In this document: positions 1 to 64,000 of the stretch, one piece after another
Position numbering within the stretch: position 1 is the stretch's first letter
How the letters are laid out: each line of letters opens with the position of its first letter
UHGV virus genome: UHGV-0287696
From: a virus
Direction: 5' to 3' (one strand)
DNA: 64,000 bases
Notes under the pieces: model-generated
Databases searched by the model: none
The model's input: the letters and a program-made list of their open reading frames with translations, nothing else
Told to the model about the DNA's origin: nothing
Made by a program: the position numbers and the translations under genes

Positions 1-1004
1 GGAGTCTATGCGCAGCGTTTGACAGTGAGTTGTACTCTGCTATTGAGTACCATGAAACCCGTCAACGGTTAGTGAAGGCGGAAAAAGAATGGCAGGATGC
101 CGTGGCGGCCGTTGGTAACGTCGATGGTGCTTTACAACAGAAAATTGCTTTCCAACAGTCACGATTAGGTAAAGCCACAGAGATGCTCTCAATGCGTCGT
201 AGAGAGCACGAACTGGCTAACACGACACTTACCTATCTGGTGAATGTTAAACGTGCTGTAGATGATTTCAGTGCGTTATTCGAACGGCTAGAGAGTGATG
301 TTAAGGTTACGTTGACAAATACGGTCGTCGAGGAACTCTTACGTGCACGAGAAGGGAAGCTGGATGCTTTTACAACCGCACGCGAACGTTATCGTCAGAT
401 GGAAAATGAATTGAATCAGCTCAACAGTTTGGAACGCGAACTTGCTGACTTACAAGCCCAGCAGTTCAATAACAAACTGATGATACAAGCCTTCTCTCCA
501 GAAAAGGGTGTACTTAGAAAGTATTTTTACAACGCTATCGTTAGAATCACAGAGTTAATGACGCGTTATATCGAACAGGTCTGGACGTACCCCATGCGCG
601 TTATGCCTTGTGACCTCACTGACGGCGATTTGGATTATACTTTTCCTGTCCAGCTAAAAACGCATCCTGAGCCTGTTCCTGATGTGCGTAAAGGGTCTAA
701 GGCGCAGCGTGCGATATTTAATCTGATGTTCAGGCTGACCGCGTACAAAGCGCTGAAGTTGCATCAGTTTCCGTTGCTTTTGGATGAGCCTTCGGAAGGC
801 ATGGATGAGGAGCACCGTAACAACCTGGTCGGCTTTATTAAAACGTTAGCAAACTCGGGAGAATTTTCACAACTGTTGGTAGTCTCTCACGAAGCCGAGG
901 TTCATTCTAAACTTAATGAAGCATCGTACTGTGTCATCGAACCGGAAGGGGTGACATTGCCTGCGGTGTATAACGAAGGAGTAAAAATTGTTTATGCAAA
1001 CTGA
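1..1004 (+). CDS. Rad50/SbcC-like recombination ATPase, C-terminal part (gene continues upstream of window)
   Basis: Reading frame is open from the window start to the stop at 1004. The C-terminal lobe shows ABC-ATPase motifs: signature-like GSKAQRAIFNLMFRL, Walker B LLLDEP, H-loop VVSHE. Confidence 0.5.
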   Translation, partial: SLCAAFDSELYSAIEYHETRQRLVKAEKEWQDAVAAVGNVDGALQQKIAFQQSRLGKATEMLSMRRREHELANTTLTYLVNVKRAVDDFSALFERLESDVKVTLTNTVVEELLRAREGKLDAFTTARERYRQMENELNQLNSLERELADLQAQQFNNKLMIQAFSPEKGVLRKYFYNAIVRITELMTRYIEQVWTYPMRVMPCDLTDGDLDYTFPVQLKTHPEPVPDVRKGSKAQRAIFNLMFRLTAYKALKLHQFPLLLDEPSEGMDEEHRNNLVGFIKTLANSGEFSQLLVVSHEAEVHSKLNEASYCVIEPEGVTLPAVYNEGVKIVYAN

Positions 1005-1173
1005 TTGGTTCCGTCGTATTGTGGATGCGGCAGGGTTTGGCTTCATGTCCATTCTAGCGGTTCTTTATGTCATGTTTTGTGTGGTGATGATTTTATGGGT
1101 AGTTTCATCTTATCTGATTAAACTATCGTGGGGTTCAATTTGGCGTCAACGCGAATGCGAATGGCGGAATTAG
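988..1173 (+). CDS. small hydrophobic membrane protein (61 aa)
   Basis: ORF with a long hydrophobic stretch (FGFMSILAVLYVMFCVVMILWVV); overlaps the end of the upstream gene. Confidence 0.3.
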   Translation: MFMQTDWFRRIVDAAGFGFMSILAVLYVMFCVVMILWVVSSYLIKLSWGSIWRQRECEWRN

Positions 1174-1183
1174 GAGAGGGAAT

Positions 1184-1282
1184 ATGGTTGTAGGGGTTCT
1201 GTTAACACTTGGCTCGTTGTGGTTAATTGGTAAAGGTTTAAACTGGCTGATTAAACGTCACCGTTGGGCATTCGAAGATTAA
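1184..1282 (+). CDS. 32-aa hydrophobic peptide
   Basis: ATG preceded by GGAGAGGG; translation MVVGVLLTLGSLWLIGKGLNWLIKRHRWAFED. Below the size cutoff of the ORF track. Confidence 0.3.
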   Translation: MVVGVLLTLGSLWLIGKGLNWLIKRHRWAFED

Positions 1283-1493
1283 CCACCCAAATAGTCCAGA
1301 AGATACCCTCCGGTGTGAGGGTATTGGCAGGAGCAGAAAATGACCACGATAAACGCTACGAATGTAGCGATATCCGCACTATACGACGCGGAACTTTCAT
1401 GGGGTGGATTAATAATCACCACAGCCATATTAGCCGCTGCGGCTTTCGTCATCGCGCGTTGGTTTTAATTTTACTTTTTTGCGTCTCTAAGGT

Positions 1494-1943
1494 TTGCAAA
1501 TGGAAATTTATTTGTTGAACGCATCTTCTAAAGTCGGTGAGCGACAAGCTGCCGATTTACTCAAACTACACTACCGTTACTTAGACCACCAGGCCACATT
1601 ACTGAAAATCAAAATGTCGGTGCCGAAGTTAAATGCGCGACAGCTGATCGAAGGTAACTGCATAGTTCTGGTGTATCAGGATGATGTCGCGGTAGGATAC
1701 TGTAGTTATCGGAATCGTAACGGTTCACTTAAGATACGTTCGGTATACGTGCTCCCAGACTATCGTCAACGGGGTGTAATGAAAGAGATTTTCAAAGCAA
1801 TTGCAGCTGATGAAGTTTTCGGCGAGATTGTTACTGGCATGTATACGAAATGTAAAGAAGCAAAAGAGTATTTCATCCGACGCGGCTATCAGGCGGTTTA
1901 CTCACGCGATCGTGAGTGGGTCGATTTTAGCAAAACATTCTAA
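1494..1943 (+). CDS. GNAT-family N-acetyltransferase
   Basis: Acetyl-CoA-binding-like motif LPDYRQRGVMKEIF after a beta-strand-rich core (VAVGYCSY...LKIRSVYV). Confidence 0.45.
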   Translation: MQMEIYLLNASSKVGERQAADLLKLHYRYLDHQATLLKIKMSVPKLNARQLIEGNCIVLVYQDDVAVGYCSYRNRNGSLKIRSVYVLPDYRQRGVMKEIFKAIAADEVFGEIVTGMYTKCKEAKEYFIRRGYQAVYSRDREWVDFSKTF

Positions 1944-2009
1944 AAACAATAAAGCTCTCTTGGCGTACCTCACTATGAGTGTGAGAAATTTACGTCAGGA
2001 GAGCTAATT

Positions 2010-2255
2010 ATGTTAAAATCGTACGGAGTGGGTGGTTTGGATACGAGTATTTGTTGGAAGGAATACGAACGTGCGAAAGCGTTCTTACAGCATCCCAATG
2101 TGGGGACAATAGGTAAGGTCTGTTTCGGCAAACCTTCACTGACGGCTTGTATCCAAGGGGCTTTAGGGACGTTGCCACCCGAATCACATTTCGAGCCTGA
2201 GGAGAATATGAATGTTCACAGAGAACCCATCAATTTACGGCATACCGTTGAATGA
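2010..2255 (+). CDS. hypothetical protein
   Basis: ORF with GGAG upstream of the ATG. Confidence 0.3.
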   Translation: MLKSYGVGGLDTSICWKEYERAKAFLQHPNVGTIGKVCFGKPSLTACIQGALGTLPPESHFEPEENMNVHREPINLRHTVE

Positions 2256-2580
2256 AATTGATATTCTGCAAATTTGTTATCAGTGCGGTGACTTCGGTAA
2301 GACGCAAGTAACGCCGTTAGTTAAGCTTTTAGGTTACTTGCCTGAAATCGAGTTGCCTTTTGTTAAACCCAGTTTAGTTCGTCGCGCATCGTGTCGTGAA
2401 GCTTATTTGCTCTGGAAACACAATATTTCAGTAGAGAAGGTCTGGGACCGTATGAACGATCATCAGTTCCGTGAGCAGGTCGTGCACACGCTTAACTTGG
2501 CGCTGACTATGCAACGCCTGGGCTTACAACACGAGGGTTTAGAAGCGGCGGTCAAGCAATGGATTACGAAAAATCGATAA
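2212..2580 (+). CDS. hypothetical protein
   Basis: ORF with GAGGAG upstream; overlaps the previous ORF in another frame. Confidence 0.35.
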   Translation: MFTENPSIYGIPLNEIDILQICYQCGDFGKTQVTPLVKLLGYLPEIELPFVKPSLVRRASCREAYLLWKHNISVEKVWDRMNDHQFREQVVHTLNLALTMQRLGLQHEGLEAAVKQWITKNR

Positions 2581-2604
2581 TGGGTAAAACATATATCGCT
2601 ATAC

Positions 2605-3165
2605 TTGTCGAGCTATCAATCGGCGGTACACGTTTTAATACTACACATCAACTCCGGGCGTTTCGTTATGTTAACGGTACGTAAAGAATCTGAAATTGGT
2701 AACGATCTTTTTAATGCACCCGAAGACTATAAAGTCGTTACCATTAATTGCGTAGGAGCGATGGGTCGCGGTATTGCGCTCGCGTGTCGTGAACGCTACC
2801 CTAACCTTTACCAGGATTATCGTAAGCGGTGTCGTGAAGGCGAAATTAAGATTGGAAACGTTTACGTTTACTCTGACGAAAAGTGTATCTTGCTCCCCAC
2901 GAAAACCCATTGGCGCTTAAAGTCCCAGGTTTCTTATGTTACTGCGGGCATTACCGCACTAGCAGACTGTGCTGAGGATCTAGATACCAGCGTTGCTATC
3001 CCTCCACTGGGGATGGCAAATGGGTGGTTAGATTCCTGGGAAAGACAAGAAATCTTTTTGTGGCTTTACAAAAAACTTGAACCGAGGAGACAACACTACA
3101 CGTTATACTTACCTGATAAGTTGTACCAAGAAGCAGAGTCATTAATTCCAAACTCTTTTAAATAG
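2605..3165 (+). CDS. macrodomain protein (TARG1/DarG-like ADP-ribose-binding or hydrolase fold)
   Basis: NDLF...VVTINCVGAMGRGIALACRERYP and later PPLGMANGWLDSWE match the TARG1-type macrodomain pattern as I recall it. The true start may be the internal ATG at 2668. Confidence 0.65.
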   Translation: MSSYQSAVHVLILHINSGRFVMLTVRKESEIGNDLFNAPEDYKVVTINCVGAMGRGIALACRERYPNLYQDYRKRCREGEIKIGNVYVYSDEKCILLPTKTHWRLKSQVSYVTAGITALADCAEDLDTSVAIPPLGMANGWLDSWERQEIFLWLYKKLEPRRQHYTLYLPDKLYQEAESLIPNSFK

Positions 3166-3265
3166 ATATTATCATTAGGGCACACAACAAAGGAGTATTA
3201 GCTGTCCGCGCCGTCATTTCGTCTTACGGAATACGGAAATGTATAAATCCAACTGGAGAAACAAA

Positions 3266-3964
3266 ATGTTTCGTATCTTCTTTCTTTTACTGGTAACACT
3301 TTTCGCGTTTAACGCACAGGCGTCAACGTCAACGCCACATTCTAAGCATCAGCGTGAGTTTGCACAAATCCAACATCGGTTCGAAAAAGTCAGCCCGTTA
3401 ATTGTGGAAATCTCACGAAAGCAGGGCGTTGATCCCAAGCTGATGATTACGCTGATTTATCGTGAATCGCGTTTTGATCCCAAGGCTTACAACAAAAGCT
3501 CACGAGCACATAGCCTGGTACAAATGCTTCCAAGTACCAAGCGTAATCTGCTAAAGCTTTATGGAAAAGAATTAGGTCTTAGTCAGAACGCCGATTTGTA
3601 TAATCCGCGTAACGCTGTTTTGCTGGCTACCGCGTATGTTAAACATCTTGAGAAGGGGTTAACCAAACGACTCAAACGCAAGCCCACCATGGCTGAAATT
3701 GCGTTAGCTTACCACTGGGGTGAAAGTGGCGCTCACACGCGAATCAAAAGCAAATCTCGAGCAGCACAACGAGAAATGGCAGGCTTTATGAAAGACGCCG
3801 CGTTCTATAGCGCGAAAATCGATGTGCCTGTTGTTGTGGGCTCGGCCCCACGTCAGCTTGCGTTTGCGAAGAAAACACCACGTCAGATTCAACTGGCGGA
3901 AGTTAGTAGAATTTGGGATACGATAAACACGAGTTTTCCAATCAATAGAGGAGTTACCCTTTGA
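3266..3964 (+). CDS. secreted lytic transglycosylase (SLT domain), possible endolysin
   Basis: N-terminal signal peptide MFRIFFLLLVTLFAFNAQAS; SLT motifs RESRFDP (catalytic Glu-Ser), SLVQMLPST, AYNK. GGAG lies upstream of the ATG at 3266; the ORF track starts at 3239. Confidence 0.6.
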   Translation: MFRIFFLLLVTLFAFNAQASTSTPHSKHQREFAQIQHRFEKVSPLIVEISRKQGVDPKLMITLIYRESRFDPKAYNKSSRAHSLVQMLPSTKRNLLKLYGKELGLSQNADLYNPRNAVLLATAYVKHLEKGLTKRLKRKPTMAEIALAYHWGESGAHTRIKSKSRAAQREMAGFMKDAAFYSAKIDVPVVVGSAPRQLAFAKKTPRQIQLAEVSRIWDTINTSFPINRGVTL

Positions 3965-4470
3965 GCATCGTAGTAACCGATTGGTATAAAGGCATTACAA
4001 AAGCCGCACAATTGACCGCGAAAGACGTTTACAGTATCGTCCGAAGCAGTATCGAAGACGAGATTAAGTCGGATGAAGAATTCGCTGAGAAACACGAATT
4101 TTACGATGCTTTACCCACAGCATTCGGCGATGATGAAGAAGAAGGTTTAGAGTTTGACTGGAACGTCAACCTTGCCTTGCTGTGGATTTGTGGTTTACGG
4201 CCAACGGTAAAAGAAACCGAAGAAGGAAAAGTCTTGCTTTGGAATTTTACCGGGCAGTATAACCGTAATTTAGTCTTTAAACAGGCGTATATGGACGCTA
4301 CTGTAGAACTTCAAAATCTACTGCTTGGCGAAAACACATACTGTCAACGCAGTTTCTTAACGATTCTGGAAAAACTTGTGTCGACACACAAAGTCTGGCG
4401 TAAAGAAGACGCCCCGGAACATATGTTCATTTTAGAGTACGCTGTCATTCCAAATCAGCCGTTCTTCTAA
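3961..4470 (+). CDS. hypothetical protein
   Basis: ORF translationally coupled to the upstream gene and followed by a hairpin terminator. Confidence 0.4.
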   Translation: MSIVVTDWYKGITKAAQLTAKDVYSIVRSSIEDEIKSDEEFAEKHEFYDALPTAFGDDEEEGLEFDWNVNLALLWICGLRPTVKETEEGKVLLWNFTGQYNRNLVFKQAYMDATVELQNLLLGENTYCQRSFLTILEKLVSTHKVWRKEDAPEHMFILEYAVIPNQPFF

Positions 4471-4476
4471 TCCCTA

Positions 4477-4514
4477 CCCCTTACCCTATACGGTGTAAGG
4501 GGTACTTTTATTTT
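4477..4514 (+). terminator. intrinsic terminator
   Basis: Hairpin CCCCTTAC...GTAAGGGG followed by TACTTTTATTTT. Confidence 0.5.
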
Positions 4515-4536
4515 CATTCCCTAAAGGAGCAGAGTT

Positions 4537-5016
4537 ATGATAAAATTCATTTGGCGTTATCCAACGCGTTTTTGGTTTGTGGTACTTGAACTGTGTATGG
4601 TTCTTGTAGCGGTTACTTTTGTCGAAGCGCCCGCCTCGCAGTTGGCCATTTTCTGCCTTTTCGTGACTGTCCCTGTATGGGTGATTGCGAAGGTTATTAA
4701 GTTCGTCATGGTGTGTTGGGCAAATTATACCTGTCCGTATAAGCCTAAACAAATCATGAAATGGCTGATGTATATTGAAGAACGTTTACCGGCGCAACAT
4801 AAATTACTGGGCTGGTCGTCAATGTTGGATATTGCGCTAGAAACCAATGCAAAGTTCCCCGGTGCGAAAAACCCGTATTTGTTGATGGCGGTAATTGTTG
4901 CACAACAAAAACTGGTAGGCGATCGTTGGTTGCCAGAAGAAGCGAAAGCGTATATCCGTAAACATCCAAAAGCTTTTTACTCGGTAGGACAATGGCGTAA
5001 CTTGCCTTTATTTTAA
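4537..5016 (+). CDS. multi-pass membrane protein (holin-like candidate)
   Basis: AGGAG upstream; two or three hydrophobic helices (FWFVVLELCMVLVAVTFV, LAIFCLFVTVPVWVIAKVIKFVMVCW). Confidence 0.45.
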   Translation: MIKFIWRYPTRFWFVVLELCMVLVAVTFVEAPASQLAIFCLFVTVPVWVIAKVIKFVMVCWANYTCPYKPKQIMKWLMYIEERLPAQHKLLGWSSMLDIALETNAKFPGAKNPYLLMAVIVAQQKLVGDRWLPEEAKAYIRKHPKAFYSVGQWRNLPLF

Positions 5017-5069
5017 CTTTTTACATAACCCTTAGTTGATTTGAACAAACCTAAAAGAGGACTATTAAA

Positions 5070-6005
5070 ATGACTTTTCCATCTGAAGTAATTTACGAAC
5101 TGGCTAACACTCTACGTCGTCACTATAGCAGCAAAATGATGCAAACCCACGTGGGTGCGACTGCTGACTTTTTGCGCGGCCATTTCCTGGGCAATAACCC
5201 ACCGTCGATTACACAGGAAACGGTTTTCTCTATCGATCGTGCCTCCTTAATTCTTCCAATCGACCACGCCATTGCGGTTCAAGAAGGGAATACGTTCAAC
5301 TTCTCTATGGGAATGCGACATTCGTCTAATGTCGTTAACTCAAGCATGGGAAATGACCCGTCTTTCGCACACAACACGCACTCTGTAGAACATGGTAACT
5401 GGTTCGTTGCTGTAGAACAAGGCGTGAATCAGTATGACGTTGTTGCAGCTCGCGATGAGTCTTTCTTTGAGCTGGGACAGATTTCTCGCCGTCGTGAAAT
5501 TGCGCTTGACCTACGTCAAGGTAATATCGGATTAAGTGGGACCAGTGTTTATTTCATCCTGAGCAGTTGGGCACATGTAAGTTACGTGCTGAAAAATGCC
5601 AGTCCGACGTTCCACGCAACGATGGTAGAATTTCGTAGCCTTGATGTAGGAAATCATGACGAAGAAGAAACGGTACCTGGCACAGAAGTCGCCGTCTGTG
5701 AAGACTACGATGATCTGAAATCTGTACTCGTTAAGCGTGATGTTTTCGAATCGTTAAACCTGGATTTCCCCGGTGACGAAAATGAAATATCTGTAGCTGA
5801 TCTGGTAGAAGCGTTGTGTCAGAAAGACCAAGCTAATGAGATCAGTGACGAAGAAGCAGAACTCTTCCAAGTTCAACAACTCGTCAGCAAGGTTATCGGT
5901 GGCCAGGGAATCGTTGACACCCTTATGGCTTTACCACCGAAGAAACGTACTCAGAAGTACATTCGTGAACTGGTTCTTGAAAACCTTGGTCAAACCAAAA
6001 AGTAA
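5070..6005 (+). CDS. hypothetical protein
   Basis: ORF with AGAGG upstream and a hairpin terminator downstream. Confidence 0.5.
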   Translation: MTFPSEVIYELANTLRRHYSSKMMQTHVGATADFLRGHFLGNNPPSITQETVFSIDRASLILPIDHAIAVQEGNTFNFSMGMRHSSNVVNSSMGNDPSFAHNTHSVEHGNWFVAVEQGVNQYDVVAARDESFFELGQISRRREIALDLRQGNIGLSGTSVYFILSSWAHVSYVLKNASPTFHATMVEFRSLDVGNHDEEETVPGTEVAVCEDYDDLKSVLVKRDVFESLNLDFPGDENEISVADLVEALCQKDQANEISDEEAELFQVQQLVSKVIGGQGIVDTLMALPPKKRTQKYIRELVLENLGQTKK

Positions 6006-6013
6006 TTTAAATC

Positions 6014-6049
6014 CCCTACTCCTCCGGGAGTAGGGTTAATTCTTTTTCC
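6014..6049 (+). terminator. intrinsic terminator (CCCTACTCC stem family)
   Basis: CCCTACTCC-TCCG-GGAGTAGGG followed by a T-rich tract. Confidence 0.6.
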
Positions 6050-6066
6050 ACCTTAGGAGTATTAAA

Positions 6067-6618
6067 ATGTTTCCATCGTCTGAATATTTAACTCATCTGG
6101 CTTACGGTATTCGCCGTGGTTCTGTTTTCCGCACACGTTTAAAGGATATAAATTTCCTGGCTAATTTCTTATTTGATCGTTTGTGGGATGGCGATAGTGT
6201 TTACAAAAAGATCACCGTAACACAACTTTATTCCCTTATAGCAGCATCTGAAATTGTGCCTACAGATATTCGTCGATTTAAACGACAGCATAACGGGGAG
6301 GTTACAATCAGCTTTCTTGATCGTTCTCCTATTACCGTTGAAATCGATGATCGTATTGACGCTAATAGTGAAATGTCTGGTTGGAAGATTCTGTTTGATT
6401 GTGGCAATCGTTATGCGGTACTTGGTTCCTCTGATGAGCGCGACTTCCCATTCGACAAACCCTACTACTACCTCAGTGAAGACGATTTCCCGGATAAAGA
6501 ATCCAACATCTTTTTAAACGGAGACACAGTTTACTTCATTTTTCGTACCTGGAACGATGTTGCTGCTATGATTGCTCAAGGCGTCATCGATTACCGTAAA
6601 CTAGAAGTCGACATTTAA
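6067..6618 (+). CDS. hypothetical protein
   Basis: ORF with AGGAG-tattaaa-ATG start context and a terminator downstream. Confidence 0.5.
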   Translation: MFPSSEYLTHLAYGIRRGSVFRTRLKDINFLANFLFDRLWDGDSVYKKITVTQLYSLIAASEIVPTDIRRFKRQHNGEVTISFLDRSPITVEIDDRIDANSEMSGWKILFDCGNRYAVLGSSDERDFPFDKPYYYLSEDDFPDKESNIFLNGDTVYFIFRTWNDVAAMIAQGVIDYRKLEVDI

Positions 6619-6629
6619 AATAAAAGCTA

Positions 6630-6661
6630 CCCTACTCCCGAAGGAGTAGGGTAATCTTTTT
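6630..6661. terminator. bidirectional terminator (CCCTACTCC stem family)
   Basis: CCCTACTCC-CGAA-GGAGTAGGG between convergent genes, T-rich on both sides. Confidence 0.6.
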
Positions 6662-7284
6662 TAGTTAACTAACCCGTTAGCTTTAAGAATCTCTAACATT
6701 TGGTTGTTTAACTCTTTTAATTTTTTGTTCTCTTCTGTCAACGCAGCAACTTTCTCACCTAATGGAATAGATTCACGAATTTTATTTTTTCGTGCCGCTT
6801 CCATCTGCAAGTGCTGTTCCTCCGTCACCTTCCCCTCATACTCGAGCGTTGTAATTTCAACTTTCGGCTCAATCCCTAGTGTATGCGTGAGAATATCTGA
6901 AACGTCTTTTGTTATAGACGACACTTTCACGTAATCCGGTACCAGTGCCAAATCTACCACTAACACATTTCGTTGATACGTGATCCCGGATAAACCTGGG
7001 TATGATTCCAGGTAGGTGTCAGGTATGTATACAACTTGACCGTCCCGAGATTTAAATGTCAGAATCGACGCACTAACATTCGCATCTGCTAAATATTCTT
7101 CACGTCCTAGCCCTACTGGCTGGTAATACGAGTTATAAACGTCAATATTCTGACGTACTAAATCTGGGAAGGTACGTGACGCTTCTACCGTATAAATGAC
7201 CGTCTCGGCTAAAGTAAATGGTGTTTTTACTTTAAACAGTCCCGTGGTGTTGACTGGTACCTGGAGTGGTAAACGCGTAGCCAT
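6661..7284 (-). CDS. hypothetical protein (possible virion protein)
   Basis: Minus-strand ORF with GAGGAG upstream, coupled to the upstream minus-strand gene. Confidence 0.45.
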   Translation of the reverse strand: MATRLPLQVPVNTTGLFKVKTPFTLAETVIYTVEASRTFPDLVRQNIDVYNSYYQPVGLGREEYLADANVSASILTFKSRDGQVVYIPDTYLESYPGLSGITYQRNVLVVDLALVPDYVKVSSITKDVSDILTHTLGIEPKVEITTLEYEGKVTEEQHLQMEAARKNKIRESIPLGEKVAALTEENKKLKELNNQMLEILKANGLVN

Positions 7285-7287
7285 TCA

Positions 7288-8661
7288 TTACTCCTCGTCT
7301 AACTCGGTGTACCATTTCGCTTTCCGAGACAGGATACGATATTCTACGTTGTCGTATTCAAACACCCAGAAGTAGTTATCAGGGTCGGCCTCATCGACCA
7401 GTTTTACAACATCTAAGCTGGTTTGATACGGGTGGTATTCTTCCGCAGCAATAAGTGCCTGGAAGAATAACGCCAACCATTCAGTCGTTGTTTTCGACAT
7501 ACGCGCAATATCAGGGTTAGTCGTCGCAATTAACGCATAATCCGGGATAGTTTCGTGTAAGGTCGCTTTCCGCGTATCGTTTTCCGGCCCACTGATTACA
7601 ACACAGTTTAATGATTTATAAACCGTTGGTAAGTCAGTTACGTCTGTTGTAGGTTTACTGATCGTTTTAGTATTTCTTTCTGCTACCGTCTGGTCTGCCC
7701 ATTCTCCAAACCGACTGATAGCTTTGACCCAGAAATCATATGGAAGGATGGGGGAATAAAGCGCCGCCACATCTTCCTCATTGGGTATCCCACGAATTTT
7801 CCATCCAGGGACAATTGTAAATTTCGTGGTAGTGAAAATTTCGGGAAATACTTTTACCCCGATAGGGACAGTAAAGCTAGAATTAGCGAGAATATGTTCT
7901 CGCAACGCTTGCTTTATTTTCGTTGGGTTTTTTCCCGCACGTCCGTAGATAATAACCGACATTGGGACAACTAGGGTAGACTCGTAGTTTTCTTGATCGT
8001 GCCAAGTATAGTAGTTGGTTTGGATGGCGGTATAAGGAAACCCTGCCATTAACTCATTGATTTTCTTATGGTGTTCGGTAAGGTTAAACCCTTCCATCGC
8101 CTTTTCAACGACTGACTTGGTCGACAAAAATGTGTCGATTGGTGAAATCGGCATCTGTACTTCGATTTCGAACCCTGTGTAATCTTGATCGAAGTCTTCA
8201 TCCGAGAACCAAACAATGATCTGATTATCTACATCAGTGTCATCTTGTACTTGATCTGCCGTTACTTCATATTTCCAGCTCACCCAACGTGGGAACCAGT
8301 TACTGTTCGTCTGTATCATCGCACCAGACTGAACACCAGAAATGGTTGATTGGAATTGGCCTAATAACAGGCGCTGGAATTCGAGTTCGTCATTTCTCAG
8401 ATTCCCCAAGATGGCTTGCTGGTAAATCCATTGAGAAACGGTTAGAATATGATCAGAAAATTCGGCTGGTACAACAACCGTCTGTTTTTCTCGTTTAGAC
8501 GTAAAAGTCACCAATTGAACTTGCAAATTGGTTTTAGTAAACGTCTGTTTACTCTTCGCGTACGAGAGTGTCAAATCCGACAGCTCGCCCACCGGAGCGG
8601 TGACGCCGTCCTGATTGTCAAACAGTGCCGGTATCTGAATAAAACCTTGTAAGTCTAACAT
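7288..8661 (-). CDS. hypothetical protein (possible virion protein)
   Basis: 457-aa minus-strand ORF with GGAG upstream. Confidence 0.5.
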   Translation of the reverse strand: MLDLQGFIQIPALFDNQDGVTAPVGELSDLTLSYAKSKQTFTKTNLQVQLVTFTSKREKQTVVVPAEFSDHILTVSQWIYQQAILGNLRNDELEFQRLLLGQFQSTISGVQSGAMIQTNSNWFPRWVSWKYEVTADQVQDDTDVDNQIIVWFSDEDFDQDYTGFEIEVQMPISPIDTFLSTKSVVEKAMEGFNLTEHHKKINELMAGFPYTAIQTNYYTWHDQENYESTLVVPMSVIIYGRAGKNPTKIKQALREHILANSSFTVPIGVKVFPEIFTTTKFTIVPGWKIRGIPNEEDVAALYSPILPYDFWVKAISRFGEWADQTVAERNTKTISKPTTDVTDLPTVYKSLNCVVISGPENDTRKATLHETIPDYALIATTNPDIARMSKTTTEWLALFFQALIAAEEYHPYQTSLDVVKLVDEADPDNYFWVFEYDNVEYRILSRKAKWYTELDEE

Positions 8662-8686
8662 AATTAAAAATACTCCGAGGTGAGCA

Positions 8687-9190
8687 ATGGGTTCATTTTT
8701 TAAAGTGCTTCCGTTCTTCCTTCAGATGTTAATGGAAGCATTTAAACCAGGAGAAGGAGAAAACGTATCAAGAGCAAGCAAGATAATGACTTTAATCATC
8801 ACGATCTTGTTGTCGTATTCTGGCTTCGTCTCCTACGCCTATGTACAACAGTTTCACGCGCTCGTTGCAGTGCAGTCTCATGACACTTATATGTCGCAGT
8901 CTTACCAAGAGATGAAACAAGATCGAGATAAACTAAAAGAAGATAATGGGAAGTTATACGACAGGCTCTTCGTTTGCCTCGGCCAGAAACCGCCATATGA
9001 AAGCACGTTTAATTCATCGAAAGCGAGCGGTACGGCGAAGGATCTGTCTTCGACAAAACCAGAAACTCCTGTTAATCCAGCTTCAACACCAGAACAACGT
9101 AAAGAGGCTTCGGCGAGACCTGTTGGCAATTTAAATGCGAACAGCTTTCGACAGGAGATCATAAAGACGCTAACGTCTTCTAAGGAGTGA
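8687..9190 (+). CDS. membrane-anchored protein with coiled-coil region
   Basis: Hydrophobic segment IMTLIITILLSYSGFV followed by a charged helical region. Confidence 0.4.
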   Translation: MGSFFKVLPFFLQMLMEAFKPGEGENVSRASKIMTLIITILLSYSGFVSYAYVQQFHALVAVQSHDTYMSQSYQEMKQDRDKLKEDNGKLYDRLFVCLGQKPPYESTFNSSKASGTAKDLSSTKPETPVNPASTPEQRKEASARPVGNLNANSFRQEIIKTLTSSKE

Positions 9191-9649
9191 TTGATGAAAA
9201 TGCTGTTATTCATCATGATGGTGTTCGTGGGGTTGGTGAGTAATAGCTACGGCGACGAAGTTAAACGTCCAGCTTATAGGCCACTGGAACTTCCTCCTAC
9301 ACCACCAATAATGGTGAATTGGAAAATTGACAATAACGCAATGCGTGAGTATGTTGCGGACGTCAACACCTATGCTTACTACGTTTATGTCTACACCCGA
9401 AATTTAAACCAACAAGCCGTTAAACGTGGCTGGAGCCCACCAATGCTGGCTCCACTTTGTGAGCGTTATGAGTTACCGAAGTTACATGTTGTACCCGAAC
9501 GCTTATCTCTTGACGAAAGCTCTTTAACGCCCCAGGAGATTAGCCGTGACCTATCGCGTAAACTCAATAATTTGTTGTGGAATTACCGTTCCGACCGTCA
9601 GACACTACTCGATTCGTACAACCAATACTTGACATCGTGTTTGTACTGA
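9191..9649 (+). CDS. secreted protein (signal peptide)
   Basis: N-terminal MMKMLLFIMMVFVGLVSNSYG; start immediately after the upstream stop; terminator downstream. Confidence 0.4.
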   Translation: MMKMLLFIMMVFVGLVSNSYGDEVKRPAYRPLELPPTPPIMVNWKIDNNAMREYVADVNTYAYYVYVYTRNLNQQAVKRGWSPPMLAPLCERYELPKLHVVPERLSLDESSLTPQEISRDLSRKLNNLLWNYRSDRQTLLDSYNQYLTSCLY

Positions 9650-9653
9650 CACC

Positions 9654-9696
9654 CCCTCCTGTACCCATTCGTGGTACAGGAGGGTCTTTCTTTTTA
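9654..9696 (+). terminator. intrinsic terminator
   Basis: 12-bp stem CCCTCCTGTACC / GGTACAGGAGGG followed by TCTTTCTTTTT. Confidence 0.6.
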
Positions 9697-9739
9697 ACGT
9701 TTGCAACTATTTTAATGTAGACTAACAGGAGAATTCAAC

Positions 9740-10474
9740 ATGACCTACCCAAAAATTGTCACCCCGTACACACCGACGCTGGTTATTGGCGCTGATGCTG
9801 AAACCAAATCATTACGTCCCGATGCTTATCTGTTAAGTGCAGGTTTAGTGGCTTTTGACGTCCCTACATTGAAAATGGTAGGTTCCTCATACATCAGGAT
9901 CGATCCTAACGATCCTAAAGCAAAAGCCATTTTCCACGAAGACCCACAAACCGTTGGTTGGTGGGAAGGTAAAGGCGAACCCGAATACGCACCGTCTCGT
10001 GAAGCCTATGCGGAAGCATGGGGTGGGACAACAGCATTGCCAGACGCGCTGTGGGCGATGCAAAAATGGCTCGGGGAGATCACCGCAAAACATGAGTTTG
10101 TGATTACCATGCGTGGTCCTGACTTCGATGCGCCGATTTTCATGAACGCATTCGCACAATGTGATATTCCGCCAGGGAAGTTCCGTAAATTCAGTGCACT
10201 GGATAGCGATCGCACCGCAGAACGTTTAGCCTTTGCATTTGGGTTCGAGCCTGACCTAACCGTAGAGCAAATTTACTGGACACGCGGTAAGCCCGCTTTT
10301 GAGCACCACGCAATGTGGGATGCAGCAAAAGAAGCCTACACCACGGCACGTATTTACCACCTCGCTTTGGTCACTCGCCAATACGGGTTTGAACGCGCCA
10401 AAGCCTGTCACGAAGAACTGAAAACGGGCGAGTATGTTGCGCCGCAGATTCGTGATCAATTAACCAGGGATTAA
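9740..10474 (+). CDS. DEDDh-type 3'-5' exonuclease (DnaQ/DexA-like)
   Basis: Exo I-like LVIGADAETKS and Exo III-like HHAMWDA motifs. Confidence 0.5.
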   Translation: MTYPKIVTPYTPTLVIGADAETKSLRPDAYLLSAGLVAFDVPTLKMVGSSYIRIDPNDPKAKAIFHEDPQTVGWWEGKGEPEYAPSREAYAEAWGGTTALPDALWAMQKWLGEITAKHEFVITMRGPDFDAPIFMNAFAQCDIPPGKFRKFSALDSDRTAERLAFAFGFEPDLTVEQIYWTRGKPAFEHHAMWDAAKEAYTTARIYHLALVTRQYGFERAKACHEELKTGEYVAPQIRDQLTRD

Positions 10475-10476
10475 GA

Positions 10477-11997
10477 ATGAAGAACGTTGATGTTGCAGTA
10501 ATTTACACGGATGGTAGCCATTTGACCTCCCCGCTCGGTACAGGAGCGGGGATTCATGGATACTTATTTAATCGTGAAGCGATTGAGGATGGTCGGGTTT
10601 ACCGCCATCCCTCTATTCCCGAGGGGATTACGACGTCAGGATACCGCCAGATAAACAAGGATGAAAAACTTCCACCTTTACCTGAAACCGTGGAGTTTAT
10701 TGACGGTGTTGTCCCTGTACCAAAAATGTCACACTCCGACGTTGCAGAACTCGTGGCTTTCCTGACCGTTTTCGAACACGCACCTTTCGTTGCCAAAAAC
10801 TATGTTATCTATATCGACGCCTCTTACGTTGTCAACACGTATAACGATTGGATTGATGGTTGGGCTGCGCGCGGCTGGCGTCGTGCAGACGGTACGCCTA
10901 TTGCGAACTTGGAATTAATCCAACGGATGTGGGAGGTTAAACAGCGGTTAAAGAAAGAAGGGAAAGGTATTCGTGTCCTTAAAATTAAAGGGCACTCAGG
11001 ACGCTATGGAAACGAGCGTGCCGACGAGTTAGCACGGAAAGGTTCAAGTATTTCGGCTCGAGGTGAGGGGCTAGACTATACACCGTATTGGTCAAAAGAC
11101 GAGATGCCTGAGGAAGAACAGCAACCAGAAGTTGTTGGTGAAGGTGTCAATTTGTCCGCTTTTCCCGATATCTGTGTTACGAAGTTCTGTTACCCGATGG
11201 TGAACGAACCGCATCCCACTGTTACAGTTAACGGTAATAAACTTTATTACATGTTCGGTGGGAACCATGCAAAACAGAAGGACGATATCGTCTTCGTTGG
11301 TAAGTACATTCCAGATGCACAATTCTGCGTAATGTTTACCAAAGAACCGTGGGATAACGTATACGAGTTGGTAAATACCCACTCTGCGAAAGCGTGGGAA
11401 GGGGTGCCCCGTTTACGTCAGTTTGATCCCATCGCCGTTGTTTTTAACTTATTCGTAAAACGTAAGAAGTTCGCAGAAGCCGCAGGTAACGGTATTCCTG
11501 TCGATCGGATGCATTTTAGCGAAGACAAAAACCTGTGGATGTTTGAAGATCTTTCGATTACGCGAATTCTTCGTCCCGCGTTATTGTCTTATCGCTGCAT
11601 TACGATTCGTGATGAGCTTGCAGGTTGGTTACGCGATGCCATGGAGGGGAAAAACTCAGTCGTAATGAACGACATTACTGACCTGCTTTACGATGAGAAA
11701 GGTAAGCCGAAGAAAGACTTTTATCGTAACGTAGATAAAGGTTTTGACGTAACCATCCATATCCCTGGTAGCAAAAACAAGGTTAAAACCATCCTTACTC
11801 GAGGTATCGACATACCGACGCGTACGGAAATCAACCGTATGAAAGAGCCAGAAGGGCGTTTCTACGTGGCGGTACGGCGTCCAGAACGGCAGTATATCGA
11901 GTACGCGTTGGTTTATATTGGGGAAAAATATCATGGGTTGTGGTGTGGCTATTATTCAAACAAACGAATATTGACGGATAAGGAGCTTGAATGCTGA
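10477..11997 (+). CDS. RNase HI-like nuclease with a large C-terminal extension
   Basis: VIYTDGS and WAARGWRRADGTPIANLELIQRMW...KIKGHSGRYGNERADELARKG closely parallel E. coli RNase HI as recalled. About 315 further residues are of unknown function. Confidence 0.65.
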   Translation: MKNVDVAVIYTDGSHLTSPLGTGAGIHGYLFNREAIEDGRVYRHPSIPEGITTSGYRQINKDEKLPPLPETVEFIDGVVPVPKMSHSDVAELVAFLTVFEHAPFVAKNYVIYIDASYVVNTYNDWIDGWAARGWRRADGTPIANLELIQRMWEVKQRLKKEGKGIRVLKIKGHSGRYGNERADELARKGSSISARGEGLDYTPYWSKDEMPEEEQQPEVVGEGVNLSAFPDICVTKFCYPMVNEPHPTVTVNGNKLYYMFGGNHAKQKDDIVFVGKYIPDAQFCVMFTKEPWDNVYELVNTHSAKAWEGVPRLRQFDPIAVVFNLFVKRKKFAEAAGNGIPVDRMHFSEDKNLWMFEDLSITRILRPALLSYRCITIRDELAGWLRDAMEGKNSVVMNDITDLLYDEKGKPKKDFYRNVDKGFDVTIHIPGSKNKVKTILTRGIDIPTRTEINRMKEPEGRFYVAVRRPERQYIEYALVYIGEKYHGLWCGYYSNKRILTDKELEC

Positions 11998-12659
11998 TCG
12001 TTTATAGTGAGGTCTTGTCAAAAGCCCCTCGGTTTTTACAAACTCACTTTATGTATAACGCACGGCAGTATTGGGGCTTTAAAGCCCCTTACTCCGAAGA
12101 TTGGGAAGTTGTGGAAAAGTTAGCATTTGTGTTTTCTCTTTCGTTGTTGTGGGAGATCATTGCACTATACAACGCGGGTTGTGATATCCCGGAGAACGGC
12201 TTTTTCCAACAACACCTATTCCAAAAATTCACAGCATCGGTAGAAAATCATGAAGTGCGCAAGGAGTGTATCGGCTACGCAGAGCATTCTGAAGAATTGA
12301 GAAAGATTTCCAAATTAGTTATCACGCGGACATGGGCTGAATTCGAAACTTACCCCGAAAAAATAATTTGGTTTAATCGTGAACAGTTTATTAAAGAGGC
12401 AGTCAGTCAACATCCCGTTCGATTAATCGTGTTAAAGCCGTCCGATCTTGCCTTACGCCACATCTATTCGTCTCCAGAGGAAATCGTTTTTTCCTCTGGA
12501 ACAACAGATTATGGTATTTTTAAACAAGGCGATTCTTGGATTCTTCCACACGATTTAGACGGGTATTTGCTCAGTAGCGATCAAATACATTCGGGTTATG
12601 ACTCACAGGTGAAGGAGTTTACAGTCGATCCTTTTTTCGCTAAAAATATTCTTAGATAG
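11991..12659 (+). CDS. hypothetical protein
   Basis: ORF with AAGGAG upstream; first gene of a tightly coupled five-gene block. Confidence 0.4.
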   Translation: MLIVYSEVLSKAPRFLQTHFMYNARQYWGFKAPYSEDWEVVEKLAFVFSLSLLWEIIALYNAGCDIPENGFFQQHLFQKFTASVENHEVRKECIGYAEHSEELRKISKLVITRTWAEFETYPEKIIWFNREQFIKEAVSQHPVRLIVLKPSDLALRHIYSSPEEIVFSSGTTDYGIFKQGDSWILPHDLDGYLLSSDQIHSGYDSQVKEFTVDPFFAKNILR

Positions 12660-12695
12660 ATATTATCCAGGTGTAACACCATTGGAGTTATTAAA

Positions 12696-13439
12696 ATGCT
12701 AAAAGTTTATGTCCCTCAATTACAACGTATCAATCCCTCGTTGTTCGAGGGAATCTTTTATAAAATTTGGCCACAATACTTCAATGAACATTTGAAGGAC
12801 CCGAAGTGGTCAACCGTACAAGGAGAATTCTTTTATACCGCACAGACGGCTTGCACAATCGTCTTTACTCGTCTCATCTCCGAAGTTATCGAGGCTGTCA
12901 ATACCAACCGAAACTTTGACCTTCGCGGCGTAGTCGAAATAGATCTCTCAGGGATCTTCGATAACTACGATTGCGATGACGCTGTATTCGAACATTTCTC
13001 TTCTGAAGATGTCTGGGAAGCCGTTTATCAATGGCTAGAATACTACATGAATTTTCTATTCTCTCCAGAGATGTTAGAAAGTTTCAATAAAGCACTCTTC
13101 CCCATTTATAACGACTTACTCAACGTTAAACAAACAAAGAACCTCGTTGGTTTCTGGTTTTCGATTTACGACGCCGAATGTACGTTGTGGGAAAAAGAAT
13201 TGATTGCTTACGGGATAGAACGTGGAGACTATGTTGAGCTTCACTGTGGTTTCTGGCCATTCAGTGACTACGAGAACGCACGGCTTGGTATCTCACGATT
13301 GTGGTCGTTTTACCTCTGTGAAGCTACGGGCGTTATTTACCTTGAAGACAGCGGAGCACAAATCCCTAATGGTGCTGTTGTAACTTACTGCCAGATTCGA
13401 GAAGATCGGGGTCGGGCAATTTATCAGGAATATGCATAA
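12696..13439 (+). CDS. hypothetical protein
   Basis: ORF with GGAG upstream. Confidence 0.4.
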   Translation: MLKVYVPQLQRINPSLFEGIFYKIWPQYFNEHLKDPKWSTVQGEFFYTAQTACTIVFTRLISEVIEAVNTNRNFDLRGVVEIDLSGIFDNYDCDDAVFEHFSSEDVWEAVYQWLEYYMNFLFSPEMLESFNKALFPIYNDLLNVKQTKNLVGFWFSIYDAECTLWEKELIAYGIERGDYVELHCGFWPFSDYENARLGISRLWSFYLCEATGVIYLEDSGAQIPNGAVVTYCQIREDRGRAIYQEYA

Positions 13440-13981
13440 TGAAAATACTTATCGATTTCTCACTCAGCGAGTCACGGGGTAAATTAAACAAACTGTTAAG
13501 TGGGATGCGTAGCCGCGTTGCGTTTGAACTGCACGACGCGATAGCAGTACATGAGAACAAGATTTCTGAAGAACACAGTGGGGTCGAAATTACTATCCTG
13601 GATTCAGAAGCGATGGTGAATAATCTCATTGAACAGTTAGAACGAAAAATCCGTTCTGCCATGACATACCCACATTTGGTGCGGGTAACTGATCCTGATA
13701 CGGATATTCACCTGATTCTTGAGAAAGCCTTTCTACATGCCGCGCATTACTTACAGAATAATGCTCCAGATACCCTCGACGAAGTGTATGTCGCCATATT
13801 GCAGCGACAATCTTCAACGACGGATATAATAGACACAACATGTTGGAGCGATATTCTTACCAACGAAACAATGTCCCGTATCCGGGATATTTTCCTTGAG
13901 ACACTCGGGTTAGTTGAGAAAATCTGCCATGCTGAGCTCATCTACCTGTCATCAAAATACGGTCAACCTAAAGGAGTATAA
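13439..13981 (+). CDS. hypothetical protein
   Basis: TAATG start-stop overlap with the upstream gene. Confidence 0.4.
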   Translation: MKILIDFSLSESRGKLNKLLSGMRSRVAFELHDAIAVHENKISEEHSGVEITILDSEAMVNNLIEQLERKIRSAMTYPHLVRVTDPDTDIHLILEKAFLHAAHYLQNNAPDTLDEVYVAILQRQSSTTDIIDTTCWSDILTNETMSRIRDIFLETLGLVEKICHAELIYLSSKYGQPKGV

Positions 13982-13983
13982 TC

Positions 13984-14508
13984 GTGGATATTTTAATTCA
14001 ACTTCGTAAGAAAACAACCATTGCCACACCGATAGCGCTAGAGGAGAAAATCTCTGGCGCGGTTGCACGCAAGCTCTGTGGTGCTCATGGCTTTAGCGAC
14101 CATCAGGAGCGGGTCGTTACTGTCGCCACATTACACAACTTACGACACACAGTACATTACTGTTTAGTTGACAACGTCACCATCACTCTTGATGATAACG
14201 TAAATGTCGACCAACTGCGACGCGAAATTGTCCACAAGATCGAGGCTTACAATAGACGTTTCGATCGGGCGTGTGCACGTTTAACTAATGACGAGGCACT
14301 ACGAAAACGTTTGAAACTTGAAATTGAGTATGCGGCGCAACGTTACGGGATTGGCGGTACCGAACCGTGCCTGACTGAACAAGAAATCACGTTAGCAATC
14401 GAGGTTTATACCACTCTCTGCTGCGCCATCCTAAAAGAGACCAACCACGAAATTACAAAAGCGTTGTTAAACACCGCAGACAAAATCACCCCAATTTTAG
14501 GACAATAA
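13984..14508 (+). CDS. hypothetical protein
   Basis: GTG start 2 nt after the upstream stop; AAGGAG upstream. Confidence 0.4.
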   Translation: MDILIQLRKKTTIATPIALEEKISGAVARKLCGAHGFSDHQERVVTVATLHNLRHTVHYCLVDNVTITLDDNVNVDQLRREIVHKIEAYNRRFDRACARLTNDEALRKRLKLEIEYAAQRYGIGGTEPCLTEQEITLAIEVYTTLCCAILKETNHEITKALLNTADKITPILGQ

Positions 14509-14509
14509 A

Positions 14510-14998
14510 ATGAACGTAAATGATATTATCAATCTTAGTAAAAGTGATATTGTGCACGAATTTCTCAATCATGGTGCGCGTGTAAGAAAAGAAATTGAAG
14601 AAAAGTTGACCCCAATGGTTGCTTCCACTCCTTGGATGGCAGGATACGCCGCTGCCTACTTCAGTTGCCAGAGCGGAAAAGCATACATAGCTAACCTGTT
14701 TGATTTCTTCAATCCATCAAACGACCACATAACAGAAACAGACGTTCGACAACGCCTTCGCGATTGCCGGTATCAGTTCTTAAGAAATGTTACTGATGCG
14801 TACAATTTAGAGCAATTTCCTACACCGATTGTTCCCTATACAGAACCGGAATGGGAAAATTTTTATAGACGAATTTGGATTGGTGGGTCTTACGTGGCAG
14901 ATATAATGGAAATCATCGAACGTAGCGAAAACCAACTTGCTCTGCAACTATGGGAGTGGTTAAAAGCCAATTATCCTGATTACGTCAAAATCGACTAA
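14510..14998 (+). CDS. hypothetical protein
   Basis: Coupled ORF; terminator follows. Confidence 0.4.
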   Translation: MNVNDIINLSKSDIVHEFLNHGARVRKEIEEKLTPMVASTPWMAGYAAAYFSCQSGKAYIANLFDFFNPSNDHITETDVRQRLRDCRYQFLRNVTDAYNLEQFPTPIVPYTEPEWENFYRRIWIGGSYVADIMEIIERSENQLALQLWEWLKANYPDYVKID

Positions 14999-15004
14999 TA
15001 CACA

Positions 15005-15036
15005 CCCTAGCTTCGGCTAGGGTTACTTTATTTTTA
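15005..15036 (+). terminator. intrinsic terminator
   Basis: CCCTAGC-TTCG-GCTAGGG followed by TTACTTTATTTTT. Confidence 0.55.
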
Positions 15037-15057
15037 ACCATTTTAGGAGAATAAACC

Positions 15058-15984
15058 ATGTATTTGTACAAAAGTAAAAAAGTAAAAGGTATTAAAGACT
15101 GCCTTAGACAAATGGGGTGTCAGCATCTAGAAAATGTCATGGAAGAAAACCGAATAAAGGAAAATCCTGTCTCGAAATGGATAAAAAAGAATCGTAACCA
15201 TTTAACCAATACCTTTATACCCTACGACGCTGAGTTAGGTCTCAAAGATCCCCGTTCCCTTCACGCACAAACATTAGCAATTGGATGGCTATACGGTGGT
15301 GCTTCCTTAATATCCAACCAAGCACTTAGAGAACTTGTTTTCGAAACTGAGATGCCCAGTAAATTCCCTGAAGAATGGTTGGACTTTATTCCTACTTGGA
15401 CTGTGGCAATCGACGTAGGTAAAGAGGATGAGACTTTCTTTCTCGGCTATCGAAAAAACGGGAAGAGAAGGTTTATTATAATTGCTACAAATACTGATTA
15501 CGGGTTAACAGAAGGCGTTACCACAATTGCCACTTGTTCGTTAGAGCTTCGTAGTGCAGGAAACGGGCTTGTGGAAATCGACTATGCCGACGGTGTGGAG
15601 AACGAACAAGAAAAGATGCTATGGTTATCTCTGGCCAAAGCCGCTACTTCGATGATATTTCTGTGCACGCTAATCCCGCCCAATTACAGGGAGTCTTTTA
15701 ATGATATTAAGTTCAAGGAAATCAAAAAGAACGGTAGTATTAGTTACGACGTTAAACCTCGTGAACGCGATGTTAAGATAGATATCACGCCAGGACAAGT
15801 GAATTATCTAAAAGGGTTTAACACTGACTTGAAAACCATGCAGGGTATCAAACATGCTAAGGCTGCCCACATCCGTCGCGCACACTGGCGCAGATATTGG
15901 GTCGGCCCTAGAAATGGTGAAAGAAAAAGAAAACTTTGTTGGATTCCACCTACATTTGTCCGTGGCTACGTACCCCACAATTAA
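15058..15984 (+). CDS. hypothetical protein, tandem paralog A (C-terminal HIRRAHWRRYW motif)
   Basis: AGGAG upstream; shares GW.YG and C-terminal AAHIRRAHW.R.W.G blocks with the next gene. Confidence 0.5.
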   Translation: MYLYKSKKVKGIKDCLRQMGCQHLENVMEENRIKENPVSKWIKKNRNHLTNTFIPYDAELGLKDPRSLHAQTLAIGWLYGGASLISNQALRELVFETEMPSKFPEEWLDFIPTWTVAIDVGKEDETFFLGYRKNGKRRFIIIATNTDYGLTEGVTTIATCSLELRSAGNGLVEIDYADGVENEQEKMLWLSLAKAATSMIFLCTLIPPNYRESFNDIKFKEIKKNGSISYDVKPRERDVKIDITPGQVNYLKGFNTDLKTMQGIKHAKAAHIRRAHWRRYWVGPRNGERKRKLCWIPPTFVRGYVPHN

Positions 15985-16008
15985 GCTAAAGTGTTTAGGA
16001 GTATTAAA

Positions 16009-16908
16009 ATGACAACGAATAATAGACTTTACGGGAAAGCGCTAAGACGCATGAGCGAACAAATAGAAAAGGCACACCAAACAATTCACGGATTAGATCA
16101 GTGCCGCTTTATTCGGTTCATTAACGAGCATAAACGTCAAATACCCGTAACGTTTATACCAGTTAAAGATCCGACCTATCGTGAGTATGGCGTTACCGAA
16201 CAGATCCCCAGACTGATTAAGCAGTCTCTGGGACTAGGATGGCAATACGCTGCTGTTGAAATCATCTCGGATGAAGAACTGATGGCGCTCTTAGCAAAAA
16301 CTGAGAGACTAAAAAATATCCCGTACTTCTGGATAGAAACCATCCCATCATTTACTTTCTCGGTTACTGTAAATCTCGACGAAAGTCCAATCACGTTATT
16401 TATCGGAAGACGTCTTTACGAAGGTGAAGAAGTTCTCTTTGTGATGTCATGCGAAGAACATGACGAGTCGGTATACATGGAGTTTGAGATTTACACGATC
16501 GATAAAAGTAATGATGATTTCGTGGAGTTAAAGCCGCTCCTTACTTCGGTTAAGGAGAATCAACGACTACTCGACGCGGTCTACATCGGGCTATATCTTT
16601 CATCACGAATTAAGCGAACCGAACGCGAGAAGAAAGAATTTCGCGGAAGGTCCATTCGTTATGTTCCTGATACAGAAATTCGCCCACGTAGTGAAGCAGT
16701 CGTTTTAGATGTAAGTCCGGTACAATGGGAAGATATAGAGCAGCAACGCAAGGAAGGACACGAGGTTTGTTTGGCGATTTATTGTGCCGCACATATCCGT
16801 CGTGCGCATTGGAAGCGTGTATGGTGTGGTAAAATGTCAGAAATGCGCTGGCGCGAATGGCGATGGATAGCGCCGAGTTACATTTCTGGATTTTATCGTG
16901 GGAAATAA
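16009..16908 (+). CDS. hypothetical protein, tandem paralog B (C-terminal HIRRAHWKRVW motif)
   Basis: AGGAG-tattaaa-ATG at 16009 (ORF track starts at an upstream GTG, 15991); paralogous to the previous gene. Confidence 0.5.
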   Translation: MTTNNRLYGKALRRMSEQIEKAHQTIHGLDQCRFIRFINEHKRQIPVTFIPVKDPTYREYGVTEQIPRLIKQSLGLGWQYAAVEIISDEELMALLAKTERLKNIPYFWIETIPSFTFSVTVNLDESPITLFIGRRLYEGEEVLFVMSCEEHDESVYMEFEIYTIDKSNDDFVELKPLLTSVKENQRLLDAVYIGLYLSSRIKRTEREKKEFRGRSIRYVPDTEIRPRSEAVVLDVSPVQWEDIEQQRKEGHEVCLAIYCAAHIRRAHWKRVWCGKMSEMRWREWRWIAPSYISGFYRGK

Positions 16909-16926
16909 ATAGTTTACCCCTAGACC

Positions 16927-16966
16927 GTGTGGTCTAGGGGTAACTTTACTTTTTTATTTTTTGTTT
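16927..16966. terminator. bidirectional terminator
   Basis: CCCCTAGACC-GTGT-GGTCTAGGGG between convergent genes. Confidence 0.55.
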
Positions 16967-17709
16967 GCCTTAAGCGCTTTTAAGCGTTCGGCAGTAACGT
17001 TCAGGCATTCGATTAACTCGTTAACCTGTTTCATGAACAGACCAAACAGCTCCACCCAATCGGATGCAAAATCTAACATCATCGTCAGTTCTTTTGCTAC
17101 ATTCGGATGAATGTTTTGTTCAGACAAGATTTCCGACGTAGTGCGAATGGACTCGATTGACTTGTCGATGTTCGTCCGTAAACGTTTCGTAATTTCAACG
17201 TTCAGAGCTTTAGCGCGATTGAACGCAACGTCAATCTCAGACGCGCTGTGGTACGTCTTCTCAATTGGTCGCTGGTCAATAACGTTATTAGTGTACGATT
17301 TCGCTAATAAGTTAACCAGGTCTTTCGGGTTAACATTACGTAACGGCAAATTAACGTTTTTGTAACGGAAACCAATCGGTAATGACAGTACCCCCACATC
17401 ATGTGTAAGGGCCGAAAGTTGTTTATCGACCGGCAGCAGAATACCTGTATAGATGTTTTGTAGTGAACTCCATACGGATTCTAAGCGGTTCAAATGATCC
17501 ATCACGTAGGTATTAAACCCAGGTGGAACGATAACCAACATTCCCGCAAAGTGTAGGAATTTTTCTTGTTGCATCCACTTGGAAACGTCCGACATCTCGT
17601 CATAAGTGGTTAATGCAATCTCTTGTTGAGGGCCGCTAAACCCTTTCGGTAAGATTGCAGACGCTTTAGCGGCGAAGCTAGATAACGCTGCAAGTGGATT
17701 TACATTCAT
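16954..17709 (-). CDS. hypothetical protein
   Basis: Minus-strand ORF with GAGG upstream; convergent with the upstream plus gene across a bidirectional hairpin. Confidence 0.45.
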   Translation of the reverse strand: MNVNPLAALSSFAAKASAILPKGFSGPQQEIALTTYDEMSDVSKWMQQEKFLHFAGMLVIVPPGFNTYVMDHLNRLESVWSSLQNIYTGILLPVDKQLSALTHDVGVLSLPIGFRYKNVNLPLRNVNPKDLVNLLAKSYTNNVIDQRPIEKTYHSASEIDVAFNRAKALNVEITKRLRTNIDKSIESIRTTSEILSEQNIHPNVAKELTMMLDFASDWVELFGLFMKQVNELIECLNVTAERLKALKANKK

Positions 17710-17807
17710 TCTAAAACCTCGGATTATAAGTCAGGGTTACATAGTAAAGTCTTTTTACAGTTCACCCAAACCTTATGACCGAGACTCTTCCATAAAGGTA
17801 AAGCTCG

Positions 17808-18107
17808 ATGAAAATCAAATTACTGACTCGAAACACCACACCGCGTTTAGAACCGGAAATTTATCTGACGCCTGTTAAAAAAGGTCAGAACGGTAAACCT
17901 ATTCAAGTTGGAAAAGTCTTGAGCGTAACGTCGTGCCCGAGCGGTAAACGTGTTATGGAACTGGAAATTGACGAGCGTAATAAACGCCGTTTCGAGTCTA
18001 TTGAAAACCCTTATCCTGAAAATGCGGAAGAAGTTACTGAGTGGGTAGAGACCTACTTTGAATTCTGGCACAACCGCCGTCTTCTTCTTCCGACCAAGAA
18101 TCGTTAA
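17808..18107 (+). CDS. hypothetical protein
   Basis: 99-aa ORF directly upstream of the recombinase gene. Confidence 0.35.
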   Translation: MKIKLLTRNTTPRLEPEIYLTPVKKGQNGKPIQVGKVLSVTSCPSGKRVMELEIDERNKRRFESIENPYPENAEEVTEWVETYFEFWHNRRLLLPTKNR

Positions 18108-18122
18108 TTATCGGAGCGCTAA

Positions 18123-19619
18123 ATGGCAGGCCCAACTAAGCAAGTTATCGGTGAAGTAATTCGTCCACGTTTTAACGTTTACACCATCATGGATCATGCC
18201 TTAGGTAACTACGAAAAAGGTGAAGATGGTTTGTACTACCTTAACGGTGGTTTTGCCCACATCATGGGTTTCGCAGGTCGCGGTAACACCTTTAAATCCA
18301 CCTTGTTAGATTTCTGTATCTTCCAAATCCTGCAACGTTATAAAGCAGAGTGGGGTTCTAAGTACGATACAGAAGTGTCCGCTGCCCTCGATCGTTTAGA
18401 AACTGGGTACATCTCTGCCATGAACGCCAACGGTATCGACGACGGAACATCCGTACTGGAGCTTATCCACGAAGGTCGTTATAACCTGGTCGGTTCTGAC
18501 GTAATGCCTGGGGAACAGTATTACAGTGATTATATTCGTGATGAAGTTGAAAAACGCTTCAAACAGTATATGTCTGGTAAAACCCGCGTAACACCGTTCC
18601 CCGATCCGGTTCGTCGCAAGTTAAAAGAAATCCTGGACCCCTGGCTTTATTCTATCGACTCCCTGTCAGAGTGGCATTCCAGTTCACTGGAAGACAAGCA
18701 CGCAAAAACGGATATTGGGGATTCTGATCAGAACATCCTGAACGCCCACGACGCACTGCAAAAATCGAATATGATGAGCCGCTGGCCGTCTGCGTTTGCA
18801 CGCGGTGGTTTTTACATGGGCTTCGTGGCACAGATGGCCGATGACTCTGGGAAAGCGATGGCGGGTGGCCGACAGGCACAAAAAGCAAATGCGAAAATTC
18901 TCGACGACGCCAACGACGATTTAAAATTCGCAGGTATTCCTCGCCGTCAGCTTAGCTTTTTAACAAACTCTTTTATCGTCGCGACGAAATCAGGGGAACT
19001 GAAGAAAGACCAGAGCTATAACGCACAGACCGGTGTTAACGAAGAACTTTATCCGACGTCACGTTCTAAAGCGATGAATGCGTCGGTAAACGACTTGAAG
19101 ATTATCACCTTTACCCAGTATCGTGCGAAGGGTGGTCACACCGGTGTGAAATTTCAGATGATCTTCTCTCAGGAAATGGGTCTGTTATATCACCTGAGCC
19201 TGTGGCACTATTTAAGTGACACGCTGAAGAAGTCAGACTTTGGTTTCACATCAAGCGGTAGTGGCGGCTCCATCAAAGAACTGGACATTCTACCTGGTGT
19301 GAAATTCCAACGCACGACAATCCGTGATATGATTTCTGATAACGCCCGCTTACGTCGCGCTTTAGAAATCACTGCGGCAATTGCGTATATGCAAAACAAC
19401 TACCATCGTCTTGAAATGAAGTATCATCTCAGCATGGGTGAGATTTACAAACTGATTGACGAAAAGTGGGACTGGAATGAAATTCTGGATAACACGGTAG
19501 AATACTGGATGTTTAAAGACCAGGAAACCAAAGGCGGTAAACGTACACTGACTGCACGTACCATTCTGGGTATGGCTGTCGATGGACTAGAACCGAAGTT
19601 CCTGACGAAAAAGAAATAA
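18123..19619 (+). CDS. RecA/UvsX-family recombinase
   Basis: TIMDHALGN...GG...IMGFAGRGNTFKSTLL parallels the UvsX region around its P-loop (recalled as ...AGPSKSFKSNFGL...); Walker-B-like LYSIDSLSEW. Confidence 0.5.
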   Translation: MAGPTKQVIGEVIRPRFNVYTIMDHALGNYEKGEDGLYYLNGGFAHIMGFAGRGNTFKSTLLDFCIFQILQRYKAEWGSKYDTEVSAALDRLETGYISAMNANGIDDGTSVLELIHEGRYNLVGSDVMPGEQYYSDYIRDEVEKRFKQYMSGKTRVTPFPDPVRRKLKEILDPWLYSIDSLSEWHSSSLEDKHAKTDIGDSDQNILNAHDALQKSNMMSRWPSAFARGGFYMGFVAQMADDSGKAMAGGRQAQKANAKILDDANDDLKFAGIPRRQLSFLTNSFIVATKSGELKKDQSYNAQTGVNEELYPTSRSKAMNASVNDLKIITFTQYRAKGGHTGVKFQMIFSQEMGLLYHLSLWHYLSDTLKKSDFGFTSSGSGGSIKELDILPGVKFQRTTIRDMISDNARLRRALEITAAIAYMQNNYHRLEMKYHLSMGEIYKLIDEKWDWNEILDNTVEYWMFKDQETKGGKRTLTARTILGMAVDGLEPKFLTKKK

Positions 19620-19626
19620 ATAGGCT

Positions 19627-19648
19627 CGGGTAGGGTAAACCCTACCCG
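19627..19648 (+). other. stem-loop without U-tract immediately upstream of an RBS
   Basis: CGGGTAGGG-TAAA-CCCTACCCG followed directly by AGGAG and the start of the next gene. Confidence 0.4.
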
Positions 19649-19663
19649 ACCTAAGGAGTCATC

Positions 19664-19963
19664 ATGCGTTATCAAACGGAGATTGTGGAACGCTTAAGTG
19701 AAGGATTGGCAAGTGTTAATTTAGAAACAGCGGCCGAATTTCGTGAAGCCTTCACTCACCCGTTTCCCGATCTGGAATCCTTTTGTTTAAAGGTCGCTGA
19801 GTATTACTCGAATCTATTAGTACGTTACGGGTATGCGCCAGTACGTTCCGAACTTCCTGAAAACACGGAAGCTATCAGCTACTGGATTGACCTGCTTGAA
19901 GCAGAAACGTTATCCAATTTACGTAAGGCGGTAGACAATGAAACTCGAACCAGCGCGGCGTAA
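19664..19963 (+). CDS. hypothetical protein
   Basis: ORF with AGGAG upstream. Confidence 0.35.
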   Translation: MRYQTEIVERLSEGLASVNLETAAEFREAFTHPFPDLESFCLKVAEYYSNLLVRYGYAPVRSELPENTEAISYWIDLLEAETLSNLRKAVDNETRTSAA

Positions 19964-20606
19964 AAAGGCGGAAGCCTACGCCTTACAAATCTTAAAGTTG
20001 GTAGACCCTTCTGGCATCAATGCTGAAGCCGCGAAGAAAGCCTTCGCACGAATGACCGACGAACAGTTTAACCGACTTCGTAACGGTTTGCCTATTTACA
20101 ACCCGGTGGGAAGTAAAGTCGAAATTGACCACCTGCGCAATATCGAGGTGTGCAAAATTCTCGGGGTAAACCTGGAGCAACGACTCTGGTTAACAGAACC
20201 AAAAACGGGTGTCTATCACCGTACTCGTTACCCTCACTTAGTCTTACGCTTGCCTGTCCGTCGTCAGACACAGATGCAAGAAAAGAAAATGGCGGTTGCG
20301 AAAAACGACAAAGTTCGCGATAAGCTCTCCGGTCAAGTTGTCGGACCTTCCAAAGCATCTGGGGTGTCCTTCCCAGAGGCATACATCATGTATTCCGATG
20401 GCCACGACTGGACACTGAAAGAGTTCCTGTGGGCGCGTGGTGGTAACGACGCACTACAACGTGCTTTCTATCAATCGCTGCGCCAAACCGGTAAAGGGCG
20501 TATTGATTTGCCTGGAGCGGAGCGAACGAGTTCTAAAGCAACGCGTACGTGGTCAGCGTACCTAAAAGCGATGCATATCGGTAACAACATAGGCCATCCG
20601 TCATGA
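19938..20606 (+). CDS. hypothetical protein
   Basis: ORF overlapping the previous gene by 26 nt. Confidence 0.4.
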   Translation: MKLEPARRKKAEAYALQILKLVDPSGINAEAAKKAFARMTDEQFNRLRNGLPIYNPVGSKVEIDHLRNIEVCKILGVNLEQRLWLTEPKTGVYHRTRYPHLVLRLPVRRQTQMQEKKMAVAKNDKVRDKLSGQVVGPSKASGVSFPEAYIMYSDGHDWTLKEFLWARGGNDALQRAFYQSLRQTGKGRIDLPGAERTSSKATRTWSAYLKAMHIGNNIGHPS

Positions 20607-21325
20607 GATTATCTCGGCGTTTCTTAATCGATATTGATACGTTATTTGATACGCGTTTAGGTTGGGTAAAAGCCGTTAAACCTGAAAGCTTAGCATTGCT
20701 AGACTACGACGTTTATCGTCGTCGCTATACAGAAGCTTGGGCTGGCGTACTCGGATTTGAAAAATGGGATGAAGAGTGGCGGAAGCGGGATAAGCGCGCG
20801 TTGATTAATGCGCAACCTACTGAATTATTGGCAACAATGAAAAACGAATTCGAGTGTATGTTGCTTGAAATCGAAATGCATTCGCCAATTGAAAAACCCA
20901 CTCTGACCATCAATACGTGGCCTTATACGGATTTAACAGGCGAAGAACTTCAAGCCTTTTTGAATCTGTTTCGGATGTACTACAATAACGTACAAGTTGA
21001 ATTGGTGTCTTGGTCGTTAGAAGATCTCACACCGGGGAGATTGTCGTTGGCGTGGGATTGCTGGATAATGTACGATTGGTTCGAGTGGATTAAGCTTAAT
21101 GCTACGCACTTGAAAAAACCGATTCCGAGCTTTACCATCACACACCCTGCCATGCTCACACCAGAACTGACCGGAGTGTTGGTTGAACAAATCAAACAAG
21201 ACGGCGTTAACCCGTTTAAGGAACATATCCGGTTTATGGCAGAGTGGGTCGGTGTCGACCCACGAGATGCCGCTTTATTTAGTCTTGCTCGCCCTGCTCA
21301 GGACGTGCAAACGCCGCCGTCATAA
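20603..21325 (+). CDS. hypothetical protein
   Basis: ATGA start-stop overlap with the upstream gene. Confidence 0.4.
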   Translation: MRLSRRFLIDIDTLFDTRLGWVKAVKPESLALLDYDVYRRRYTEAWAGVLGFEKWDEEWRKRDKRALINAQPTELLATMKNEFECMLLEIEMHSPIEKPTLTINTWPYTDLTGEELQAFLNLFRMYYNNVQVELVSWSLEDLTPGRLSLAWDCWIMYDWFEWIKLNATHLKKPIPSFTITHPAMLTPELTGVLVEQIKQDGVNPFKEHIRFMAEWVGVDPRDAALFSLARPAQDVQTPPS

Positions 21326-21743
21326 TGGACTTAACATCGATTTGTTCGCCTACTGGTGCCAGCTCCCCTTCTGTTACTTCAACATCAGGAATAACAGGAA
21401 CGGGGGGCTGGTAGCCCTGGGTTTCTTCGATTTCCTCATCGTGACGACGTATTTTGATATTACCGCGTTGCATGAGGATGCTATTAAGTGCATTCGCCAA
21501 ATCTTGGTTAGCTTCGCTGTTTTTCTGTGCAGCAGCGACGCGACGTTTGGAAATGATTTGTTTATCGACGTCGTTAAGCAAAGACCCCAGCCGGTCTACC
21601 GTTTTCAAGTCTTTGTGTGCTTGAGGATCGTCTAAGATGAGATTCACAATCCGTACACGGGCTTGTTGCGTTTGGCGGAGAAGCGATTCTTCGTCGTCCA
21701 CATCTCCATCAAACGCCTGATATTTCACTTCTTCGTCAGCCAT
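21279..21743 (-). CDS. acidic hypothetical protein (154 aa)
   Basis: Lone minus-strand ORF filling a 490-bp gap between plus-strand genes; GAGG upstream; strongly net-negative composition with acidic termini. Confidence 0.4.
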   Translation of the reverse strand: MADEEVKYQAFDGDVDDEESLLRQTQQARVRIVNLILDDPQAHKDLKTVDRLGSLLNDVDKQIISKRRVAAAQKNSEANQDLANALNSILMQRGNIKIRRHDEEIEETQGYQPPVPVIPDVEVTEGELAPVGEQIDVKSIMTAAFARPEQGEQD

Positions 21744-21814
21744 TCTTACTACCTCAATTTCAAAAAGAAGTCAGACAGATATTATCTACGTGAGACATTC
21801 TTTAGGAGTGAATT

Positions 21815-22363
21815 ATGTTAACAGGAATAATAACTCGTTTTAAACAACGGTTAGAGAATAATCGTTTAAAAGCCCTCAGAGAGTCTCTGAAGCAGGAGTT
21901 CCATAAGAACACCCACAACCCCTATGTCAGAGTCTTTACCGGCTTACAATTGCTTACGTTGCCTTTAAACATAAACGAAGAACCTTTTCGTCCCAGCCTT
22001 CGCGGTTTCCTCGAATTGCGTATTAATAACATTGATCTTGTTTATCAACGTTTGGCATTTCTCATTAATGAATACCAACGAGCAATTAACAGGAGTTCAA
22101 TCGAATGGCTGCCATTACCTGACGCTTTAAATAAACGAAACGACTTGGCGGAATACCGATGGCTAGACACTTATTTTGGGACGTCCAGTCCTGAGGTTGC
22201 CGCTTATAAGCTGGGTAAATTACTCGCGCTAATTCAACCCTATGAATCGGCGTTCCTTAAACCGGAGTCCGACGAAGACAAAGCGCTGGTAAATCAAACT
22301 GCGCATTTATTCCGGGAGTTGGAAACGTTGATTGAACACTACCTTTTAGAACGTCCTATTTAA
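21815..22363 (+). CDS. hypothetical protein
   Basis: ORF with AGGAG upstream. Confidence 0.4.
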   Translation: MLTGIITRFKQRLENNRLKALRESLKQEFHKNTHNPYVRVFTGLQLLTLPLNINEEPFRPSLRGFLELRINNIDLVYQRLAFLINEYQRAINRSSIEWLPLPDALNKRNDLAEYRWLDTYFGTSSPEVAAYKLGKLLALIQPYESAFLKPESDEDKALVNQTAHLFRELETLIEHYLLERPI

Positions 22364-22393
22364 TAAACCAGTAACCCCTTGTAACAAGGTGAT

Positions 22394-23239
22394 GTGATGG
22401 ATAGCAAAAAAGTAAGTGTGGTCGTGGACGCTGAAGACGAACGTGCAGGCGGACCACTTCAAACACTATATTGGAATTATAAAGAATTGATCGGATGGAA
22501 GCCTTCGGATTATAAACTCGCCGTCGCCAAACATATTCTGTCTCCAGAATTTAAAACACGTTCAAAAGCAACGATGGACGATCGAATACAACGTATCTCC
22601 ACGAAGCTGAGTTCAGGTAACATCCCTGCACTACCTGTCGATCTTACCTGGCGAGGTTTTACAGAAGGGTTGGTGATTACCGGAGTGGAGACACTGCGGA
22701 TTTGTGTAACCACTTACCGAGGACACTTCAAAACAAAAACCGTATCTGAAATTACCACACGCGTGCGTGAAGATCTCGCTCGGGATTTGTTCGAAGATAA
22801 CGACGAACGACCTAAAGAGTCTGCAACTGCGCAATTGAACCGTTATTTCCAGAACTGTGGTGAGACCGCAAAGATGATGGTACATCCGTTATCTCGGCTA
22901 ACTTGGACTATCTTCGCAAACATGAAAATGAATGCGGACTGGTGGTACCGTCTTTCCACAAACTTCGTTAACGATCCTGCTAACTGTGAACAGACGCCGT
23001 CGAAACGAAATGATTTGCGGCACAACATGCAGCACAATCTAAGGTTAAAAAAGAAGTTTTCCTGGAAATGGTTTATGAGGGTACTCAAGGCAATTGATGT
23101 TCGTAGTTTCGAAATCCTTCTGACCTTAAGGCGTCAGAAAGACAATAAAATCTACGAAGTTCAGGTCACGGTAAACCTTGACGAATACCAAATTGGAGAC
23201 CAGAATGAAAATCGACCAAATAACCAGTCAGATAAATAA
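22394..23239 (+). CDS. hypothetical protein
   Basis: ORF with AAGGTGA upstream. Confidence 0.4.
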   Translation: MMDSKKVSVVVDAEDERAGGPLQTLYWNYKELIGWKPSDYKLAVAKHILSPEFKTRSKATMDDRIQRISTKLSSGNIPALPVDLTWRGFTEGLVITGVETLRICVTTYRGHFKTKTVSEITTRVREDLARDLFEDNDERPKESATAQLNRYFQNCGETAKMMVHPLSRLTWTIFANMKMNADWWYRLSTNFVNDPANCEQTPSKRNDLRHNMQHNLRLKKKFSWKWFMRVLKAIDVRSFEILLTLRRQKDNKIYEVQVTVNLDEYQIGDQNENRPNNQSDK

Positions 23240-24479
23240 AGGTCAGTCAGCAATCGATAATTCCGTTAATACGGCAAAGAACGCCGCAAACCGCGTACAA
23301 TCGACGGTGGAGAATGCGGAGCGTGGTATTAAAAGCACGGTCGATAGCGTCAACCGATTATCAGAACGTGCTGGTGAAACATTCAACAAACTGATTAGCG
23401 GCGGCAACGAACTGACCAGCAAAATTGGTAACCTTTTTGGCGGTAGCGATACCGCCAGTGTTGGGGGAAGTAAGACTGCGGGGAGTTCGGCTTCCGGTGT
23501 ATCTCCGGGACAAAAAGTTCCCGGGTTTGCATCTAATACCAAAGAAACACTTCCTGTCCTCGACCCACAAAAGCGTGACGTTTCTGAACCTTTTAAGAAA
23601 AAGGATGAAGATGGTCTAAAAGCGCTAGACTACCTAAGTCCGGGTGGGATGGGGAAACTGTTAAATAAAGGGTGGGACAGCATCGGTAGCTTAACCGACT
23701 CTGTTTTATCAGGTATCGGCACCGACTTTAACTCAGTGAAAAAACGTCTCGAAGGGACGATGAACATTGCTGGGCAACTGGCTAAACTCCCCTCGGAAGT
23801 TAGTCAAGAAGTCAACGGCTTTATGTCCGAAGTCAACAGTATGCGTTATCAAATCACCTCGATCGTTGATGACGTACAGCATACTTTCGACAGCTACAAA
23901 GACTTAGACGACTTCTTAGCCATCGATAACCTGATTAACAGCTTTAAAGGCAGCAACAGTTTCTCCACGTTAGATATTAATACCTCTTCGGCGTTGATTT
24001 ATGGCCTGTCTACCAAACTGAACAGTTATGGTCTACCGGCTAAAATCGAACCGATGCTTCAAGCGATTACCGATGCGCAAGCGAAAGAGGTACTGTACGG
24101 CGAGCTGATGATTCAGGCAGCAGCGACAGGTAATCTGGATTCAACGGAATACTATCTAGATAAACTCCAACCGGGGCAAGGGACTCAGATCGCAACCACT
24201 GTTATCCAGAACCTCATGGCTAACCTTCGGGTTGAACCCGGTGTCAGTTTCAAAACGTATGGCACTCGTCTATTAACGTTATTTAAAGGATTAGATGCAA
24301 AATGGGACAAAGCGAAAAACATCACGCCAGAAATGACTGAACTTAAACTTTACACCTATGCAGGCGTAAATGCGATTCAGGCGCTACTGACCACCGAGAA
24401 ACGCAATTACGTGATTGCTGCAGGCAGTGTAAGTTACCAGTCTACCGATAAAATCGTGGAAGACTATTTTGCAATTTAA
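23205..24479 (+). CDS. hypothetical protein (Ser/Gly-rich N-terminal region)
   Basis: ATG at 23205 with GGAG upstream (ORF track starts at an upstream TTG, 23178). Confidence 0.4.
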   Translation: MKIDQITSQINKGQSAIDNSVNTAKNAANRVQSTVENAERGIKSTVDSVNRLSERAGETFNKLISGGNELTSKIGNLFGGSDTASVGGSKTAGSSASGVSPGQKVPGFASNTKETLPVLDPQKRDVSEPFKKKDEDGLKALDYLSPGGMGKLLNKGWDSIGSLTDSVLSGIGTDFNSVKKRLEGTMNIAGQLAKLPSEVSQEVNGFMSEVNSMRYQITSIVDDVQHTFDSYKDLDDFLAIDNLINSFKGSNSFSTLDINTSSALIYGLSTKLNSYGLPAKIEPMLQAITDAQAKEVLYGELMIQAAATGNLDSTEYYLDKLQPGQGTQIATTVIQNLMANLRVEPGVSFKTYGTRLLTLFKGLDAKWDKAKNITPEMTELKLYTYAGVNAIQALLTTEKRNYVIAAGSVSYQSTDKIVEDYFAI

Positions 24480-24489
24480 GAGGCCGGTT

Positions 24490-25311
24490 ATGTCCGAACC
24501 ACAATTACTGCGTTCCGTATTAAAGAAGATCAAAAGCCAGGGTGAAGACAATCACGCTTTGGCATTAACGCTGGGTTATCAACCTGGGCGAAATAATCCT
24601 AATGGATACGTTAACGCGTCAAACATCGTGCTTACTCCTGATGAGCGCTTTGTTTATGTCCTATACCTTCGTCGTTTAGGCTACGTTTGTGCGTTACCCG
24701 AAAAACTCCCTTTTACCGATGGTATCAACCATCTTAACCTTTACTCTAACGGTCGTACTACCGTAGGGAAAATGATCAGTAACTTCTACGCACAACCTAA
24801 CGGTGCGAAATTCGACACAATTCACGGTCAGTTTTTAACGCTAGAAGGCTACTATCATTATTTAAGGATCGTAGACTATCTGTTCTACAAAGGCTACGGA
24901 ATAAACGCTTTGGGTCGTTTGGAAACTGAATATCCTGACATCCGTTTATTACGCACCCTGACTGGGGCTGAATGTATACAACGCGGTCGGCGATTAAAGG
25001 CGAGTATTTACGGGGGCACGGATTATCGGCCTGGCGAGTTTAGCAATTACGCGAACGGTGCATTTCAAAACGCATTACTGCGTAAACTCCGACTCTTGAA
25101 GTTTGACGGAAGCTGCTTAGGTAATGTGTTATCGTACTGCCATTCGATGGGATTACCGTTCTTGCATTACTACGTTATGAACGGCCGGGTTATTACACCA
25201 CCCCATTCGGAATGGCTTCCTAATCTGGTGGTTTCTATTGTAGAAAACATCGACTTTAACGACACAACGTTCGACATTACGAGCGTCAGTGAAAGTATGG
25301 GATTAATCTAA
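24490..25311 (+). CDS. hypothetical protein
   Basis: ATG at 24490 with AAGAGG upstream (ORF track starts at 24469). Confidence 0.4.
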   Translation: MSEPQLLRSVLKKIKSQGEDNHALALTLGYQPGRNNPNGYVNASNIVLTPDERFVYVLYLRRLGYVCALPEKLPFTDGINHLNLYSNGRTTVGKMISNFYAQPNGAKFDTIHGQFLTLEGYYHYLRIVDYLFYKGYGINALGRLETEYPDIRLLRTLTGAECIQRGRRLKASIYGGTDYRPGEFSNYANGAFQNALLRKLRLLKFDGSCLGNVLSYCHSMGLPFLHYYVMNGRVITPPHSEWLPNLVVSIVENIDFNDTTFDITSVSESMGLI

Positions 25312-25970
25312 TGGGATTATTCGATACCCTTGCGCAATTGGAAAAAGCGCAGGAAGAAGAGGTTATTCGCGTTGCGGGCGAATCCATTAAACGCGAAGTG
25401 GAAAAGGAATATTGCGTCTGGGTTAAACCTACGCAAGCGGGATGGGATTGGCTGCACGCACAGTCCACTAAGATGTTCATGGACATCCTCATGCCGATAG
25501 AAGGTGGGCGACGCCGTATCCGTATTAAAGAAGACGGTACAGCACAGCTAACGCTTAAGCGTAAATTCCTGGACGGAAAGGTTGAAGAGAATTCGGATAT
25601 CGGTATTAGTTCTGCACTCTCTTTTTACAAGGACGGTTATTTGGCACACCTGGTGAAACGTATTCACTTAGAACCGGGTGAATTAGCCGATAAAGGTGCT
25701 AAGCATTGGGATATTGATATTTTCACGATCACCACCGGACACCCCGCAATTGAAGTTTCGAGTGACTTTAACGATCTCCTCACTGAGATGCGTAGCAGTA
25801 CCAGCGTCGGTGACTGGGTGAAAGTTGAACTGGAAGTCGAGCGTTACGAGATTGCGGATGTTCTGTCTGTGATTCCTTTTGAATTCGATGGCCACATTCC
25901 GGCTACGCCAAAAGATCCTGAAGACCAAGAATATCTTCGTGATTACTGGGATTCAGTTACCCGTATGTAA
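25311..25970 (+). CDS. hypothetical protein
   Basis: TAATG overlap with the upstream gene; terminator downstream. Confidence 0.4.
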   Translation: MGLFDTLAQLEKAQEEEVIRVAGESIKREVEKEYCVWVKPTQAGWDWLHAQSTKMFMDILMPIEGGRRRIRIKEDGTAQLTLKRKFLDGKVEENSDIGISSALSFYKDGYLAHLVKRIHLEPGELADKGAKHWDIDIFTITTGHPAIEVSSDFNDLLTEMRSSTSVGDWVKVELEVERYEIADVLSVIPFEFDGHIPATPKDPEDQEYLRDYWDSVTRM

Positions 25971-25976
25971 CACCTA

Positions 25977-26014
25977 CCCTACTCCTGACTAGGAGTAGGG
26001 TATTTTCATTTTTT
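25977..26014 (+). terminator. intrinsic terminator (CCCTACTCC stem family)
   Basis: CCCTACTCCT-GACT-AGGAGTAGGG followed by TATTTTCATTTTTT. Confidence 0.6.
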
Positions 26015-26033
26015 ACCCTAAAGGAGAATTACC

Positions 26034-26402
26034 ATGCAAGCTCAGTTTTTTAGTACACCCAAAGGTTTCGGTTTTAAATTCCCTGAATTTGTTTTACCAA
26101 AACAAGTTATTGAAGTACCCTTCCCCCGTTATGTGCAATTAGGACTGCGCACTGTACTTGCCAACTTTTCGGGAAAGACTGTGGAAATTCGTGTGTGGGA
26201 AGGTTCGGGAAGCCCTGGTGGTGTTATGTTTGTTGATTACAATTGGATTAAAAGAACAGGTTTTCCGCTTGTACGAACAGTTGAGGCTGCTCGTGGATTA
26301 CCCTTCCACGCTCTACTGGAAGATATAACGTTACCTGTAACTGGCGATTATTCTTCTCCTGCGGATGACGAATACCAAATTCATCTTGTTTTGTTGAAAT
26401 GA
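26034..26402 (+). CDS. hypothetical protein
   Basis: ORF with AGGAG upstream. Confidence 0.4.
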   Translation: MQAQFFSTPKGFGFKFPEFVLPKQVIEVPFPRYVQLGLRTVLANFSGKTVEIRVWEGSGSPGGVMFVDYNWIKRTGFPLVRTVEAARGLPFHALLEDITLPVTGDYSSPADDEYQIHLVLLK

Positions 26403-26462
26403 TTTTTACAGTTGGGAACAGACTTATGTCTCCCAAGACTGCGTTTAAGCGGAGAAACAATT

Positions 26463-27011
26463 ATGCGTGGATATATTCTCGATCTTGCAATTTCTGTAGA
26501 AGAACTTGTGGAAAAACTCGGCGGTACTGGTCGCGGACTTCATGAGAAGACCGAAAGCATAGCTCATCTTCTCGAACCAAAATACGTACGGAAACTCCAC
26601 ATGATTGCTTCCGTTCGCAACAAATCCAACCACAGGAGAATTCTTCCTGATCGCATAGACGTCTATGAACAAGCTGTGGAAGAAACCAGGCTCTATTTAG
26701 AAGATCTGATTAGGAAAATTGAAGAACGGAAACGTCAAAGGGCTGCAGAAATGAATGCCAGAACAGCGGAGATAAACGCCAAATACCTAGACCGCGAAGC
26801 GTTGTGGCAACAGGTAGAAGACGAGATCGAACGTAATGAAGTTGAGACGGAACGCATGAGGGCGCAAGCCTTCTCAGCGAATACAGACTCGTCTACTACG
26901 GAAGAGAAGAAATGGTCTGATTTGACTGTGATAGAAAAGATAGGTTGGGGTGCCGGTATTGCAATCATGGGAGCTGCGGTTGCGTACCTTAAAATAAAGT
27001 CTCGTGACTAA
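26463..27011 (+). CDS. membrane-anchored protein with HEPN-like R-x4-H motif
   Basis: ATG at 26463 with GGAGAAAC upstream; motif IASVRNKSNHR; coiled-coil region; C-terminal hydrophobic anchor IGWGAGIAIMGAAVAYL. Confidence 0.4.
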   Translation: MRGYILDLAISVEELVEKLGGTGRGLHEKTESIAHLLEPKYVRKLHMIASVRNKSNHRRILPDRIDVYEQAVEETRLYLEDLIRKIEERKRQRAAEMNARTAEINAKYLDREALWQQVEDEIERNEVETERMRAQAFSANTDSSTTEEKKWSDLTVIEKIGWGAGIAIMGAAVAYLKIKSRD

Positions 27012-27025
27012 ATCGGGTATCGGAA

Positions 27026-27571
27026 ATGAAACAAATACAGTTAACTGATCACGTTAATGCGTTTAAACACTTTCTGGATAACGCGGGTATAAAACCTGGC
27101 GAACAGACAGACGCATGGACTGCACGTGTTTATGGAAGTATTGGCAAAGTCTGTGAATCCACGACAACACACGATGGGTTGTTTGTTGCTAAAGCAGTAG
27201 GTATTGCCTTGTGGGATCTTGCTGCCTTGGTTTACGTGATGAATAACGGGGATTTACGTCCCCTTGAAAAATCGTTACACAGACTACTAGCCATTAAGAA
27301 ATGGAAAAACGAACATCCTGAGACAATCGCGGTGACGTTGATGCCGGAAGCGGTACTTGCTATCAAAGCGGTACGCAGTTGTACCGCACGCGCACAAATG
27401 GAGCGTCGACTACACCTCACGACGCTCTTTTATCAGTTGGCTAGAATTGTAAAGATGAACGGCCTAATCTTCGACCGGGTTCTACAAAACGGACGTATAA
27501 GTTGGACAGAAGAACTAAGCAGTTCTCCGTTCTATACAAAACTAAAGCTTAAAGACATTTTGAAGGATTAA
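27026..27571 (+). CDS. hypothetical protein
   Basis: ORF in a coupled gene series. Confidence 0.4.
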   Translation: MKQIQLTDHVNAFKHFLDNAGIKPGEQTDAWTARVYGSIGKVCESTTTHDGLFVAKAVGIALWDLAALVYVMNNGDLRPLEKSLHRLLAIKKWKNEHPETIAVTLMPEAVLAIKAVRSCTARAQMERRLHLTTLFYQLARIVKMNGLIFDRVLQNGRISWTEELSSSPFYTKLKLKDILKD

Positions 27572-27572
27572 C

Positions 27573-27881
27573 ATGGAAAACTATTCGGGTTGGGCAATTT
27601 CGCAGTGCATTGGTTATTCTTTACGTTCTTTAGTGCGTACACTTTATAACAAAAACTCAGGCGAAGCTATTACACCGCAGTTACTGGGCAAATTGGAAGT
27701 CGAAGTTAACCACAAATTAAAGCAGTTACTCGAGAGCCACGTAAGAACAATGCGTTGGGAGTTCTTGCTACGTGGTAAGAAGCCAACAATTACCGTTGTA
27801 GCAGAAGGCAGTGAAATCGTACTGCAATCCAACGCAGACCTATTTGAAATTTTAACTGAACTCGAAAAGGACAAAATCTGA
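27573..27881 (+). CDS. hypothetical protein
   Basis: Starts 2 nt after the upstream stop. Confidence 0.35.
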   Translation: MENYSGWAISQCIGYSLRSLVRTLYNKNSGEAITPQLLGKLEVEVNHKLKQLLESHVRTMRWEFLLRGKKPTITVVAEGSEIVLQSNADLFEILTELEKDKI

Positions 27882-28201
27882 TGGTTACGAACGACAATAT
27901 CAAGAAAAAGATTGACGAAATTATAAGCGTCAGTTTAGATAGAATCGAATTAATTCCCGAAACTAAGGAGATCAAATATTACGTTCCTGCGGACGAACTA
28001 TTTCCAGGTCTTCTTAGAATCTCACCAAAAAAGGTTGAAGAGGCTAAACGACAATTCGAAGTTCGTGGCCTTAAGGTTGACATTGTTAACAAAAAACATT
28101 TCCATGTAACGTATAGCCAGGAAAACATTATATTTAGTCCTGAACAAGCGCAACGTAATTTAGATATTTTAACGAAACGAATGGGGAATAATAACAAATG
28201 A
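27881..28201 (+). CDS. hypothetical protein
   Basis: TGATG overlap with the upstream gene. Confidence 0.35.
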
Positions 28202-29232
28202 AACAGTATTTAGCGCTAATGCAAGACATTCTGGATAACGGTGTTGTCAAGAAAGACCGCACAGGTGTAGGGACACTATCTGTATTTGGTCGTCAACTAC
28301 GTTTTGATCTGAAAGAAGGTTTCCCATTAGTTACTACGAAGAAGGTTCACCTGAAAAGTATCATTCATGAACTGTTGTGGTTCTTAAACGGTGACACTAA
28401 CGTGAAGTACCTGCAAGAGAACGGGGTAAAAATTTGGAATGCATGGAGTGATGAAGAGGGGAACTTAGGGCCAGTTTATGGTAAACAATGGCGCGAATGG
28501 CGCGACTGTAAAGTTGTGGAGTGTCATGACGTAAGACGTACACAACAACTAATGCAACGGGGTTACAAGTATATTGGGAATATGAAGGAAGATGGTACGA
28601 CGTATTTGGTTTATGAAAAAGCACATGACCAGATCAGCAAAGTTATCCGACAACTTCGTGAAGACCCTGACTCCCGCCGTATTATCGTTAGCGCCTGGAA
28701 TGTAAGTGACCTGGACGATATGGCACTTAATCCATGTCACGACTACTTCCAGTTCTACACAACGGAAATGACACTGCTTGAGCGACTGGATTGGTACGAA
28801 GCAAATGAACCGGAAAAATTTGCGAACGCGCCACTTATTAATCACGAAGATATTGATGATGAAGAACGACTTCATGAAACTTTAGATCGTGAAGGTATCC
28901 CTCGTCGTAAGCTTTCATGTTTTTACATGATGCGGAGCAACGATGTCGCATTAGGAAAACCGTTCAACATCGCGTCATACGCTCTGCTAACTCATGTGGT
29001 TGCCCAACAAGTGAATATGGTTCCCGATGAGTTAGTTTATAGTGGGGTCGATGTGCATTTATATCTGAACCACCTCGATCAAATAAAACTCCAGTTGACA
29101 CGTGAGCCGTACCCGTTACCTAAATTGGTTATTAAACGTAAACCCGAATCTATCTTCGACTACAAATACGAGGACTTTGAAGTAGTCGGTTACCAATCTC
29201 ACCCACACATCGCCATGCCTGTTGCGGTGTAA
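28198..29232 (+). CDS. thyA: thymidylate synthase (ThyA family) with two insertions
   Basis: Near-identical blocks to E. coli ThyA as recalled: [65 protein letters not shown], active-site [27 protein letters not shown]. Confidence 0.85.
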
Positions 29233-29261
29233 ACTACCACTTAACTAAAAGGAACGATAAA

Positions 29262-29708
29262 ATGTCTAAAACTCATGTTAACTATAACATCGTAGTAGAA
29301 GAATTATCAAAAGGTTTAACTGATCTGGATTCCAAAGATAATCCGTTTACCGATCGTTATGGAGCCAAAGCTTTATCTGAGTTCCGTACTATCCGCTACG
29401 GTACAGGCAGACAGACAGGACTTACAGACTTTGCTGTCGAGTTAGCTAAGAACCATAAAGGGAAGGTATTATTCGTTAATCCAAAAGGGTTCTTAGAGGA
29501 CGATGTGCTATTCCGTTTGGGTCTCGAAGACTTGCCGGAGAATATCACGCAAATCATCGGTTACCAAATGGGTACAGAAAAAGAAAAATACAGTCTTGTT
29601 ATTGTAGACAACGCTGGGGTTTTCTTTAGCATTTTCCGTTACATGAAGTTCTTTCGCTTACTGGCAAACTCAGTAACTAAAGACGTTGTAATCCATTTAA
29701 TGGGTTAA
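29262..29708 (+). CDS. hypothetical protein
   Basis: ORF with AGGA upstream. Confidence 0.4.
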   Translation: MSKTHVNYNIVVEELSKGLTDLDSKDNPFTDRYGAKALSEFRTIRYGTGRQTGLTDFAVELAKNHKGKVLFVNPKGFLEDDVLFRLGLEDLPENITQIIGYQMGTEKEKYSLVIVDNAGVFFSIFRYMKFFRLLANSVTKDVVIHLMG

Positions 29709-29729
29709 TTAATGATGAGGGAATTCTTT

Positions 29730-29879
29730 ATGACGAATGATGTCATTAAAGTTACTATAAAGTATATCAATCTGAATAAGAGAATCCGTTGCAAAGTAAA
29801 TCGTAAAACTATCGCTAGTCGCTGGCGTAAAGGACCACACAAGGGTCGTAAACGCTTTCTGGCTTTTGGGGATGTCTGA
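29730..29879 (+). CDS. small basic protein (49 aa)
   Basis: ATG to TGA with TGATG coupling to the next ORF; lysine/arginine-rich. Confidence 0.25.
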   Translation: MTNDVIKVTIKYINLNKRIRCKVNRKTIASRWRKGPHKGRKRFLAFGDV

Positions 29880-30103
29880 TGAAAAAACCACGATTTCACA
29901 GCCTGAGATTCTTTACAGGTGCTCTATATTTTATTGGCTACAACCGTGTACGTAAGGGTCCTGGTAAATCGAAGATGCGCATCGTGCGATATAAAGAGAC
30001 GCCGCCAGGTCTAGCACCGATGGCGAAACTTCTGTCGCCGTTCGCTAACCTTAATATCAAAACTGTTAACCCCTTTGTAAGAAATCTGGAAATTAAAAAA
30101 TGA
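29879..30103 (+). CDS. small basic protein (74 aa)
   Basis: ORF coupled on both sides. Confidence 0.3.
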   Translation: MKKPRFHSLRFFTGALYFIGYNRVRKGPGKSKMRIVRYKETPPGLAPMAKLLSPFANLNIKTVNPFVRNLEIKK

Positions 30104-30243
30104 CTGAAGAAGTTAAAGTAGAAACCGTTAAAGAAACTGATGAATTTGCAATCCCTGGGTTAGACCCGGAAGCGACCGTAGAGAAGGGTGCTGACCCAAC
30201 TACGGAAGACGATAACTGCTCAGGCGGGGCTTGCAAAATTTAA
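30100..30243 (+). CDS. small acidic peptide (47 aa) ending CSGGACKI
   Basis: ATGA overlap with the upstream ORF; followed by a hairpin terminator. Confidence 0.25.
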   Translation: MTEEVKVETVKETDEFAIPGLDPEATVEKGADPTTEDDNCSGGACKI

Positions 30244-30251
30244 CAGTTCCT

Positions 30252-30290
30252 GGGGTGCTTATGTAGCACCCCTAATCCTTATTCTTTTTG
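30252..30290 (+). terminator. intrinsic terminator
   Basis: GGGGTGCT-TATGT-AGCACCCC followed by a T-rich tract. Confidence 0.5.
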
Positions 30291-30312
30291 TTTAAACTAA
30301 TGGAGTTTTAAA

Positions 30313-31143
30313 ATGGGCGAACGTTTTGACATCAACACTATTTACAACATCGTAGTTAATCCTGGTCAACACCTGGAAGAAGTTAACGCACAACTGCGCG
30401 CTCTGAATGAGAATGCAGTACAGTTCGATGCTATTTACACAATTGGTGTAAACCCTGGTACCAACCGTATTCGTGTAGAAGGTAAACGCCACACCGGTAA
30501 TCAAGAACTGGACATCGAAACAATTGTAGCGCCTATTAAGCTTACCGATGCTGTTTACAACGGCACGGTAATGCATACAGAATCTGTTCCGGTCTACTCT
30601 ATTGAAAACTGTGTAGAACGTGTTAAAGGTTGGTCTAAAGAACGTGGTATTCTCGACAACGGTAAACTGGAAACTCAAATCACAAAGTTCTATGAAGAAT
30701 TTGGTGAGATTGCAACAGGTATCAGCAAAAACAAACCTGAACTGATCATGGACGGCATCGGCGATGCGTTGGTGGTTCTGGTAAACATCCTGGAACTGGA
30801 TAAGGACAGAGTGACTGGCGGAATGACAACCGCTGAAGTCATCGAACGCGGTTTACAATTGCAGGTAGATGATGTCGCTGGCGTTGAAGAACGTTTAAAC
30901 GATACCAAATATCCACACCAGTTGTATTTAGAGGCTACCGAAATCTTCGCTACTGCGTTCTTACGTACTGAACTGGGTACTGTTACGTTAGGTTGGGCTT
31001 TACATCGTCTTGCGCGACTCGCTCTCTATTATCGTCTTAACATTCGCCATTGTTTCTCTTTGGCCTGGCACGAAATCAAAGACCGTAAAGGTTATCTGAA
31101 CGCCGACGGTATTTTTGTAAAAGAAGCAGATCTGGCGAAATAA
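30313..31143 (+). CDS. protein with C-terminal MazG-like nucleotide pyrophosphohydrolase domain
   Basis: EE..E-type helix FYEEFGEIA and DGIGDALVVLVNILEL resemble the MazG metal-binding helices. Confidence 0.4.
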   Translation: MGERFDINTIYNIVVNPGQHLEEVNAQLRALNENAVQFDAIYTIGVNPGTNRIRVEGKRHTGNQELDIETIVAPIKLTDAVYNGTVMHTESVPVYSIENCVERVKGWSKERGILDNGKLETQITKFYEEFGEIATGISKNKPELIMDGIGDALVVLVNILELDKDRVTGGMTTAEVIERGLQLQVDDVAGVEERLNDTKYPHQLYLEATEIFATAFLRTELGTVTLGWALHRLARLALYYRLNIRHCFSLAWHEIKDRKGYLNADGIFVKEADLAK

Positions 31144-31151
31144 ATAAAAGT

Positions 31152-31200
31152 ACCTACCTCCTTTCGGAGGTAGGTAGACTTTCTTATTTTTTTTTCTTTT
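31152..31200. terminator. bidirectional terminator (ACCTACCTCC stem family)
   Basis: ACCTACCTCC-TTTC-GGAGGTAGGT with a long T tract; between convergent genes. Confidence 0.6.
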
Positions 31201-31764
31201 TTAAGCGCCTGGAACAATCCCAGAAGAGATATACGTCAAACCGTCAAGTTCAGTGACTTTAATCAACTTCGAAATATCCTTACCGTCAGACGGCAGCTCT
31301 GTTAAGTACACCTCCAGCCGCCCTGTCCACGCCAAAGATGTCCCATTCATGGTAATGATGGTTTTATCTTTGCTGTCTGGTGCAGCTGTTGGGTTCTCAA
31401 CTTCGTCGTCAGTAATCTGTAAATTGTACTTATTGCGGAAAAGCTGTAGTACCTCAGATACCGTAGCCGCATTAACACCCGCAACAGAAACTACAAAGTC
31501 ACCTAAGAGGTGCTCTAAATCCAAACGACGATAAATAACGTCGATTTTACCAAACGTTTTCTGTTCAATAATTCCCTGGACACTAAGTTGGGTATTTAAT
31601 CGCGTAAATTGGGTTTCTGGTGTTTCTACCGCAGGAATATGTGACGGTGTACCAAAATTCAACTTATCGATTGTAATACCTTTCTCTACCAAACCAGGAT
31701 TCTTTTTTACTAATAACTCATAAACCAGCTGTTTTCCTGATTTACCTAATAGCGTATTAGCCAT
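31201..31764 (-). CDS. hypothetical protein (virion-associated candidate)
   Basis: Minus-strand ORF with GAGGA upstream, downstream of the giant gene cluster. Confidence 0.45.
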   Translation of the reverse strand: MANTLLGKSGKQLVYELLVKKNPGLVEKGITIDKLNFGTPSHIPAVETPETQFTRLNTQLSVQGIIEQKTFGKIDVIYRRLDLEHLLGDFVVSVAGVNAATVSEVLQLFRNKYNLQITDDEVENPTAAPDSKDKTIITMNGTSLAWTGRLEVYLTELPSDGKDISKLIKVTELDGLTYISSGIVPGA

Positions 31765-31780
31765 TATTTCCTCTCAAACA

Positions 31781-33952
31781 TTAACGTGCTTGCGGCAAGA
31801 AGATGTTCGCGATCTGGCGTGCTGGAAGCACATCAAACGCAGAGTTAATAAAGCTGCCTTGTGACCACGCAGATGCCCAGTTCTGCGCCCAAATACTTCC
31901 TTGGATCTTGGCACGCTCTATACCGTTCGTACGTTCGTACAACGTCGCTGCGCCCAAACACGCCATAAACTCACTGAATTTATTATCGTCGTCCCAAACA
32001 CCTGTGTCTGTAACGATGGGCATATACATCACACGTGACAAATCACGGATGGTAACATTGATATCACAAGACAGTGGAACAGAATCACCTGGTCGCCAAC
32101 CTAAACCACCCACACCGAATTGTAAAGACAAAGACGTTACGATAGCATTACGGAACGAGAATCGACCTTGTGAGTAACACTCCAGATAAAACGGATGAGT
32201 GAATGATTGCTTACCCGTCGCAATTGGACATACTGCGGCGATCCAGAAGGACAGTGGGACTAGAATTTCCTGGAAGATATCCAGGTCACTTCCCGACCAC
32301 GCACGTAAAGGTATTGTCAAGTTAATATCATCGCCTGAAGCATCTGAACTGTCCCACACCTCTGGGAAGTCAATGACGGATGAATTGTATAACGACATAA
32401 TCCCCGTTAGATGCAACGTATCTGCTAACCCACGCATTACTGACTTAAAGCCCGTAATTAATGAATCGACCGCATTGAAGCCGGTTTGCCCGCCAGACAA
32501 GTTTACTTCAAGTTGACGAGCTTTCGCCGTCATTGAGTTAACTGTGCTAGAAATCTCCGGCTCTTTTGTAGAGTTAGAGAACGAACGAGAAACGGTATCC
32601 TTCCCATCGATTCTCCAGGTTACCCACTGAGAACCGTTGTAGATTTCGGACAGCGCTTGTGCTTTAATCCCTTCAATCTGTTCGCCAACCACTTTAACAA
32701 AGTCGCCGAAGAACGTCTCCATAGTCGATTCTTTACCTTTATCCGCCCAGGACTGTATCGTATTCTGTTGTCCCTCGGTGAGGTTACTCGCATCGGCATT
32801 TTCCAAATCCTCGTTCATTTTGTTTTGGATTTCCGCCGCCTGCGCCTCTAGGTCGCTTGCCGTTCCCCCAGTTTGTAGCCCGGAACTAAACGCATCGAGA
32901 ACCCCTTTTTCCAGTTCATCAACACTATTAATATCTTTGCCCGACGCGTCTTTCGCCGCATAGCCACCGCGCTCGGATGCAGCTAACCGCTCCATGTCTT
33001 GCAAAGAAACTTCGTAATTTCTCACATCGTCAGAATACGAAGCCGCACCATATGTGCTGTCTAAATAGAAATTTCGTATCCGCTCGGCGAGATCGTCGTC
33101 ACTTGAGGACTGCTTACGAAGTTCTTTTAAACGTTGATTCTGATAGTTCGCCAGGGTTTGATAACGGTTGATCATCTTAAAGACATCGAATTCACCGTCT
33201 TTTTTCCAAACCTCCGGCAACGCTTCAAAAGCTTCATCACGTGCTTTTTTGTTCCCTTTTCCATCGCCGTCTTGACTAACCTGGAAGGTACCTAAGATAC
33301 CCGTGGGAACCAAACGACGATAAACAAGCTGCGTATTCAAGATGTTCTGTACAGCACGCAAATACAGATGCATCGTCGGTTTAACGTAATAGTAACGCGA
33401 CGTTTGTTTATTCAACGCTGCCGCGAGAATGCGAGGAGTAATTAAAATCACCGCAAAAGCAACAGTACCTACAGTTGCCCATATCGCTGCCGCGCCGATA
33501 TAACTTGCTATCGTGCGGATCATTCCCGGATAATCACCCGTACGCGCTAAATACGCTAAGTTGGAATCGTACATATTCGCAAAGAACGCGGCCATACCCA
33601 GATATTTCGGCTTGCCGAAACGACAATGTACGTAAAACGAATTTTGGTTAATACTTTCGTAATAATACGTCCCTAAGCGATAAGAAGCGGTTGGCATACC
33701 GTTAGCCAACGCCTTTTTCTCCGCTTCACGATTACCGGGTCGTGCAAATGCCCCTGTTGATGGGGGGTCTGCAAACCACGTAAACTGCGGAGGGCTATTA
33801 ATCGCTTTGCTACCGCCCATGGTCGTATCTTCAAAAGACATCATACCGTTAGAGTAGCGTCGCAAGGCCAGAAAACGTTCATCTCGGCCTTCCAACTCTC
33901 CCTTAAATAGATTTCTGACCCAGCTTGAGTCGTTAGCTGATCTAGCGTCCAC
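31781..33952 (-). CDS. large hypothetical protein with a hydrophobic segment (virion-associated candidate)
   Basis: 723-aa ORF with GTG start and AGAGG upstream; hydrophobic stretch AAIWATVGTVAFAVILITPRILAAAL. Confidence 0.5.
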   Translation of the reverse strand: MDARSANDSSWVRNLFKGELEGRDERFLALRRYSNGMMSFEDTTMGGSKAINSPPQFTWFADPPSTGAFARPGNREAEKKALANGMPTASYRLGTYYYESINQNSFYVHCRFGKPKYLGMAAFFANMYDSNLAYLARTGDYPGMIRTIASYIGAAAIWATVGTVAFAVILITPRILAAALNKQTSRYYYVKPTMHLYLRAVQNILNTQLVYRRLVPTGILGTFQVSQDGDGKGNKKARDEAFEALPEVWKKDGEFDVFKMINRYQTLANYQNQRLKELRKQSSSDDDLAERIRNFYLDSTYGAASYSDDVRNYEVSLQDMERLAASERGGYAAKDASGKDINSVDELEKGVLDAFSSGLQTGGTASDLEAQAAEIQNKMNEDLENADASNLTEGQQNTIQSWADKGKESTMETFFGDFVKVVGEQIEGIKAQALSEIYNGSQWVTWRIDGKDTVSRSFSNSTKEPEISSTVNSMTAKARQLEVNLSGGQTGFNAVDSLITGFKSVMRGLADTLHLTGIMSLYNSSVIDFPEVWDSSDASGDDINLTIPLRAWSGSDLDIFQEILVPLSFWIAAVCPIATGKQSFTHPFYLECYSQGRFSFRNAIVTSLSLQFGVGGLGWRPGDSVPLSCDINVTIRDLSRVMYMPIVTDTGVWDDDNKFSEFMACLGAATLYERTNGIERAKIQGSIWAQNWASAWSQGSFINSAFDVLPARQIANIFLPQAR

Positions 33953-33970
33953 GTTATACCTCTAAAAAAC

Positions 33971-33990
33971 GGGGGTAGTTTCCTACCCCC
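33971..33990 (-). terminator. hairpin terminator or attenuator downstream of the giant gene
   Basis: GGGGGTAG-TTTC-CTACCCCC; on the minus strand it is followed by GTTTTTTAGA, just before the next minus-strand gene. Confidence 0.45.
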
Positions 33991-33999
33991 CTGTTGTTA

Positions 34000-36900
34000 T
34001 TACGCTGATTTACGACTAACGTCGAGTTTCGGCGCGGGTTGAGTTATTGACACGTTACGTGACGCCGAACCCGGAGCGGTTGACGCCGGGTTAGCCGGAC
34101 CGTTTTGCATAGCCTGTGGCCGCTGACGAAGAATTGTTACAATCTCTTTCAGATAGCCTGCAGACTCTTTTGCAACCGCCAGCTGTTGTACACTGATCGG
34201 ATCACCACTGTTCACTGTAGAAGCGGTCTGAGCATCGGAAGTTACCGTTGGTGCAGGACGGGCCGATTTCTCCATCTGCTGTCTAGCACCTTCTTTTACT
34301 TTGGCAACCTCTTCTTCGGCCAGGCCATCAGCACGTGCATTTTGACCCACCGTCTCTACAACAACTGACGCATCGCTCGGCGTGACATCGCCACCAGGAC
34401 TCGGCACAGCCGGACCACCACCCGTTGCAGCTTTAATATCTTCAGCACCCATCGCGCCTTTGTCTGCTAAAGCGGAGTCACGATTCGCTTCGTTCGCGGC
34501 TGGCAGGTTATCTGCCGGGCCTGTGATAGACGGATCGTTAGCAGCGCCTGCAGCGATAGCCGGGGAAGACGGCATTGGCGTTACACCTGTCGTCAAGTCT
34601 TTCAGCGATGCCTGGTTAGCCGCGATCGCGTTTGTTCCTACAGCACCAATCTTACCACCCATGATGTTGAGCACTTCATCCAAACTACGCAATTTTCCAT
34701 TCTTGTAGAAAATTGTGCTGTTTGCCGCGATTTGATCGGCCGACGCACCACGCGACGATGGGCCGTTCGGATCACGCTTCCATTCTTGCAGGAATTTCTT
34801 ACCGCCACCTTGTCCTAAGAAGTGGTAGAGGTAAACAGCTGCACCTGGAGGATCGATACCACCTAAATCCTTTCTGGCTTTCTCGATATTATCACGAATA
34901 TGACGGACGCCAAGCAGAGCATTCGCCCACGGGTCATACTGGTTGGTTTGCGGGATACCGTAACGTCTCGCGTAAGCTTTCATCTGCGCACCCCAGGTAT
35001 CGTTGATGAACTGGAACAAGCCAGCCGCAGAACTTCCTTTAGCTTTGATACCGTATCTAAGCCCAGATTCTGCTTGTGCCATTCCCAGTGCTAACGCTGG
35101 AGGAACACCCATCATCTTCGCTACGTCTGTAATCAGTGCTGCAACCGCATTCAAGTTAGGCTTCAATCCGTCACCCAACGTTGAAATTGGATACTTAGCC
35201 GCTAACGTTTTATAGTCACCGTCTTGCATATCGCCAAGTTTCACGCCGAAGTTACCGGTAGTAAATGCAGCGTAATTCTTAGCTCCCATCTGACCGTAAG
35301 CACCGGCCAAATCGTTTGGTGTGCCGTAATTCCCACCGTCGTTCGCTGCCGGTTGCAATAGGTCACGATAAGAGGAGGAGGTGTTCATCTGTGGTCGAGA
35401 CGGTTGCTCCTTCTCGTCATCGGTCAAGAACATCTGGGTCGCACGATCTTTTCGCTGCCAGTTCACACGGAAACCCGCAGAAGGCGTAGCACGCAGCGTT
35501 TTACGTACTGCCAAGTCAGCTTCCTTAGACAGTTCTTTCAGGTTCTCTAACTCTGTTGCAACTGAACCGGCGTCGGTGTTAGCGTCTCCCCCTAACGGGT
35601 TAAACGGTACCTCCCACACTGACTGACGAATACCCCCTTTCAGGTTGTATGCACCACGCATCATCAGTGCGATTTCATACAAGAACCCACCCGTAACGCG
35701 TAGGTCCATCGGATCGGCGGCAGGAACATAACGTTTTACCCCAACGATGTACGTCATGAAGACAGGTAAGAAGCGGTTATAGAACCAGTTCTTGTACCGA
35801 TCTTCTTTTGGCCCACCAATGGCGTCAGGCGCAATCACCGCAATCGCACGTTTCCAGTCGCCTTTATACGTGCAGCTTTTCACATCGGTGTCTTGCAACA
35901 CTTGACGTTCCAAGAGCGTATAGAGGTTACGGGTTGTTTGAGTAATGCTCACCGCACCATAAGCTTTCAACCTTACGGACTCCAAATCACGGAGATCGGT
36001 TTCTTTAGGTAAGCTTCTCCAGTCGACTTGAACCTGAACTTGTTCGGTGCCGTCTTCCCAACCTTCGACTTTCGCAACTTCTTTGTTGCGTTCCGCATCC
36101 GCTTGAGCCAACGCTTGGGTCGATTCCGCCACAGAAGCAACTTTGTGTCCTTCGGCCACACCGCCTGTAGCATTTACATCCTTACGTTTTTCATCACGAC
36201 GCATGTTAATCGAACGAAGCACGCGTTCTTGCGCTTCAACGACTTCTTCGCCTGACAAAAACTCGGCCGGGGTAAACGTTACGAAATCCCACGCTTTAGA
36301 GAACCAACCTTGGTTAACCTTGCGGGGATCTTCTAATGCACGGAATGCAGGCGCATCTTTCGACATCTTCATTTTGTTGAAGATATTCAACATGTCTGCC
36401 TTTGACACTTTCGCAGGATTACCGACATCTGCTAACGCGATATCATTATCCATGGATTTCAGTGCCGTAATCCAACGTAAATAGATCGGCACAAAACGTT
36501 GTAGCATAAACGCACTAAACGCCAGCATTTCGCCTTTGTCTTCTACGTTAGTACCAAACCCTTCGGCCAGTTTCTTCACGTCGTCACCGGACAAACCACG
36601 CAACTGTGCTTGGCCATTCTCTGTATAAGAGATATACGGTTTCAAGTTGTCTTCTAAATAACGTGCTTTTGCGCCATCATCGGAAGACCATTCGTCATGA
36701 TCTCTAAATCCGTACTGTGCCAATCGCATGTTATCCAGATACTGAGCATTTACACGGGTTGCAGTTTTATACGCAAACCAAGACACCGCAGCGCCCGCAG
36801 CGACCAAACCGATAATCGGCCAGCCAACCGCAGTTACCACTGCAGATGCTGCCGTCGCGACAGCACTCACCGCAGGGACAGCCAAACGGGTTACGGCAAA

Positions 36901-39900
36901 TTTACCAACGTTCCACAACGCTTTACCTGCAAACCCAACCGGCTTAAAGATTCCCCATTTTGCAACTTTACCTAAGATTGAACCCACTGTGCCCAAAATA
37001 CTCACAATCGGCCCTACCAACGGCAGTCCTTTAAGGAAATCCATTACCCCACGTTTACCGCCTTTCTTCTCAGCCTCTTTCTTAGCCTTTTCCTCTTCCT
37101 TAGAACGACGACGGCGTCGGAAGAACTGGAAGTAATCGCGTTTTTCATCACTGGCAGGTGGCTTGTTACGTTGACCGAACTTACTGAACATGGTTCTTAA
37201 CAAACCATCCGAAGCACCTGCTTTTTCCGCAGAATCACGCATGGTATTAAACCACGACATTTCCTGAAGATTAACCATTCGGTTCAGGCGTTCCAGTAAA
37301 GCCGACCCAACGCTACGGGCTTTCTGTTTCCCTTTATTAATCACACGTCCAGCGCTATCCGTTACGGTGTCTAAGTCTTCTTTTGCCGCATCGATGATAC
37401 GTGTTTTAGACACCTTGCCTCTTGCGTAGATGTGTTGACGATAAAACTCAGCAACGTCGTCATCGCGTCCTGCTAAACGACTCTCCATTCGATAACGTGT
37501 TCCAATGTCGTAACGCGGATCACGGAAGGTATCGACCATATCGCTTGCACGACCACGGAAACGGTCAAACCAATCACGTGCTGCACCACCCCAACGAGAA
37601 AGACGGCCACCTACCGCACTGCGGTAACGGGACATTCTGTCACGCATCCGACCACGCCAATCCCGGAACCCTTGAAAATGTTCACGGAACCCTTCGCGTA
37701 TGTCCTTAGCACGTTGGAATAATCCTTTAACTGAACTGGCCCCCGTATTCCGCTCCATCTGTTCTGTCCAGGTGTCATCTTCAGGTTCACCTGGCAATCT
37801 CCGGTTAAGGAGTTTGTAGATACGGATTAAGATGTGGTTAGTTTTACGGCCATTCGACCACGAGAACACACTAAACCCACCACCAGAACCCCCTTCCTTA
37901 CGGTTCTGCCACCAACGTGTCAACGGATTATCAGAAGCCAACTCTTTGAGCTTCTCAAACCCACGTTTTGCATTGTTCCACAGACGAGCTGGCATTCCCG
38001 TTACGCGGGAAATCATGCTTTGTAAACGGGTTTTCTCTGCACCCTCTGGAACCTCATTTAACCACTCGCGTGCTTTCTCGAACAACGAAGCCGCTTTAGG
38101 CGAAATGAAACCCAGAAGTTTCTTCGGTAAGGTCACAGCTTTGTTTACCGCCGTTCCTGCCTTCCCAGAAATGTACTGGAAAAGCGCTTGAACTTTACCG
38201 CCTTTGTAGAAGCGTAGTTTACCTGCGGCAGCCAAATCAGCAGCCGCTAAGATTAAATTACCCGCTTCGTCGACGATGTCACGTCCCAGTTTAATATCGT
38301 CGAGAGTTTTAAGTTGAATCAGCTTCTCAGTTTTCGGGTCAGCCTGGTAATAATCCCCAGCTTCTAAACGACTTCCTTGTAATACGACGTTACCACGTTC
38401 ATCGTAGATGTCGCGAACGCCTAAAACGCCTTTACCGAAAGCTACGGCAGAATTCCAACCAGTCGATAATGTACCAGTTACTAACCCTTTCAGTCGGCTA
38501 AATACGCCAGGACCTTCGGAGGAACCGCCTGAGAATTTCCCACGAATAAAACCACCTAATGCTTGTAGGCGATCTTTCCCACGTAGGAACAGATTCTTAC
38601 CAAACCGTCCTACACCAGAACCGGTATCCCAAAGCACCCCAGCCCAGCGACGTAGCAAACCTGTCTCGCCTAGTACAATACGTTTGCGCTTACGACGACG
38701 TTTACGGCCCGATTCACTCGAACTTTCAGGTTCGTCGCCGTCATCACGACTACCGCCTAAACTGGCTAGAAGAATACCTTCCTCATCCATGTTCTTAACG
38801 TGTTTGAGGATGTCTTGCACGATGCTAGATTCAGGCTGTTTACGTACCGCATCAATCAAACGATCGAACTGTTGTTCCAGCCCGGCGTTCGTATCTGGAC
38901 GGCTGCTTAAGAGCTCAACAAAGTTGGTAGATTTCTCTCCATAAAGTACCGCAGCGAGTTGACGGGCGCTTAAACCACGACCGCGACCACCCTTTCCACC
39001 ACCACGTACGTTGGACAGTTCTTTGTCTTCAAAGCTCGGCTCTGCACCTGCCCCCATCCGACGCAAGTAATCACCCAACGCAGAACCGTTTTGCAGCTTA
39101 CGTTGAATCTCTTGCTCACGGGTTAACGAACGGCCAGAGCGGGTCTTACCCATCGACAGGTCGTTAAATAGCGTATAGGGATCGTTAATGTCCTTATCGA
39201 CTTCGAAAATGTCGTTCTTCGCATCGTATTTAAAAATACCGGAATCGCGAAGTGCGTTCTCGCCGTAAATCACAGACGCAGCGTCAACCGTGTCTTGACG
39301 TGCACGAATCGTTGACTGGATAGCGGCGATTTTGTTTGAAATAGCATTACTCAGTTCATGGTGTCCACCAACCAGTTCCGCAGAACGGGCTTCTAAAACA
39401 CCCTGAATCGCTTCCACAGCGTTTGCGTTCATGTAACGATACATGTGCATCGGGTCTTTCAATAAAGACCCTACATCGAACGCTTTCCCTTCTGAGGCAC
39501 GAGACTCGATGTAGTCCGCTAACGCTTGACGTGTTTTCCTATCGAGCGTTTTATCTTTATCGATAAAGTCGACAGTGTCGTTGATGTACGTCTGTAAACG
39601 TTTACGCTGATCGTCATTAGCAACGGCCTTACGTACACGATTACCAATGACTTTGCGATCCACCATACCACGCGTGGTCAGGTCATAAACCTGATCGTGG
39701 TGTTCGCCATACCCACGACGAATAGATTTGTTAATCTCGGACAGTAACGTCGGAATAACTTCGGTGATACTAAGGTAAGCTTTACGATCGAATTTCGCCG
39801 CGGCAGAAAGAGATTCCGCAGAGCGATCATCTAATGCTAAGGTTTCGCGACGTAGCGGGTTAACTAGCCCCAAATCGTGCATTAGTCGAAACAGATCAGC

Positions 39901-41124
39901 TAACGGACCGCTTGTTTCTCCCGCTATTGCCGAGTTAGAAATAGACGACAAATTTCCAAAGCCATACTTCGCCAACTGTAGGCGTTTCATGACTTCTGGG
40001 TTTTTCTCTAACTCGCCACGTGTCCAGTTCTGAAGACGTTCGATCTGGGGTTGTAAGAGACGTTTTGCTAACCAACCACCTGCAAAACCTGCCGCTTTAT
40101 TACGCGAGTTTGTGTTACGACGGTCAGGAGACAACGATGAGCTGTCCGACATGTCAAAGTCATCTTCCTGAGCCATCCCTAGAACTTGTTCTAGAATCCC
40201 ACGGCCATCACTAAAGATGTTCGAGATTTTCTTCTTCGCGTTTTCGCGAATCTGACCAATGAAATTGTCTGCGTAGTGTAAGGGGTTCATCCACTCCGCA
40301 GCTTTACGTTTTACATTAGCCCAACGAATTTCAGAAAACTCTTCCTTCGCGTAGTCCGGTAGTGCTGTGTTCTTAACGATGGCTTCTAATGCCGGGGTGT
40401 TGCGTGCAAACTCGTCTTGTTTGAGTTTCGCAATATCCTGCAAAGCAAACAATGTCCGATATTGCAGCTCTAACTGCTTACGCTGAACATTTAACAACAC
40501 ACCACGACTTAAGCTAGTCGTTAAGTTGACGTCTTTCGCAATACCGATTACGGTCTGGAACAGTGCGTCGGACTTCATGTCCTTAATCGTGTCGCGCAAG
40601 CGGTCTTCAACCATCCCCTCTTGCGCCTCACGTTGCTGGTCCGCTGTTTGCGGTGCACCTGAGAACACGCTGTCCAGCTCACGATCCATCATCGCTTGTT
40701 TAGGATCGTAATTCCCATAGTCGATTTGATCGTTACGTGCCCACTTGTCGATTTTCCGTGTTACGGATTCCGGTAAATACCGTTTCAGTGTTGGGCCTAA
40801 CTGTCTCGCTTGCATCTTGACGACGCGAGACGTCTTTTCAATCTCGTCTTTCGTATGGGCCAGAATGTCTTGACCTGCAGCTTTAACGTTTTGATAGCCT
40901 TCGTAGGCTTCTGCCGCAGGTTTAGGCATCCCTTTTAAAATAACCTGATCACGTTTGTTTTCGGGCCAGATAGTCGACAACGCCGACTTACGGGCAGCAC
41001 GAAATGTGTCCATGACCGGGTTACGCGATTGGTCTTGTTGACGAGGGGGCTCATCAAAATCGTCCCAGTCGTCCATGTTATCAAGATCGATTTCATCGAA
41101 ATCATCTTTACCTTTTTTAGCCAT
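34000..41124 (-). CDS. giant virion-associated protein (2374 aa) with internal lytic transglycosylase domain
   Basis: Single uninterrupted ORF. Acidic N-terminus, hydrophobic segments mid-protein, SLT motifs (AQAESGLRYG, AAGLFQF, Y...) about 1950-2100 aa from the N-terminus, Ala/Gly/Pro-rich C-terminal tail. Confidence 0.7.
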   Translation of the reverse strand: MAKKGKDDFDEIDLDNMDDWDDFDEPPRQQDQSRNPVMDTFRAARKSALSTIWPENKRDQVILKGMPKPAAEAYEGYQNVKAAGQDILAHTKDEIEKTSRVVKMQARQLGPTLKRYLPESVTRKIDKWARNDQIDYGNYDPKQAMMDRELDSVFSGAPQTADQQREAQEGMVEDRLRDTIKDMKSDALFQTVIGIAKDVNLTTSLSRGVLLNVQRKQLELQYRTLFALQDIAKLKQDEFARNTPALEAIVKNTALPDYAKEEFSEIRWANVKRKAAEWMNPLHYADNFIGQIRENAKKKISNIFSDGRGILEQVLGMAQEDDFDMSDSSSLSPDRRNTNSRNKAAGFAGGWLAKRLLQPQIERLQNWTRGELEKNPEVMKRLQLAKYGFGNLSSISNSAIAGETSGPLADLFRLMHDLGLVNPLRRETLALDDRSAESLSAAAKFDRKAYLSITEVIPTLLSEINKSIRRGYGEHHDQVYDLTTRGMVDRKVIGNRVRKAVANDDQRKRLQTYINDTVDFIDKDKTLDRKTRQALADYIESRASEGKAFDVGSLLKDPMHMYRYMNANAVEAIQGVLEARSAELVGGHHELSNAISNKIAAIQSTIRARQDTVDAASVIYGENALRDSGIFKYDAKNDIFEVDKDINDPYTLFNDLSMGKTRSGRSLTREQEIQRKLQNGSALGDYLRRMGAGAEPSFEDKELSNVRGGGKGGRGRGLSARQLAAVLYGEKSTNFVELLSSRPDTNAGLEQQFDRLIDAVRKQPESSIVQDILKHVKNMDEEGILLASLGGSRDDGDEPESSSESGRKRRRKRKRIVLGETGLLRRWAGVLWDTGSGVGRFGKNLFLRGKDRLQALGGFIRGKFSGGSSEGPGVFSRLKGLVTGTLSTGWNSAVAFGKGVLGVRDIYDERGNVVLQGSRLEAGDYYQADPKTEKLIQLKTLDDIKLGRDIVDEAGNLILAAADLAAAGKLRFYKGGKVQALFQYISGKAGTAVNKAVTLPKKLLGFISPKAASLFEKAREWLNEVPEGAEKTRLQSMISRVTGMPARLWNNAKRGFEKLKELASDNPLTRWWQNRKEGGSGGGFSVFSWSNGRKTNHILIRIYKLLNRRLPGEPEDDTWTEQMERNTGASSVKGLFQRAKDIREGFREHFQGFRDWRGRMRDRMSRYRSAVGGRLSRWGGAARDWFDRFRGRASDMVDTFRDPRYDIGTRYRMESRLAGRDDDVAEFYRQHIYARGKVSKTRIIDAAKEDLDTVTDSAGRVINKGKQKARSVGSALLERLNRMVNLQEMSWFNTMRDSAEKAGASDGLLRTMFSKFGQRNKPPASDEKRDYFQFFRRRRRSKEEEKAKKEAEKKGGKRGVMDFLKGLPLVGPIVSILGTVGSILGKVAKWGIFKPVGFAGKALWNVGKFAVTRLAVPAVSAVATAASAVVTAVGWPIIGLVAAGAAVSWFAYKTATRVNAQYLDNMRLAQYGFRDHDEWSSDDGAKARYLEDNLKPYISYTENGQAQLRGLSGDDVKKLAEGFGTNVEDKGEMLAFSAFMLQRFVPIYLRWITALKSMDNDIALADVGNPAKVSKADMLNIFNKMKMSKDAPAFRALEDPRKVNQGWFSKAWDFVTFTPAEFLSGEEVVEAQERVLRSINMRRDEKRKDVNATGGVAEGHKVASVAESTQALAQADAERNKEVAKVEGWEDGTEQVQVQVDWRSLPKETDLRDLESVRLKAYGAVSITQTTRNLYTLLERQVLQDTDVKSCTYKGDWKRAIAVIAPDAIGGPKEDRYKNWFYNRFLPVFMTYIVGVKRYVPAADPMDLRVTGGFLYEIALMMRGAYNLKGGIRQSVWEVPFNPLGGDANTDAGSVATELENLKELSKEADLAVRKTLRATPSAGFRVNWQRKDRATQMFLTDDEKEQPSRPQMNTSSSYRDLLQPAANDGGNYGTPNDLAGAYGQMGAKNYAAFTTGNFGVKLGDMQDGDYKTLAAKYPISTLGDGLKPNLNAVAALITDVAKMMGVPPALALGMAQAESGLRYGIKAKGSSAAGLFQFINDTWGAQMKAYARRYGIPQTNQYDPWANALLGVRHIRDNIEKARKDLGGIDPPGAAVYLYHFLGQGGGKKFLQEWKRDPNGPSSRGASADQIAANSTIFYKNGKLRSLDEVLNIMGGKIGAVGTNAIAANQASLKDLTTGVTPMPSSPAIAAGAANDPSITGPADNLPAANEANRDSALADKGAMGAEDIKAATGGGPAVPSPGGDVTPSDASVVVETVGQNARADGLAEEEVAKVKEGARQQMEKSARPAPTVTSDAQTASTVNSGDPISVQQLAVAKESAGYLKEIVTILRQRPQAMQNGPANPASTAPGSASRNVSITQPAPKLDVSRKSA

Positions 41125-41153
41125 AACGTTTAATCCGTATCAGGAGATTTAGC

Positions 41154-42773
41154 GTGAATAAACTTAATTGGGTTGACTTTTATCTGCTCAATGTAAACAA
41201 GTCTCTTGTGTCGCGATTACGACCCGTCACGACCACGGATACTTTCCAGGGGTTAACAAAAAACTTTCACCCCGAAGGTCTTTACTCTACAGAGATATTT
41301 GGACTCACGGGGAGTGAAGCGCGAGACTCTACTTTCTCTTATATCGATATTAAACTCGATATCATTTCGCCGACGGTGTGTTTGGCGTTATTCCAACTCA
41401 AACAACTCTACGAAGAAATTTGTTCTGGAAAACGCTACGCAACGTGGAGCGAAAAAGAAAAAGATTTCGAACCGGCCTTGCCGGGAGACCCAGGCGCAGA
41501 TACCGGTTTTAACTTCTTCCTCAGTCACTATAACGATTTAAAACCTAAGCGTAACGAGTCCCTACAACGTGACGAAACCGTGGATTTCTTTTTGAAATTC
41601 CGTCCCGTTAGTCTTAGTCGATACGTTCTCGTGTTACCCGCGGGTTTACGCGATTTAGTAATTCGACAAGATGGTAGAGAACAGGAAGAAGAAATCGGCG
41701 GGATGTATCGTCGGTTGGTATCACTCGCCAGGGCGATCCCTGACCGAGCAACCCGTGTTGAATTAACTAACCCCGTGCGCTGGAAACTGCAACAAACCTT
41801 CAACGATATCTGGATGTATTTCTTTAACATCCAAGACGGTAAAGGGGGTTTCCAACGTCGTAAAGTGACGTCTCGTAAATTAATGAACGGGACACGTAAC
41901 GTACTGTCCTCGTTCTCGACGGGGTCTAAGTGCATGGGTCGTGAAGACGCTATTCGTCCCACCGACACCAAAATTGGTTTATACCAGGGTTTAAAAGCAT
42001 TACTCCCCGTTGCGCAGTACCAGATACGTGAACGTTACCTCGGTAACATCCGTGCTGGTGACGGCAACCTTTACGGCGTAAACACCAAAACCCTTAAACG
42101 TGAATTCTTGGAAGTAGGTGGTCGTGTATACGACACCTTTACCACCGACGATGGGATTGAATCCTTAATCAACCGAATGGAAGCTCGCGAGCTTCGCCAT
42201 CAACCGATTATGTTGGACGACACCCACTACGTTGCGTTGGTTTACCAAGACACCAAACATTTTAAGGTGTTCTACGATATTGAAGAACTTCCTAAAACGT
42301 TTGACCGAAAATTCGTTCACGGTATGACGCTCGTCGAATTGCTTTATTTGTCGGGCTACGAACTTTGGAACGATTATTTCGGTTTCGTTACACGTTATCC
42401 CGTTACAGGCCGAGGCTCGACGTATTCATCGACCATAAGATTGGAGACCACCACATCATCTTTATACTTAAAAGAACTGGAAGATGACTGGGAAACTGAA
42501 AAACCCCGAGGGGCTATCAGCTACCCTGACCGGTCGGTTCCTACCTTCGTTGAGTCGATGGCACCACACCCTTCACGCTTAGGTGGCTTAGGGGGTGACT
42601 ACGACGGCGATACCGGGTCGTTTAACGCGCCTATGTCCCAGGAAGCACTCGAGGAAAACCGGAATTGGATACACTCGAAAAACTACTGGTTCGATTCTGA
42701 TGGGAACTTTAAAATCAATCCTATCAACAACGTGATTAAACGTGCAACGCAAGCGTTATTAAAGAACCCATAA
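41154..42773 (+). CDS. large hypothetical protein with DYDGD motif (possible RNA-polymerase-like catalytic loop)
   Basis: GTG start with AGGAG upstream, divergent from the giant gene; GGLGGDYDGDTGSFNAP lies near the C-terminus. Confidence 0.5.
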   Translation: MNKLNWVDFYLLNVNKSLVSRLRPVTTTDTFQGLTKNFHPEGLYSTEIFGLTGSEARDSTFSYIDIKLDIISPTVCLALFQLKQLYEEICSGKRYATWSEKEKDFEPALPGDPGADTGFNFFLSHYNDLKPKRNESLQRDETVDFFLKFRPVSLSRYVLVLPAGLRDLVIRQDGREQEEEIGGMYRRLVSLARAIPDRATRVELTNPVRWKLQQTFNDIWMYFFNIQDGKGGFQRRKVTSRKLMNGTRNVLSSFSTGSKCMGREDAIRPTDTKIGLYQGLKALLPVAQYQIRERYLGNIRAGDGNLYGVNTKTLKREFLEVGGRVYDTFTTDDGIESLINRMEARELRHQPIMLDDTHYVALVYQDTKHFKVFYDIEELPKTFDRKFVHGMTLVELLYLSGYELWNDYFGFVTRYPVTGRGSTYSSTIRLETTTSSLYLKELEDDWETEKPRGAISYPDRSVPTFVESMAPHPSRLGGLGGDYDGDTGSFNAPMSQEALEENRNWIHSKNYWFDSDGNFKINPINNVIKRATQALLKNP

Positions 42774-42782
42774 GGCTAAGCA

Positions 42783-45700
42783 ATGCTGCTCATTAAACAG
42801 TTTAACCAACGCTTCTCGGTGCGTAAAACTGACGAGTTTGGTAATCCGAGGATTATCCCGCTCGAGAAGCTACAGATACCACGTGGTTCTGTACTCCATG
42901 TCATTGATCTCGACCAGGTGGTATTAGCGCCACCTGCAACACTCGAGATTATTCAACCGTTAGAAAAACCTGCACAGGTTCGTCACCACTTTAAATTACC
43001 GGAAGACGGTATTAGCGGTCATCCGCGCAACAAACCTGTTCAGGGGCAAGAACGTGCTATCTTTGCTTACCACCGTGCAAACCGCCCGATGCGTCGTCTT
43101 ACCTCAGACGATCTGGTTCGCAAAGACTTAAAAGTTCTCCTGGTCGAGAACTACACACCAATGCTATCGCACTACTACTATCCTGACACCCAGTTAGCCT
43201 GGTACGATAGACTGCGTAACATCCAACTGTTGATGATTAACCAGTTCAAATACGACACGCAAGAATACATGCGTCAGAACTATTTCGTTATTGAACTGGG
43301 TTCGACTCTACCTTCGTTCCAGAAGTTTCAAACAACCTATAACGACCGCGTTAAGAGCAAGATTGAGAAGTTCCAGGACTTCAACTTGCTGTGGTTATTG
43401 GAGTTGTTTGCTTGGGCTTATGGAAAACAATCCGATTCCCTATTCTCGGGAATGGATTTAACTCAGCTGTCACGAATGAACTTTATCTTCACCCACAACA
43501 CGGGCTTTACGTCCATGAACATGGGTGTTGTAGAGAAAATGCGTAAGTCGTCCGGCGGTCGTTTAAGTGATGACCAAATGGCCAGGATGTTCTACCGTAC
43601 GCTGGTGCGTGTAATGACACAAGCACCGTCTAACGCGTACGAAGCTGAATTCCTAACGCCTGAAGGCGACGAGCGTGTTTTCCTTAAAGACGTCGAAGAA
43701 GAAACCGTTGATGTTGTCGACGATGACGATGTTGTTAATGACGCTGTGGTGGAATCCGATAACACCTTCGATGAAAAAGAAGACGTTGTTATTGAAGAAC
43801 CGAAGGAAGACGTCAAACCGACGACCATCGTCGTCGAGAAAGTCATTCCGCATGACGAGATTATTAAACAGGAAGCACAACGCTTAGCTGAAGCGGGCCG
43901 CTTAAGTTCTAAAGCATATCAGTTCCTGTCAGAATCGTCTAAACGTTTCGTTCAGCTACCTAACCCGTATAACCCGAAAGAAACCTACGGGGAAGCACTG
44001 ACTGTTCACGAGAAAGATATCGTCGTTAAAGCCGAGCCGAAAAAAGTTCAGCGGCTTGTTACCGATGAAGGGTGGGCAGAGAACGTCACCGACCAGATGG
44101 TGAAACAATACAACCAGACCATGATGACCAAAGACGTACTGGCGGCGGTCGCCAGTTCACAACGTTTGGGTCTGGCGGTTCACAACCACACGGTGGAAAA
44201 AGAAGTTTCTGTTACAGGAACTATCGAGCACCACACCTTACGTGTTCAGCCAGTCGGTGGTGAGCCAACAACCGTTCGCTTCTCTATCCCAGGCTTGACC
44301 GAGGACGGTACTTGGGTCGCTAATGGTGTCGAATACACCATGCGTCGCCAACGTGTGGACTTACCGATTCGTAAGGTTGCACCGGATACTGTCGCACTGA
44401 CTACCGCTTACGGTAAAAACTTTGTCCGTCGTAGTGATAAAGTCGCAAACGATTACGGCCGTTGGTTAACCAACGCGATTATCACACGCGCCGTTGACCC
44501 GACAAACACCGAAGTCACCGATGCACGTTTAGCAAATGTGTTCGATCCTACGCAACATCTGCCTCGTCAGTATACGGAGATTGCACGCCGTATTGCCAGC
44601 TTTAATGCGAACGGCTATATGTGGAACTTCGACTACAAAGAAGCCGTTAACTTCTTTAACGACGAGCAACTCAGAGACGCCGATGCTGCCAAACTTCTGC
44701 CAGTGGCGAAACGTCCGCGTAGCGAAACAATCCTGGCAATGGATGACAAATCCATGCTTTACGGTGTGAACGGAAACAAAGTTGAACCAGTGGGAACCAT
44801 CGCAGAGGTATTGGGCTTTAATAACCAGAAAGTGCCTCGCGAAATGACCGAGCTGTCTTTGATGGGTAAATCTTTGTCGCTTGGTTTTATCTTCTCGTTC
44901 TATCTTGGACTCCAGGGAATGTTGAAACATTTCGGTATCCAGTACGAGTTGGTTCCTACAGGACAGCGTGTTGATAAGAATGCCTACGACAGTATTATTC
45001 GACTACAAGACTGTAAACTTTTAGTTACTTGCGATAACGATCAGCAGAGGATGATTCTGCATGGTTTGGATCGCTATCTCAAACACCTGGTTGCTTATAC
45101 CGAATCAGAAGCAGACCGCGAAGACATTTACCTGAACTTATTACGTGAAGCAGATGGCCTAACGCCACGGTACATCAACGAGCTGAAACAGATGCGGTCC
45201 GCGTTTGTTGACGACATGCACGCACGTATCCTCAGGAAAATGGGTGAGCCGGAAACCTTTATTGGCTTGCTGGAACGTTCTAACGAACTGTTACAAACTG
45301 ACCACTCTTTACCAGAGATTAACGGCGATGAAATGATGTTCTTAGGAAATCAGAGGATTGCCTACCACATCTATACTGCGATGGTCAGAGCGATGCGTAA
45401 CTACAATAACGCACCGGGCAGTAACCGTAAGTTCGAACTGACACAAGACATGGTTTGGGGTGCAATTAACTCCGACCCGTCGGTACTTTTGGCACCAGGC
45501 GCTAACCCTATCCAGTCAATTAAAGAAAAAGACGTTATTACGATGGGGGGTACAGGTGGTCGTAATCGTAAAACGATGGTCTACCACACGCGTGAGTTCC
45601 AACCCAGTGATATCGGGATAGTCTCGGGTAATACCGTAGATAACGGCGACGTAGGGATTACTGCTTTCGTCACCAATAACCCACGTTTTGACACCGTTGA

Positions 45701-46949
45701 CGGTACCACGTTTAAGCGTGAAGAGAAAACCCCGAAACCAAGCGATACCCTTTCGTTTATTGACGGGTTAGTACCCGATACGTTAATGGACGATGCAAAA
45801 CGTCAAAACTTCGTTGGGATTCAGTTAGGTTCTGCCACCAGTTGTAATGGGGCAACCACAACCCCGTATCGTACTGAACAGGAGAAATTCGTCGCACACC
45901 GTACTTCGGTGAAACATGCACGCGTTATTGATAAAGCAGGTAAGATTACTGGTCTGTCGAAAGACCACATTGAAATTACGTACGAAGATGGAAGTAAAGA
46001 AGCCTTTCCTCTAGGGCGCTGGTTCGGCCCCCACGAAGGTACCTTCTATCCGCACACCTTGGTAACACGCTGGAAAGCCGGTGATAAGCTCCCGGCCGGA
46101 GCAGTGATTACGTACAACGAGCAACACTTTGAACCTGATATTTACGATCCTACTCAGGTTTCCTGGAAAAACGGGGTGCTGGCCACCGTTGCTTTATTAG
46201 AAGCTGAAGAAGTTATCGAAGACTCCAACGCAATTTCTGAACGGTTCGCGAAGAAAATGGTGGGGCAGGTAACAAAGCTGAAAGAAGTGACGATTAACAG
46301 CAACCAGATGCTTTTGGAAATCGTGAATGAGGGCGACCACGTAGACGTCGATACAATCCTATGCACGTTTACTGACGACTTGACGGGCGATATGAGTGCC
46401 TTTAGTCAGGAAGCAGCCGCAACGTTGCAAAGTTTAAGTTCGTACGCACCTCGTGCAGGGGTACGTGGTATCGTGGATAAAATCGAAGTGGTGTATCACG
46501 GTGAAACCGAAGACATGACGCCAAGTCTTGCTGAGCTGGTGCGTAAATACGACAGAATTCGTCGTAAAGCCGCACTGGCAGTCGGACGCGGTGATCCGGT
46601 TTCAGGCAGTGTAAACGGCGACTACCGTGTCGAAGGTGTACCCTTGGCCTTTAACTCACTTTGTGTTCGATTCTTTATTACACACGACGTTGAGATGGCC
46701 GCTGCGGATAAGATGGTTATTGCTAACCAGCTAAAAACCACCGTACAAGAAGTCATGTACGGCGACAACAAAACAGAGGATGGTGATGACCTGGACGTGT
46801 TGTTCGGTCGCGATTCCGTCGATGCGCGTATCGTAGGTTCAATCCAACGTATCGGTACCGCGAATGCTGTAGGTGAACAAGCCGGGATTCTCATCGGGCG
46901 TATACTCGATGGGGAGGCTGTGCCTGATTTACCCGCGACACTTAAATAA
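42783..46949 (+). CDS. large hypothetical protein (1388 aa)
   Basis: Long ORF in the same frame as the upstream ORF, separated from it by TAA-GGC-TAA; internal acidic run; function unknown. Confidence 0.5.
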   Translation: MLLIKQFNQRFSVRKTDEFGNPRIIPLEKLQIPRGSVLHVIDLDQVVLAPPATLEIIQPLEKPAQVRHHFKLPEDGISGHPRNKPVQGQERAIFAYHRANRPMRRLTSDDLVRKDLKVLLVENYTPMLSHYYYPDTQLAWYDRLRNIQLLMINQFKYDTQEYMRQNYFVIELGSTLPSFQKFQTTYNDRVKSKIEKFQDFNLLWLLELFAWAYGKQSDSLFSGMDLTQLSRMNFIFTHNTGFTSMNMGVVEKMRKSSGGRLSDDQMARMFYRTLVRVMTQAPSNAYEAEFLTPEGDERVFLKDVEEETVDVVDDDDVVNDAVVESDNTFDEKEDVVIEEPKEDVKPTTIVVEKVIPHDEIIKQEAQRLAEAGRLSSKAYQFLSESSKRFVQLPNPYNPKETYGEALTVHEKDIVVKAEPKKVQRLVTDEGWAENVTDQMVKQYNQTMMTKDVLAAVASSQRLGLAVHNHTVEKEVSVTGTIEHHTLRVQPVGGEPTTVRFSIPGLTEDGTWVANGVEYTMRRQRVDLPIRKVAPDTVALTTAYGKNFVRRSDKVANDYGRWLTNAIITRAVDPTNTEVTDARLANVFDPTQHLPRQYTEIARRIASFNANGYMWNFDYKEAVNFFNDEQLRDADAAKLLPVAKRPRSETILAMDDKSMLYGVNGNKVEPVGTIAEVLGFNNQKVPREMTELSLMGKSLSLGFIFSFYLGLQGMLKHFGIQYELVPTGQRVDKNAYDSIIRLQDCKLLVTCDNDQQRMILHGLDRYLKHLVAYTESEADREDIYLNLLREADGLTPRYINELKQMRSAFVDDMHARILRKMGEPETFIGLLERSNELLQTDHSLPEINGDEMMFLGNQRIAYHIYTAMVRAMRNYNNAPGSNRKFELTQDMVWGAINSDPSVLLAPGANPIQSIKEKDVITMGGTGGRNRKTMVYHTREFQPSDIGIVSGNTVDNGDVGITAFVTNNPRFDTVDGTTFKREEKTPKPSDTLSFIDGLVPDTLMDDAKRQNFVGIQLGSATSCNGATTTPYRTEQEKFVAHRTSVKHARVIDKAGKITGLSKDHIEITYEDGSKEAFPLGRWFGPHEGTFYPHTLVTRWKAGDKLPAGAVITYNEQHFEPDIYDPTQVSWKNGVLATVALLEAEEVIEDSNAISERFAKKMVGQVTKLKEVTINSNQMLLEIVNEGDHVDVDTILCTFTDDLTGDMSAFSQEAAATLQSLSSYAPRAGVRGIVDKIEVVYHGETEDMTPSLAELVRKYDRIRRKAALAVGRGDPVSGSVNGDYRVEGVPLAFNSLCVRFFITHDVEMAAADKMVIANQLKTTVQEVMYGDNKTEDGDDLDVLFGRDSVDARIVGSIQRIGTANAVGEQAGILIGRILDGEAVPDLPATLK

Positions 46950-46956
46950 TCTCGAG

Positions 46957-46975
46957 GGGTGGGTCGCTCCCACCC
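46957..46975 (+). other. weak stem-loop after the 1388-aa gene
   Basis: GGGTGGG-TCGCT-CCCACCC with only a weak T tract. Confidence 0.3.
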
Positions 46976-46996
46976 TTGTAAACTCCGGAGAAGAGA

Positions 46997-47290
46997 ATGT
47001 CTATTCTAGATAAAATCAAACAGCGGCACGGTATTCCGACTGGGAAAAATATTACCCAGCAAAACGTGGAGGGATACAGTCCCATTCAACGTACCAACTA
47101 CGTGTCTTTAGGTAATACTGTCGAATTAGCAACGGAGATTGTGCATGGTCTGATTCGCGGTAACTCAGGAATGTCTGACCGTATCGGTGATCAGAAACTG
47201 CTGAAACGTGATATCGCAGATCTGGTGGGCGCGCGTTTGTACGCGATGCTTCAGGCGAACATCAGCACGAATAAAGAGGTTAAACAATGA
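46997..47290 (+). CDS. hypothetical protein
   Basis: ORF with GGAG upstream. Confidence 0.35.
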   Translation: MSILDKIKQRHGIPTGKNITQQNVEGYSPIQRTNYVSLGNTVELATEIVHGLIRGNSGMSDRIGDQKLLKRDIADLVGARLYAMLQANISTNKEVKQ

Positions 47291-48747
47291 TCAGTTTATA
47301 CTCGCTGAATGCGGTTACTAACGCCATGAAACTGTGCAAACAGCATAATGTTCAGCTTGGCACAGACGTTGACTCTCCAGTTGATTTGCTCAACCGTGCG
47401 GTCGACCCTACCCGCGTTTTCGATACCACAATCACCGACGAACAGTTCTTCCAGGAACTACCCGCGATTACGCAGCTTAAACGTCCGGTAGACGGTACGG
47501 CAGAAGCTTCGATTATTCGTGACGGCGCTGTTGAAGTTGAAGCACTGCGTGTTGACGATCATGAAACCACGTTATTCGAACTGAAGAACATGGCCATTCA
47601 GCGTTGCAACGGGATGCTGGATTTTGCCCGTAACGTTGTTCAACCGTTTGTGCAGCTGGTTATCCAAAATAACACGATTGAAGATGTCAAACCGTTGGTC
47701 GAAGACTGGAACCTGATTCCGGTAGGTATCGATCCGTGTGTGGATTCCCCAGTTGTCCAGGCGCTGATTCAAGAAATCGCCAACCCGATGGGCAACGGTA
47801 CGACTTACGACCCGATCAAGTTCGATGTACCGACCGACATCGAGATTCCGGAAACAGGTGTAAAAGCGTATGATGAACTGGTACGTAAATTACTGAACGA
47901 CCTGAATCTCAGCATGTACGATGCAGCAAAACTTCTGCTGGCAGGTAACTACACCGTACCTGTTGCAGATAAAGCACCGGAGATGGTAAAAGAACGTGTT
48001 CTGGTACTGCTGTTGTCTTCGTTCTTCATTGAACGTCCGTGGCCTGACTCAGGTGTTGACGCCCTGAAATGGAAAGCGGAAATGGGTCGTGCCTATTACA
48101 CGTCTATCGGTTGGGTATACGGTTTCGAAAAAGCGGTGGCTAACCGTGTCGCCACAGGTAACATCGTTTACTCTTACGATACCAACGAGAAAAACGTCTA
48201 TATCTGTCAGGAAACGATGGATGACTACCTGGAAAAAGGTGGTATCGTTGAAGCCCTGTTGGGTGCCATTTACCTGATGGACGAAGGCGACTATAACGTT
48301 TCCGCACGCGTGGCGTCTCTGCTGGAAAACCAGAAAGCCTACGTTGAAGCTTACAATCGTCGTGCAATTATCGTTCAGAAACGAAATGAACTCGACTGGG
48401 TAAGTCGTAACCGTCAGGCACTGAAAACAGCGTTCTCGATTGCAATCGACCAGCTCGACCAGGGCTACCTGACTGTTGGCGAGCTGACGCGCACTCGCGA
48501 AGAAGTCAAACAGGTTGTTATGGGGATTTGTGATGATTTCTTCGTCAACGCAGACGAAGACATTACGTTGTTTATCATCCGGACTGCATGTAACTCCGTA
48601 TTCTGCGCCTACGAAATCGATCCGCTGATGCGTGCGATTCATACCGCGATGATTGAGAACACCGATCCGGCAGAAGCCGCAACCAGTTGGATGATTGACT
48701 ATGTACTGAACTGGATTGCAGGTTCAGTATTTGTCGACAAACTTTAA
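47287..48747 (+). CDS. hypothetical protein
   Basis: ATGA overlap with the upstream gene; AGAGG upstream. Confidence 0.45.
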   Translation: MISLYSLNAVTNAMKLCKQHNVQLGTDVDSPVDLLNRAVDPTRVFDTTITDEQFFQELPAITQLKRPVDGTAEASIIRDGAVEVEALRVDDHETTLFELKNMAIQRCNGMLDFARNVVQPFVQLVIQNNTIEDVKPLVEDWNLIPVGIDPCVDSPVVQALIQEIANPMGNGTTYDPIKFDVPTDIEIPETGVKAYDELVRKLLNDLNLSMYDAAKLLLAGNYTVPVADKAPEMVKERVLVLLLSSFFIERPWPDSGVDALKWKAEMGRAYYTSIGWVYGFEKAVANRVATGNIVYSYDTNEKNVYICQETMDDYLEKGGIVEALLGAIYLMDEGDYNVSARVASLLENQKAYVEAYNRRAIIVQKRNELDWVSRNRQALKTAFSIAIDQLDQGYLTVGELTRTREEVKQVVMGICDDFFVNADEDITLFIIRTACNSVFCAYEIDPLMRAIHTAMIENTDPAEAATSWMIDYVLNWIAGSVFVDKL

Positions 48748-48759
48748 CGCGCTTAGGAG

Positions 48760-49494
48760 GTGATCGTGAGTGCGATTGAAACAGCCCGTCGTGACCCTAC
48801 TAAGGTTCATGCGGACTTGGTAAATAACGGCACGGTCACTACTACCAAAGGGGGATGTTACATTTACATCCCCGTTGGGTTTGTGGCGAAAGAGTTGGCG
48901 GTTATTTCTTCTACGGTAACAATTGTAGGGATCTTTGCGATTTCTACCGACCGTAAAACATATGGGGTGTCCAGCGTTACAACGCTTATGGAAATTACCC
49001 CAACGGCGTTTGAAGAGATCGACGTCTTTGGTGTTCCTTATTACGAATTTCGTTTTGATCCCGGTACAGTGGTTTTCCCCAACCGCAATTTACAGGTGTT
49101 GTCTCACCCTATTTACAACATTGCGTCGTATATTTACGACTTTGGTAATCGTCCTTTCTGGTTTACTGCAGCGGATGATGCTGAACTCTTGGCACCTGAT
49201 AAAGTCAAGAAATGGAACGGTTTTACTGTATTTGCCGATCAGATTACCGCTGACGTTTACGCAGCACACACACAGCGTAAAGTAGGTGATCCGAGAACGT
49301 TCTTCCGTTACACGCTGAAGAAAGATAGCGATCTTAACAACCCTGTGCAGTTTATTCCATTGCGCAGTGGTTCACTTAACAAAACGTCGAGACTGGCGAA
49401 ACTTGCAGACGTAGAACTTAAACGTGGTATTCGTTCTGCGCTACAGGTTGACCCAGTGCGTGCCGAACCGCTCGAAGATTTGTTTATGAGGTAA
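48760..49494 (+). CDS. hypothetical protein
   Basis: GTG start with AGGAGG upstream. Confidence 0.4.
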   Translation: MIVSAIETARRDPTKVHADLVNNGTVTTTKGGCYIYIPVGFVAKELAVISSTVTIVGIFAISTDRKTYGVSSVTTLMEITPTAFEEIDVFGVPYYEFRFDPGTVVFPNRNLQVLSHPIYNIASYIYDFGNRPFWFTAADDAELLAPDKVKKWNGFTVFADQITADVYAAHTQRKVGDPRTFFRYTLKKDSDLNNPVQFIPLRSGSLNKTSRLAKLADVELKRGIRSALQVDPVRAEPLEDLFMR

Positions 49495-49525
49495 CCTTAC
49501 CTTTTACTTTTACTCGGGGAAAACA

Positions 49526-50329
49526 ATGGACAATTTAACACTGCGTTACAACTGCGTAGCGTTAGCCGGTGTTAACGCTCCAGCCACACTGGAGAAAGAC
49601 GCGGATGGCTATTACCGCGTACTATTGGGTGCTTTGAATATCTTTAACTCGGAAGGGATTTTTTACGCCTATAACGAGTCTAAGCACGTATTCGAACGCT
49701 CGAATATCTTTATGCGTAAAGTGAAAGCAGGGAATCTGTTCGGGGAAGAAGATCACCCGGCACCAGAACCCGGTATGACCGAAGCGCAATGGATTGATCG
49801 CAACGAATGGATTGAGACGAAAAACGTCTGTATGCACATTCGTGAAGTTGAAGTGATTCCAACCGACCAAACCTGTAACGGGTTGCCGGTTATGGAAATC
49901 TGGGGCTGGATTAAACCGAACCGTGAACGTGGTCCGTACTTGGCAGAAGCGCTCGAAAACCCACACCAGAATGTATGTTTCTCTCTGCGTGCAATCGTAC
50001 GTGAAGGTTATGTAGGTGGTGTGAAAACACGTCGCCTGGATCGCCTGGTAACGTTTGACTGGGTTATCGAAGACGGGTTGCAGATTTGTAACAAATACTC
50101 TGCGATTCAACGCGGTAGTAAAGTGGCTCAAGAATCCACACGCGTTCTGCTGGACCGTCGCGTCTCCCTCCAGGCGCTGGAGGACATTCTGCGAAATCCT
50201 AACACTACGTCTACCATCGCGACAGAATCTCGTCGTGGTGAAGTTCGTGCGTTAGCGCAGGAGTACCTGGCCATCGCTAATAAGAAAACTAACCTGCGTG
50301 TTATGGGTTTAGGTAACGGGAAGTGGTAA
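49526..50329 (+). CDS. hypothetical protein
   Basis: ORF in a coupled series. Confidence 0.4.
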   Translation: MDNLTLRYNCVALAGVNAPATLEKDADGYYRVLLGALNIFNSEGIFYAYNESKHVFERSNIFMRKVKAGNLFGEEDHPAPEPGMTEAQWIDRNEWIETKNVCMHIREVEVIPTDQTCNGLPVMEIWGWIKPNRERGPYLAEALENPHQNVCFSLRAIVREGYVGGVKTRRLDRLVTFDWVIEDGLQICNKYSAIQRGSKVAQESTRVLLDRRVSLQALEDILRNPNTTSTIATESRRGEVRALAQEYLAIANKKTNLRVMGLGNGKW

Positions 50330-50968
50330 ATGGCTGATACTATTGAACCTTCGTTGGTGAAGTGGTTAGAGCAACAACTGCCGCGCACCGCAAAGAAAGT
50401 TTCTTTGAAAAAGTTAGATAGCGCCCCGTTGCATATCAGCGATCGAAAGATTTCGGTTTTCACACCTCGGATTCCTTATAGCGTTTACAGAGACGAAGAC
50501 AAAACGGTACCCCGTATTTGCTGCTCTGCCGATTTAGAACGTTGCCTGCGTGGTGTCCGTCGCTACTTTACACCTGCGGAAACCGCAACCGCTGTGCCAC
50601 GTTTTTATCTGTATGGGTTCGACGAACGTGATGTTGTCCAGCCCTCGATAGAACTGTCGGCTGAACCCTACCGCGCTAATGAAGTGTGGATTGTTCCTCA
50701 CCGCTTATCGAACTGGGAAATTAAACCCAGTATGGTCGGTGAACTGCGTTTAGTTCGACTGGCAAACAACGGATACACTCACACGTTAGCAGTAGCGCTT
50801 AACCAAGACGTTCGTTTGAATGCTAACCAGCTATTAAAGGGTGGTTCATTCTACGAGCTTACTGTAGCGTGTAGTGAACGGGAACCTCAGATTACGATTT
50901 CTGATGCAAAGGAAATCTCTCGGGGTATTTTTGACGCTGCGTTAAACGAATACACTGTAACTCCATAA
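50330..50968 (+). CDS. hypothetical protein
   Basis: Starts immediately after the upstream stop. Confidence 0.4.
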   Translation: MADTIEPSLVKWLEQQLPRTAKKVSLKKLDSAPLHISDRKISVFTPRIPYSVYRDEDKTVPRICCSADLERCLRGVRRYFTPAETATAVPRFYLYGFDERDVVQPSIELSAEPYRANEVWIVPHRLSNWEIKPSMVGELRLVRLANNGYTHTLAVALNQDVRLNANQLLKGGSFYELTVACSEREPQITISDAKEISRGIFDAALNEYTVTP

Positions 50969-51017
50969 TCGCCCAGTTCATGGTCTGCAACCCGAATTTG
51001 TCGATTGTGAGGGAAGC

Positions 51018-51317
51018 ATGAAAGTGGTTAACATTGCCATACCTCCGACTTTGCAAACTTTAACGCCTGAGGAATTGAAAGCACTAACAATCTACGCCGT
51101 TCAAGAGCGTGCTGGAAAGGAAGTGCTTTCTTCGATACTCGCTGAACGTTTTGACACCAAACGTAAAGTCAACAACATTGTCGCAGGTATTTCACAACAA
51201 GATATCGCGAAATTTTATTGCGATGTGCGTCAAGCCGGTACCGAAATCGACTTTACACGTACTTACCTCTTGTTAACTGAACCGTTTCGGTTCATTCTTT
51301 CGATTAAGCAGTCTTAA
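51018..51317 (+). CDS. hypothetical protein
   Basis: 99-aa ORF. Confidence 0.35.
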   Translation: MKVVNIAIPPTLQTLTPEELKALTIYAVQERAGKEVLSSILAERFDTKRKVNNIVAGISQQDIAKFYCDVRQAGTEIDFTRTYLLLTEPFRFILSIKQS

Positions 51318-51382
51318 TTTTTTATTTTACGATTTCTACCGTTATTGTGTCGGAGGAACTTCTACAAAAAGGATAATCAAAA

Positions 51383-51934
51383 ATGTTCAATTTAGATAGT
51401 GACGGCGTGTTCGCGAGTTGGCGTAAATACGTGCTGACCCACCACTTTCAAGGAATGTCCATACAAGAATTTCATGGAATGCCGGAATTGCACCGCCGTG
51501 CACTGGTCCGGGAAATGTATTTAAAGGACCCGGATCTTTTCTATAAACTAGACCCTATACCCGAGGCTGCAAAAATCCTCGAAACGGTAGAAAGTCTGGG
51601 GGAATGCTGGGCGATATTAACGTCGGGTTCGGAAGACCATTTCGATCACGACCGTGTTGTTGAGTGTAAAAAATTATTCTTCGAGAAACACTTTGGTGTG
51701 CCTGGTCACAAAGTTATCGTAACCACAAACTCTGCAGAAAAAGCGACTTACGCTGATAAGGGGAGATTGTTAGTGGATGACTATGGCCGGAATTGCCGTG
51801 AGTGGGTGTTAAAGAACGGGACCGCGATCTATACGCGGACGGATGAGCCTGACGTTGACGCCATTTGCCGACAACTCAGAACATTCGCAGAAAATCCCTT
51901 CGAATACTCAGGTCAGATTTTGTGCGTGCAGTAA
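51383..51934 (+). CDS. HAD-superfamily nucleotidase (5'(3')-deoxyribonucleotidase-like)
   Basis: HAD motif I FNLDSDGVF; S/T motif ILTSGS; DD motif LLVDDYG. Confidence 0.45.
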   Translation: MFNLDSDGVFASWRKYVLTHHFQGMSIQEFHGMPELHRRALVREMYLKDPDLFYKLDPIPEAAKILETVESLGECWAILTSGSEDHFDHDRVVECKKLFFEKHFGVPGHKVIVTTNSAEKATYADKGRLLVDDYGRNCREWVLKNGTAIYTRTDEPDVDAICRQLRTFAENPFEYSGQILCVQ

Positions 51935-51942
51935 AACCATTC

Positions 51943-51980
51943 GGCTAGTCTATTCGATGAATAGACTAGCCCACCTTTAT
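51943..51980 (+). terminator. intrinsic terminator
   Basis: Perfect 13-bp stem GGCTAGTCTATTC / GAATAGACTAGCC, loop GAT, then CACCTTTATTTT. Confidence 0.6.
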
Positions 51981-52077
51981 TTTAACCCTATTGAAAATTA
52001 TCTTAGATATATTTTACTTAGGTGAGCGTTGTAGAATTACACGCTATTCGACTGTTTAACCTAAAGGAGTATTAAGA

Positions 52078-52503
52078 ATGAAAAACGAATTATTTAAAGA
52101 CCCGTTTGTTGCGATGATGGTCGCTGTCAGAGCAGCAAGTGTTGCTGAAGATTTAAACCGTCTCCTCATCGATGAAGCATACTTGCGCGAGCAAAGCTCT
52201 ATGTATTTAGAAAAAGAAATCCTGGAATTCCCGGGCAACATGAAAGCGTTGGTTGAAACGCTTAGAGACGAAAAATGGAGAAAAGCACACCCATTGTCCG
52301 AATACATTAATTTATCAATTGAAAAACTAATACCGGAAGTAAAAGCGGATAAAAAACTTTGGGCTAAACTGGATGAATCTGACCGTGAGGTATTAGCAAT
52401 TGTCTTACGTGCAGCCATGATTAATATCGATATAGTAACAGTTGAACTTGCAGGTAACACACAAGGAGATGCAGCTCATGGTCTGGTCAGAACAATTCAT
52501 TGA
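52078..52503 (+). CDS. small hypothetical protein, tandem paralog A
   Basis: AGGAG-tattaa upstream; shares DPF... and KWRKAH blocks with the next ORF. Confidence 0.4.
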   Translation: MKNELFKDPFVAMMVAVRAASVAEDLNRLLIDEAYLREQSSMYLEKEILEFPGNMKALVETLRDEKWRKAHPLSEYINLSIEKLIPEVKADKKLWAKLDESDREVLAIVLRAAMINIDIVTVELAGNTQGDAAHGLVRTIH

Positions 52504-52867
52504 TATTTGTCGTGACCCCTTCACCTTATGGATTCTGTGTAGCTTACGTCGTGATGACAGATTCTATACTTTCGTAACAGACCCACAAGCACTTGAGCTC
52601 CACGTAAAACGCGTTGAGGCGCATTTAGAGACGTTAAAAGAGGAAAGCAATACCATCGTACCTAAAGATGCGTTTTTGTGCCGTATGGCGTCTCCTAAGT
52701 GGCGTGAAGCGCATCGGCTAAAAGCACCTACGCTCCCGGATATGGTGCAAGAGCTTGCAAAGGTAGTAAGCGCTGACCATATCCTTTATCGAAACATTAT
52801 CCAAGAACCTGACGATTGGAAAAACCATCGTATTCTGTTGGCACGCTGTCAGTTCACATTCTCTTAA
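52478..52867 (+). CDS. small hypothetical protein, tandem paralog B
   Basis: ATG at 52478 with AGGAG upstream (ORF track starts at 52442); DPFTLW and KWREAH blocks. Confidence 0.4.
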   Translation: MVWSEQFIDICRDPFTLWILCSLRRDDRFYTFVTDPQALELHVKRVEAHLETLKEESNTIVPKDAFLCRMASPKWREAHRLKAPTLPDMVQELAKVVSADHILYRNIIQEPDDWKNHRILLARCQFTFS

Positions 52868-52888
52868 TCGACTTGTAAGGTATTATCA

Positions 52889-53560
52889 ATGGAAGCTACT
52901 GAAATTAATAAATTCTGGGAACGTGTACTTAGCCACTTCCGCGATTTCTATCGCTATACCGATAGCGCACATCGACTAGACCACATTCTTTCTGTGAAGT
53001 CGAACGCTGTTCGTATCGCTTACCTGTTGAACGAAACTCAACACTTAAAGAATGTTCTGGTTGCTGTGGCAGCGCACGATATTTTCTCCACACCTGCTGA
53101 CCGTGCCTCCCACCACATCAAAGCATTCAATTACGTGCTTGATTCTGCACCTATTCTCAGACGTCGCTTTAAACTTACCTCCGACGATGTAACCGAGGTA
53201 GCGTATGCAGTATTAGAACATCGGAGTTCCCACAAAGGTGGTTATAATTCCATTGTTTCTGAAATTGTCGCTGCCGCCGATCGCGGTATCCCTACCGTCG
53301 AAGAAGTTAAAAATTACATGCACCGCTCTTACTTATACGCACGTGACCATGGAAAATCCGTGACTGATTCAAAATTCCATGCAATCAGTCACGTACAAAA
53401 TAAGTTCGGTCGTAATGGTAAATCTCGTGTTCCTGATTGGTATAACGCATTGTTTGCGAAAGAAATCTTGGAACGCCAAGAGTACGTTGAAATGCTCGAC
53501 TTAGCGTATTTCACCGACGAAATCATCACTGGCTTAGAAAGCCGTCTTCAACAACAGTAA
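52889..53560 (+). CDS. HD-domain phosphohydrolase candidate
   Basis: His/Asp pattern AHRLDH ... VAAHDIF ... SHHIK ... LEHRSSH ... AADRG consistent with an HD metal-binding set. Confidence 0.4.
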   Translation: MEATEINKFWERVLSHFRDFYRYTDSAHRLDHILSVKSNAVRIAYLLNETQHLKNVLVAVAAHDIFSTPADRASHHIKAFNYVLDSAPILRRRFKLTSDDVTEVAYAVLEHRSSHKGGYNSIVSEIVAAADRGIPTVEEVKNYMHRSYLYARDHGKSVTDSKFHAISHVQNKFGRNGKSRVPDWYNALFAKEILERQEYVEMLDLAYFTDEIITGLESRLQQQ

Positions 53561-53579
53561 ACCTTAAGGAATAAATCAA

Positions 53580-54062
53580 ATGGCACAAGTAATGTCTACT
53601 AAAGAACTGGCTGCAATGATCGATGCGCTGGAAACTCCGGCAATGACTCTGGACGAAAGCGCGGTACTTAACGCAGACCCGTTAATCAAAATCTACGAAG
53701 AATCACTTCCGGTCATCAAAGTGAATGACACCGATTATCGTCTGACGCTACAGGATGCGGATGCGGTTCGCCAACACGATGCGAACTTCCTGGAAGTCTA
53801 CGGTAAGGTTGCGTCAGAACTTATCGTTGAGAAAGCGAAAGCAGACGACGAACTGGTCGCACTGGACCTTACCACGAATATTGGTAATGCGTCGTTCTCT
53901 ACGGTGTTCTCACGTCCAACTGGGGAAACAGTAGGGGCGTCTGAATGGGCAGCTTCTATCGGCTTTGGTTACGGTGTACCTAAGTCAAAAGAGCTGGAAG
54001 GGAAAATGCGCAAAGTGTTTGCTGATGCGATGATGGCGGGCGATGACGAAGACGACGAATAA
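53580..54062 (+). CDS. acidic hypothetical protein, high-expression codon usage
   Basis: Codon choice visibly biased toward CTG/CCG/GAA/AAA-type codons; followed by two terminators. Confidence 0.45.
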   Translation: MAQVMSTKELAAMIDALETPAMTLDESAVLNADPLIKIYEESLPVIKVNDTDYRLTLQDADAVRQHDANFLEVYGKVASELIVEKAKADDELVALDLTTNIGNASFSTVFSRPTGETVGASEWAASIGFGYGVPKSKELEGKMRKVFADAMMAGDDEDDE

Positions 54063-54080
54063 GATCGCCATTATTTCAGG

Positions 54081-54108
54081 AGCCCGACTATATCGGGCTT
54101 TTGTTCCT
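54081..54108 (+). terminator. intrinsic terminator (first of a tandem pair)
   Basis: AGCCCGA-CTATAT-TCGGGCT followed by TTTGTT. Confidence 0.45.
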
Positions 54109-54223
54109 GAAGAGAAAATCAATCCTACGAAATGGCAACAACCTCTTTCTCGGAAGCCAGGGCCACCTAGACCGATTGATGGTCTGGTTTACCTGAGCCA
54201 TCGACGGAGAAAATAAAATCTAG

Positions 54224-54252
54224 GGCGGTCTTATGACCGCCTTATTTTTTTT
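54224..54252 (+). terminator. intrinsic terminator (second of a tandem pair)
   Basis: GGCGGTC-TTAT-GACCGCC followed by TTATTTTTTTTT. Confidence 0.6.
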
Positions 54253-54272
54253 TGATTTCAGGAGATAAAACA

Positions 54273-54830
54273 ATGCAAAACTTATTCGATGGTTATCCCG
54301 TGGCTCAAGAAAAGCCGAATACAGAACGGGCCGTGGCGCTTCCTAACGTCATGAACCGTACAGAAGTCATTAGCCATCTTAACCAGATCGGTGAAATCTT
54401 TACGTTGTCTATGCAAGCCACTTTAGGTGATGCGTTTCCACACATCGCGGGCTGGCCTGCTGAAACGATCCCACACACTATCAACGGCTACCAGCGTTTC
54501 TTAACCGAAATACGTAGCAGTTCAGTCGGTAATGTCGTCGCCGGTTACGTTATCCGTTTCAAACAGCTCTTACGGATTGAGTTCGGTGAAGATGTATTAG
54601 AAGCGTTGGAATCCGAATTGGTTAGCTTGCACAACAACGAAATTATACGTAACGAAAAAGGAAATGGCGACACAGAACTAACACTGTGGCGTGTTGCTTA
54701 TCCCAGCGACACCACCAACACCCCACCCACCACGTTCGATCTACTCTCTACGTTCCTGCTGTTAATGCAGATGAAAAACTTAATTATTCGTTCTTCTGCT
54801 CGTAAACAACTGGCGCAAGAAGAAAAATAA
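54273..54830 (+). CDS. hypothetical protein
   Basis: ATG at 54273 with AGGAG upstream (ORF track starts at 54252). Confidence 0.4.
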   Translation: MQNLFDGYPVAQEKPNTERAVALPNVMNRTEVISHLNQIGEIFTLSMQATLGDAFPHIAGWPAETIPHTINGYQRFLTEIRSSSVGNVVAGYVIRFKQLLRIEFGEDVLEALESELVSLHNNEIIRNEKGNGDTELTLWRVAYPSDTTNTPPTTFDLLSTFLLLMQMKNLIIRSSARKQLAQEEK

Positions 54831-54833
54831 AAG

Positions 54834-54877
54834 CTACCTACCTCCTTGACGGAGGTAGGTAAACTTATTTTTTTTGC
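54834..54877. terminator. bidirectional terminator (CTACCTACCTCC stem family)
   Basis: TACCTACCTCC-TTGAC-GGAGGTAGGTA with T tracts on both strands, between convergent genes. Confidence 0.6.
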
Positions 54878-55753
54878 TTAACGAAGCTGATTTGCCATCT
54901 GTTCGTCGGACACAGAACGATAACCGCCAGCCGTAGCATCGACGTCTGGGTTGATACCGTTGGTCTGTTGAGACGGAGTAAGCCACAGTTTGCGTTCGTA
55001 AGGACGCAGACCGTAAAGCTTCATGCGCTCCAGTTCTTTCTGAGCTGCCTGCATCGGACCCCAACCTGTCCATTGCTGGGAGGTGAAGGTGATAGACAGT
55101 TCGTTGGTCTGAGGACCGGTGTTCGGGTCACGTTCACCGATATCTTGACCGTTAGACTCAGGAGCCATGTTCGTCAGCCACCACGCGTTCTGCGGTTTAC
55201 GCTGATACGCATCCGGTTCGAAATACAGCACGGTCATGCTGTACATATCCGGCAGGTGATCTGGCACATTCGGGTTGATTGCCGCCAGACCAGGGTGGCC
55301 TGTGTGCGGGTCACAAACACCGTAAACCAACCACGCCCAGAGCATGTTCTGATACACTTTACCCAGTTTATCCGGGGTCGTGTGCGTAACCGAAGACAGT
55401 GCTTCCGTTACCAGACCAGCTTCGTACTGAACGCGGTTGTTACGTCCCTGCTGAGTCTGTACGTACTCAGCACTCAGGGATTTGTCCAGGCCGGTAATCG
55501 TGGTGTGAACTTCGATGAAGGATTTGATTGCCTGACGCCACAGTTGTGGGTTCGGCATGTAATCAACCCAACGAGGGAATTCCATCACACGTGCGATTAC
55601 GTTACGACGCAGACGGTGGGCGTTGGTAACGAACTTACCAACCTGACCGACCGGACCGTTTTGACCAGACGAGAAGGGGTTAACCATATCGTACTGGCCG
55701 CCATCGACGTGGAGGCCCTGGTCAGGTAAAATCATGCGTTCTTTAATAGACAT
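54878..55753 (-). CDS. abundant virion protein, tail-tube-like candidate
   Basis: Start 3 nt after the stop of the upstream 685-aa gene; GGAGAG upstream; high-expression codon usage. The function is inferred from gene order only. Confidence 0.4.
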   Translation of the reverse strand: MSIKERMILPDQGLHVDGGQYDMVNPFSSGQNGPVGQVGKFVTNAHRLRRNVIARVMEFPRWVDYMPNPQLWRQAIKSFIEVHTTITGLDKSLSAEYVQTQQGRNNRVQYEAGLVTEALSSVTHTTPDKLGKVYQNMLWAWLVYGVCDPHTGHPGLAAINPNVPDHLPDMYSMTVLYFEPDAYQRKPQNAWWLTNMAPESNGQDIGERDPNTGPQTNELSITFTSQQWTGWGPMQAAQKELERMKLYGLRPYERKLWLTPSQQTNGINPDVDATAGGYRSVSDEQMANQLR

Positions 55754-55756
55754 CTA

Positions 55757-57814
55757 TTAGCTCTCCGTACTGTCGCGACGATAAACTTTGATCGTCGTGT
55801 TGAACTGCGACAACAGTACACCGCCTTCAGCTTTAATGTCCAGCGTGATAGAGTAGCCATTGGCTTTATCGTCCGCTGTCATATACGCACTCGGAGTAAT
55901 GTCGGCAATATTATCCAGGCGACCTTCCAAACGCTCGGTGATTTTGTTTTCAATCATTTTCGCGCGTTCGTCGTCCGTCATACGGCTTTCACCGGACATA
56001 TCTGCCCAAACCTGATCGCTGACACGATAAACGTAAGTCAGGATGAAGTTAAACAGTGCGTTGTTCAGCACTGAACGTTCTTCGCTATAGATGGACTGGA
56101 TAGCTGGGATGAACAAACGATAGTAGTCGCGGGAACGTGCAGTAACCAGAGACACATCCCAGTCGGACGCGTAAATCTCGTTACCTTTCCACGGCATACT
56201 CAGATCGTACAGATCTTCGATGATCGTCTCTTCACCACGGCTGAAACGATACGCCGGTTTTGCACGTCCTTCACCAGAACCGAGATACTTCGAGAAGAAG
56301 TTCGCAATGCTATAACACATCGGAACCGGTTTCTTGTAGCTCGAGTTACGGATGAACGCAGACTGACCAGTAATCATCCCACGGCACGCCGGGGTACCGT
56401 AATAAGACGACTCAGGCACAGACGTAATCATTTCGATCAACGCTGTCTTCACGTTCTCTTCGGTTTGTATGTCGTTACGACCTTCGTTATAAACGTGAGT
56501 ACAGAGTGTCAAGAACGTGTTACGTGAACGGCCAATGAAATTGGTCAGCACTTTCTTGGTATCCATGCTAAAGCCGGAGTCCCAGAAGCAGCCTAACGAA
56601 TATTTCAGTTCGTTATCGTAACGGACTTTACCGCCGTCCGGGAACAGGCTCATCTCACGACGCACGAGTTTGTCGTAAGCATCGTTACCCATCGTCCCGT
56701 CACTACCGCCCTGCAGATAGTGAATATTAGAAGCAGAAAAGACAACTTTACCTACTTCATCAGATGGGCTAACTTGCAGACCATCGTACATTTGACCGGT
56801 TAAATCCAGACCGCCGAAGATATCGACCATATACGGATCGGTAATCGCTGGTTTCGCATTCTGAATTTTAGACTGTGCCAGTTTCAGAACAGTTTCCAGG
56901 TTTTCACGGTAAATGTAGAACTCTTCGAAAGGACCGTAGTCCGGCAGACCACCGATGTCTGGCATCGTCTGACGATAGGCATCTGGAACAACGACTTCGA
57001 AGTCCAGTTGAGTAGCCATCGGCTGATAGTATGCATCGGGCTTGAAGCTAACATTGATGCTGCTGAGACCTTTAAGGGTCTTCCAAATTACCGGCGATGT
57101 AACCCCTGCTAAGGTTTCAAACCATTGCAGTGCGTACATACGTCCACCTACATTAGTCTGATAAGCAGACGCGATAGATGGGCTGGATTTTTCGTTCAGC
57201 GGAACCAGTTTAAAACCGAAACCGTTGACATCAGCACCCGCATACGGGCCTTTAATGTCGAAGATCGGATAGAGCTTTGATTTCGCGCTGGTGGTTTCGT
57301 CGGTCATTGTCCCTTCAGTAACCACACCTTTTTTCAGGGTGGTTACATCTTCGACAACTTGCAGACGGAAAACCACTTTCAAGCCATCAACGTCTTCTTT
57401 CTTCTTCGGCTTACCATTACTTTCGTACTGGATAACACCGTTCACACGCTCGTATGAAGGAACTTTGGTTTCGAGGACGTCAGCCACCAGGCGGACAGCT
57501 GCGACTTTCGCATCGTCCGGCACCAGACGCTGATACATACACTCGTTACCATTGGCATTAAACATCGCCTGGAAAGGTGTGTTGAACGTCGCGTAATCGC
57601 CACGCAGGTCGAACAAATCACGACCAAGCAGAGACAATGCATTATCCCCGGATAACGGGAACGCCTCGTCGTCTACCCCGCGTGATGCAAAGGTGAAGAT
57701 CAGCGGCTTATGAATCGGATCACCCGTGGGGGTCCGGGCAAGTTCAGGGACAGAGTTATCCTGCCACCCTTGCTTGTTATTCAACGGCGCGCCGTTTCGT
57801 GGAATAAAACTCAT
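55757..57814 (-). CDS. abundant virion protein, tail-sheath-like candidate (685 aa)
   Basis: High-expression codon usage; GGAGA upstream; the size and the large-then-small two-gene operon resemble a sheath-tube pair. No motif-level confirmation. Confidence 0.4.
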   Translation of the reverse strand: MSFIPRNGAPLNNKQGWQDNSVPELARTPTGDPIHKPLIFTFASRGVDDEAFPLSGDNALSLLGRDLFDLRGDYATFNTPFQAMFNANGNECMYQRLVPDDAKVAAVRLVADVLETKVPSYERVNGVIQYESNGKPKKKEDVDGLKVVFRLQVVEDVTTLKKGVVTEGTMTDETTSAKSKLYPIFDIKGPYAGADVNGFGFKLVPLNEKSSPSIASAYQTNVGGRMYALQWFETLAGVTSPVIWKTLKGLSSINVSFKPDAYYQPMATQLDFEVVVPDAYRQTMPDIGGLPDYGPFEEFYIYRENLETVLKLAQSKIQNAKPAITDPYMVDIFGGLDLTGQMYDGLQVSPSDEVGKVVFSASNIHYLQGGSDGTMGNDAYDKLVRREMSLFPDGGKVRYDNELKYSLGCFWDSGFSMDTKKVLTNFIGRSRNTFLTLCTHVYNEGRNDIQTEENVKTALIEMITSVPESSYYGTPACRGMITGQSAFIRNSSYKKPVPMCYSIANFFSKYLGSGEGRAKPAYRFSRGEETIIEDLYDLSMPWKGNEIYASDWDVSLVTARSRDYYRLFIPAIQSIYSEERSVLNNALFNFILTYVYRVSDQVWADMSGESRMTDDERAKMIENKITERLEGRLDNIADITPSAYMTADDKANGYSITLDIKAEGGVLLSQFNTTIKVYRRDSTES

Positions 57815-57876
57815 GGAACGTCTCCATATTCAGTCTTTAAGACCTTGAAAAAGGGTCATACTAAGGTATCATACTC

Positions 57877-58785
57877 ATGGCACTCAAAAACGCTTACAAC
57901 GGTACTCCGTTTAATACCATAGACCTTACCCGCTTACATGCGGATTTGGAACTGGCGCGTAAAGTCAATCAGACTGTTGCACAGTCTGACGAAGTACATT
58001 ACGTTATCGAAACCGCCGATGTAAAACCGTTCCCGTTACCGATCGTCATCGGTGATGACGTGTACGTTGACGCACGAACTTTCACTACGCTCGATAAAAA
58101 CGGCGTACTGAAAATCCGTAACCCCATTGAGCACCAATTACGTCTCGACGAAGCACGTTGGGAATTAGTGTGGAAACGGAACAATGATAAGCTCGGTGCA
58201 TTAATGTCACGTATGTCTTATCACCATGAGATCTTCAGCAGGTGGATTAGCGATGCAATTGAACACACCTACGCACTTGCTCCATATCAAAGTGGTCAAG
58301 TCAAGGCACTCGCTGCCCTGTTCTCCGTAGGACAGTTCTACAACAACTTCGAAGATGAAGTTAAAATGTTAAGAATGCAGCAGCAGTTAGAACGTGAACT
58401 TCGACTCGGGCCACAGATTTTTGAAACCGTTACCGGAAACACAGAGTTCCTGTTCCCACGCAATATCGGTGAATTTGTCGAGATGGTAAAAGCTGCAGAC
58501 ATTACCGCACGCTTAAAAGATCTCAGCGTAGTAAGTCTGCAAGGTATGCTGGCAACGAGCTTGGGTAGCTTTATTAGCTACGATCGTCAACTTGTTACCA
58601 GCGCCATCGAATATCCACCGTCTCTCTTTGTTATTACCCGCACTTGCTTAGAGAACGTGATATTTAACCGCTCCCGTTTAGGTGGGCTAATTAAGAAATG
58701 TGACGTGGCAAAACGTAAAGACGCTTTTATCATGGCATACGACACATTACTTAACCAAAACACCAAACCGATAAACAACCAGTAA
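57877..58785 (+). CDS. hypothetical protein (virion module)
   Basis: ORF divergent from the sheath-like gene. Confidence 0.4.
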   Translation: MALKNAYNGTPFNTIDLTRLHADLELARKVNQTVAQSDEVHYVIETADVKPFPLPIVIGDDVYVDARTFTTLDKNGVLKIRNPIEHQLRLDEARWELVWKRNNDKLGALMSRMSYHHEIFSRWISDAIEHTYALAPYQSGQVKALAALFSVGQFYNNFEDEVKMLRMQQQLERELRLGPQIFETVTGNTEFLFPRNIGEFVEMVKAADITARLKDLSVVSLQGMLATSLGSFISYDRQLVTSAIEYPPSLFVITRTCLENVIFNRSRLGGLIKKCDVAKRKDAFIMAYDTLLNQNTKPINNQ

Positions 58786-58795
58786 GAGGTCCACT

Positions 58796-61312
58796 ATGGA
58801 GAACTGGCTGGTCGCCCACGCCATCCAAAAAGCGTGGCAGCGTCCATATCTTGACGGGGTGCTCAACATCGCACCCTTCCGTCTTTCACCCAAGACCGGG
58901 GCGATCGGCTTTTTCAAACACGGTCGGATTCCGGTCGCTTTACCGAAAGAGAATTCGTGGTGGCACGCCTATGCGGTGGATAAACTTCACGTAAACTGGG
59001 GGAATCTTGCTATCCCCCTAAACCGTTGGAAGAAACTGTCCACTTGCGTAAACGGCTTTAGCACCTGGATTCAGGTCTATAACGAAAACGGAACGACGAT
59101 TCCTTCCGAATACGTTTATTTCTACCGTAACAGTGCGGGAATGGTTTACATGGCTATTCCGCAATCCGATCGGTATGCCTGGTTGGACAACGATCCTTGT
59201 TACCTGCGAATTTATCCTGGTTACAACGGGGGTGAAAACGCACCGTACATCAACCCGACGACCGTCGAGTTTTATTCACCGCCGAATCGTGAACAGGTGC
59301 AAAAAGTTATTGACCGATTCAACTACCTGAAACAACAAAACAAAGGATACGTTGAGTTCTGGTTAAACGGAGAACTGGTTGATTCTCCAAAGCCTGCGGA
59401 TATTAAAACGTGGGATGATATCGACATCCGCGTCGACGGTCGTGTTCGCCGTGTTGTAGAGTTTCGCTGTGGCGACTTACAAACGTTTATGTCCAAACTG
59501 GATAGCAAACGAAAATACTTACTCCATATTCCGAAAAAAGATGGCATCTGGATTTTTAACAACGATGCGGAGATCCAGCTTTATTGGAAAGGCCGGGGAC
59601 GTTATTACCATCGTCACCGCCACCAGGCGTTACGCCAGCTGACATGGAACGATTTATCAATCCCGACTGAACGCATTGCAAAATATCGCAACGTTTTTAC
59701 CGGTTCAATCACCGACCTGGACGATCTGGTCATCAGGCTGATTATTCGCGATGACTATCTGGATATTACGCCGTTGTTTAACTCATCGCACATACACGAT
59801 TTATACCGATTATCAGATGACCTGATTATCGACGCGATGATCGGTGCGAATGCGAACGTAACAGAGTGGCAGGCTGCTAATCTGGAACAAGCTGCTTTTA
59901 ACCGACTGGCAGCGGCTAAGCTTGAGAATATTACGCGCGATTTGTGTACTGATGCTTACGGTTACAACGCTGTAAGCCGTTATGCTGCCGATACCCCTCA
60001 GCGCCTTACGTTAACGGAAGGAGGGTACCGCGCCACCTTACCTGCGTTATTGGCAACCAACTCGACTGTGTACGAGTACGATGGCGATGGTTTGCTGTTA
60101 GAAGCGCATCAAAACCGTGGTTACGACGTATACCAAGCACGCAACCCCAACACCAGAATTATCGAGGCGATCGAAGGCGACAAAGCCGAGACAGTAACTA
60201 TCGTTGATAACGCCGACGATTTCGAGATTCAGGAAGGCCAAAACGTTAACTTGTGGCTGCGTAAGGTTATCGATGACATTCCACGAGACGAATATCTGAA
60301 GGCAGTGGAAGGGACGGATTACACCCGTGAAGGTAATAGCATTACCTGGACTGTGGACCGTACTCGTCGTCACCCTACGGTGATTTACGACGATCGCCAT
60401 CTGTATTTCGAAATCGATGTGGCGGTCAGAGAAGGGGAGATTCGTATTCCTATTCTGGCTCGAAACCAAGAAGGTAATCAACGTACACTCTGGATTCCGA
60501 TGGAAACCGTCGAAGTGTGGTTAAACGGACACCCTCTGGTACACGGTATCGATTATCATGTCATTTGGCCAGAAATCGTTGTAGTCTGTAAAGCGTGGAT
60601 GAGTGATTCCGATGAAAACCACATCGCAGTGCGTTGTCGTGGGGTCACCGGCGAACTTCGTATTCCGAAACACGGTTTCGTCTCGAGTGGGCTGTTATCA
60701 AATAACAACCAATTTGATTGTCGTGACGACAAAGTTATTCGTGTCGTTGCTGGCGGTTCCTTGCTATTACGCGACGAGGTAGTGTTCCGCGAGGACAACA
60801 CGGTAGGTGTCAAAATTGTTGATGATGGTTATCCCTACTCTGTCGACGACCCTACAATACCGTTGCGTACGCTGGTAACGGGGAACACGTATGCGCTCAG
60901 AGACGTAGCGCGTGATCTGGATAGTCGTGTAGAAAATTACATGACTAACTGGTTCCCGACACCGCCTCCAGAGAACCCGGTGCCTTTACCGCACCTGTAT
61001 CACCTTTATTCACCTACGTTGAATAAAATCCTGTGGGACTACTTACAGGGTATTCTCACCCTCGTGGAAGACGATCCAGATTATCGTATCTCAACAACAC
61101 AGTTGGATGAGATTATGGAGCGGTATAAAGACCTGCTTCCGTTCGACCCCGCGTACATCGGTTACGATAAAGCGTTTGTCAAGCTCCATCCGCATGTGAA
61201 ATACCAAACCGTGGAAGTTAACGAACTCGGGTTCGCGTTTTTGGATCGCGTTAACGAGCGGTATCTGAATGGTGAAGTTCAGCTGAACCAGTATCTGAAA
61301 ATCAAGGGTTAA
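58796..61312 (+). CDS. large hypothetical structural protein (838 aa)
   Basis: ORF with AGAGG upstream. Confidence 0.45.
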   Translation: MENWLVAHAIQKAWQRPYLDGVLNIAPFRLSPKTGAIGFFKHGRIPVALPKENSWWHAYAVDKLHVNWGNLAIPLNRWKKLSTCVNGFSTWIQVYNENGTTIPSEYVYFYRNSAGMVYMAIPQSDRYAWLDNDPCYLRIYPGYNGGENAPYINPTTVEFYSPPNREQVQKVIDRFNYLKQQNKGYVEFWLNGELVDSPKPADIKTWDDIDIRVDGRVRRVVEFRCGDLQTFMSKLDSKRKYLLHIPKKDGIWIFNNDAEIQLYWKGRGRYYHRHRHQALRQLTWNDLSIPTERIAKYRNVFTGSITDLDDLVIRLIIRDDYLDITPLFNSSHIHDLYRLSDDLIIDAMIGANANVTEWQAANLEQAAFNRLAAAKLENITRDLCTDAYGYNAVSRYAADTPQRLTLTEGGYRATLPALLATNSTVYEYDGDGLLLEAHQNRGYDVYQARNPNTRIIEAIEGDKAETVTIVDNADDFEIQEGQNVNLWLRKVIDDIPRDEYLKAVEGTDYTREGNSITWTVDRTRRHPTVIYDDRHLYFEIDVAVREGEIRIPILARNQEGNQRTLWIPMETVEVWLNGHPLVHGIDYHVIWPEIVVVCKAWMSDSDENHIAVRCRGVTGELRIPKHGFVSSGLLSNNNQFDCRDDKVIRVVAGGSLLLRDEVVFREDNTVGVKIVDDGYPYSVDDPTIPLRTLVTGNTYALRDVARDLDSRVENYMTNWFPTPPPENPVPLPHLYHLYSPTLNKILWDYLQGILTLVEDDPDYRISTTQLDEIMERYKDLLPFDPAYIGYDKAFVKLHPHVKYQTVEVNELGFAFLDRVNERYLNGEVQLNQYLKIKG

Positions 61313-61314
61313 TC

Positions 61315-62955
61315 ATGGCCTTAACAACCGACATTATTAATAAGGATCGCGGGTTCCGTGTATGGCGTCCTGAAGAACTCTATGCGCCGGAACGCCCAAC
61401 CGGATACGTACCGAACCCGAAAGATCTGATCGTTAACGATATCACCTCCGGTTTCGATATCGTCATAAGCGTTAACTACGCCAAACCGTCGTGGGAAACC
61501 GAACCGTGGGGCGGTGTAGGGGTGGCTAATCAAGACGGTCGTCTGAACGGACACTACCCACTGCGTAGCGATAAATATCGCGTCTACGTGGATTCTACGA
61601 AGCTCCCGGCAACAATGGTGTTAGATAACGCACTCACCTTTGAAGGACCGGATGTGGACGGGGTGCGCATTTTCCGAGGCAGTAAAGTTGACGACAGTGC
61701 GGAAATACTCTCTGGCTACTACAAAGACGGTAAATTGAAATACACTTACTTACCGGTCCAGACGATTTCTGTCGAGGGTGCAGAGCGTGTCGTTAAACAA
61801 ACGTTACCTGGCGCTTGCTTAGCTGAGGTCGAGAACGGCGAAGAATGTATGTTCGCTGTTTACTCCGACGTCGGTAACGTGGTGCAAATCGGTCACGCAC
61901 ACATTATCAAAACGAACCTGGTAATGCCGCAAGAAACGCCAGCACGCACGGTGTTAGGTATTAAGTTAGTGTCACCGTTCTTGGTAGACAACGACGGCAC
62001 CACACTGACGCTCCCGATCAACATGCCAATCGAGTCTATACCGCTTTGGTGTGATGTTGTTTACAGCGATGGCACAAAACGTCTACCTATCGACCAGGCT
62101 CGTGTTAAATTCAACGGCTTACGTAACGCAGGTTCACACGACACGTTCTACATCGCTTCTAACTCAGGTAACACGCTACCTTGCGTACTGAGCTATAAGT
62201 TATCCAGAGGTGAAACTTACGGAGGTACCGATGTCGTAGGTGACACCATTGTGAAAAACTATACGGCGGTAACAGAGCAGGTCGACGGTGCCTACAGCAT
62301 GAAACTTTTCGTTGTGCCGAGATGGCTGGATGCCACACGCGGTTATCGTCTGGATTTCTTGCTGTATAACCTGACACGCGGTAAAGTTTACGACGCAACC
62401 GCACACGTTAACTACACCACGGGCACGACCTTCGATCCGTTACTGATGGGTGTTAAGCAACGCCTTAACGTTCAGGTCGATATCAGTAAAGTAGACAGTA
62501 AATTCCGTGCGTTTATTCAGTCTCAGTCATTCGCTATTACGCTTGTGAACCCAGGTAACGAGCTGAACTCGAACTTCATTCTGGAATACCTCCCAGACGG
62601 TATGAAGTATGGGGAAAACGTGTGGGCGGAATTTAAATACTCCAACGTCAATTATTCTGAAATCGACGTCAGTAACAAAGTGGCCTCTAAGGCGGAATGG
62701 TTGAAGCTGTTGTACGAACCGATTTATCCGTTGTACGACCGTCGTAATGAATCTGAGCCACCTGAACCAACACACTTCGAAATCCACGTCGGGGGTAAAG
62801 TTTACACCTATAGCGTAGATGAGTGGTTGGATAAAAAGGTTATCGACTACCGCGTACCACTAGACGCTCCGCTAGTGATTCGTTGGATACGTCGCACACC
62901 AACAGATACGTTAAACTTAGCCGCGTCGCCAATGTTGGCGCACCACATCGAATAA
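61315..62955 (+). CDS. hypothetical structural protein (546 aa)
   Basis: Starts 2 nt after the upstream stop. Confidence 0.45.
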   Translation: MALTTDIINKDRGFRVWRPEELYAPERPTGYVPNPKDLIVNDITSGFDIVISVNYAKPSWETEPWGGVGVANQDGRLNGHYPLRSDKYRVYVDSTKLPATMVLDNALTFEGPDVDGVRIFRGSKVDDSAEILSGYYKDGKLKYTYLPVQTISVEGAERVVKQTLPGACLAEVENGEECMFAVYSDVGNVVQIGHAHIIKTNLVMPQETPARTVLGIKLVSPFLVDNDGTTLTLPINMPIESIPLWCDVVYSDGTKRLPIDQARVKFNGLRNAGSHDTFYIASNSGNTLPCVLSYKLSRGETYGGTDVVGDTIVKNYTAVTEQVDGAYSMKLFVVPRWLDATRGYRLDFLLYNLTRGKVYDATAHVNYTTGTTFDPLLMGVKQRLNVQVDISKVDSKFRAFIQSQSFAITLVNPGNELNSNFILEYLPDGMKYGENVWAEFKYSNVNYSEIDVSNKVASKAEWLKLLYEPIYPLYDRRNESEPPEPTHFEIHVGGKVYTYSVDEWLDKKVIDYRVPLDAPLVIRWIRRTPTDTLNLAASPMLAHHIE

Positions 62956-62965
62956 ATATAACAAG

Positions 62966-62989
62966 CCTCCTACCCGAAAGGGTAGGAGG
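62966..62989 (+). other. stem-loop without U-tract immediately upstream of the terminase RBS
   Basis: CCTCCTACCC-GAAA-GGGTAGGAGG followed directly by GAGGAG and the ATG at 63002. Confidence 0.4.
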
Positions 62990-63001
62990 TGAGGAGTCTG
63001 T

Positions 63002-64000
63002 ATGATACTACGTGAATCGGACTGGCGTTATTATCCAGGCGCTATTGTTGACGATAAAACCACAAACAAATCGTTTATCAAGTTTGCAAATATCCTAAAA
63101 AAGCTGGGTGTAAAGCACTACTATATTCATCTCGCCTTACATAACCCTTTACTGCAAGGGGTCGATCCTTTTGACGAAAACCTAACGGACGAACAGAAAG
63201 CGTATATCGCCATCGAGTGTGCCGAAAACCCTTGGTACTGGTTTCGAGAGTGTGTCAGGGTACCTGCGGACGGTATGAAATACGGGTCGCCGTTCCGTAT
63301 CGACCGTGGTAACTTTTCGATGTATTGGATTTTCTTCAACAACATCGACGCCGCTGTCGAATTCCTCCGTCAGCACGGTAAAACCGTCGGGATGAGCGGA
63401 TTACTATTGTGGTTAATTCGGTTTCTGGAAAACTCTCGTACGATTCTTATCACAAAAGGCCCGGCACTGCGTGAAGAAACCATTAACAAACTTAAGCAAC
63501 TACGTAACGGTCTACCGTCGTACTTGTGGCCAGCACATCCAGACGATCCAGATAACCGCGAAACTTTTGCGTGTTTAGCCCAGGGTAACAAACTGATTAC
63601 GGGTATCGGCCAAAACGACCCAGAATCTGCTAACGGTATCGGTCGTGGACTTACCGCTGGTCGTCTGTTCTCGGACGAAGGACCCTTTACCAAAAACGTT
63701 CACCACATTCTACCGGCAGCGCTGGCATCCGGTACAGCGGCACGTCGTATTAACGAAGCGGAAGGTGTTCCTTACGGTAACGTATTCGCAACAACCCCGG
63801 GTGACTTAGCGACAGAAGAAGGCAAGTACATGTACGAGCTGATGACGTCAGGGATTATGTGGGATGAGCGCTATATCGACATTCCAACCCGTAAACAGCT
63901 CATTGACATCATTCGTTCTAACTCCACGGCAGAAGTCCCACGTATCATGTTCTACGTGAAGTACAACCACCGCCAGCTCGGTACCAGTGATGAGCAGTTA
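63002..64000 (+). CDS. terminase large subunit, N-terminal ATPase part (gene continues past window end)
   Basis: ATG at 63002 with GGAGGTGAGGAG upstream; frame open to the window end. LRQHGKT and ILITKGPALREETINKLKQLRNGLP parallel T4 gp17 (SRQLGKT ... ILAHKGSMSAEVLDRTKQAIELLP) as recalled. Confidence 0.65.
   Translation, partial: MILRESDWRYYPGAIVDDKTTNKSFIKFANILKKLGVKHYYIHLALHNPLLQGVDPFDENLTDEQKAYIAIECAENPWYWFRECVRVPADGMKYGSPFRIDRGNFSMYWIFFNNIDAAVEFLRQHGKTVGMSGLLLWLIRFLENSRTILITKGPALREETINKLKQLRNGLPSYLWPAHPDDPDNRETFACLAQGNKLITGIGQNDPESANGIGRGLTAGRLFSDEGPFTKNVHHILPAALASGTAARRINEAEGVPYGNVFATTPGDLATEEGKYMYELMTSGIMWDERYIDIPTRKQLIDIIRSNSTAEVPRIMFYVKYNHRQLGTSDEQL

Follow-up and report, generated by a model that had tools for sequence, protein, structure and literature searches.

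The gene at positions 2668 to 3165 of the window, by which we mean the whole 64-kb stretch of viral DNA analyzed (UHGV-0287696), most probably (at roughly 85%) encodes a stand-alone DarG2-like macrodomain of the AdfM family, that is, an orphan antitoxin of a nucleus-forming jumbo phage (chimallivirus). The assignment stands on the family, fold, active-site conservation, orphan architecture, and positional orthology observed for this gene. AdfM (anti-DarT factor macro) comprises phiKZ gp104, PhiPA3 gp108, Goslar gp83, and Asesino gp217 (Morgan et al., Cell Rep 2026; PMC13309987). Among these homologues, enzyme activity is documented for phiKZ AdfM, which in purified form strips a TNTC oligonucleotide of the ADP-ribose added by DarT2 and which fully rescues the toxicity of DarT2 in E. 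coli; counter-defense is documented for phiKZ and PhiPA3, the AdfM deletion mutants of which are restricted by DarTG2; and nuclear localization is documented for phiKZ, PhiPA3, and Asesino (gp217), the GFP-tagged AdfM of which concentrates in the phage nucleus, localization being what was assayed for the Asesino protein (PMC13309987). The AdfM family, DNA de-ADP-ribosylation, nuclear import, and the anti-DarTG2 role were thus already published in 2026, and there is no new principle here. With the present gene, AdfM reaches one more lineage of Seoul-like jumbo phages, which lack PhuZ and probably infect Salmonella. The analysis also indicates that a first-pass annotation made from the raw sequence had correctly spotted a genuine anti-defense enzyme.

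The first-pass annotation had placed the gene at 2605..3165. An open reading frame with these bounds is present on the + strand and its translation holds both of the peptides cited there, and TTG at 2605 was rejected as the start codon. For each of the 48 database homologues (48/48), the alignment begins with the Met at 2668, and the lengths are about 161-166 aa, with unconserved extensions in two. In a relative whose protein is 90% identical, found on a 226-kb contig of the Salmonella enterica assembly GCA_014613015.1, the TTG is replaced by CTC and the upstream in-frame stretch ends with TGA directly before the ATG. From the lengths of the homologues and the CTC and TGA in the relative, we conclude that the coding sequence is 2668..3165 and encodes 165 aa:

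2668..3165, + strand: coding sequence for the macrodomain (AdfM-like, DarG2-type), 165 aa and stop codon
2605..2667, + strand: spurious 21-codon N-terminal extension, really intergenic (CTC and TGA in the relative; found in no homologue)

The latter segment falls inside the intergenic region preceding the macrodomain gene (2581..2667, 87 nt). This region is approximately 80% conserved with the relative, near the value for the coding sequence (84%). No sigma-70-like promoter was found in 2581..2667, which may contain a phage-RNAP promoter or a translation signal. In the sigma-70 promoter scan, sites were no commoner than in shuffled controls; terminator-like sites numbered 7 against 2.6 +/- 2.0 in controls, with no pattern linked to the macrodomain gene; and neither tRNAs nor Rfam families were detected across the window. 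Compared with the relative at 84% nucleotide identity, the macrodomain coding sequence shows 46 synonymous and 16 nonsynonymous codon changes, implying that the gene is under purifying selection. Recent horizontal acquisition was considered and rejected, as the GC content of the gene (43.6%) lies within that of the window (46.0 +/- 3.3%).

The claim that the protein is a TARG1/DarG-type macrodomain was borne out by the Pfam, PHROG, PDB, PADLOC, and NCBIfam searches, all far beyond chance. Pfam Macro matched with an E-value of 1.5e-6, above the gathering score, and phrog_335 with an E-value of 1e-35. In a phmmer search against all PDB sequences, the best match was the DarG macrodomain of M. tuberculosis (5m3i; E = 2.4e-26), followed by T. 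aquaticus DarG with E = 1.9e-21 (5m31/5m3e) and by a DarTG fusion from Thermosipho with E = 2.8e-11 (7omu); the next macrodomain family after DarG was Poa1p, with weak E-values of 0.02-0.05. A single scan with the PADLOC DarG model gave comparable E-values of 4.8e-37 for the protein, 4.4e-39 for phiKZ gp104, and 1.3e-33 for Asesino gp217, and the protein covered positions 7-152 of the 329 in the profile. The NCBIfam model antitoxin_DarG was matched over profile positions 7-156 of 338 with an E-value of 3e-36 and 125 bits, below the curated cut-off of 250. Over an equal region, the DarG-profile score was 125 bits for the protein and 212-236 bits for cellular relatives. The AF2 model (pLDDT 93.3, pTM 0.89) adopts the macrodomain fold, and its top Foldseek matches were 5m3e, 5m31, and 5m3i (E of about 7e-14, TM 0.77-0.86), with TARG1 being the second-closest solved family. 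Altogether, the sequence, profile, and fold evidence supports the grouping of the protein with DarG macrodomains, not with other macrodomain families.

The same searches bear on a housekeeping role, in which the protein would be an Appr-1''-p phosphatase or O-acetyl-ADP-ribose deacetylase of the MacroD/Poa1p/YmdB type and act on small ADP-ribose metabolites, not on DNA. Many GenBank homologues are labeled 'Appr-1-p processing protein' or 'phosphatase', PHROG 335 is labeled 'phosphatase', and the weak phmmer matches to Poa1p point in the same direction, but the best similarity of the protein is not to the MacroD/Poa1p subfamily, and we regard such a role as very unlikely. The assignment to AdfM is of value for annotation in this respect, as homologues still carry the labels 'hypothetical', 'phosphatase', and 'Appr-1-p processing protein'.

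Run exhaustively over 1.84 billion cluster representatives, phmmer recovered 5,293 relatives at E <= 1e-3, 2,032 of which were at E <= 1e-10. The nearest relatives outside the protein's own clade share 41-48% identity and are a mix of short stand-alone macrodomains and proteins of 330-390 aa. With the DarG model, the macrodomain part of the latter reached 212-236 bits, and one such protein spans almost the whole DarG profile.

Asesino gp217 and the protein are 61% identical over the full length (E = 3e-73), and their genes occupy equal genomic positions with equal flanking genes. Based on this identity and the shared position, we regard the protein as an AdfM orthologue. The identity to SPN3US gp070 is 65%, and that to phiKZ gp104 is 41% (E = 1.6e-29). 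Like the known AdfM proteins, which are stand-alone chimallivirus macrodomains of about 160-166 aa, the protein combines a DarG2-like fold and sequence with the active-site Asn and Lys in a stand-alone architecture of about 160 aa; its chimallivirus origin is likely, judging from clade membership. Two differences from phiKZ AdfM were found. The import of phiKZ gp104 is PicA-dependent and lineage-specific, with a recognition region at aa 66-115 and with surface features serving as the lineage-specific signals (PMC11087766), and the protein lacks the phiKZ-specific insertion inside this region. In addition, the second loop of the protein bears Trp120, whereas phiKZ AdfM has Gly.

We counted the conservation of the active site over 27 homologues and mapped the residues of T. 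aquaticus DarG (TaqDarG) through alignments. G30, G33, G35, T78, K79, P112, G115, and G119 are invariant across the 27 homologues; of these, G30, G33, and G35 lie in the first glycine-rich loop and P112, G115, and G119 in the second. The elements of the active site are as follows:

2746..2748, + strand: codon of Asn27, equivalent to TaqDarG N22 and phiKZ AdfM N23, substrate-positioning; N in 26/27 homologues
2755..2772, + strand: first glycine-rich loop, G30-A-M-G-R-G35, predicted to bind the ADP-ribose phosphate; aligns with TaqDarG G25-G30
2899..2913, + strand: T78-K79-T80-H81-W82; T78 and K79 invariant (27/27)
3001..3030, + strand: second glycine-rich loop, P112-P-L-G-M-A-N-G-W-L121, closing over ADP-ribose; maps to TaqDarG G117-L123

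K79, in the motif PTKTHW, is the predicted catalytic Lys and aligns with TaqDarG K80, TARG1 K84, and phiKZ K78. TaqDarG W83 has been proposed to stack on thymine, and its counterpart in the protein is W82. The K80A mutant of TaqDarG is inactive (PMC5179494), and activity is lowered by N22A in TaqDarG (PMC5179494) and by N23A in phiKZ AdfM (PMC13309987). The TaqDarG residues contacting ADP-ribose or required for activity were listed by Jankevicius et al. (PMC5179494), and their counterparts in the protein are given below:

TaqDarG T20: T25
TaqDarG N22: N27
TaqDarG K29: R34 (conservative)
TaqDarG T79: T78
TaqDarG K80: K79
TaqDarG H82: H81
TaqDarG W83: W82
TaqDarG G117: G115
TaqDarG G119: A117 (Ala likewise in the enzymatically active phiKZ AdfM)
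TaqDarG N120: N118
TaqDarG G121: G119
TaqDarG G122: W120

All of the listed residues have a matching or conservative counterpart, apart from G122, which is replaced by W120. This Gly-to-Trp change in the mobile loop is the one active-site difference that may matter for function. Trp120 occurs in 24/27 clade sequences, while both DarG (G122 in TaqDarG) and phiKZ AdfM have Gly. It is unlikely, albeit conceivable, that the SPN3US/Asesino-type subclade with the Trp loop (GMANGW) is not a simple copy of phiKZ AdfM and has a shifted or broadened substrate range (other DarT variants, RNA-ADPr, or protein-ADPr) or a role in long-term phage carriage. We flag this Trp-loop subclade of AdfM for biochemical comparison.

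The first-pass annotation had pointed to a catalytic Lys/Asp pair of the TARG1 type, of which the Lys stands (K79 equals TARG1 K84 and is invariant in 27/27) and the Asp does not. D122, in the motif GWLDSW, aligns with TARG1 Q128 and TaqDarG P124, and the position is Asp in 3/27 homologues and R or K in 17/27; thus, D122 is neither equivalent nor conserved. TARG1 D125 itself aligns on the invariant G119 (the numbering of the TARG1 sequence used is self-consistent for K84 and D125). Human TARG1/OARD1 (4J5Q/4J5S) belongs to the same macrodomain subfamily, shares the catalytic Lys, and is the second-closest solved family, but the identity is about 19% and the Lys84/Asp125 pair is not reproduced in the protein. 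The main known substrate of TARG1 is protein Glu-ADPr. Instead of or besides acting on DarT2 lesions, the protein could remove ADP-ribose from protein or RNA in the manner of TARG1, opposing other host ARTs (mRNA-targeting, CmdT-like) or tuning an ART of the phage itself. Against this, TARG1 D125 falls on Gly119 and so lacks a counterpart, no ART gene adjoins the macrodomain gene (the rest of the window was scanned in part), and, according to the authors of the AdfM study, the best alignment of the phage macrodomains is with DarG2, an enzyme acting on DNA (PMC13309987). We consider a TARG1-like function decidedly unlikely.

The DarG2 antitoxin of DarTG2 (T. aquaticus and M. tuberculosis; 5M31, 5M3E, and 5M3I) has a full length of about 340 aa and pairs with DarT. 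In contrast, the protein is phage-encoded and lacks both the C-terminal DarT-binding domain and an adjacent darT, and no ART or DUF4433 match was found among the neighbors of the macrodomain gene. The protein is thus an orphan antitoxin, not a member of a TA pair, and cannot be called a bona fide DarG. The predicted role has a strategy, the neutralization of DarT, in common with AdfN (T4 gp30.3 and other phage NADARs), AdfA, and AdfB. AdfN is an orphan antitoxin-like eraser of DNA ADP-ribosylation as well, with a NADAR fold, specificity for DarT1 guanine-ADPr, and no activity against DarTG2 (PMC11825919), and AdfB binds DarT directly (PMC11481870).

The first-pass annotation had also entertained the binding or degradation of ADP-ribose-derived signals. 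On such a reading, the protein would bind or hydrolyze immune signals of this kind (Thoeris gcADPR) and serve as a sponge rather than a DNA repair enzyme. The match in this direction is far weaker than that to DarG, the conservation of the catalytic Lys and Asn speaks for a glycohydrolase of the DarG type, and neither the literature nor the genomic context lends support, so that this idea found no backing and appears extremely improbable.

The AdfM reading, by which a macrodomain of a virulent phage removes DarT-type ADP-ribose from DNA, was among the proposals of the first-pass annotation and is supported by the orthologous chimallivirus family, which does so (PMC13309987). On this reading, host DarT2 would attach ADP-ribose to thymidine within the TNTC motifs of single-stranded phage DNA. 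The protein would then bind ADP-ribose via the two glycine-rich loops and Asn27, and Lys79 would cleave the ribose-thymine bond to restore unmodified DNA. Because the protein has neither the C-terminal DarT-binding domain of DarG nor a darT neighbor, it would act catalytically on the lesion, not by binding DarT. As the phage is probably of the nucleus-forming type, we add a compartment-import step to the mechanism proposed earlier: the protein would be imported into the chimallin-bounded phage nucleus, the site of the replicating genome, and there clear the modification made by a small amount of leaked-in DarT2. For this protein, the activity, the substrate, the localization, and the relevance in the probable Salmonella host are those predicted by analogy to the homologues.

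The window derives from a phiKZ-like jumbo phage and is collinear with the region at about 170-234 kb of Salmonella phage SPN3US and also with Erwinia phage Asesino. Among its genes are those for an SbcC/SMC-like protein, RNase H, a UvsX-like recombinase, thymidylate synthase, the tail sheath, and a tail fiber of 2,374 aa, and two genes of the multisubunit-RNAP beta type lie side by side. Split multisubunit RNAP beta genes are typical of chimalliviruses. By blastn, the RNAP genes share approximately 75% DNA identity with Erwinia phages Stratton, phiEaH2, and Asesino and approximately 73% with SPN3US-like Salmonella phages. In a megablast search of positions 1400-5000 against the phage collection, no match was found, and none reached >=85% DNA identity; the phage belongs to an undescribed lineage with no close sequenced relative in the collection searched. 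The local gene order (SMC, small ORFs, GNAT, small ORFs, macrodomain, and SLT transglycosylase) recurs in SPN3US and Asesino as well as in two uncultured relatives. The immediate neighbors of the macrodomain gene are a conserved hypothetical gene with no Pfam match and the SLT transglycosylase gene. The latter (3239..3964, + strand) lies downstream and codes for a transglycosylase that has an SLT domain and a hydrophobic stretch at the N-terminus (FRIFFLLLVTLFAFNAQA) and whose Asesino orthologue is annotated as 'putative endolysin'.

SPN3US, Asesino, and their relatives constitute the PhuZ-less clade of Chimalliviridae. A chimallin nucleus is built by Asesino (PMC11724907), and SPN3US has been found to possess a diverged chimallin (PMC9365700). 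Neither Asesino ChmA gp39 nor its SPN3US orthologue YP_009153316.1 (66% identical) matched the 64-kb window by tblastn, and the genes for both sit in a genome region outside that matching the window. The tblastn searches of the window with phiKZ ChmA, PicA, gp068, and gp070 gave no matches, a negative that carries no information because phiKZ ChmA misses every Salmonella phage too. As neither chimallin nor PicA was located in the window, nucleus formation by this phage is predicted from clade membership. A 486-aa ORF at 47287..48747, which had no PDB or Pfam match, was considered as a candidate for chimallin and dropped because the ChmA orthologues are located outside the region of the window.

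The SPN3US chimallin is given as YP_009153538 in bioRxiv 10.1101/2024.12.31.630880. RefSeq lists this accession as a 'virion structural protein' of 240 aa (ACQ60_gp022; SPN3US NC_027402.1, 220023..220745), and an 87%-identical homologue of it is encoded at 48766..49491 (+ strand) of the window. The protein 66% identical to the GFP-verified ChmA of Asesino is YP_009153316.1 (ACQ60_gp244, 617 aa; NC_027402.1, 15768..17621). The citation looks like a numbering mix-up, as the gp numbers in RefSeq run opposite to the original ones.

In an exact look-up in public assemblies, the protein itself was not on record. At least 157 sequence variants are 95-99% identical to it, and many of them (e.g., EDU0148448.1 and EGI8965188.1) reside on contigs of 220-227 kb in Salmonella enterica isolate assemblies; the 90%-identical relative (GCA_014613015.1) falls in a separate cluster. 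The representative of the cluster carries N27Y at the active-site Asn, a change found only on one 1.4-kb contig. The occurrence of the variants on contigs of Salmonella isolates indicates that the window belongs to a lineage of Seoul-like jumbo phages that is widespread and gets sequenced along with its host, in line with what has reportedly been described as a 'persistent virulent phage'. Salmonella is the probable host, and a literature search on DarTG2 in Salmonella found nothing specific.

The first-pass annotation had noted a GNAT acetyltransferase gene two genes upstream as a possible functional partner. The GNAT was confirmed, the coordinates being 1500..1943 instead of 1494..1943, and the functional link was rejected as unsupported. 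This GNAT shares 37-39% identity with SPN3US gp075 and Asesino gp212, is syntenic only within the SPN3US/Asesino clade, and is separated from the macrodomain gene by two to four variable small genes. As the genomes of this clade are syntenic as a whole, the co-occurrence of the two genes is uninformative. There is no GNAT near phiKZ gp104, for which the function of AdfM was demonstrated, and the macrodomain neighborhoods of RAY, Paul, PhiEaH1, LucasX, and JustBecause are GNAT-free. Altogether, a GNAT lies close to the macrodomain gene in 2/8 phage lineages examined, and the two GNATs are unrelated by BLASTP. The other one is from Serratia phage Moabite (locus L003, 3523..4432), in which the GNAT gene (gp058) overlaps the gene for a DarG-like macrodomain (gp059) by 38 nt, suggesting co-translation. 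The Moabite GNAT has no BLASTP similarity to that in the window and may represent an independent pairing, for which a functional link is conceivable.

The AdfM study covers chimalliviruses only (PMC13309987). DarG-like macrodomains of about 35-42% identity were also seen beyond the known chimallivirus genera, in phiEco32-like podoviruses and large Streptomyces phages, namely Escherichia phage Paul (Kuravirus; locus L011, 2474..2914) and Streptomyces phage JustBecause (locus L014, 2438..2893). The JustBecause protein is annotated as 'ADP-ribosyltransferase' and is in fact a Macro domain (Pfam E = 5e-13). In Erwinia phage RAY (locus L010, 2492..3849), the gene following that for the macrodomain (gp153) weakly matches a SLOG-family (YAcAr) Pfam model with an E-value of 1.3e-4, below the gathering score. 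Associations between SLOG and macrodomains have been noted in NAD/ADPr conflict systems.

Follow-up and report, generated by a model that had tools for sequence, protein, structure and literature searches.

Terminators of conserved sequence have been documented in two Pseudomonas jumbo phages. In phiKZ, ONT-cappable-seq mapped 61 terminators with the common sequence BCCYCCCC-HWWD-GGGRRGG-BYTTATKYYGT, along with 6 bidirectional regions (Putzeys et al. 2024, PMC10914365), and the same method recovered a similar motif (motif A) in 59 of the 132 mapped termination sites of 201phi2-1 (PMC11512511). The motif elements of both phages coincide with mapped primary 3' ends at which reads are reduced (PMC10914365, PMC11512511). 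When eight strong terminators of 201phi2-1 were placed in a terminator-trap reporter in uninfected P. chlororaphis, their activities differed significantly (PMC11512511). In T4-like phages, repeated stem-loops take the form of PeSLs, composite cassettes of a terminator and an early sigma-70 promoter (Arbiol et al. 2010, PMC2839356; Comeau et al. 2014, PMC4122927). Hairpin loops can also be inverted by template-switch (quasipalindrome) mutation (Ripley 1982, cited in PMC5941160; Monttinen and Loytynoja 2022, PMC8794818), a general mechanism that these papers cover for rRNA, proteobacterial inverted repeats and T4 rII.

The window analyzed here (the whole stretch of viral DNA, 64,000 nucleotides) belongs to a nucleus-forming jumbo phage of the SPN3US/phiEaH2 type, which encodes multisubunit RNA polymerases (RNAPs) of its own, both virion and non-virion. 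RNAP beta-type subunits are encoded at 41154-42773 and 42783-46949, with phiEaH2, Asesino and SPN3US as nearest relatives; in protein searches, RNAP beta had 82% amino acid identity to that of the Erwinia phages Stratton, phiEaH2 and Asesino and 76% to that of SPN3US, and the window is fully syntenic with all four phages. A megablast search of INPHARED with 7 kb of the window returned no close deposited phage, and a literature search found no transcript 3'-end data for this phage or its genus-level relatives. We compared the window with four relatives, R1 to R4, at ~80-97% nucleotide identity (the R4 contig is incomplete), and with phiEaH2 and SPN3US.

The hairpins of the window resemble those of phiKZ and 201phi2-1 in many respects. 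All are from Chimalliviridae-type jumbo phages with two multisubunit RNAPs and many same-stem candidate or mapped terminators per genome; in each case a pyrimidine-rich 5' arm with almost no G pairs with a purine-rich 3' arm around a CTCC-loop-GGAG core; loops are ~4 nt and often UUCG, the T-tract is interrupted and TTAT-like, and bidirectional copies lie at convergent genes. They differ from phiKZ in having TACC-Y-AC-YTCC with a TA step in place of CCYCCCC, and from both phages in having longer stems (9-13 bp) and in forming discrete exact subfamilies (CCCTACTCC and TACCTACCTCC, with ACCCACTCC in phiEaH2). Our hairpin pipeline, run on phiKZ, recovers CCCTCCC, GCCTCCC and GCCCTCCC stems, but the phiKZ consensus has 0 matches in the window at up to three mismatches, compared to 5 in 50 kb of phiKZ (positive control), which rules out literal membership in that motif. 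The kinship is architectural and not one of sequence identity.

A family of hairpins with reused stems

A preliminary description listed eight hairpins built on CCTAC/GTAGG words, all of which we recovered at the coordinates given, and it was right that CCCTACTCC/GGAGTAGGG recurs in three of them and ACCTACCTCC/GGAGGTAGGT in two. Several perfect stems run further than first noted, to 10 bp at 19626-19649, 11 bp at 6628-6653 (TACCCTACTCC) and at both 31151-31176 and 54835-54861 (TACCTACCTCC), and 12 bp at 25975-26002. Four related members had been overlooked: 4475-4504 (TACCCCTTAC), 9654-9684 (CCCTCCTGTACC), 15004-15023 (ACCCTAGC) and 16914-16943 (TTACCCCTAGACC). The hairpins are as follows.

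4475..4504, plus strand: family-like putative terminator, TACCCCTTAC / 10-nt loop / GTAAGGGGTA, tail CTTTTATTTTCATT; 5 nt past the stop of ORF 3961-4470, with clade-specific ORFs downstream
6014..6035, plus strand: putative unidirectional terminator, CCCTACTCC-tccg-GGAGTAGGG, tail TTAATTCTTTTT, dG -15.4; UNCG loop in sense orientation, 8 nt past the stop of ORF 5070-6005
6628..6653, both strands: putative bidirectional terminator, TACCCTACTCC-cgaa-GGAGTAGGGTA, between convergent ORFs 6067-6618 (plus) and 6661-7284 (minus); A-tract upstream, T-tract downstream, z-scores of -6.1 and -6.5 on the two strands
9654..9684, plus strand: putative unidirectional terminator, CCCTCCTGTACC(CA)-ttcg-(TG)GGTACAGGAGGG, tail TCTTTCTTTTT, dG -23
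15004..15023, plus strand: putative unidirectional terminator, ACCCTAGC-ttcg-GCTAGGGT, tail TACTTTATTTTT; followed by two clade-specific ORFs
16914..16943, both strands: putative bidirectional terminator, TTACCCCTAGACC-gtgt-GGTCTAGGGGTAA, between convergent ORFs 15991-16908 (plus) and 16954-17709 (minus)
19626..19649, no strand assigned: G-first hairpin, TCGGGTAGGG-taaa-CCCTACCCGA, between two plus-strand genes; T-rich tail on the minus strand only, plus-strand side abutting the SD of the next gene
25975..26002, plus strand: putative unidirectional terminator, TACCCTACTCCT-gact-AGGAGTAGGGTA, tail TTTTCATTTTTT; 4 nt past the stop of ORF 25311-25970
31151..31176, both strands: putative bidirectional terminator, TACCTACCTCC-tttc-GGAGGTAGGTA, between convergent ORFs 30313-31143 (plus) and 31201-31764 (minus)
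33971..33990, minus strand: putative terminator, GGGGGTAG-loop-CTACCCCC, then GTTTTTTAG on the minus strand; downstream of a 2374-aa virion gene
54835..54861, both strands: putative bidirectional terminator, TACCTACCTCC-ttgac-GGAGGTAGGTA, between convergent ORFs 54252-54830 (plus) and 54878-55753 (minus)
62966..62989, plus strand: hairpin CCTCCTACCC-gaaa-GGGTAGGAGG without a U-tract, 3 nt ahead of the SD of the gene for the terminase large subunit

The stem words are far more frequent than composition predicts. CCCTACTCC occurs six times in the window, where dinucleotide shuffles give 0.20, and ACCTACCTCC four times, where they give 0.02; CCTAC is ~20-fold enriched in hairpins, with 8 of its 59 occurrences falling within 0.62% of the window. 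We also applied a stricter null, in which positions were permuted inside each 5' arm of the 16 intergenic hairpins so that the G-poor arm composition was kept. Four hairpin pairs have a 9-mer or longer in common, compared to 0.06 expected (0 of 5000 permutations), CTAC or GTAG is contained in 8 stems (1.7 expected), and the stems hold 20 TA steps (5.7 expected). The two nulls together rule out chance or a composition artefact and indicate a true sequence-related family, beyond structural likeness. Nearest-neighbour energies do not account for the preference for TA over AT, AA and TT (our own estimate, standard parameters).

Neisseria and Haemophilus offer a parallel, in that one word, the DNA uptake sequence, recurs as both arms of many terminator hairpins per genome. 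That word is selected for uptake and occurs singly as well as in inverted pairs, whereas all six copies of CCCTACTCC are arms of three hairpins.

Terminator anatomy and the exceptions to it

The hairpins begin 4-10 nt past the upstream stop codon. Their perfect stems of 7-13 bp have dG values of -12.6 to -23.2 kcal/mol, and z-scores against shuffles range from -3.3 to -6.5 (family hairpins with flanks: 6014, 6628 on both strands, and 62966). A U-rich tract (at least six T in a 9-nt window, no more than 4 nt from the stem, on the appropriate strand) accompanies 12 of the 16, and in the tail matrix every position from +4 to +12 has T in 11-15 of the 17 tails, a share of at least 71% at all but one position. 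All four convergent junctions (6628, 16914, 31151 and 54835) hold a family hairpin with A/T tails on both strands. Given their proximity to stop codons, their interrupted T-tracts and the two-sided tracts at convergent junctions, the hairpins are best read as unidirectional and bidirectional intrinsic terminators. When the 5' arm is C-rich, a perfect inverted repeat looks the same from either strand, so that with a flanking A-tract and T-tract it would serve as a bidirectional terminator where genes converge.

In the typical member, the 5' arm is nearly G-free, made of C, T and A, and roughly (C)TACC-Y-AC-YTCC; the loop is 4-6 nt, often UNCG or GNRA; and the complementary, purine-rich 3' arm starts with GGAG and is followed by 2-3 spacer bases and an interrupted T-tract (yTTTaTTTT). 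G and C are segregated between the arms in 14 of the 16 intergenic hairpins (10 C-first and 4 G-first; 3.4 expected), the 10 C-first ones having no more than one G in the 5' arm. In hairpins from coding regions of the window, an internal control, segregation is seen in 8 of 25 (p = 0.001 versus intergenic); an E. coli control for arm asymmetry gave 2 hairpins in 50 kb under a strict hairpin-plus-tail filter, too small a sample to use. Among unidirectional tetraloop hairpins of the window, phiEaH2, SPN3US and phiKZ, extra-stable UNCG or GNRA loops lie in the sense orientation in 27 cases and in the antisense in 2 (p = 1.6e-6), a bias that reflects selection at the RNA level and lends indirect support to termination.

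This anatomy bears out the earlier description of the eight hairpins as terminators for most of them, but not for 19626, where the T-tract is antisense only, or for 62966, which has none. Together with 30252 and 46957, which likewise have no sense-strand U-tract, these two probably do something other than terminate. The 62966 hairpin (z-score -5.7) is a conserved RNA structure: 3 of its 10 core pairs change on both sides across genera with none broken, and its loop is always GNRA or UUCG in sense orientation and never flipped. It may act in the 5'-UTR, in stability or in attenuation. In phiEaH2, the hairpin directly downstream of the orthologous gene, gp139 (genome position 114144), which we take from its position to be orthologous to 19626, has a sense T-tail.

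These four hairpins lacking a sense-strand U-tract raise the question of whether the family instead consists of RNA processing or stability elements, which would protect 3' ends or be cut after read-through, for instance by the phage-encoded RNase H-like ribonuclease at 10477-11997. The presence of such a gene fits this reading, and the sense bias of stable loops is equally expected under it. However, a suitably spaced U-rich tract follows 12 of the 16 hairpins, the perfect stems, at 8-13 bp, are too short for RNase III-type substrates, and elements of like architecture in phiKZ and 201phi2-1 sit at mapped primary 3' ends, those of 201phi2-1 having been trap-assayed too. We therefore regard it as improbable for the family.

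Other identities were rejected. In window positions 1-20000, no sigma-70-like promoter site adjoins the hairpins, which speaks against the CTAC words being promoters. A scan of the whole window against Rfam 15 at the gathering score gave 0 RNA family matches and a tRNA/tmRNA scan found none, ruling out a known RNA family or a tRNA-related element.

Conservation, loop inversion and gene-block boundaries

All 16 hairpin sites are occupied in R1-R4, with orthologous flanks, and the major ones hold hairpins in phiEaH2 and SPN3US too. Copies at non-orthologous sites have in common only the stem (9-12 bp) and generic A/T tracts. Comparison with related phages shows the family to be clade-specific and multicopy: dozens of related viral contigs (~100-250 kb) carry the exact hairpins, at 2-6 copies per genome, and 60 of 70 loci belong to this phage group. 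Exact 9-11 bp stems lie at non-orthologous loci in phiEaH2 (3), SPN3US (2) and R1-R3 (5-6), and 3 loci were captured in the incomplete R4 contig. An identical 9-bp stem at non-orthologous loci across genera is not obviously a product of structure-only selection. In 185,579 bacterial species, exact stems are at chance level, with 44 exact hairpins, all singletons, compared to ~26 expected by our own estimate. These singletons are scattered and no record title among them names an Enterobacterales taxon, which argues against host mimicry.

The preliminary description had also offered spread of a small repeat element as an explanation. An autonomous MITE- or REP-like repeat would account for a multicopy palindrome with an identical core, but the sites show no presence/absence polymorphism among R1-R4, nothing is conserved past the stem and the functional A/T tracts, no target-site duplications were seen, and positions are tied to stop codons. 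Such an element is very improbable, and we set it aside on the strength of site occupancy and orthologous flanks.

Within orthologous sites, stems stay perfect while loops often switch to their exact reverse complement. At 4475, the stem is kept in R1 and R2 and replaced by CCCCTAATCC in R3 and R4, whose loops, aatc and gatt, are a flip pair. At 6014, the stem is identical in R1-R4 and the R4 loop is flipped to cgga; at 6628, the loops among relatives are cgaa, ttcg, ttct, cgaaaa and ttttcg; and at 31151, the window, R2 and R4 carry tttc loops but R1 and R3 gaaa. At 19626, loops flip between atta and taat and between taatc and gatta, with a compensatory stem change to TAGGGTAGGG in R3/R4, while stem and loop at 15004 are invariant across R1-R4. 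In total, loops are inverted exactly in 7 cases and nearly so in 4, at 7 of the 16 sites and with a homoplasious distribution over the five genomes, and these flips are a signature of template switching within a DNA palindrome. As in described cases of that process, perfect arms are kept, double "compensatory" changes appear without intermediates, and exact loop inversions separate close relatives; the difference here is that it is seen to act recurrently on the putative terminators of one jumbo phage and its close relatives (7 exact flips).

Stems at orthologous sites drift between genera. The orthologues of 6628 in phiEaH2 and SPN3US are CTACCTACTCC, that of 9654 in SPN3US is TCCCTCTTACC-ttcg, and those of 16914 are CTACCCACTCC in phiEaH2 and TACCCACTCCC in SPN3US. 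The 31151 stem is replaced relative to phiEaH2 (CGAGTAGCCC) and SPN3US (CGAGTACCCC), with the flank ATAAAAGT retained. At 33971, there is a compensatory change to GGGGGTGG in R3/R4, and phiEaH2 has GGGGGCA. The orthologues of 54835 read TACCT-CT-CTCC in SPN3US and CCT-CA-CTCC in phiEaH2, with two central pairs altered on both sides; here, stems were compared by direct reading, as the MAFFT alignment mis-registered the phiEaH2 sequence.

The hairpins are also enriched at the edges of clade-specific gene blocks: 7 of 14 such boundaries carry one, compared to 7 of 42 conserved junctions (p = 0.028). Clade-specific ORFs are flanked by identical or related stems at 4475/6014/6628 and at 15004/16914 (both CCCTAG), the 25975 hairpin precedes five such ORFs, and R3/R4 have a duplicate of a ~50-nt module at a second locus. 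A possible though doubtful explanation is that the near-identical hairpins are recombination modules, short patches of homology for the insertion, deletion or swap of cassettes, and that the stems are identical because they were duplicated together with those cassettes, an idea put forward for the PeSLs of T4-like phages, which give it a documented precedent (PMC2839356, PMC4122927). Those too are repeated, sequence-conserved terminator stem-loops beside variable accessory genes in a large virulent phage. However, the boundary association is modest and expected anyway, because transcription-unit ends tolerate new genes best. Among close relatives, indels lie away from hairpins (ORF 13984-14508 is absent in R3, and ORF 27881-28201 in R1 and R3), and seven hairpins stand between conserved core genes. 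The conserved sequence of PeSLs is longer than the 9-12 bp and generic A/T tails common to the window copies, and in place of the PeSL order of stem-loop then early promoter, the hairpins have only T-tracts and RBS context in common downstream, with no promoter half beside them in window positions 1-20000.

Probable selection and copying, and possible reading of the stem sequence

The reading that we favor, with a probability of roughly three in four, is that the family consists of jumbo-phage intrinsic terminators, a clade-specific variant of the phiKZ/201phi2-1 type, and that stems are reused through both selection and copying. The phage's own multisubunit RNAPs would transcribe the genome and stop at hairpin plus U-tract; that termination occurs in vivo at the window hairpins we infer from their anatomy and from phiKZ and 201phi2-1. 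Two forces acting in concert best account for the exact reuse of stems at distant sites. One would be selection for arm polarity and composition, a constraint common to phiKZ. The other would be copying and homogenization at the DNA level, by template switching within and between palindromes and by duplication of terminator modules when accessory gene cassettes insert at the ends of transcription units. The relative weight of the two is likewise something that we infer.

It is also conceivable, and compatible with terminators, that the stem words (TACC...CTCC / GGAG...GGTA) are recognized as sequence and not only as structure, whether by the phage RNAP itself or by a termination, antitermination, 3'-end-binding or export factor. 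The persistence of exact 9-11 bp stems at non-orthologous loci in several genera, the CTCC-loop-GGAG core common to phiKZ stems, and the enrichment of CTAC/GTAG and TA steps beyond arm composition are all consistent with this idea. We consider it unlikely, as orthologous stems drift between genera by compensatory changes with no obviously invariant position: the 62966 site reads TAC, TCT or ACC, and the 31151 site is entirely different. G-first hairpins of opposite polarity also occupy terminator positions (e.g., 33971), and no candidate reader protein was identified. Moreover, subvariants are lineage-specific, as copying predicts (ACCCACTCC has four copies in phiEaH2 and none in the window's clade), and their expansion, with template switching, provides a route to homogenization without a reader protein. 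Finally, 201phi2-1 terminators are measurably active in uninfected P. chlororaphis (PMC11512511), suggesting that a phage factor is not strictly required.

Less likely still is a sequence-dependent termination code in nucleus-forming jumbo phages, with words read by the phage RNAP or a dedicated protein of one of the kinds just named and each clade co-evolving its own word. Were this true, terminators would be regulatory checkpoints and not passive hairpins, and the phiKZ words CCYCCCC / GGGRRGG would be read likewise. Exact stems, arm-swapped controls and the natural compensatory variants could be used to test whether divergent polymerases or an unknown factor read the stem sequence.

Returning to intrinsic terminators shaped by selection and copying, conserved-sequence terminators are already documented for phiKZ (PMC10914365) and 201phi2-1 (PMC11512511), so the finding in the window is solid but only moderately new. 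It extends such terminators from two Pseudomonas jumbo phages to the enterobacterial SPN3US/phiEaH2 branch, with another word and the same architecture. With the same asymmetric architecture in a second branch, the C-first/G-last stem looks general for termination by phage multisubunit RNAPs rather than peculiar to phiKZ. Recurring exact inversions of the loop provide an unusually clean natural case of template switching that keeps terminator palindromes perfect. The hairpins may also be a source of compact bidirectional terminators, and the motif could help to delimit transcription units in the clade's jumbo-phage genomes, many of which lack annotation. In phiEaH2 there are 51 terminator-like hairpins; by our count, ~20 belong to the (C)TACC(Y)ACTCC family.

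Shared stems in the window

The preliminary description listed eight hairpins built on CCTAC/GTAGG words, and all eight were found in the window. The stem CCCTACTCC is common to three hairpins and ACCTACCTCC to two. When all perfect inverted repeats of the window were listed, the sites stood but several perfect stems proved longer than first stated, and further family members were added. We counted six occurrences of CCCTACTCC in the window against 0.20 expected, every one a paired arm of those three hairpins, and four of ACCTACCTCC against 0.02 expected. Because the 5' arms are nearly G-free, which makes the effective alphabet smaller, we also applied a stricter null in which positions were permuted within each arm of the 16 intergenic hairpins (5000 permutations). 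Four hairpin pairs had a 9-mer or longer in common, compared with 0.06 expected, and none of the 5000 permutations reached that number; stems containing CTAC/GTAG numbered 8 (1.7 expected) and TA steps in stems 20 (5.7 expected). The shared stems thus exceed the composition expectation under both shuffling and within-arm permutation, and stem sharing is real and non-random.

The window encodes a multisubunit RNA polymerase (RNAP), a phiKZ gp181-like virion protein of 2374 aa and a tail sheath, which identify a jumbo phage. Its RNAP beta shares 82% identity with those of Erwinia phages Stratton, phiEaH2 and Asesino and 76% with that of Salmonella phage SPN3US, and its genes are arranged collinearly with those of phiEaH2 and SPN3US. 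A megablast search with 7 kb of the window found no near-identical deposited phage in INPHARED; IMG/VR holds four closer relatives, at ~80-97% nucleotide identity: R1 (IMGVR_UViG_3300045988_113438), R2 (IMGVR_UViG_3300029126_000001), R3 (IMGVR_UViG_3300045988_078609) and R4 (IMGVR_UViG_3300014543_000002).

Anatomy and predicted terminator function

Each hairpin starts 4-10 nt past the upstream gene's stop codon, and folding energies (dG) range from -12.6 to -23.2 kcal/mol. A spacer of 2-3 nt follows the stem on its 3' side, and then a T-rich tract, typically yTTTaTTTT, in which each of positions +4 to +12 is T in 11-15 of 17 tails.

Intergenic hairpins of the window, named by start coordinate ("extended", perfect stem longer than first stated)
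4475-4504: added family member, stem TACCCCTTAC; T-tail on + strand only
6014: T-tail on + strand only
6628-6653: stem TACCCTACTCC, extended; T-tracts on both strands, convergent gene junction
9654-9684: added family member, stem CCCTCCTGTACC; T-tail on + strand only
15004-15023: added family member, stem ACCCTAGC; T-tail on + strand only
16914-16943: added family member, stem TTACCCCTAGACC; T-tracts on both strands, convergent gene junction
19626-19649: no sense-strand U-tract
25975-26002: 12-bp stem, extended; T-tail on + strand only
30252: no sense-strand U-tract
31151-31176: stem TACCTACCTCC, extended; T-tracts on both strands, convergent gene junction
33971: T-tail on - strand, 3' of a large minus-strand virion gene
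46957-46975: no sense-strand U-tract
51943: T-tail on + strand only
54224: T-tracts on both strands, between two + strand genes
54835-54861 (site D): stem TACCTACCTCC, extended; T-tracts on both strands, convergent gene junction
62966-62989 (site E): no sense-strand U-tract

At the four convergent junctions, and also at 54224, the + strand carries an A-tract 5' and a T-tract 3' of the stem. The anatomy of most hairpins agrees with their initial designation as terminators, but not that of 19626 and 62966, which lack a sense U-tract; these two, 46957 and 30252 probably have roles other than termination.

G and C are segregated between the arms in 14 of the 16 hairpins (10 C-first, 4 G-first), against 3.4 expected if pair orientation were random and 8 of 25 among coding-region hairpins (p = 0.001). 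Since the 5' arm of a perfect inverted repeat is identical on both strands, a hairpin that is C-first in one transcript is so in the other as well, a polarity that suits bidirectional use. The searchable literature yielded no transcriptome of this clade, so we turned to a sequence-only test, which compared loop orientations among unidirectional tetraloop hairpins from the window and from phiEaH2, SPN3US and phiKZ. Extra-stable UNCG or GNRA loops lay in the U-tract orientation in 27 cases and in the opposite one in 2 (p = 1.6e-6). We put at about three in four the probability that the hairpins are intrinsic terminators for the phage RNAPs, acting bidirectionally at convergent junctions.

Terminators of related design are known: 133 termination sites of phiKZ have been mapped by ONT-cappable-seq (PMC10914365), and a phiKZ-like motif is present at 59 of 132 mapped sites of 201phi2-1 (PMC11512511). 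Applied to phiKZ, the same hairpin pipeline returned CCCTCCC, GCCTCCC and GCCCTCCC stems with TTAT(G) tails. The window hairpins have the same architecture and also a CTCC-loop-GGAG core, but the literal phiKZ consensus is absent from them (no match in the window at three or fewer mismatches; 5 in 50 kb of phiKZ as a control). Shared architecture combined with the lack of a literal match indicates that they are a lineage-specific version of this known terminator type.

Three of the hairpins without a sense U-tract have features of their own. Hairpin 46957 (GGGTGGG-tcgct-CCCACCC) lies just 3' of the RNAP beta gene, and its TCGCT loop is the same in R1-R4, phiEaH2 and SPN3US and never flipped; SPN3US shows a compensatory stem change (GGGCGGG/CCCGCCC). 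With its flanks it folds no better than shuffles (z = -0.8), and it is probably a loop-specific RNA or protein-binding element, separate from the terminators. Hairpin 62966, conserved 3 nt 5' of the Shine-Dalgarno sequence (SD) of the terminase large-subunit gene, has a GNRA or UUCG loop in the sense orientation throughout, across genera, and may be a 5'-UTR, stability or attenuation element, not a terminator. Hairpin 19626, between two + strand genes, has a T-rich tail on the minus strand alone; its phiEaH2 counterpart, as judged by position (GGGCGGG-gaaa-CCCGCCC, genome position 114144), has an ordinary sense tail. Either the sense U-tract was lost in the window clade, or the hairpin is used there against antisense transcription.

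Stem change, loop inversion and possible copying

R1-R4 carry a hairpin at every one of the 16 sites, between orthologous flanks, and phiEaH2 and SPN3US have hairpins at the main junction sites too. This occupancy rules out a recently mobile repeat and argues against the suggested spread of a small repeat element. Stems are perfect throughout, and their changes are double substitutions without an unpaired intermediate: TCGGGTAGGG to TAGGGTAGGG at 19626, GGGGGTAG to GGGGGTGG at 33971, and two changed pairs at 51943. Between genera, site D reads TACCT-AC-CTCC, TACCT-CT-CTCC or CCT-CA-CTCC, with pairing kept by double substitutions, and at site E three of the 10 core pairs are altered on both sides and none is broken. 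Such compensatory drift argues against the proposal that the stems are read sequence-specifically by a phage polymerase or factor, as does the presence of G-first hairpins at terminator positions. Moreover, eight strong 201phi2-1 terminators, whose activities differed significantly, were assayed by terminator-trap reporter in the uninfected host, which suggests that termination does not strictly depend on a phage factor; the authors of that study speculate on antitermination (PMC11512511). We consider sequence-specific reading unlikely.

A loop is often exactly reverse-complemented in a close relative, with stems and flanks remaining collinear. Such flips, seven exact and four near-exact, occur at 7 of the 16 sites (4475, 6014, 6628, 19626, 25975, 31151 and 33971), with pairs such as tccg/cgga, cgaa/ttcg, cgaaaa/ttttcg, atta/taat, taatc/gatta, tttc/gaaa and aatc/gatt. 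Their distribution is homoplasious; at 31151, for example, the window shares its tttc loop with R2 and R4, and R1 and R3 have gaaa. Template switching in inverted repeats homogenises arms and inverts spacers (PMC5941160, PMC8794818), and the flips, as compared across these genomes, indicate that such switching, or flip-flop of the DNA palindromes, has recurred. Some flips could come from mixed orientations in the population or from library artefacts at the palindromes, although the flips occur in consensus assemblies of independent samples.

Three findings suggest copying between loci: a ~50-nt module in R3 and R4 that resembles site D, flank and flipped loop included; the 31151 stem, which is replaced relative to phiEaH2 and SPN3US with its flank kept; and the lineage-specific expansion of stem sub-variants. 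Reuse of identical stems probably reflects selection for C-first polarity and composition, common to phiKZ, combined with homogenisation and copying at the DNA level.

Distribution and neighbouring genes

IMG/VR contains 60 stretches with the exact hairpin CCCTACTCC-N4-6-GGAGTAGGG. There are six copies each in R1 and R2, five in R3, three in phiEaH2 and two in SPN3US, those of phiEaH2 and SPN3US at loci non-orthologous to the window's. Hairpins with the TACCTACCTCC stem number 1-3 per genome in seven contigs, and 60 of 70 loci with exact family hairpins show protein homology to this phage group. The comparison with related phages and the host proposed at the outset thus found multi-copy stems in the former; 596 Gb of bacterial genomes held the CCCTACTCC hairpin only as 44 scattered singletons (~26 expected by chance, by our own estimate), none with Enterobacterales in its record title, which excludes host mimicry. 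A variant, ACCCACTCC...GGAGTGGGT, has four copies in phiEaH2 and 3-4 in another two contigs of about that size, but is absent from R1-R4. The whole phiEaH2 genome has 51 terminator-like hairpins; by our count ~20 of them are in the (C)TACC(Y)ACTCC family, which supplies most of the 17 tailed on both sides. A second phiEaH2 stem family, (A/T)GGAGACC-ttcg-GGTCTCC(T/A), is found at several unidirectional terminators (e.g., genome positions 21271, 60733, 86801 and 92249) but was not seen in the window.

ORFs without a phiEaH2 or SPN3US homologue directly adjoin hairpins: 4475 is followed by two ORFs, 6014, one ORF and 6628; 15004 by two ORFs and 16914, both stems containing CCCTAG; and 25975 by five ORFs. 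Blocks of such ORFs (4537-6618, 13984-16908, 26034-28201 and 52078-52503) are bounded or subdivided by family hairpins and resemble hyperplastic regions within a core that is collinear elsewhere. This arrangement resembles that of the promoter-early stem-loops of T4-like phages, hairpins tied to accessory gene cassettes (PMC2839356, PMC4122927), and hairpins lie at 7 of 14 clade-specific block boundaries versus 7 of 42 conserved-gene junctions (p = 0.028). However, no promoter half was seen next to the hairpins in window positions 1-20000, indels among the closest relatives lie away from hairpins, and the association is expected anyway if new genes are best tolerated at transcription-unit ends.

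CTAG is strongly depleted in the window (55 occurrences versus ~247 expected from base composition), and 7 of the 55 lie within terminator stems (15004, 16914 and 51943). The 10-mer CCTAAAGGAG has four + strand copies directly 5' of start codons (4520, 13967, 26017 and 52060), two of them as CCCTAAAGGAG directly after the T-tracts of the 4475 and 25975 modules. This 10-mer may provide a favoured context for translation initiation or belong to a terminator-RBS module that was duplicated. At 1944-2009, a 57-nt composite hairpin (dG -29.5, z = -7.9) holds in its 3' arm the SD (AGGAGAG) of ORF 2010-2255. It is kept in R1-R4, phiEaH2 and SPN3US, with a compensatory change from AGCTCTC/GAGAGCT to AGCACTC/GAGTGCT, and is a candidate translational-control structure.

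Follow-up and report, generated by a model that had tools for sequence, protein, structure and literature searches.

Nucleus-forming jumbo phages of the Chimalliviridae encode Rhc, an RNase H-clamp protein that was described in 2025-2026 as a core chimallivirus protein (PMC13648687, PMC13648698, PMC12571901). In phage PhiKZ the clamp domain of Rhc binds the split B-family DNA polymerase at its thumb, contacts the emerging duplex DNA and stimulates synthesis; a catalytically dead Rhc still stimulates the polymerase, and cryo-EM of the polymerase-Rhc-DNA complex resolved one Rhc per polymerase (PMC13648687). The PhiKZ protein (gp155, also named PhiKZ155 or Nlp2; 482 aa) is a genuine RNase H in vitro and is essential, its essential role being independent of the nuclease (PMC12571901). 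Rhc from both PhiKZ and Goslar cuts RNA-DNA hybrids in vitro (PMC12571901, PMC13648698). In Goslar, Rhc is required for replication and late transcription and, unlike in PhiKZ, RNase H catalysis and the clamp both matter (PMC13648698). As Nlp2, gp155 enters the phage nucleus via Imp1 (10.1101/2024.03.27.586873). Rhc fills the missing sliding-clamp function in nucleus-forming jumbo phages. Its correct recognition matters for annotation because it is essential for genome replication, and is also relevant to the engineering of these phages for therapy. In most database records the protein is named just "ribonuclease H" or "hypothetical protein".

The window analysed here, a stretch of 64,000 nucleotides, comes from a phage of some 224 kb that has not been cultivated (UHGV-0287696). 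Besides the locus under study it carries a UvsX-like gene, multisubunit RNA polymerase beta genes and a tail sheath gene. No isolate phage was hit when the locus was searched by megablast, hence the phage has no close isolate; its nearest isolates are members of Erskinevirus and Seoulvirus within the Chimalliviridae. The locus contains two genes on the plus strand, a DEDDh exonuclease gene (9740..10474, 244 aa) and an Rhc orthologue (10477..11997, 506 aa plus stop codon). Their extents and the 2-nt spacing, proposed in a first-pass annotation, were confirmed on the sequence: the exonuclease stop codon TAA (10472-10474) is followed by 'GA' and the ATG of the rhc gene at 10477. This ATG is preceded at a distance of 7 nt by an AGGGA Shine-Dalgarno-like motif, and the exonuclease start at 8 nt by an AGGAG ribosome-binding site. 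A terminator-like hairpin followed by a T-run (9654..9684, plus strand; 12-bp stem with 8 G-C pairs, recognized by consensus scan only) is located between a small ORF ending at 9649 and the exonuclease gene, and a separate transcription unit may begin after it.

The 506-aa protein matched phrog_3265 over residues 1-504 (E=2e-170). With PhiKZ gp155, the identity of which as PHIKZ155 was verified before the comparison, it aligned by BLASTP over residues 5-494 (gp155 residues 3-476; E=3e-31, 25% identity). The gene order DUF7194 (-), virion protein (-), small ORFs (+), Rhc (+), ... UvsX was conserved in a comparison with PhiKZ, Asesino, SPFM19, Kwan, Ralstonia FLC4-4C, Serratia Haymo and Vibrio pir03. 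The window protein hence combines full-length homology to PhiKZ gp155, an intact N-terminal RNase HI domain and a Chimalliviridae setting near a UvsX-like gene. It very probably represents the Rhc of an uncultivated nucleus-forming Chimalliviridae jumbo phage, with a role as polymerase clamp and RNase H like that in PhiKZ and Goslar. Shared with PhiKZ gp155 are the RNase HI domain with its insertion between strands beta2 and beta3, the linker, the clamp-like domain, the catalytic residues, the LRPxL motif at the polymerase interface and the syntenic position. The window protein is 24 residues longer and differs at the C-terminal tail residues used in polymerase contact. Goslar Rhc (508 aa; RNase H domain 1-209, clamp 210-508; PMC13648698), likewise from a phage with an enterobacterial host, has a near-identical length and near-identical domain boundaries (1-208, 209-221 and 222-506 in the window protein), a likeness read from the published values. 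By sequence Goslar Rhc is less similar to the window protein than the SPN3US/Asesino clade, being absent from the 64 matches with E <1e-30; the gene was not found within the 160-205 kb region of the Goslar genome (MK327938). Altogether, the window protein is a new member of Rhc. As a divergent one, it shows that the two-domain layout, the active site and the basic residues of the clamp persist at 25% identity to PhiKZ.

The product of the upstream gene affiliates with the Rv2179c-like/RNase T-like family of 3'-5' exonucleases (Pfam PF16473, E=2.5e-11, 44 bits against a gathering cut-off of 27 bits) and with phrog_255 'exonuclease' (E=3.8e-44). The motifs named in the first-pass annotation were located at residues 14-24 (Exo I, LVIGADAETKS, with D19 and E21) and 189-195 (Exo III, HHAMWDA, with H189 and D194), and their residues proved conserved. 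D19, E21 and D130 were kept in at least 90% of 24 homologues, while H189 and D194 were invariant. Together these are the putative five catalytic DEDDh residues, and judged from the sequence the enzyme is an intact DEDDh 3'-5' exonuclease. In a weak match, a profile also aligned with E. coli RNase T, with the Exo II and Exo III motifs in register. Searches against NCBIfam gave no match, and those against PDB sequences nothing better than E=0.1; an IspE match from a single-sequence PDB search was spurious. In comparison with Mycobacterium tuberculosis Rv2179c and RNase T-type DEDDh enzymes, the window exonuclease scores above the PF16473 threshold and retains the five residues, yet it is strongly diverged and has about 40 additional C-terminal residues. 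In GenBank, related proteins carry the unsupported labels 'endodeoxyribonuclease', 'exonuclease' or 'exoribonuclease'.

The exonuclease is confined to an enterobacterial chimallivirus clade comprising the relatives of SPN3US, Asesino, Wellington, Machina and CR5 together with the window phage, and it always adjoins Rhc, as seen in about 64 records of phages from this clade and at two divergent loci from metagenomes. It is absent from the Rhc loci of PhiKZ, Ralstonia, Serratia and Vibrio phages; upstream of gp155, PhiKZ has the small unrelated ORFs PHIKZ156 and PHIKZ156.1 instead. Beyond the clade, its nearest relatives share about 26-30% identity with it and come from small phages (about 36-58 kb) of Vibrio, Edwardsiella and Serratia. 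This restriction to one clade and the placement of the nearest outside relatives in small phages suggest a horizontal acquisition; the gene would have been gained once, at the base of the enterobacterial clade and directly upstream of Rhc. Its presence before Rhc throughout one clade is the sole piece of this locus that goes beyond the recent Rhc papers, a testable lead rather than a surprise.

What the exonuclease does beside Rhc allows several readings. With a probability that comes near to, and stays somewhat below, an even chance, it is an unrelated accessory gene that landed next to Rhc and serves in DNA end-processing or recombination, in nucleotide salvage from host nucleic acids or in counter-defence. 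The clade-restricted distribution, the small-phage relatives and the varied, unsupported GenBank names agree with this reading. Against it stands the apparent tight translational coupling to Rhc that is kept over deep divergence, and PADLOC found no defence-related match for the exonuclease or Rhc, which weighs against a role in defence or counter-defence. Judged by the spacing, the exonuclease is translationally coupled to Rhc: to the 2-nt gap in the window correspond overlaps of 4 nt and 1 nt in divergent relatives.

These spacings, the fact that the pair was never split in about 64 genomes and the similar extent to which both proteins have diverged (exonuclease/Rhc identities to the window of 64/67% for Asesino, 61/57% for Wellington and 46/47% for CR5) would also fit a dedicated RNA-removal pair, in which RNase H nicks and the DEDDh enzyme trims and whose action would be the chief task of this locus within the clade; moreover, the PF16473 family was founded on a 3'-5' exoribonuclease. 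We nevertheless consider such a pair improbable. Most chimalliviruses lack the exonuclease and still need Rhc, and the essential role of PhiKZ Rhc is non-catalytic (PMC12571901). Adjacency across one clade is weak evidence of a functional link because it reflects a single ancestral insertion, which together with vertical descent can account for the arrangement. No fusion of the exonuclease to Rhc turned up when Rhc homologues of unusual length were inspected; what these proteins carry in addition at the N-terminus, considered as a candidate exonuclease, proved to be GIY-YIG/I-TevI-like homing endonuclease or Macro domains.

It is similarly doubtful that the exonuclease forms a clade-specific extra part of the Rhc-polymerase machine, acting as a nucleus-imported RNA clearer or as a direct partner of Rhc. 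[quoted passage not shown] If imported, it would replace host Orn or RNase T, should these be kept out of the phage nucleus.

The N-terminal domain of Rhc (residues 1-208; 10477..11100, plus strand) is an RNase HI. Pfam PF00075 matched residues 81-190 with E=9e-21 and 75 bits (gathering cut-off 25.8 bits). The basic-protrusion segment WIDGWAARGWRRADGTPIAN and the closing GHSGRYGNERADELA end, both noticed in the first-pass annotation, were recovered in this domain. The carboxylates D12, E91, D114 and D183 are accompanied by H173; D12 was kept in 46 and the other four residues in all of 47 homologues, which removes the concern that the catalytic carboxylates might have been lost. Judged by these residues the active site is intact. 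D114 aligns with D102 of PhiKZ, the residue mutated in the published catalytically dead protein. With the score above the gathering cut-off, the DEDD carboxylates and the basic protrusion, the domain has all the hallmarks of type 1 RNase H (PF00075). In contrast to cellular RNase HI/RNase H1 (E. coli RnhA, the catalytic domain of human RNASEH1), Rhc is extended by 298 aa at its C-terminus and carries a 41-aa insertion that separates beta2 from beta3. The insertion (residues 32-72; 10570..10692, plus strand) is family-specific and structured: the HMMER alignment to human RNase H1 splits at these residues, they carry secondary structure with a pLDDT of 94-97 in the AlphaFold2 model, and the equivalent segment is 34-57 aa long in 47/47 homologues. 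An insertion had been proposed before, but as some 80 residues directly after the YTDGS strand; the strands flanking it, beta2 (GTGAGIHGYLF) and beta3 (EFIDGVVPV), had been missed. An ordinary stand-alone, host-derived RnhA is ruled out by this insertion, by the clamp domain and by a score below the NCBIfam equivalog cut-offs (65 against 160 bits).

The C-terminal part, for which no explanation had been offered, resolves into an acidic linker and a folded domain of 285 aa. The linker EMPEEEQQPEVVG (residues 209-221; 11101..11139, plus strand) consists of 13 residues with five D/E and neither K nor R, and is disordered according to its pLDDT of below 50. The AlphaFold2 model of the whole protein has a mean pLDDT of 91.6. 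It predicts that residues 222-506 (11140..11994, plus strand) adopt a two-lobed DNA-clamp fold, a fold recovered in two independent models. A Foldseek search of this domain against the PDB gave a best E of 1.9e-3 and TM values of 0.2-0.3, and therewith weak corroboration only. The structures that resembled the domain best were subunits of ring-forming clamps, each having two clamp lobes (9-1-1, PCNA, gp45). Sequence searches returned no family: no clamp family was detected in Pfam even at E up to 10, using 22 C-terminal domain sequences and the models of PCNA, DNA_pol3_beta and relatives, and neither a profile of the domain against PDB sequences nor a search of NCBIfam gave any match. For this domain only structure comparison is informative, and by sequence Rhc falls outside the canonical ring-forming sliding clamps (PCNA, beta clamp, gp45). 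At 19 positions of the domain, 80% or more of the homologues carry K or R; among them are R329-K330-K331 within a KRKK stretch (residues 328-331), R366 and R373 of the LRPxLLSYR motif, R449, R454 and R497. The domain combines a predicted sliding-clamp-related fold with a basic surface. A profile of the C-terminal domain alone collected 1055 cluster representatives, and 171 phage records cover at least 80% of the full-length protein. With frame, length and domain conserved in hundreds of genomes and a confidently predicted fold, the C-terminal region is no artefact of a missed frameshift. Although its best structural matches form rings and chimalliviruses have no other recognizable clamp (PMC7824862), it is very unlikely that the domain builds a true ring, e.g. 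a PCNA-like trimer placing three RNase H domains around the DNA, instead of a monomeric UL42-like clamp, as PhiKZ Rhc is reported to lack clamp-oligomerisation elements, AlphaFold predicted no oligomer of it and a single Rhc was present per polymerase in cryo-EM (PMC13648687), and these phages are not known to encode a clamp loader (PMC7824862).

The window Rhc is best regarded as primarily a polymerase accessory subunit with a tethered RNase H, since the PhiKZ clamp docks on the polymerase and the essential role of that protein does not require RNase H catalysis. The first-pass annotation had suggested a fused enzyme for primer removal or R-loop processing, of which hybrid removal stays reasonable for the N-terminal domain and is not the primary task of the protein. 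In the proposed mechanism the clamp domain would form no ring and sit as a single subunit on the thumb, palm and palm-insertion domains of the polymerase, which is encoded by two genes (DNAP-N and DNAP-C). There it would grip the duplex DNA exiting the active site and shift the polymerase from exonucleolysis to synthesis, like herpesvirus UL42. The tethered RNase HI could reach the incoming template and strip RNA annealed to it as R-loops or primers. Since the phage nucleus uncouples transcription from translation, RNA of this kind should arise often. The determinant for import into this nucleus probably resides in the clamp domain, too.

At the polymerase interface, M346 of PhiKZ aligns with L370 of the window protein, a conserved residue of its LRPxLLSYR motif. 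The interface residues F478 and I479 of PhiKZ align with non-hydrophobic residues, namely K496/R497 in the BLAST register (an ungapped extension past the alignment end) and K502/E503 in a global alignment, and therefore we infer the polymerase contact of the window Rhc, which shares 25% identity only with the experimentally studied PhiKZ protein. No polymerase was present among the window ORFs scanned against PHROGs, a scan that took in part of the ORFs of at least 230 aa. In the genomes of the closest isolates, full-length homologues of DNAP-C (PhiKZ gp50; about 34% identity, E about 1e-133) are encoded about 170 kb from Rhc. With no polymerase gene among the scanned window ORFs, we infer the presence of these genes in this phage from its relatives.

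Among described systems, the clamp-derived processivity factors of herpesviruses (UL42, UL44 and PF-8 of KSHV) have no detectable sequence kinship with Rhc and no nuclease domain, and UL42 of herpes simplex virus binds its polymerase stably, whereas PhiKZ Rhc does so transiently (PMC13648687). The archaeal PCNA-RNase HII complex (PDB: 3p83), which was among the Foldseek matches of Rhc through its PCNA chain, follows the same logic in that a clamp holds an RNase H at the replisome. Unlike in Rhc, clamp and nuclease are separate proteins there, joined by a non-covalent PIP-box contact, the nuclease is of type 2 and the clamp is a ring.

Lastly, the rhc gene is followed on the plus strand by an ORF of 222 aa (11991..12659) that affiliates with phrog_9472, a family without assigned function. 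It shares 7 nt with the rhc gene, from its own ATG to the rhc stop codon, and from this arrangement the ORF is probably part of the same translationally coupled string as Rhc.

The 506-aa protein encoded at 10477-11997 (+) is a new, divergent representative of an already described family, RNase H-clamp or Rhc, a name taken from two preprints of October 2026 (PMC13648687, PMC13648698). The profile phrog_3265 matches it over the whole length, and 171 full-length relatives were found among isolate phages. The closest are those of Erwinia phage Asesino (66.5% identity) and of the Salmonella SPN3US-like phages (~64%), both Chimalliviridae; PhiKZ-like phages match at ~25%. The matched PhiKZ gene is PHIKZ155, with a pairwise alignment from residue 5 to 494 (E=3e-31). 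Its product (PhiKZ155 or Nlp2), encoded by a core chimallivirus gene, enters the phage nucleus through Imp1/PicA (10.1101/2024.03.27.586873). The neighbourhood is conserved in PhiKZ and in Ralstonia, Serratia, Vibrio, Erwinia and Salmonella phages: DUF7194 and virion protein genes, both of opposite orientation, are followed by one or two small ORFs, Rhc and, further on, a UvsX-like gene. A UvsX-like gene is present in the window too, as are a tail sheath gene and beta genes of a multisubunit RNA polymerase. A megablast search with the locus found no isolate phage close at the DNA level, and an identical Rhc protein occurs on 11 metagenomic contigs (longest 223,910 bp, ENA ERZ28565542), so that the source is an uncultivated chimallivirus, its nearest isolates standing at ~66% protein identity.

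The N-terminal part of Rhc is an RNase HI domain with a basic protrusion, as the first-pass annotation had read it, and its active site is intact. Pfam PF00075 matches residues 81-190 (E=9e-21), and a family profile of 47 sequences matches the human and E. coli RNase H structures (~1e-27), strand beta1 being covered by a separate weak stretch in the same search. Of the catalytic residues, D12 is present in 46 of the 47 homologues and E91, D114, H173 and D183 in all. The insertion proposed after the YTDGS strand is real, although with ~41 residues (aa 32-72; 10570-10692, +) it is about half of the ~80 suggested and is located between beta2 and beta3. It is confidently folded in the predicted structure, and in each homologue the segment spans 34-57 residues. 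The available portions of the Rhc literature do not address its role.

The large C-terminal extension (~315 residues in the first-pass annotation) likewise exists, and consists of an acidic linker (aa 209-221), of low confidence in the predicted structure, and a folded domain (aa 222-506) that is modelled alone with confidence (pLDDT 90.2, pTM 0.89). Sequence-based searches, i.e. the profile against PDB sequences and Pfam on the domain sequences, found nothing in this domain. Foldseek matches were weak (best E=1.9e-3, TM-score 0.2-0.3), and 11 of the top 15 were PCNA or 9-1-1 subunits; the relationship to clamps is taken here as a distant similarity at the level of the fold. Lysine or arginine occupies 19 positions of the domain in at least 80% of the homologues, a pattern that fits a putative DNA-binding surface. 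The structure search arrived at the clamp assignment without recourse to the Rhc papers, so that each is an independent line of evidence. The earlier suggestion of a fused primer-removal or R-loop-processing enzyme was partly right. What it called an unexplained extension is the polymerase-accessory domain, derived from a clamp, of the Rhc family, which was described in 2025-2026.

In an earlier survey, neither a clamp nor a primase could be recognised in these phages, all of which nevertheless encode RNase H1 (PMC7824862). The cryo-EM study on PhiKZ shows a single Rhc clamp domain docked on the split B-family polymerase (gp82 and gp50), where it contacts thumb, palm and palm-insertion, grips the emerging duplex and switches the polymerase from primer degradation to extension; the RNase H domain is held on a flexible tether near the incoming template (PMC13648687). 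The 508-aa Rhc of Goslar is divided into RNase H (1-209) and clamp (210-508); Goslar requires it for replication and, separately, for transcribing some of the late genes, probably via R-loop removal, and for nuclear localisation the clamp domain is sufficient (PMC13648698). PhiKZ D102 aligns with the invariant D114 of the window protein, and the interface residue M346 with L370 inside the conserved motif LRPxLLSYR. In contrast, PhiKZ F478 and I479, which belong to the interface at the C-terminus, have no hydrophobic equivalents in the window protein, so that for the enterobacterial clade the polymerase contact is one that we infer. Full-length homologues of the polymerase subunit DNAP-C (gp50 in PhiKZ; ~34% identity, E ~1e-133) are encoded in the closest relatives ~170 kb from Rhc, which accounts for the absence of DNAP-C from the window.

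Upstream of Rhc lies the gene of a 244-aa exonuclease (9740-10474, +), and a third ORF of 222 aa (11991-12659, +; phrog_9472) overlaps the end of Rhc, its start lying 7 nt ahead of the stop; so closely spaced, the three genes make up one dense string. The exonuclease stop TAA (10472-10474) is followed by the spacer GA and the Rhc ATG, in agreement with the 2-nt gap noted previously. Ribosome-binding motifs precede the ATG of the exonuclease by 8 nt (AGGAG) and that of Rhc by 7 nt (AGGGA). A strong, terminator-like hairpin with a 12-bp stem and a following T-run (9654-9684, +) comes immediately before the exonuclease gene in the window, whereas co-transcription of gp155 with the small ORFs upstream of it is reported for PhiKZ (PMC12571901). 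The 222-aa ORF has a marginal PADLOC match (PDC-M19B, E=0.003), probably by chance.

What goes beyond the described Rhc family is this clade-specific exonuclease coupled to Rhc. It affiliates with Pfam PF16473 (Rv2179c-like 3'-5' exoribonuclease; E=2.5e-11, above the gathering score) and with phrog_255 'exonuclease' (E=3.8e-44). The DEDDh motifs had been read correctly: among 24 homologues H189 and D194 never vary, while D19, E21 and D130 are kept in at least 90%. Against E. coli RNase T, the family profile aligns weakly at the Exo II and Exo III motifs (E=0.1). Close homologues are confined to the enterobacterial clade (65 records with a query coverage of 80% or more), and the next relatives (~26-30% identity) belong to small Vibrio, Edwardsiella and Serratia phages. 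These 65 genomes coincide almost entirely with the 64 that encode a close Rhc, and the two genes adjoin in every case examined, even at two metagenomic loci with a more distant exonuclease (46-48% identity), in which the overlap between the genes is 4 nt or 1 nt. No exonuclease was found at the corresponding position in the PhiKZ, Ralstonia, Serratia Haymo and Vibrio pir03 loci. The similar degree of divergence of exonuclease and Rhc across genomes indicates a single ancestral acquisition followed by vertical descent. The pattern is compatible with a functional partnership, without demonstrating one. No fused exonuclease-Rhc protein was found among the Rhc homologues examined, the defence-related models of PADLOC gave no match for either gene, and our search found no experimental literature on the clade-specific exonuclease.

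Four metagenomic Rhc homologues of 668-752 aa (P0102, P0119, P0209 and P0231) carry an additional N-terminal GIY-YIG catalytic and/or I-TevI-type DNA-binding domain before RNase H and clamp, which suggests a homing endonuclease fused to the Rhc 5' end or merged with it by gene calling. The metagenomic protein P0164 (585 aa) has a Macro domain at aa 1-104 and, after ~200 unassigned residues, a clamp domain of the Rhc type (aa 315-581) that shares 30% identity with the clamp domain of the window protein, and no RNase H domain is detectable in it; the clamp module thus seems to occur also with a different N-terminal enzyme. Several records of Salmonella phage SPFM (e.g. P0050, P0052, P0053, P0055 and P0086-P0091) hold broken or partly unrelated exonuclease and Rhc annotations that match the window proteins over just 4-27% of the query length and look like assembly or frameshift errors. 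Elsewhere in the window, a thymidylate synthase-like ORF (344 aa; 28198-29232, +) aligns with a shorter stretch of phrog_160 (profile positions 33-308) and hence may contain an insertion, and a 2374-aa ORF (34000-41124, -) adjoins the RNA polymerase beta genes at 41154-46949.

Follow-up and report, generated by a model that had tools for sequence, protein, structure and literature searches.

The 64,000-nucleotide stretch of viral DNA analyzed here (UHGV virus genome UHGV-0287696; hereafter the window) carries two tandem genes, A and B, whose products belong to the AcrVA2/FinQ family (Pfam PF26125). This membership is established by the sequence profile, the fold, and the conservation of the functionally required residues. 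We consider it probable that the pair is an accessory cassette of two translation-time silencers with different targets, and, as part of the same reading, that its carrier is a chimallin-type, Enterobacter-associated jumbo phage related to Seoulvirus (SPN3US-like). The family has already been named, and its occurrence in huge phages was reported earlier (10.1101/2022.11.29.518452; PMC7162821), Al-Shayeb et al. having described huge-phage proteins that group with AcrVA2 (PMC7162821). What is new is that the genes stand in tandem in an Enterobacter-associated Seoul-like clade, that their number varies between zero, one and two, and that alleles are exchanged at the level of domains.

Organization of the gene pair

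Gene A (15058..15984, plus strand) encodes an AcrVA2-like protein (PF26125) of 308 amino acids, and gene B (16009..16908, plus strand), the second AcrVA2-like ORF (PF26125), encodes 299 amino acids from the ATG at 16009. Each gene has its own ribosome-binding site (RBS), as the initial annotation had pointed out; direct reading of the sequence locates AGGAG at 15046..15050 for A and TAGGAG at 15997..16002 for B (both plus strand). The latter lies six bases 5' of the ATG at 16009, and a database homologue with 98% identity to B (P0004) is also 299 amino acids long. Therefore, B most likely starts at this ATG and not at the alternative GTG at 15991, which has no Shine-Dalgarno sequence ahead of it.

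The pair is closed by a terminator, as had been proposed, in the form of a bidirectional hairpin with a 13-bp stem (16914..16943) between B and a convergent 251-aa gene. To this we add a terminator-like hairpin on the upstream side (15004..15023, plus strand), which has an 8-bp stem, a TTCG loop and a T-rich tail, closes the upstream gene, and separates it from A and B. Because hairpins are present on both flanks, A and B are regarded as a two-gene unit. The upstream hairpin is kept in related contigs; the downstream hairpin is kept in relatives and is the sole one remaining in SPN3US, which lacks the gene. A scan for sigma-70 promoters gave fewer sites than shuffled sequence, with none in the 59-nt gap before A. 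No third copy of the family was found within the 64-kb window.

Homology between A and B

The initial annotation had described the two adjacent ORFs as paralogues and proposed a pairwise alignment of the translations as a check. On this comparison, A and B are homologous, and chance similarity is far exceeded: BLASTP gives 81 bits, E=4e-22 and 25% identity over 283 aligned positions, in a colinear alignment extending from residue ~40 to the C-terminus. The term paralogous is thus appropriate in its broad sense. By region of A, the identity is 26% in residues 1-70, 33% in 71-130 (the GW.Y block), 13% in 131-215, 16% in 216-262 and 42% in 263-308, which agrees with the earlier description of a diverged middle part flanked by shared blocks, namely the N-terminal GW.Y block and the C-terminal AAHIRRAHW(R/K)R.W.G block. 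The description of the C-terminal blocks as near-identical did not hold, because the 42% identity there includes an identical core of only nine residues, AAHIRRAHW. The C-terminal 45 residues have a strong positive net charge (+11 in A and +8 in B) and contain three tryptophans in A and five in B.

A and B are 23% identical to each other, and either of them is 22-30% identical to the single-copy homologues of other jumbo-phage genera. The two proteins are no closer to each other than to those of other genera, and the deep nodes of the neighbour-joining tree have bootstrap values of 62% or less. The pair may have originated by an ancient local duplication, as the initial annotation had supposed, or by separate acquisition, and the tree favours neither.

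Assignment to the AcrVA2/FinQ family

The C-terminal motif, in which no named family had been recognized, is the signature of PF26125 ("AcrVA2-like"). This domain is precomputed on five database proteins (P0001-P0005; 63-98% identical to A or B), the only close homologues that a word-indexed protein search returned even with an alignment as query, and is found on both tandem genes in related contigs. Scans of A and B against Pfam (a copy without PF26125), NCBIfam and PADLOC yielded nothing informative, and PADLOC matches of B to Csx19 and Csm5 (E about 0.01-0.04) were rejected as chance. The PHROGs match is phrog_6160, to which no function is assigned there.

When A was compared with PDB sequences by phmmer, the sole match was AcrVA2 (7CI1, E=1.1e-4), over the motif HIRR[AG]HW..YW.G...W.P..FV, with HTKRPHIRRGHWHGYWQG...VRWQPAVFV aligned against HAKAAHIRRAHWRRYWVG...LCWIPPTFV. 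A profile of the nine closest sequences gave a weaker value against the PDB (0.0037) than this single sequence, but a 65-sequence family profile matched AcrVA2 over its full length (1.9e-40). To avoid circularity, we built an independent profile from 52 members outside the jumbo-phage clade. It matched A at 4.3e-31 (profile positions 62-314 of 321), B at 1.7e-21, no other ORF in the 64-kb window, and the sequence of the AcrVA2 crystal structure at 8e-42. A profile restricted to jumbo-phage members matched AcrVA2 as well (1.5e-6). An exhaustive HMMER search (E<=1e-3) collected 605 representatives of 50%-identity clusters, most of which are 300-380 aa long and match at the C-terminus, and the family was found on 316 viral contigs.

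Structural modelling covered A. The predicted fold of A is that of the AcrVA2 crystal structure (7CI1); AcrVA2 was the only match in the fold comparison, in which nuclease folds were unmatched. The model consists, toward its C-terminal end, of long helices (183-211) followed by a beta-rich domain (220-301). An earlier AlphaFold model, based on a 7-sequence alignment, had a pLDDT of 58 and was discarded, as its Foldseek matches were meaningless.

Conservation of functional residues

Among 65 aligned members, His271, Arg273, His276, Gly283 and Trp295 (A numbering) are invariant, and Trp77, Pro104, Pro112, Trp281 and Pro298 are nearly so. The residues of AcrVA2 were mapped to A and B by profile alignment. 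In AcrVA2, the mutations H286A, R288A and H291A abolish downregulation while binding is kept (Marino et al., 10.1101/2022.11.29.518452). The three required residues correspond to His271, Arg273 and His276 in A (codons at 15868-15885, plus strand) and His262, Arg264 and His267 in B (16792-16809, plus strand). The basic C-terminal motif, which the initial annotation had described as conserved, is the part that matters for function.

The W79A and D89A mutations only weaken downregulation in AcrVA2 (Marino et al., 10.1101/2022.11.29.518452). Trp79 corresponds to Trp77 in A (codon at 15286-15288, plus strand) and Trp78 in B (16240-16242, plus strand), and Asp89 to Asn87 in A and Asp88 in B; the A-type orthologues P0002 and P0003 have Asp at this position. 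Of the three residues contacting the Cas12a 620-636 peptide, Glu98 aligns with Glu96 in A and Lys97 in B, Asp129 has no aligned residue in either protein, and Asp195 aligns with Ala177 in A and Leu177 in B. Two of the three contacts are therefore not conserved in A, and none is conserved in B. This interface is not essential for inhibition by AcrVA2 (Marino et al., 10.1101/2022.11.29.518452), which makes the comparison of these contacts a weak test.

Genome context and copy number

The window contains multi-subunit RNA polymerase beta-like genes and genes for a tail sheath and a 2374-aa tail-fibre/transglycosylase, together with thymidylate synthase, RNase H, exonuclease and UvsX-like recombinase genes. 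The pair is located between the exonuclease/RNase H genes and the UvsX-like gene, whose product is 81% identical to its counterpart in Salmonella phage SPN3US. A 12-kb stretch has 74% DNA identity to SPN3US over 26% of its length, and 83% over the whole stretch to NZ_CP134650.1, deposited as a 222-kb circular "plasmid" from Enterobacter ludwigii. The gene order of the latter is the same as in the window, and the "plasmid" is evidently a jumbo-phage episome. Seoul-like phages encode chimallin (PMC9365700). None of ten neighbouring proteins has a Pfam domain above threshold or a helix-turn-helix domain, and in PHROGs the neighbours belong to families of unknown function or to exonuclease, RNase H and UvsX. 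Neither acrVA1 nor an Aca-like (helix-turn-helix) gene, which would mark an acr locus, was found next to the pair.

The initial annotation had suggested that copies be counted across related phages. The locus is accessory, and none, one or two copies were found. In SPN3US, only 62 nt separate gp213 from the convergent gp214, and the family profile had no match in its 12-kb locus. Among 28 phage records with a UvsX-like protein at 80-90% identity to that of the window, four carry the gene, and because it is absent from SPN3US and the remaining 24 records, it is dispensable. The copies in EC001, Lh1B and JN03 are nearly identical, whereas that in SaP7 is only 40% identical to theirs, even though the genomes of SaP7 and EC001 are otherwise near-identical. 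A single copy occupies the same slot in Erskinevirus (Asesino, ChrisDB) and in Alexandra/AD1-like Erwinia and Dickeya phages. From Seoulvirus to Erskinevirus and the Alexandra-like phages, the slot is syntenic. More distant Klebsiella, Serratia and Erwinia jumbo phages have one copy at another location. For gp231, the homologue in Special G, a jumbo phage of Erwinia, the annotation reads "putative protein FinQ".

Twelve metagenomic contigs from the same clade as the window carry the tandem pair, as does the Enterobacter ludwigii 222-kb episome. Independent pairs are also present in unrelated viral contigs: L079 has two full-length copies, and in L082, L085-L088, L090 and L091 a full-length copy is accompanied by a separate ORF of ~118 aa that matches the C-terminal module only. 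The hairpins flanking the gene resemble each other, and in Asesino both contain GTACCCACTCC, whereas SPN3US retains the downstream hairpin only. This pattern would fit a cassette of hairpin, RBS and gene that is gained or lost.

Modular recombination

Comparison of the window with related contigs divides the locus into modules. The DNA identity between the window and contig L007 is 90-98% through A and only 51-74% through B. Between contigs L007 and L003, a sliding window gives 56-79% over codons 1 to ~214 of A, but 94-100% from window position ~15700 onward, through B and past it. The dS value for the same two contigs exceeds 1 in codons 1-215 of A and is ~0.1 in codons 216-308. The dN/dS ratio in A is highest in codons 131-215 (0.3-0.56) and lowest in the C-terminal third (0.02-0.07).

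Over 11 related contigs, residues 1-214 of A occur as two alleles, with 57-60% or 90-96% amino acid identity to the window, and B also occurs as two alleles, with 61-62% or 97-98% identity. Residues 215-308 of A are 93-95% identical to the window in all 11. The 162-aa gene upstream of the pair has 44-48%, 67% or 91-93% identity, and 42% in L015; the short contig L009 does not span this gene. The three modules, namely the upstream gene, residues 1-214 of A, and B, assort independently over the 11 contigs. Recombination between phages that circulate together exchanges the variable part of A and, independently of it, the whole of B. The recombination breakpoint within A falls where the helices (183-211) of the model meet its beta-rich domain (220-301).

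In each of the two proteins, the N-terminal and middle regions are variable, and the C-terminus is constant, very basic and rich in tryptophan, with the invariant HxRxxH motif. In A, the variable module (15058..15699, plus strand; codons 1 to ~214, as delimited by the allele, identity and dS/dN comparisons) is the proposed target-recognition part, and the constant module (15700..15984, plus strand; delimited by contig identity and dN/dS) is the proposed effector part. Because the low dS in the C-terminal third of A reflects recombination history in addition to constraint, we only infer that the variable part determines specificity.

Proposed function and alternatives

AcrVA2, the only family member studied at the level of mechanism, recognizes the N-terminal LSKT peptide of Cas12a and lowers cas12a mRNA (10.1101/2022.11.29.518452), and the means by which it destroys mRNA is still unknown (PMC13131331). 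The plasmid-encoded fertility inhibitor FinQ, which reduces the mRNA of F transfer genes, is an AcrVA2 homologue; the two have the C-terminal domain and the HxR motif in common and differ at the N-terminus (10.1101/2022.11.29.518452). Plasmids and megaphages carry approximately 1,800 AcrVA2 orthologues, most of them in settings without Cas12a (Marino et al., 10.1101/2022.11.29.518452). The guess of a host-interaction or anti-defence role made in the initial annotation fits this family, which includes an anti-CRISPR and a fertility inhibitor, and fits an accessory, fast-recombining locus.

For A and B, we infer the mechanism from AcrVA2, to which they are 16-21% identical. The variable part of each protein would bind a specific polypeptide emerging from the ribosome, and the C-terminal HxRxxH module would then trigger destruction of the target mRNA, so that the target protein would never be made. 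The two paralogues would have two different targets. Both would act in the host cytoplasm, because the ribosomes are outside the phage nucleus. The candidate targets are most likely proteins of host defences or of rival mobile elements, and the allelic turnover fits both.

That A and B are true Cas12a anti-CRISPRs, functionally orthologous to AcrVA2, appears very improbable. They have the family, the predicted fold and the conserved residues for mRNA downregulation in common with AcrVA2, but the identity is low and the contacts with the Cas12a peptide are mostly replaced or missing. The related episome comes from Enterobacter, and Enterobacteriaceae are not known to carry Cas12a. Most family members reside in bacteria without Cas12a (Marino et al.), and phages of the chimallin type already protect their DNA against DNA-targeting CRISPR (PMC7162821). 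On these grounds, Cas12a is an unlikely target. There is a low but appreciable chance that the proteins are FinQ-like weapons against co-resident plasmids, prophages and superinfecting phages and not against host immunity, which would be useful in persistent infection. FinQ itself acts on transfer-gene mRNA, a jumbo-phage homologue carries its name, a relative of the window was deposited as an Enterobacter "plasmid", and Seoul-like phages frequently persist in bacterial isolates (10.1101/2024.12.31.630880). However, this explanation differs from that of silencers of host or rival proteins only in the proteins silenced, and the allelic turnover fits either kind of target.

The position between the exonuclease/RNase H and UvsX-like genes, together with the synteny of the slot across three groups of phages, might indicate housekeeping RNA- or DNA-processing factors of the phage replication/recombination module. 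We consider this improbable, because the gene is dispensable in SPN3US, as in 24 of the 28 Seoul-like records, and its alleles turn over, being only 40% identical in the otherwise near-identical genomes of SaP7 and EC001; moreover, the modules recombine freely and no likeness to any nuclease fold was found. The same dispensability and turnover argue against virion structural proteins. Among the neighbouring genes in relatives, some carry a virion structural annotation, and the initial annotation had itself allowed that the family might turn out to be a well-characterised structural protein, but the homologues are annotated as hypothetical, SPN3US lacks the gene, and the fold matches AcrVA2 only, which leaves this explanation a negligible chance.

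Beyond the silencer function preferred for A and B, a broader idea is put forward tentatively: chimallin-type jumbo phages may use exchangeable AcrVA2-like cassettes as programmable translation-time silencers of nascent host or rival proteins. In such a system, the swappable N-terminal two-thirds would set the nascent target and the constant HxRxxH module would destroy its mRNA, and two cassettes would allow more cytoplasmic defences to be neutralised, such as RNA-targeting or abortive-infection systems. If this is true, the two alleles of the variable part of A and the two alleles of B are a ready-made specificity-swap experiment.

Comparison with known systems

AcrVA2, a prophage anti-CRISPR of Moraxella bovoculi (PDB 7CI1/7CI2), is the founder of PF26125. 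A and B resemble it in the colinear profile alignment over the whole length, the HIRR[AG]HW..YW.G...W.P..FV motif, the Trp79 block, and their encoding on a mobile element. In addition to the low identity and the unconserved Cas12a-peptide contacts, A and B differ in being carried by a virulent chimallin-type jumbo phage of Enterobacteriaceae instead of a Moraxella prophage, and in forming two tandem copies away from acrVA1 or Aca-like genes. FinQ, the fertility inhibitor of IncI/F-like plasmids in E. coli, belongs to the same family and lowers specific mRNAs of a rival element, whereas it is carried on plasmids in a single copy and acts on the F tra operon; its relationship to A and B rests on the literature and on the annotation of Special G gp231. 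The single-copy homologues (phrog_6160; Asesino gp235, EC001 MGA_211, and those of SaP7, ChrisDB and the Alexandra/AD1-like phages) are similar to A and B in length and motif. They occupy the same slot, flanked by terminator hairpins, with a small hypothetical gene on one side and, on the other, the convergent 251-aa gene that lies upstream of the UvsX-like gene, and differ in being present once and in their limited identity to A or B.

AcrVA2 is so far the only protein of the bacterial world that recognizes a nascent polypeptide and has its mRNA destroyed. The locus described here is a natural test set for this activity, with two paralogues, discrete alleles of the putative specificity module on an unchanged effector, and relatives with zero to two copies; it can be used for finding new targets and for testing whether the N-terminal part sets specificity. 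It also adds a possible cytoplasmic, translation-level counter-measure to the repertoire of nucleus-forming phages. In Seoulvirus-, Erskinevirus- and Alexandra-like genomes, the product of the gene in this slot, so far a "hypothetical protein", can be re-annotated as an AcrVA2/FinQ-family protein.

Probable allele replacement and flanking hairpins at the AcrVA2-like locus

The AcrVA2-like genes of the Seoul-like phages SaP7 (OM456492.1, 219800-220708) and EC001 (MN445185.1, 185367-186287) are only 40% identical, even though both are Seoulvirus genomes with equally similar UvsX-like proteins. The gene is missing from most of their sister genomes. This pattern points to allele replacement inside one genus at the slot near the UvsX-like recombinase gene.

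The junctions between genes in the window carry a recurring punctuation, in which a GC-rich hairpin is followed by a T-rich tail and then by a ribosome-binding site within approximately 30 nt. Examples are found at 4471-4536, 6006-6066, 9650-9739, 14999-15057, 16909-16953, 25971-26033, 31144-31200, and 54831-54877, and a CCCTA...TAGGG core is frequent in these intergenic hairpins. The hairpins upstream and downstream of the AcrVA2-like cassette are alike. In the Erskinevirus phage Asesino, GTACCCACTCC is present in both hairpins bordering the AcrVA2-like gene, and SPN3US, which lacks the gene, retains the downstream hairpin alone. The intergenic hairpins may be sites of cassette gain or loss.

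Variable neighbors and related modules

The 162-aa gene immediately upstream of gene A (14510-14998), which has no family match in Pfam or PHROG, occurs in close relatives as at least two strongly differing alleles (amino acid identities of 44-48% versus 91-93%), and the version in the related contig L014 shows 67% identity. These alleles assort independently of the tandem AcrVA2-like genes A and B. Where the others have the 162-aa gene, L006 has a tandem pair of 161-aa genes (4941-5941). The 162-aa gene may be another arms-race gene.

In seven IMG/VR contigs from metagenome 3300045988 (L082, L085-L088, L090, and L091), a separate ORF of approximately 118 aa at 6244-6597 adjoins a full-length AcrVA2-like gene. 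Of the family profile, this ORF matches positions 243-308 alone (E ~4e-18), which hold the HxRxxH module of the C-terminus. The ORF is either an effector module that stands alone or a remnant. In L079, two full-length AcrVA2-like copies lie approximately 1 kb apart.

The thymidylate synthase ORF of the window (344 aa, 28198-29232) has a full-length match to phrog_160 (profile positions 33-308) with approximately 70 extra residues, and the match to a second ThyA family is confined to residues 237-344. This pattern of profile matches suggests that thyA may contain an insertion.

A related genome in Enterobacter ludwigii

NZ_CP134650.1, a 222,441-bp record of Enterobacter ludwigii 51A:C from gull cloaca, was deposited as a circular non-mobilizable plasmid ('plasmid unnamed1'). 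It is colinear with the window (12 kb, 83% DNA identity) and with SPN3US-like phages. This record is a jumbo-phage genome inside a bacterial isolate. No other clue points as well to which host the clade of the window infects.
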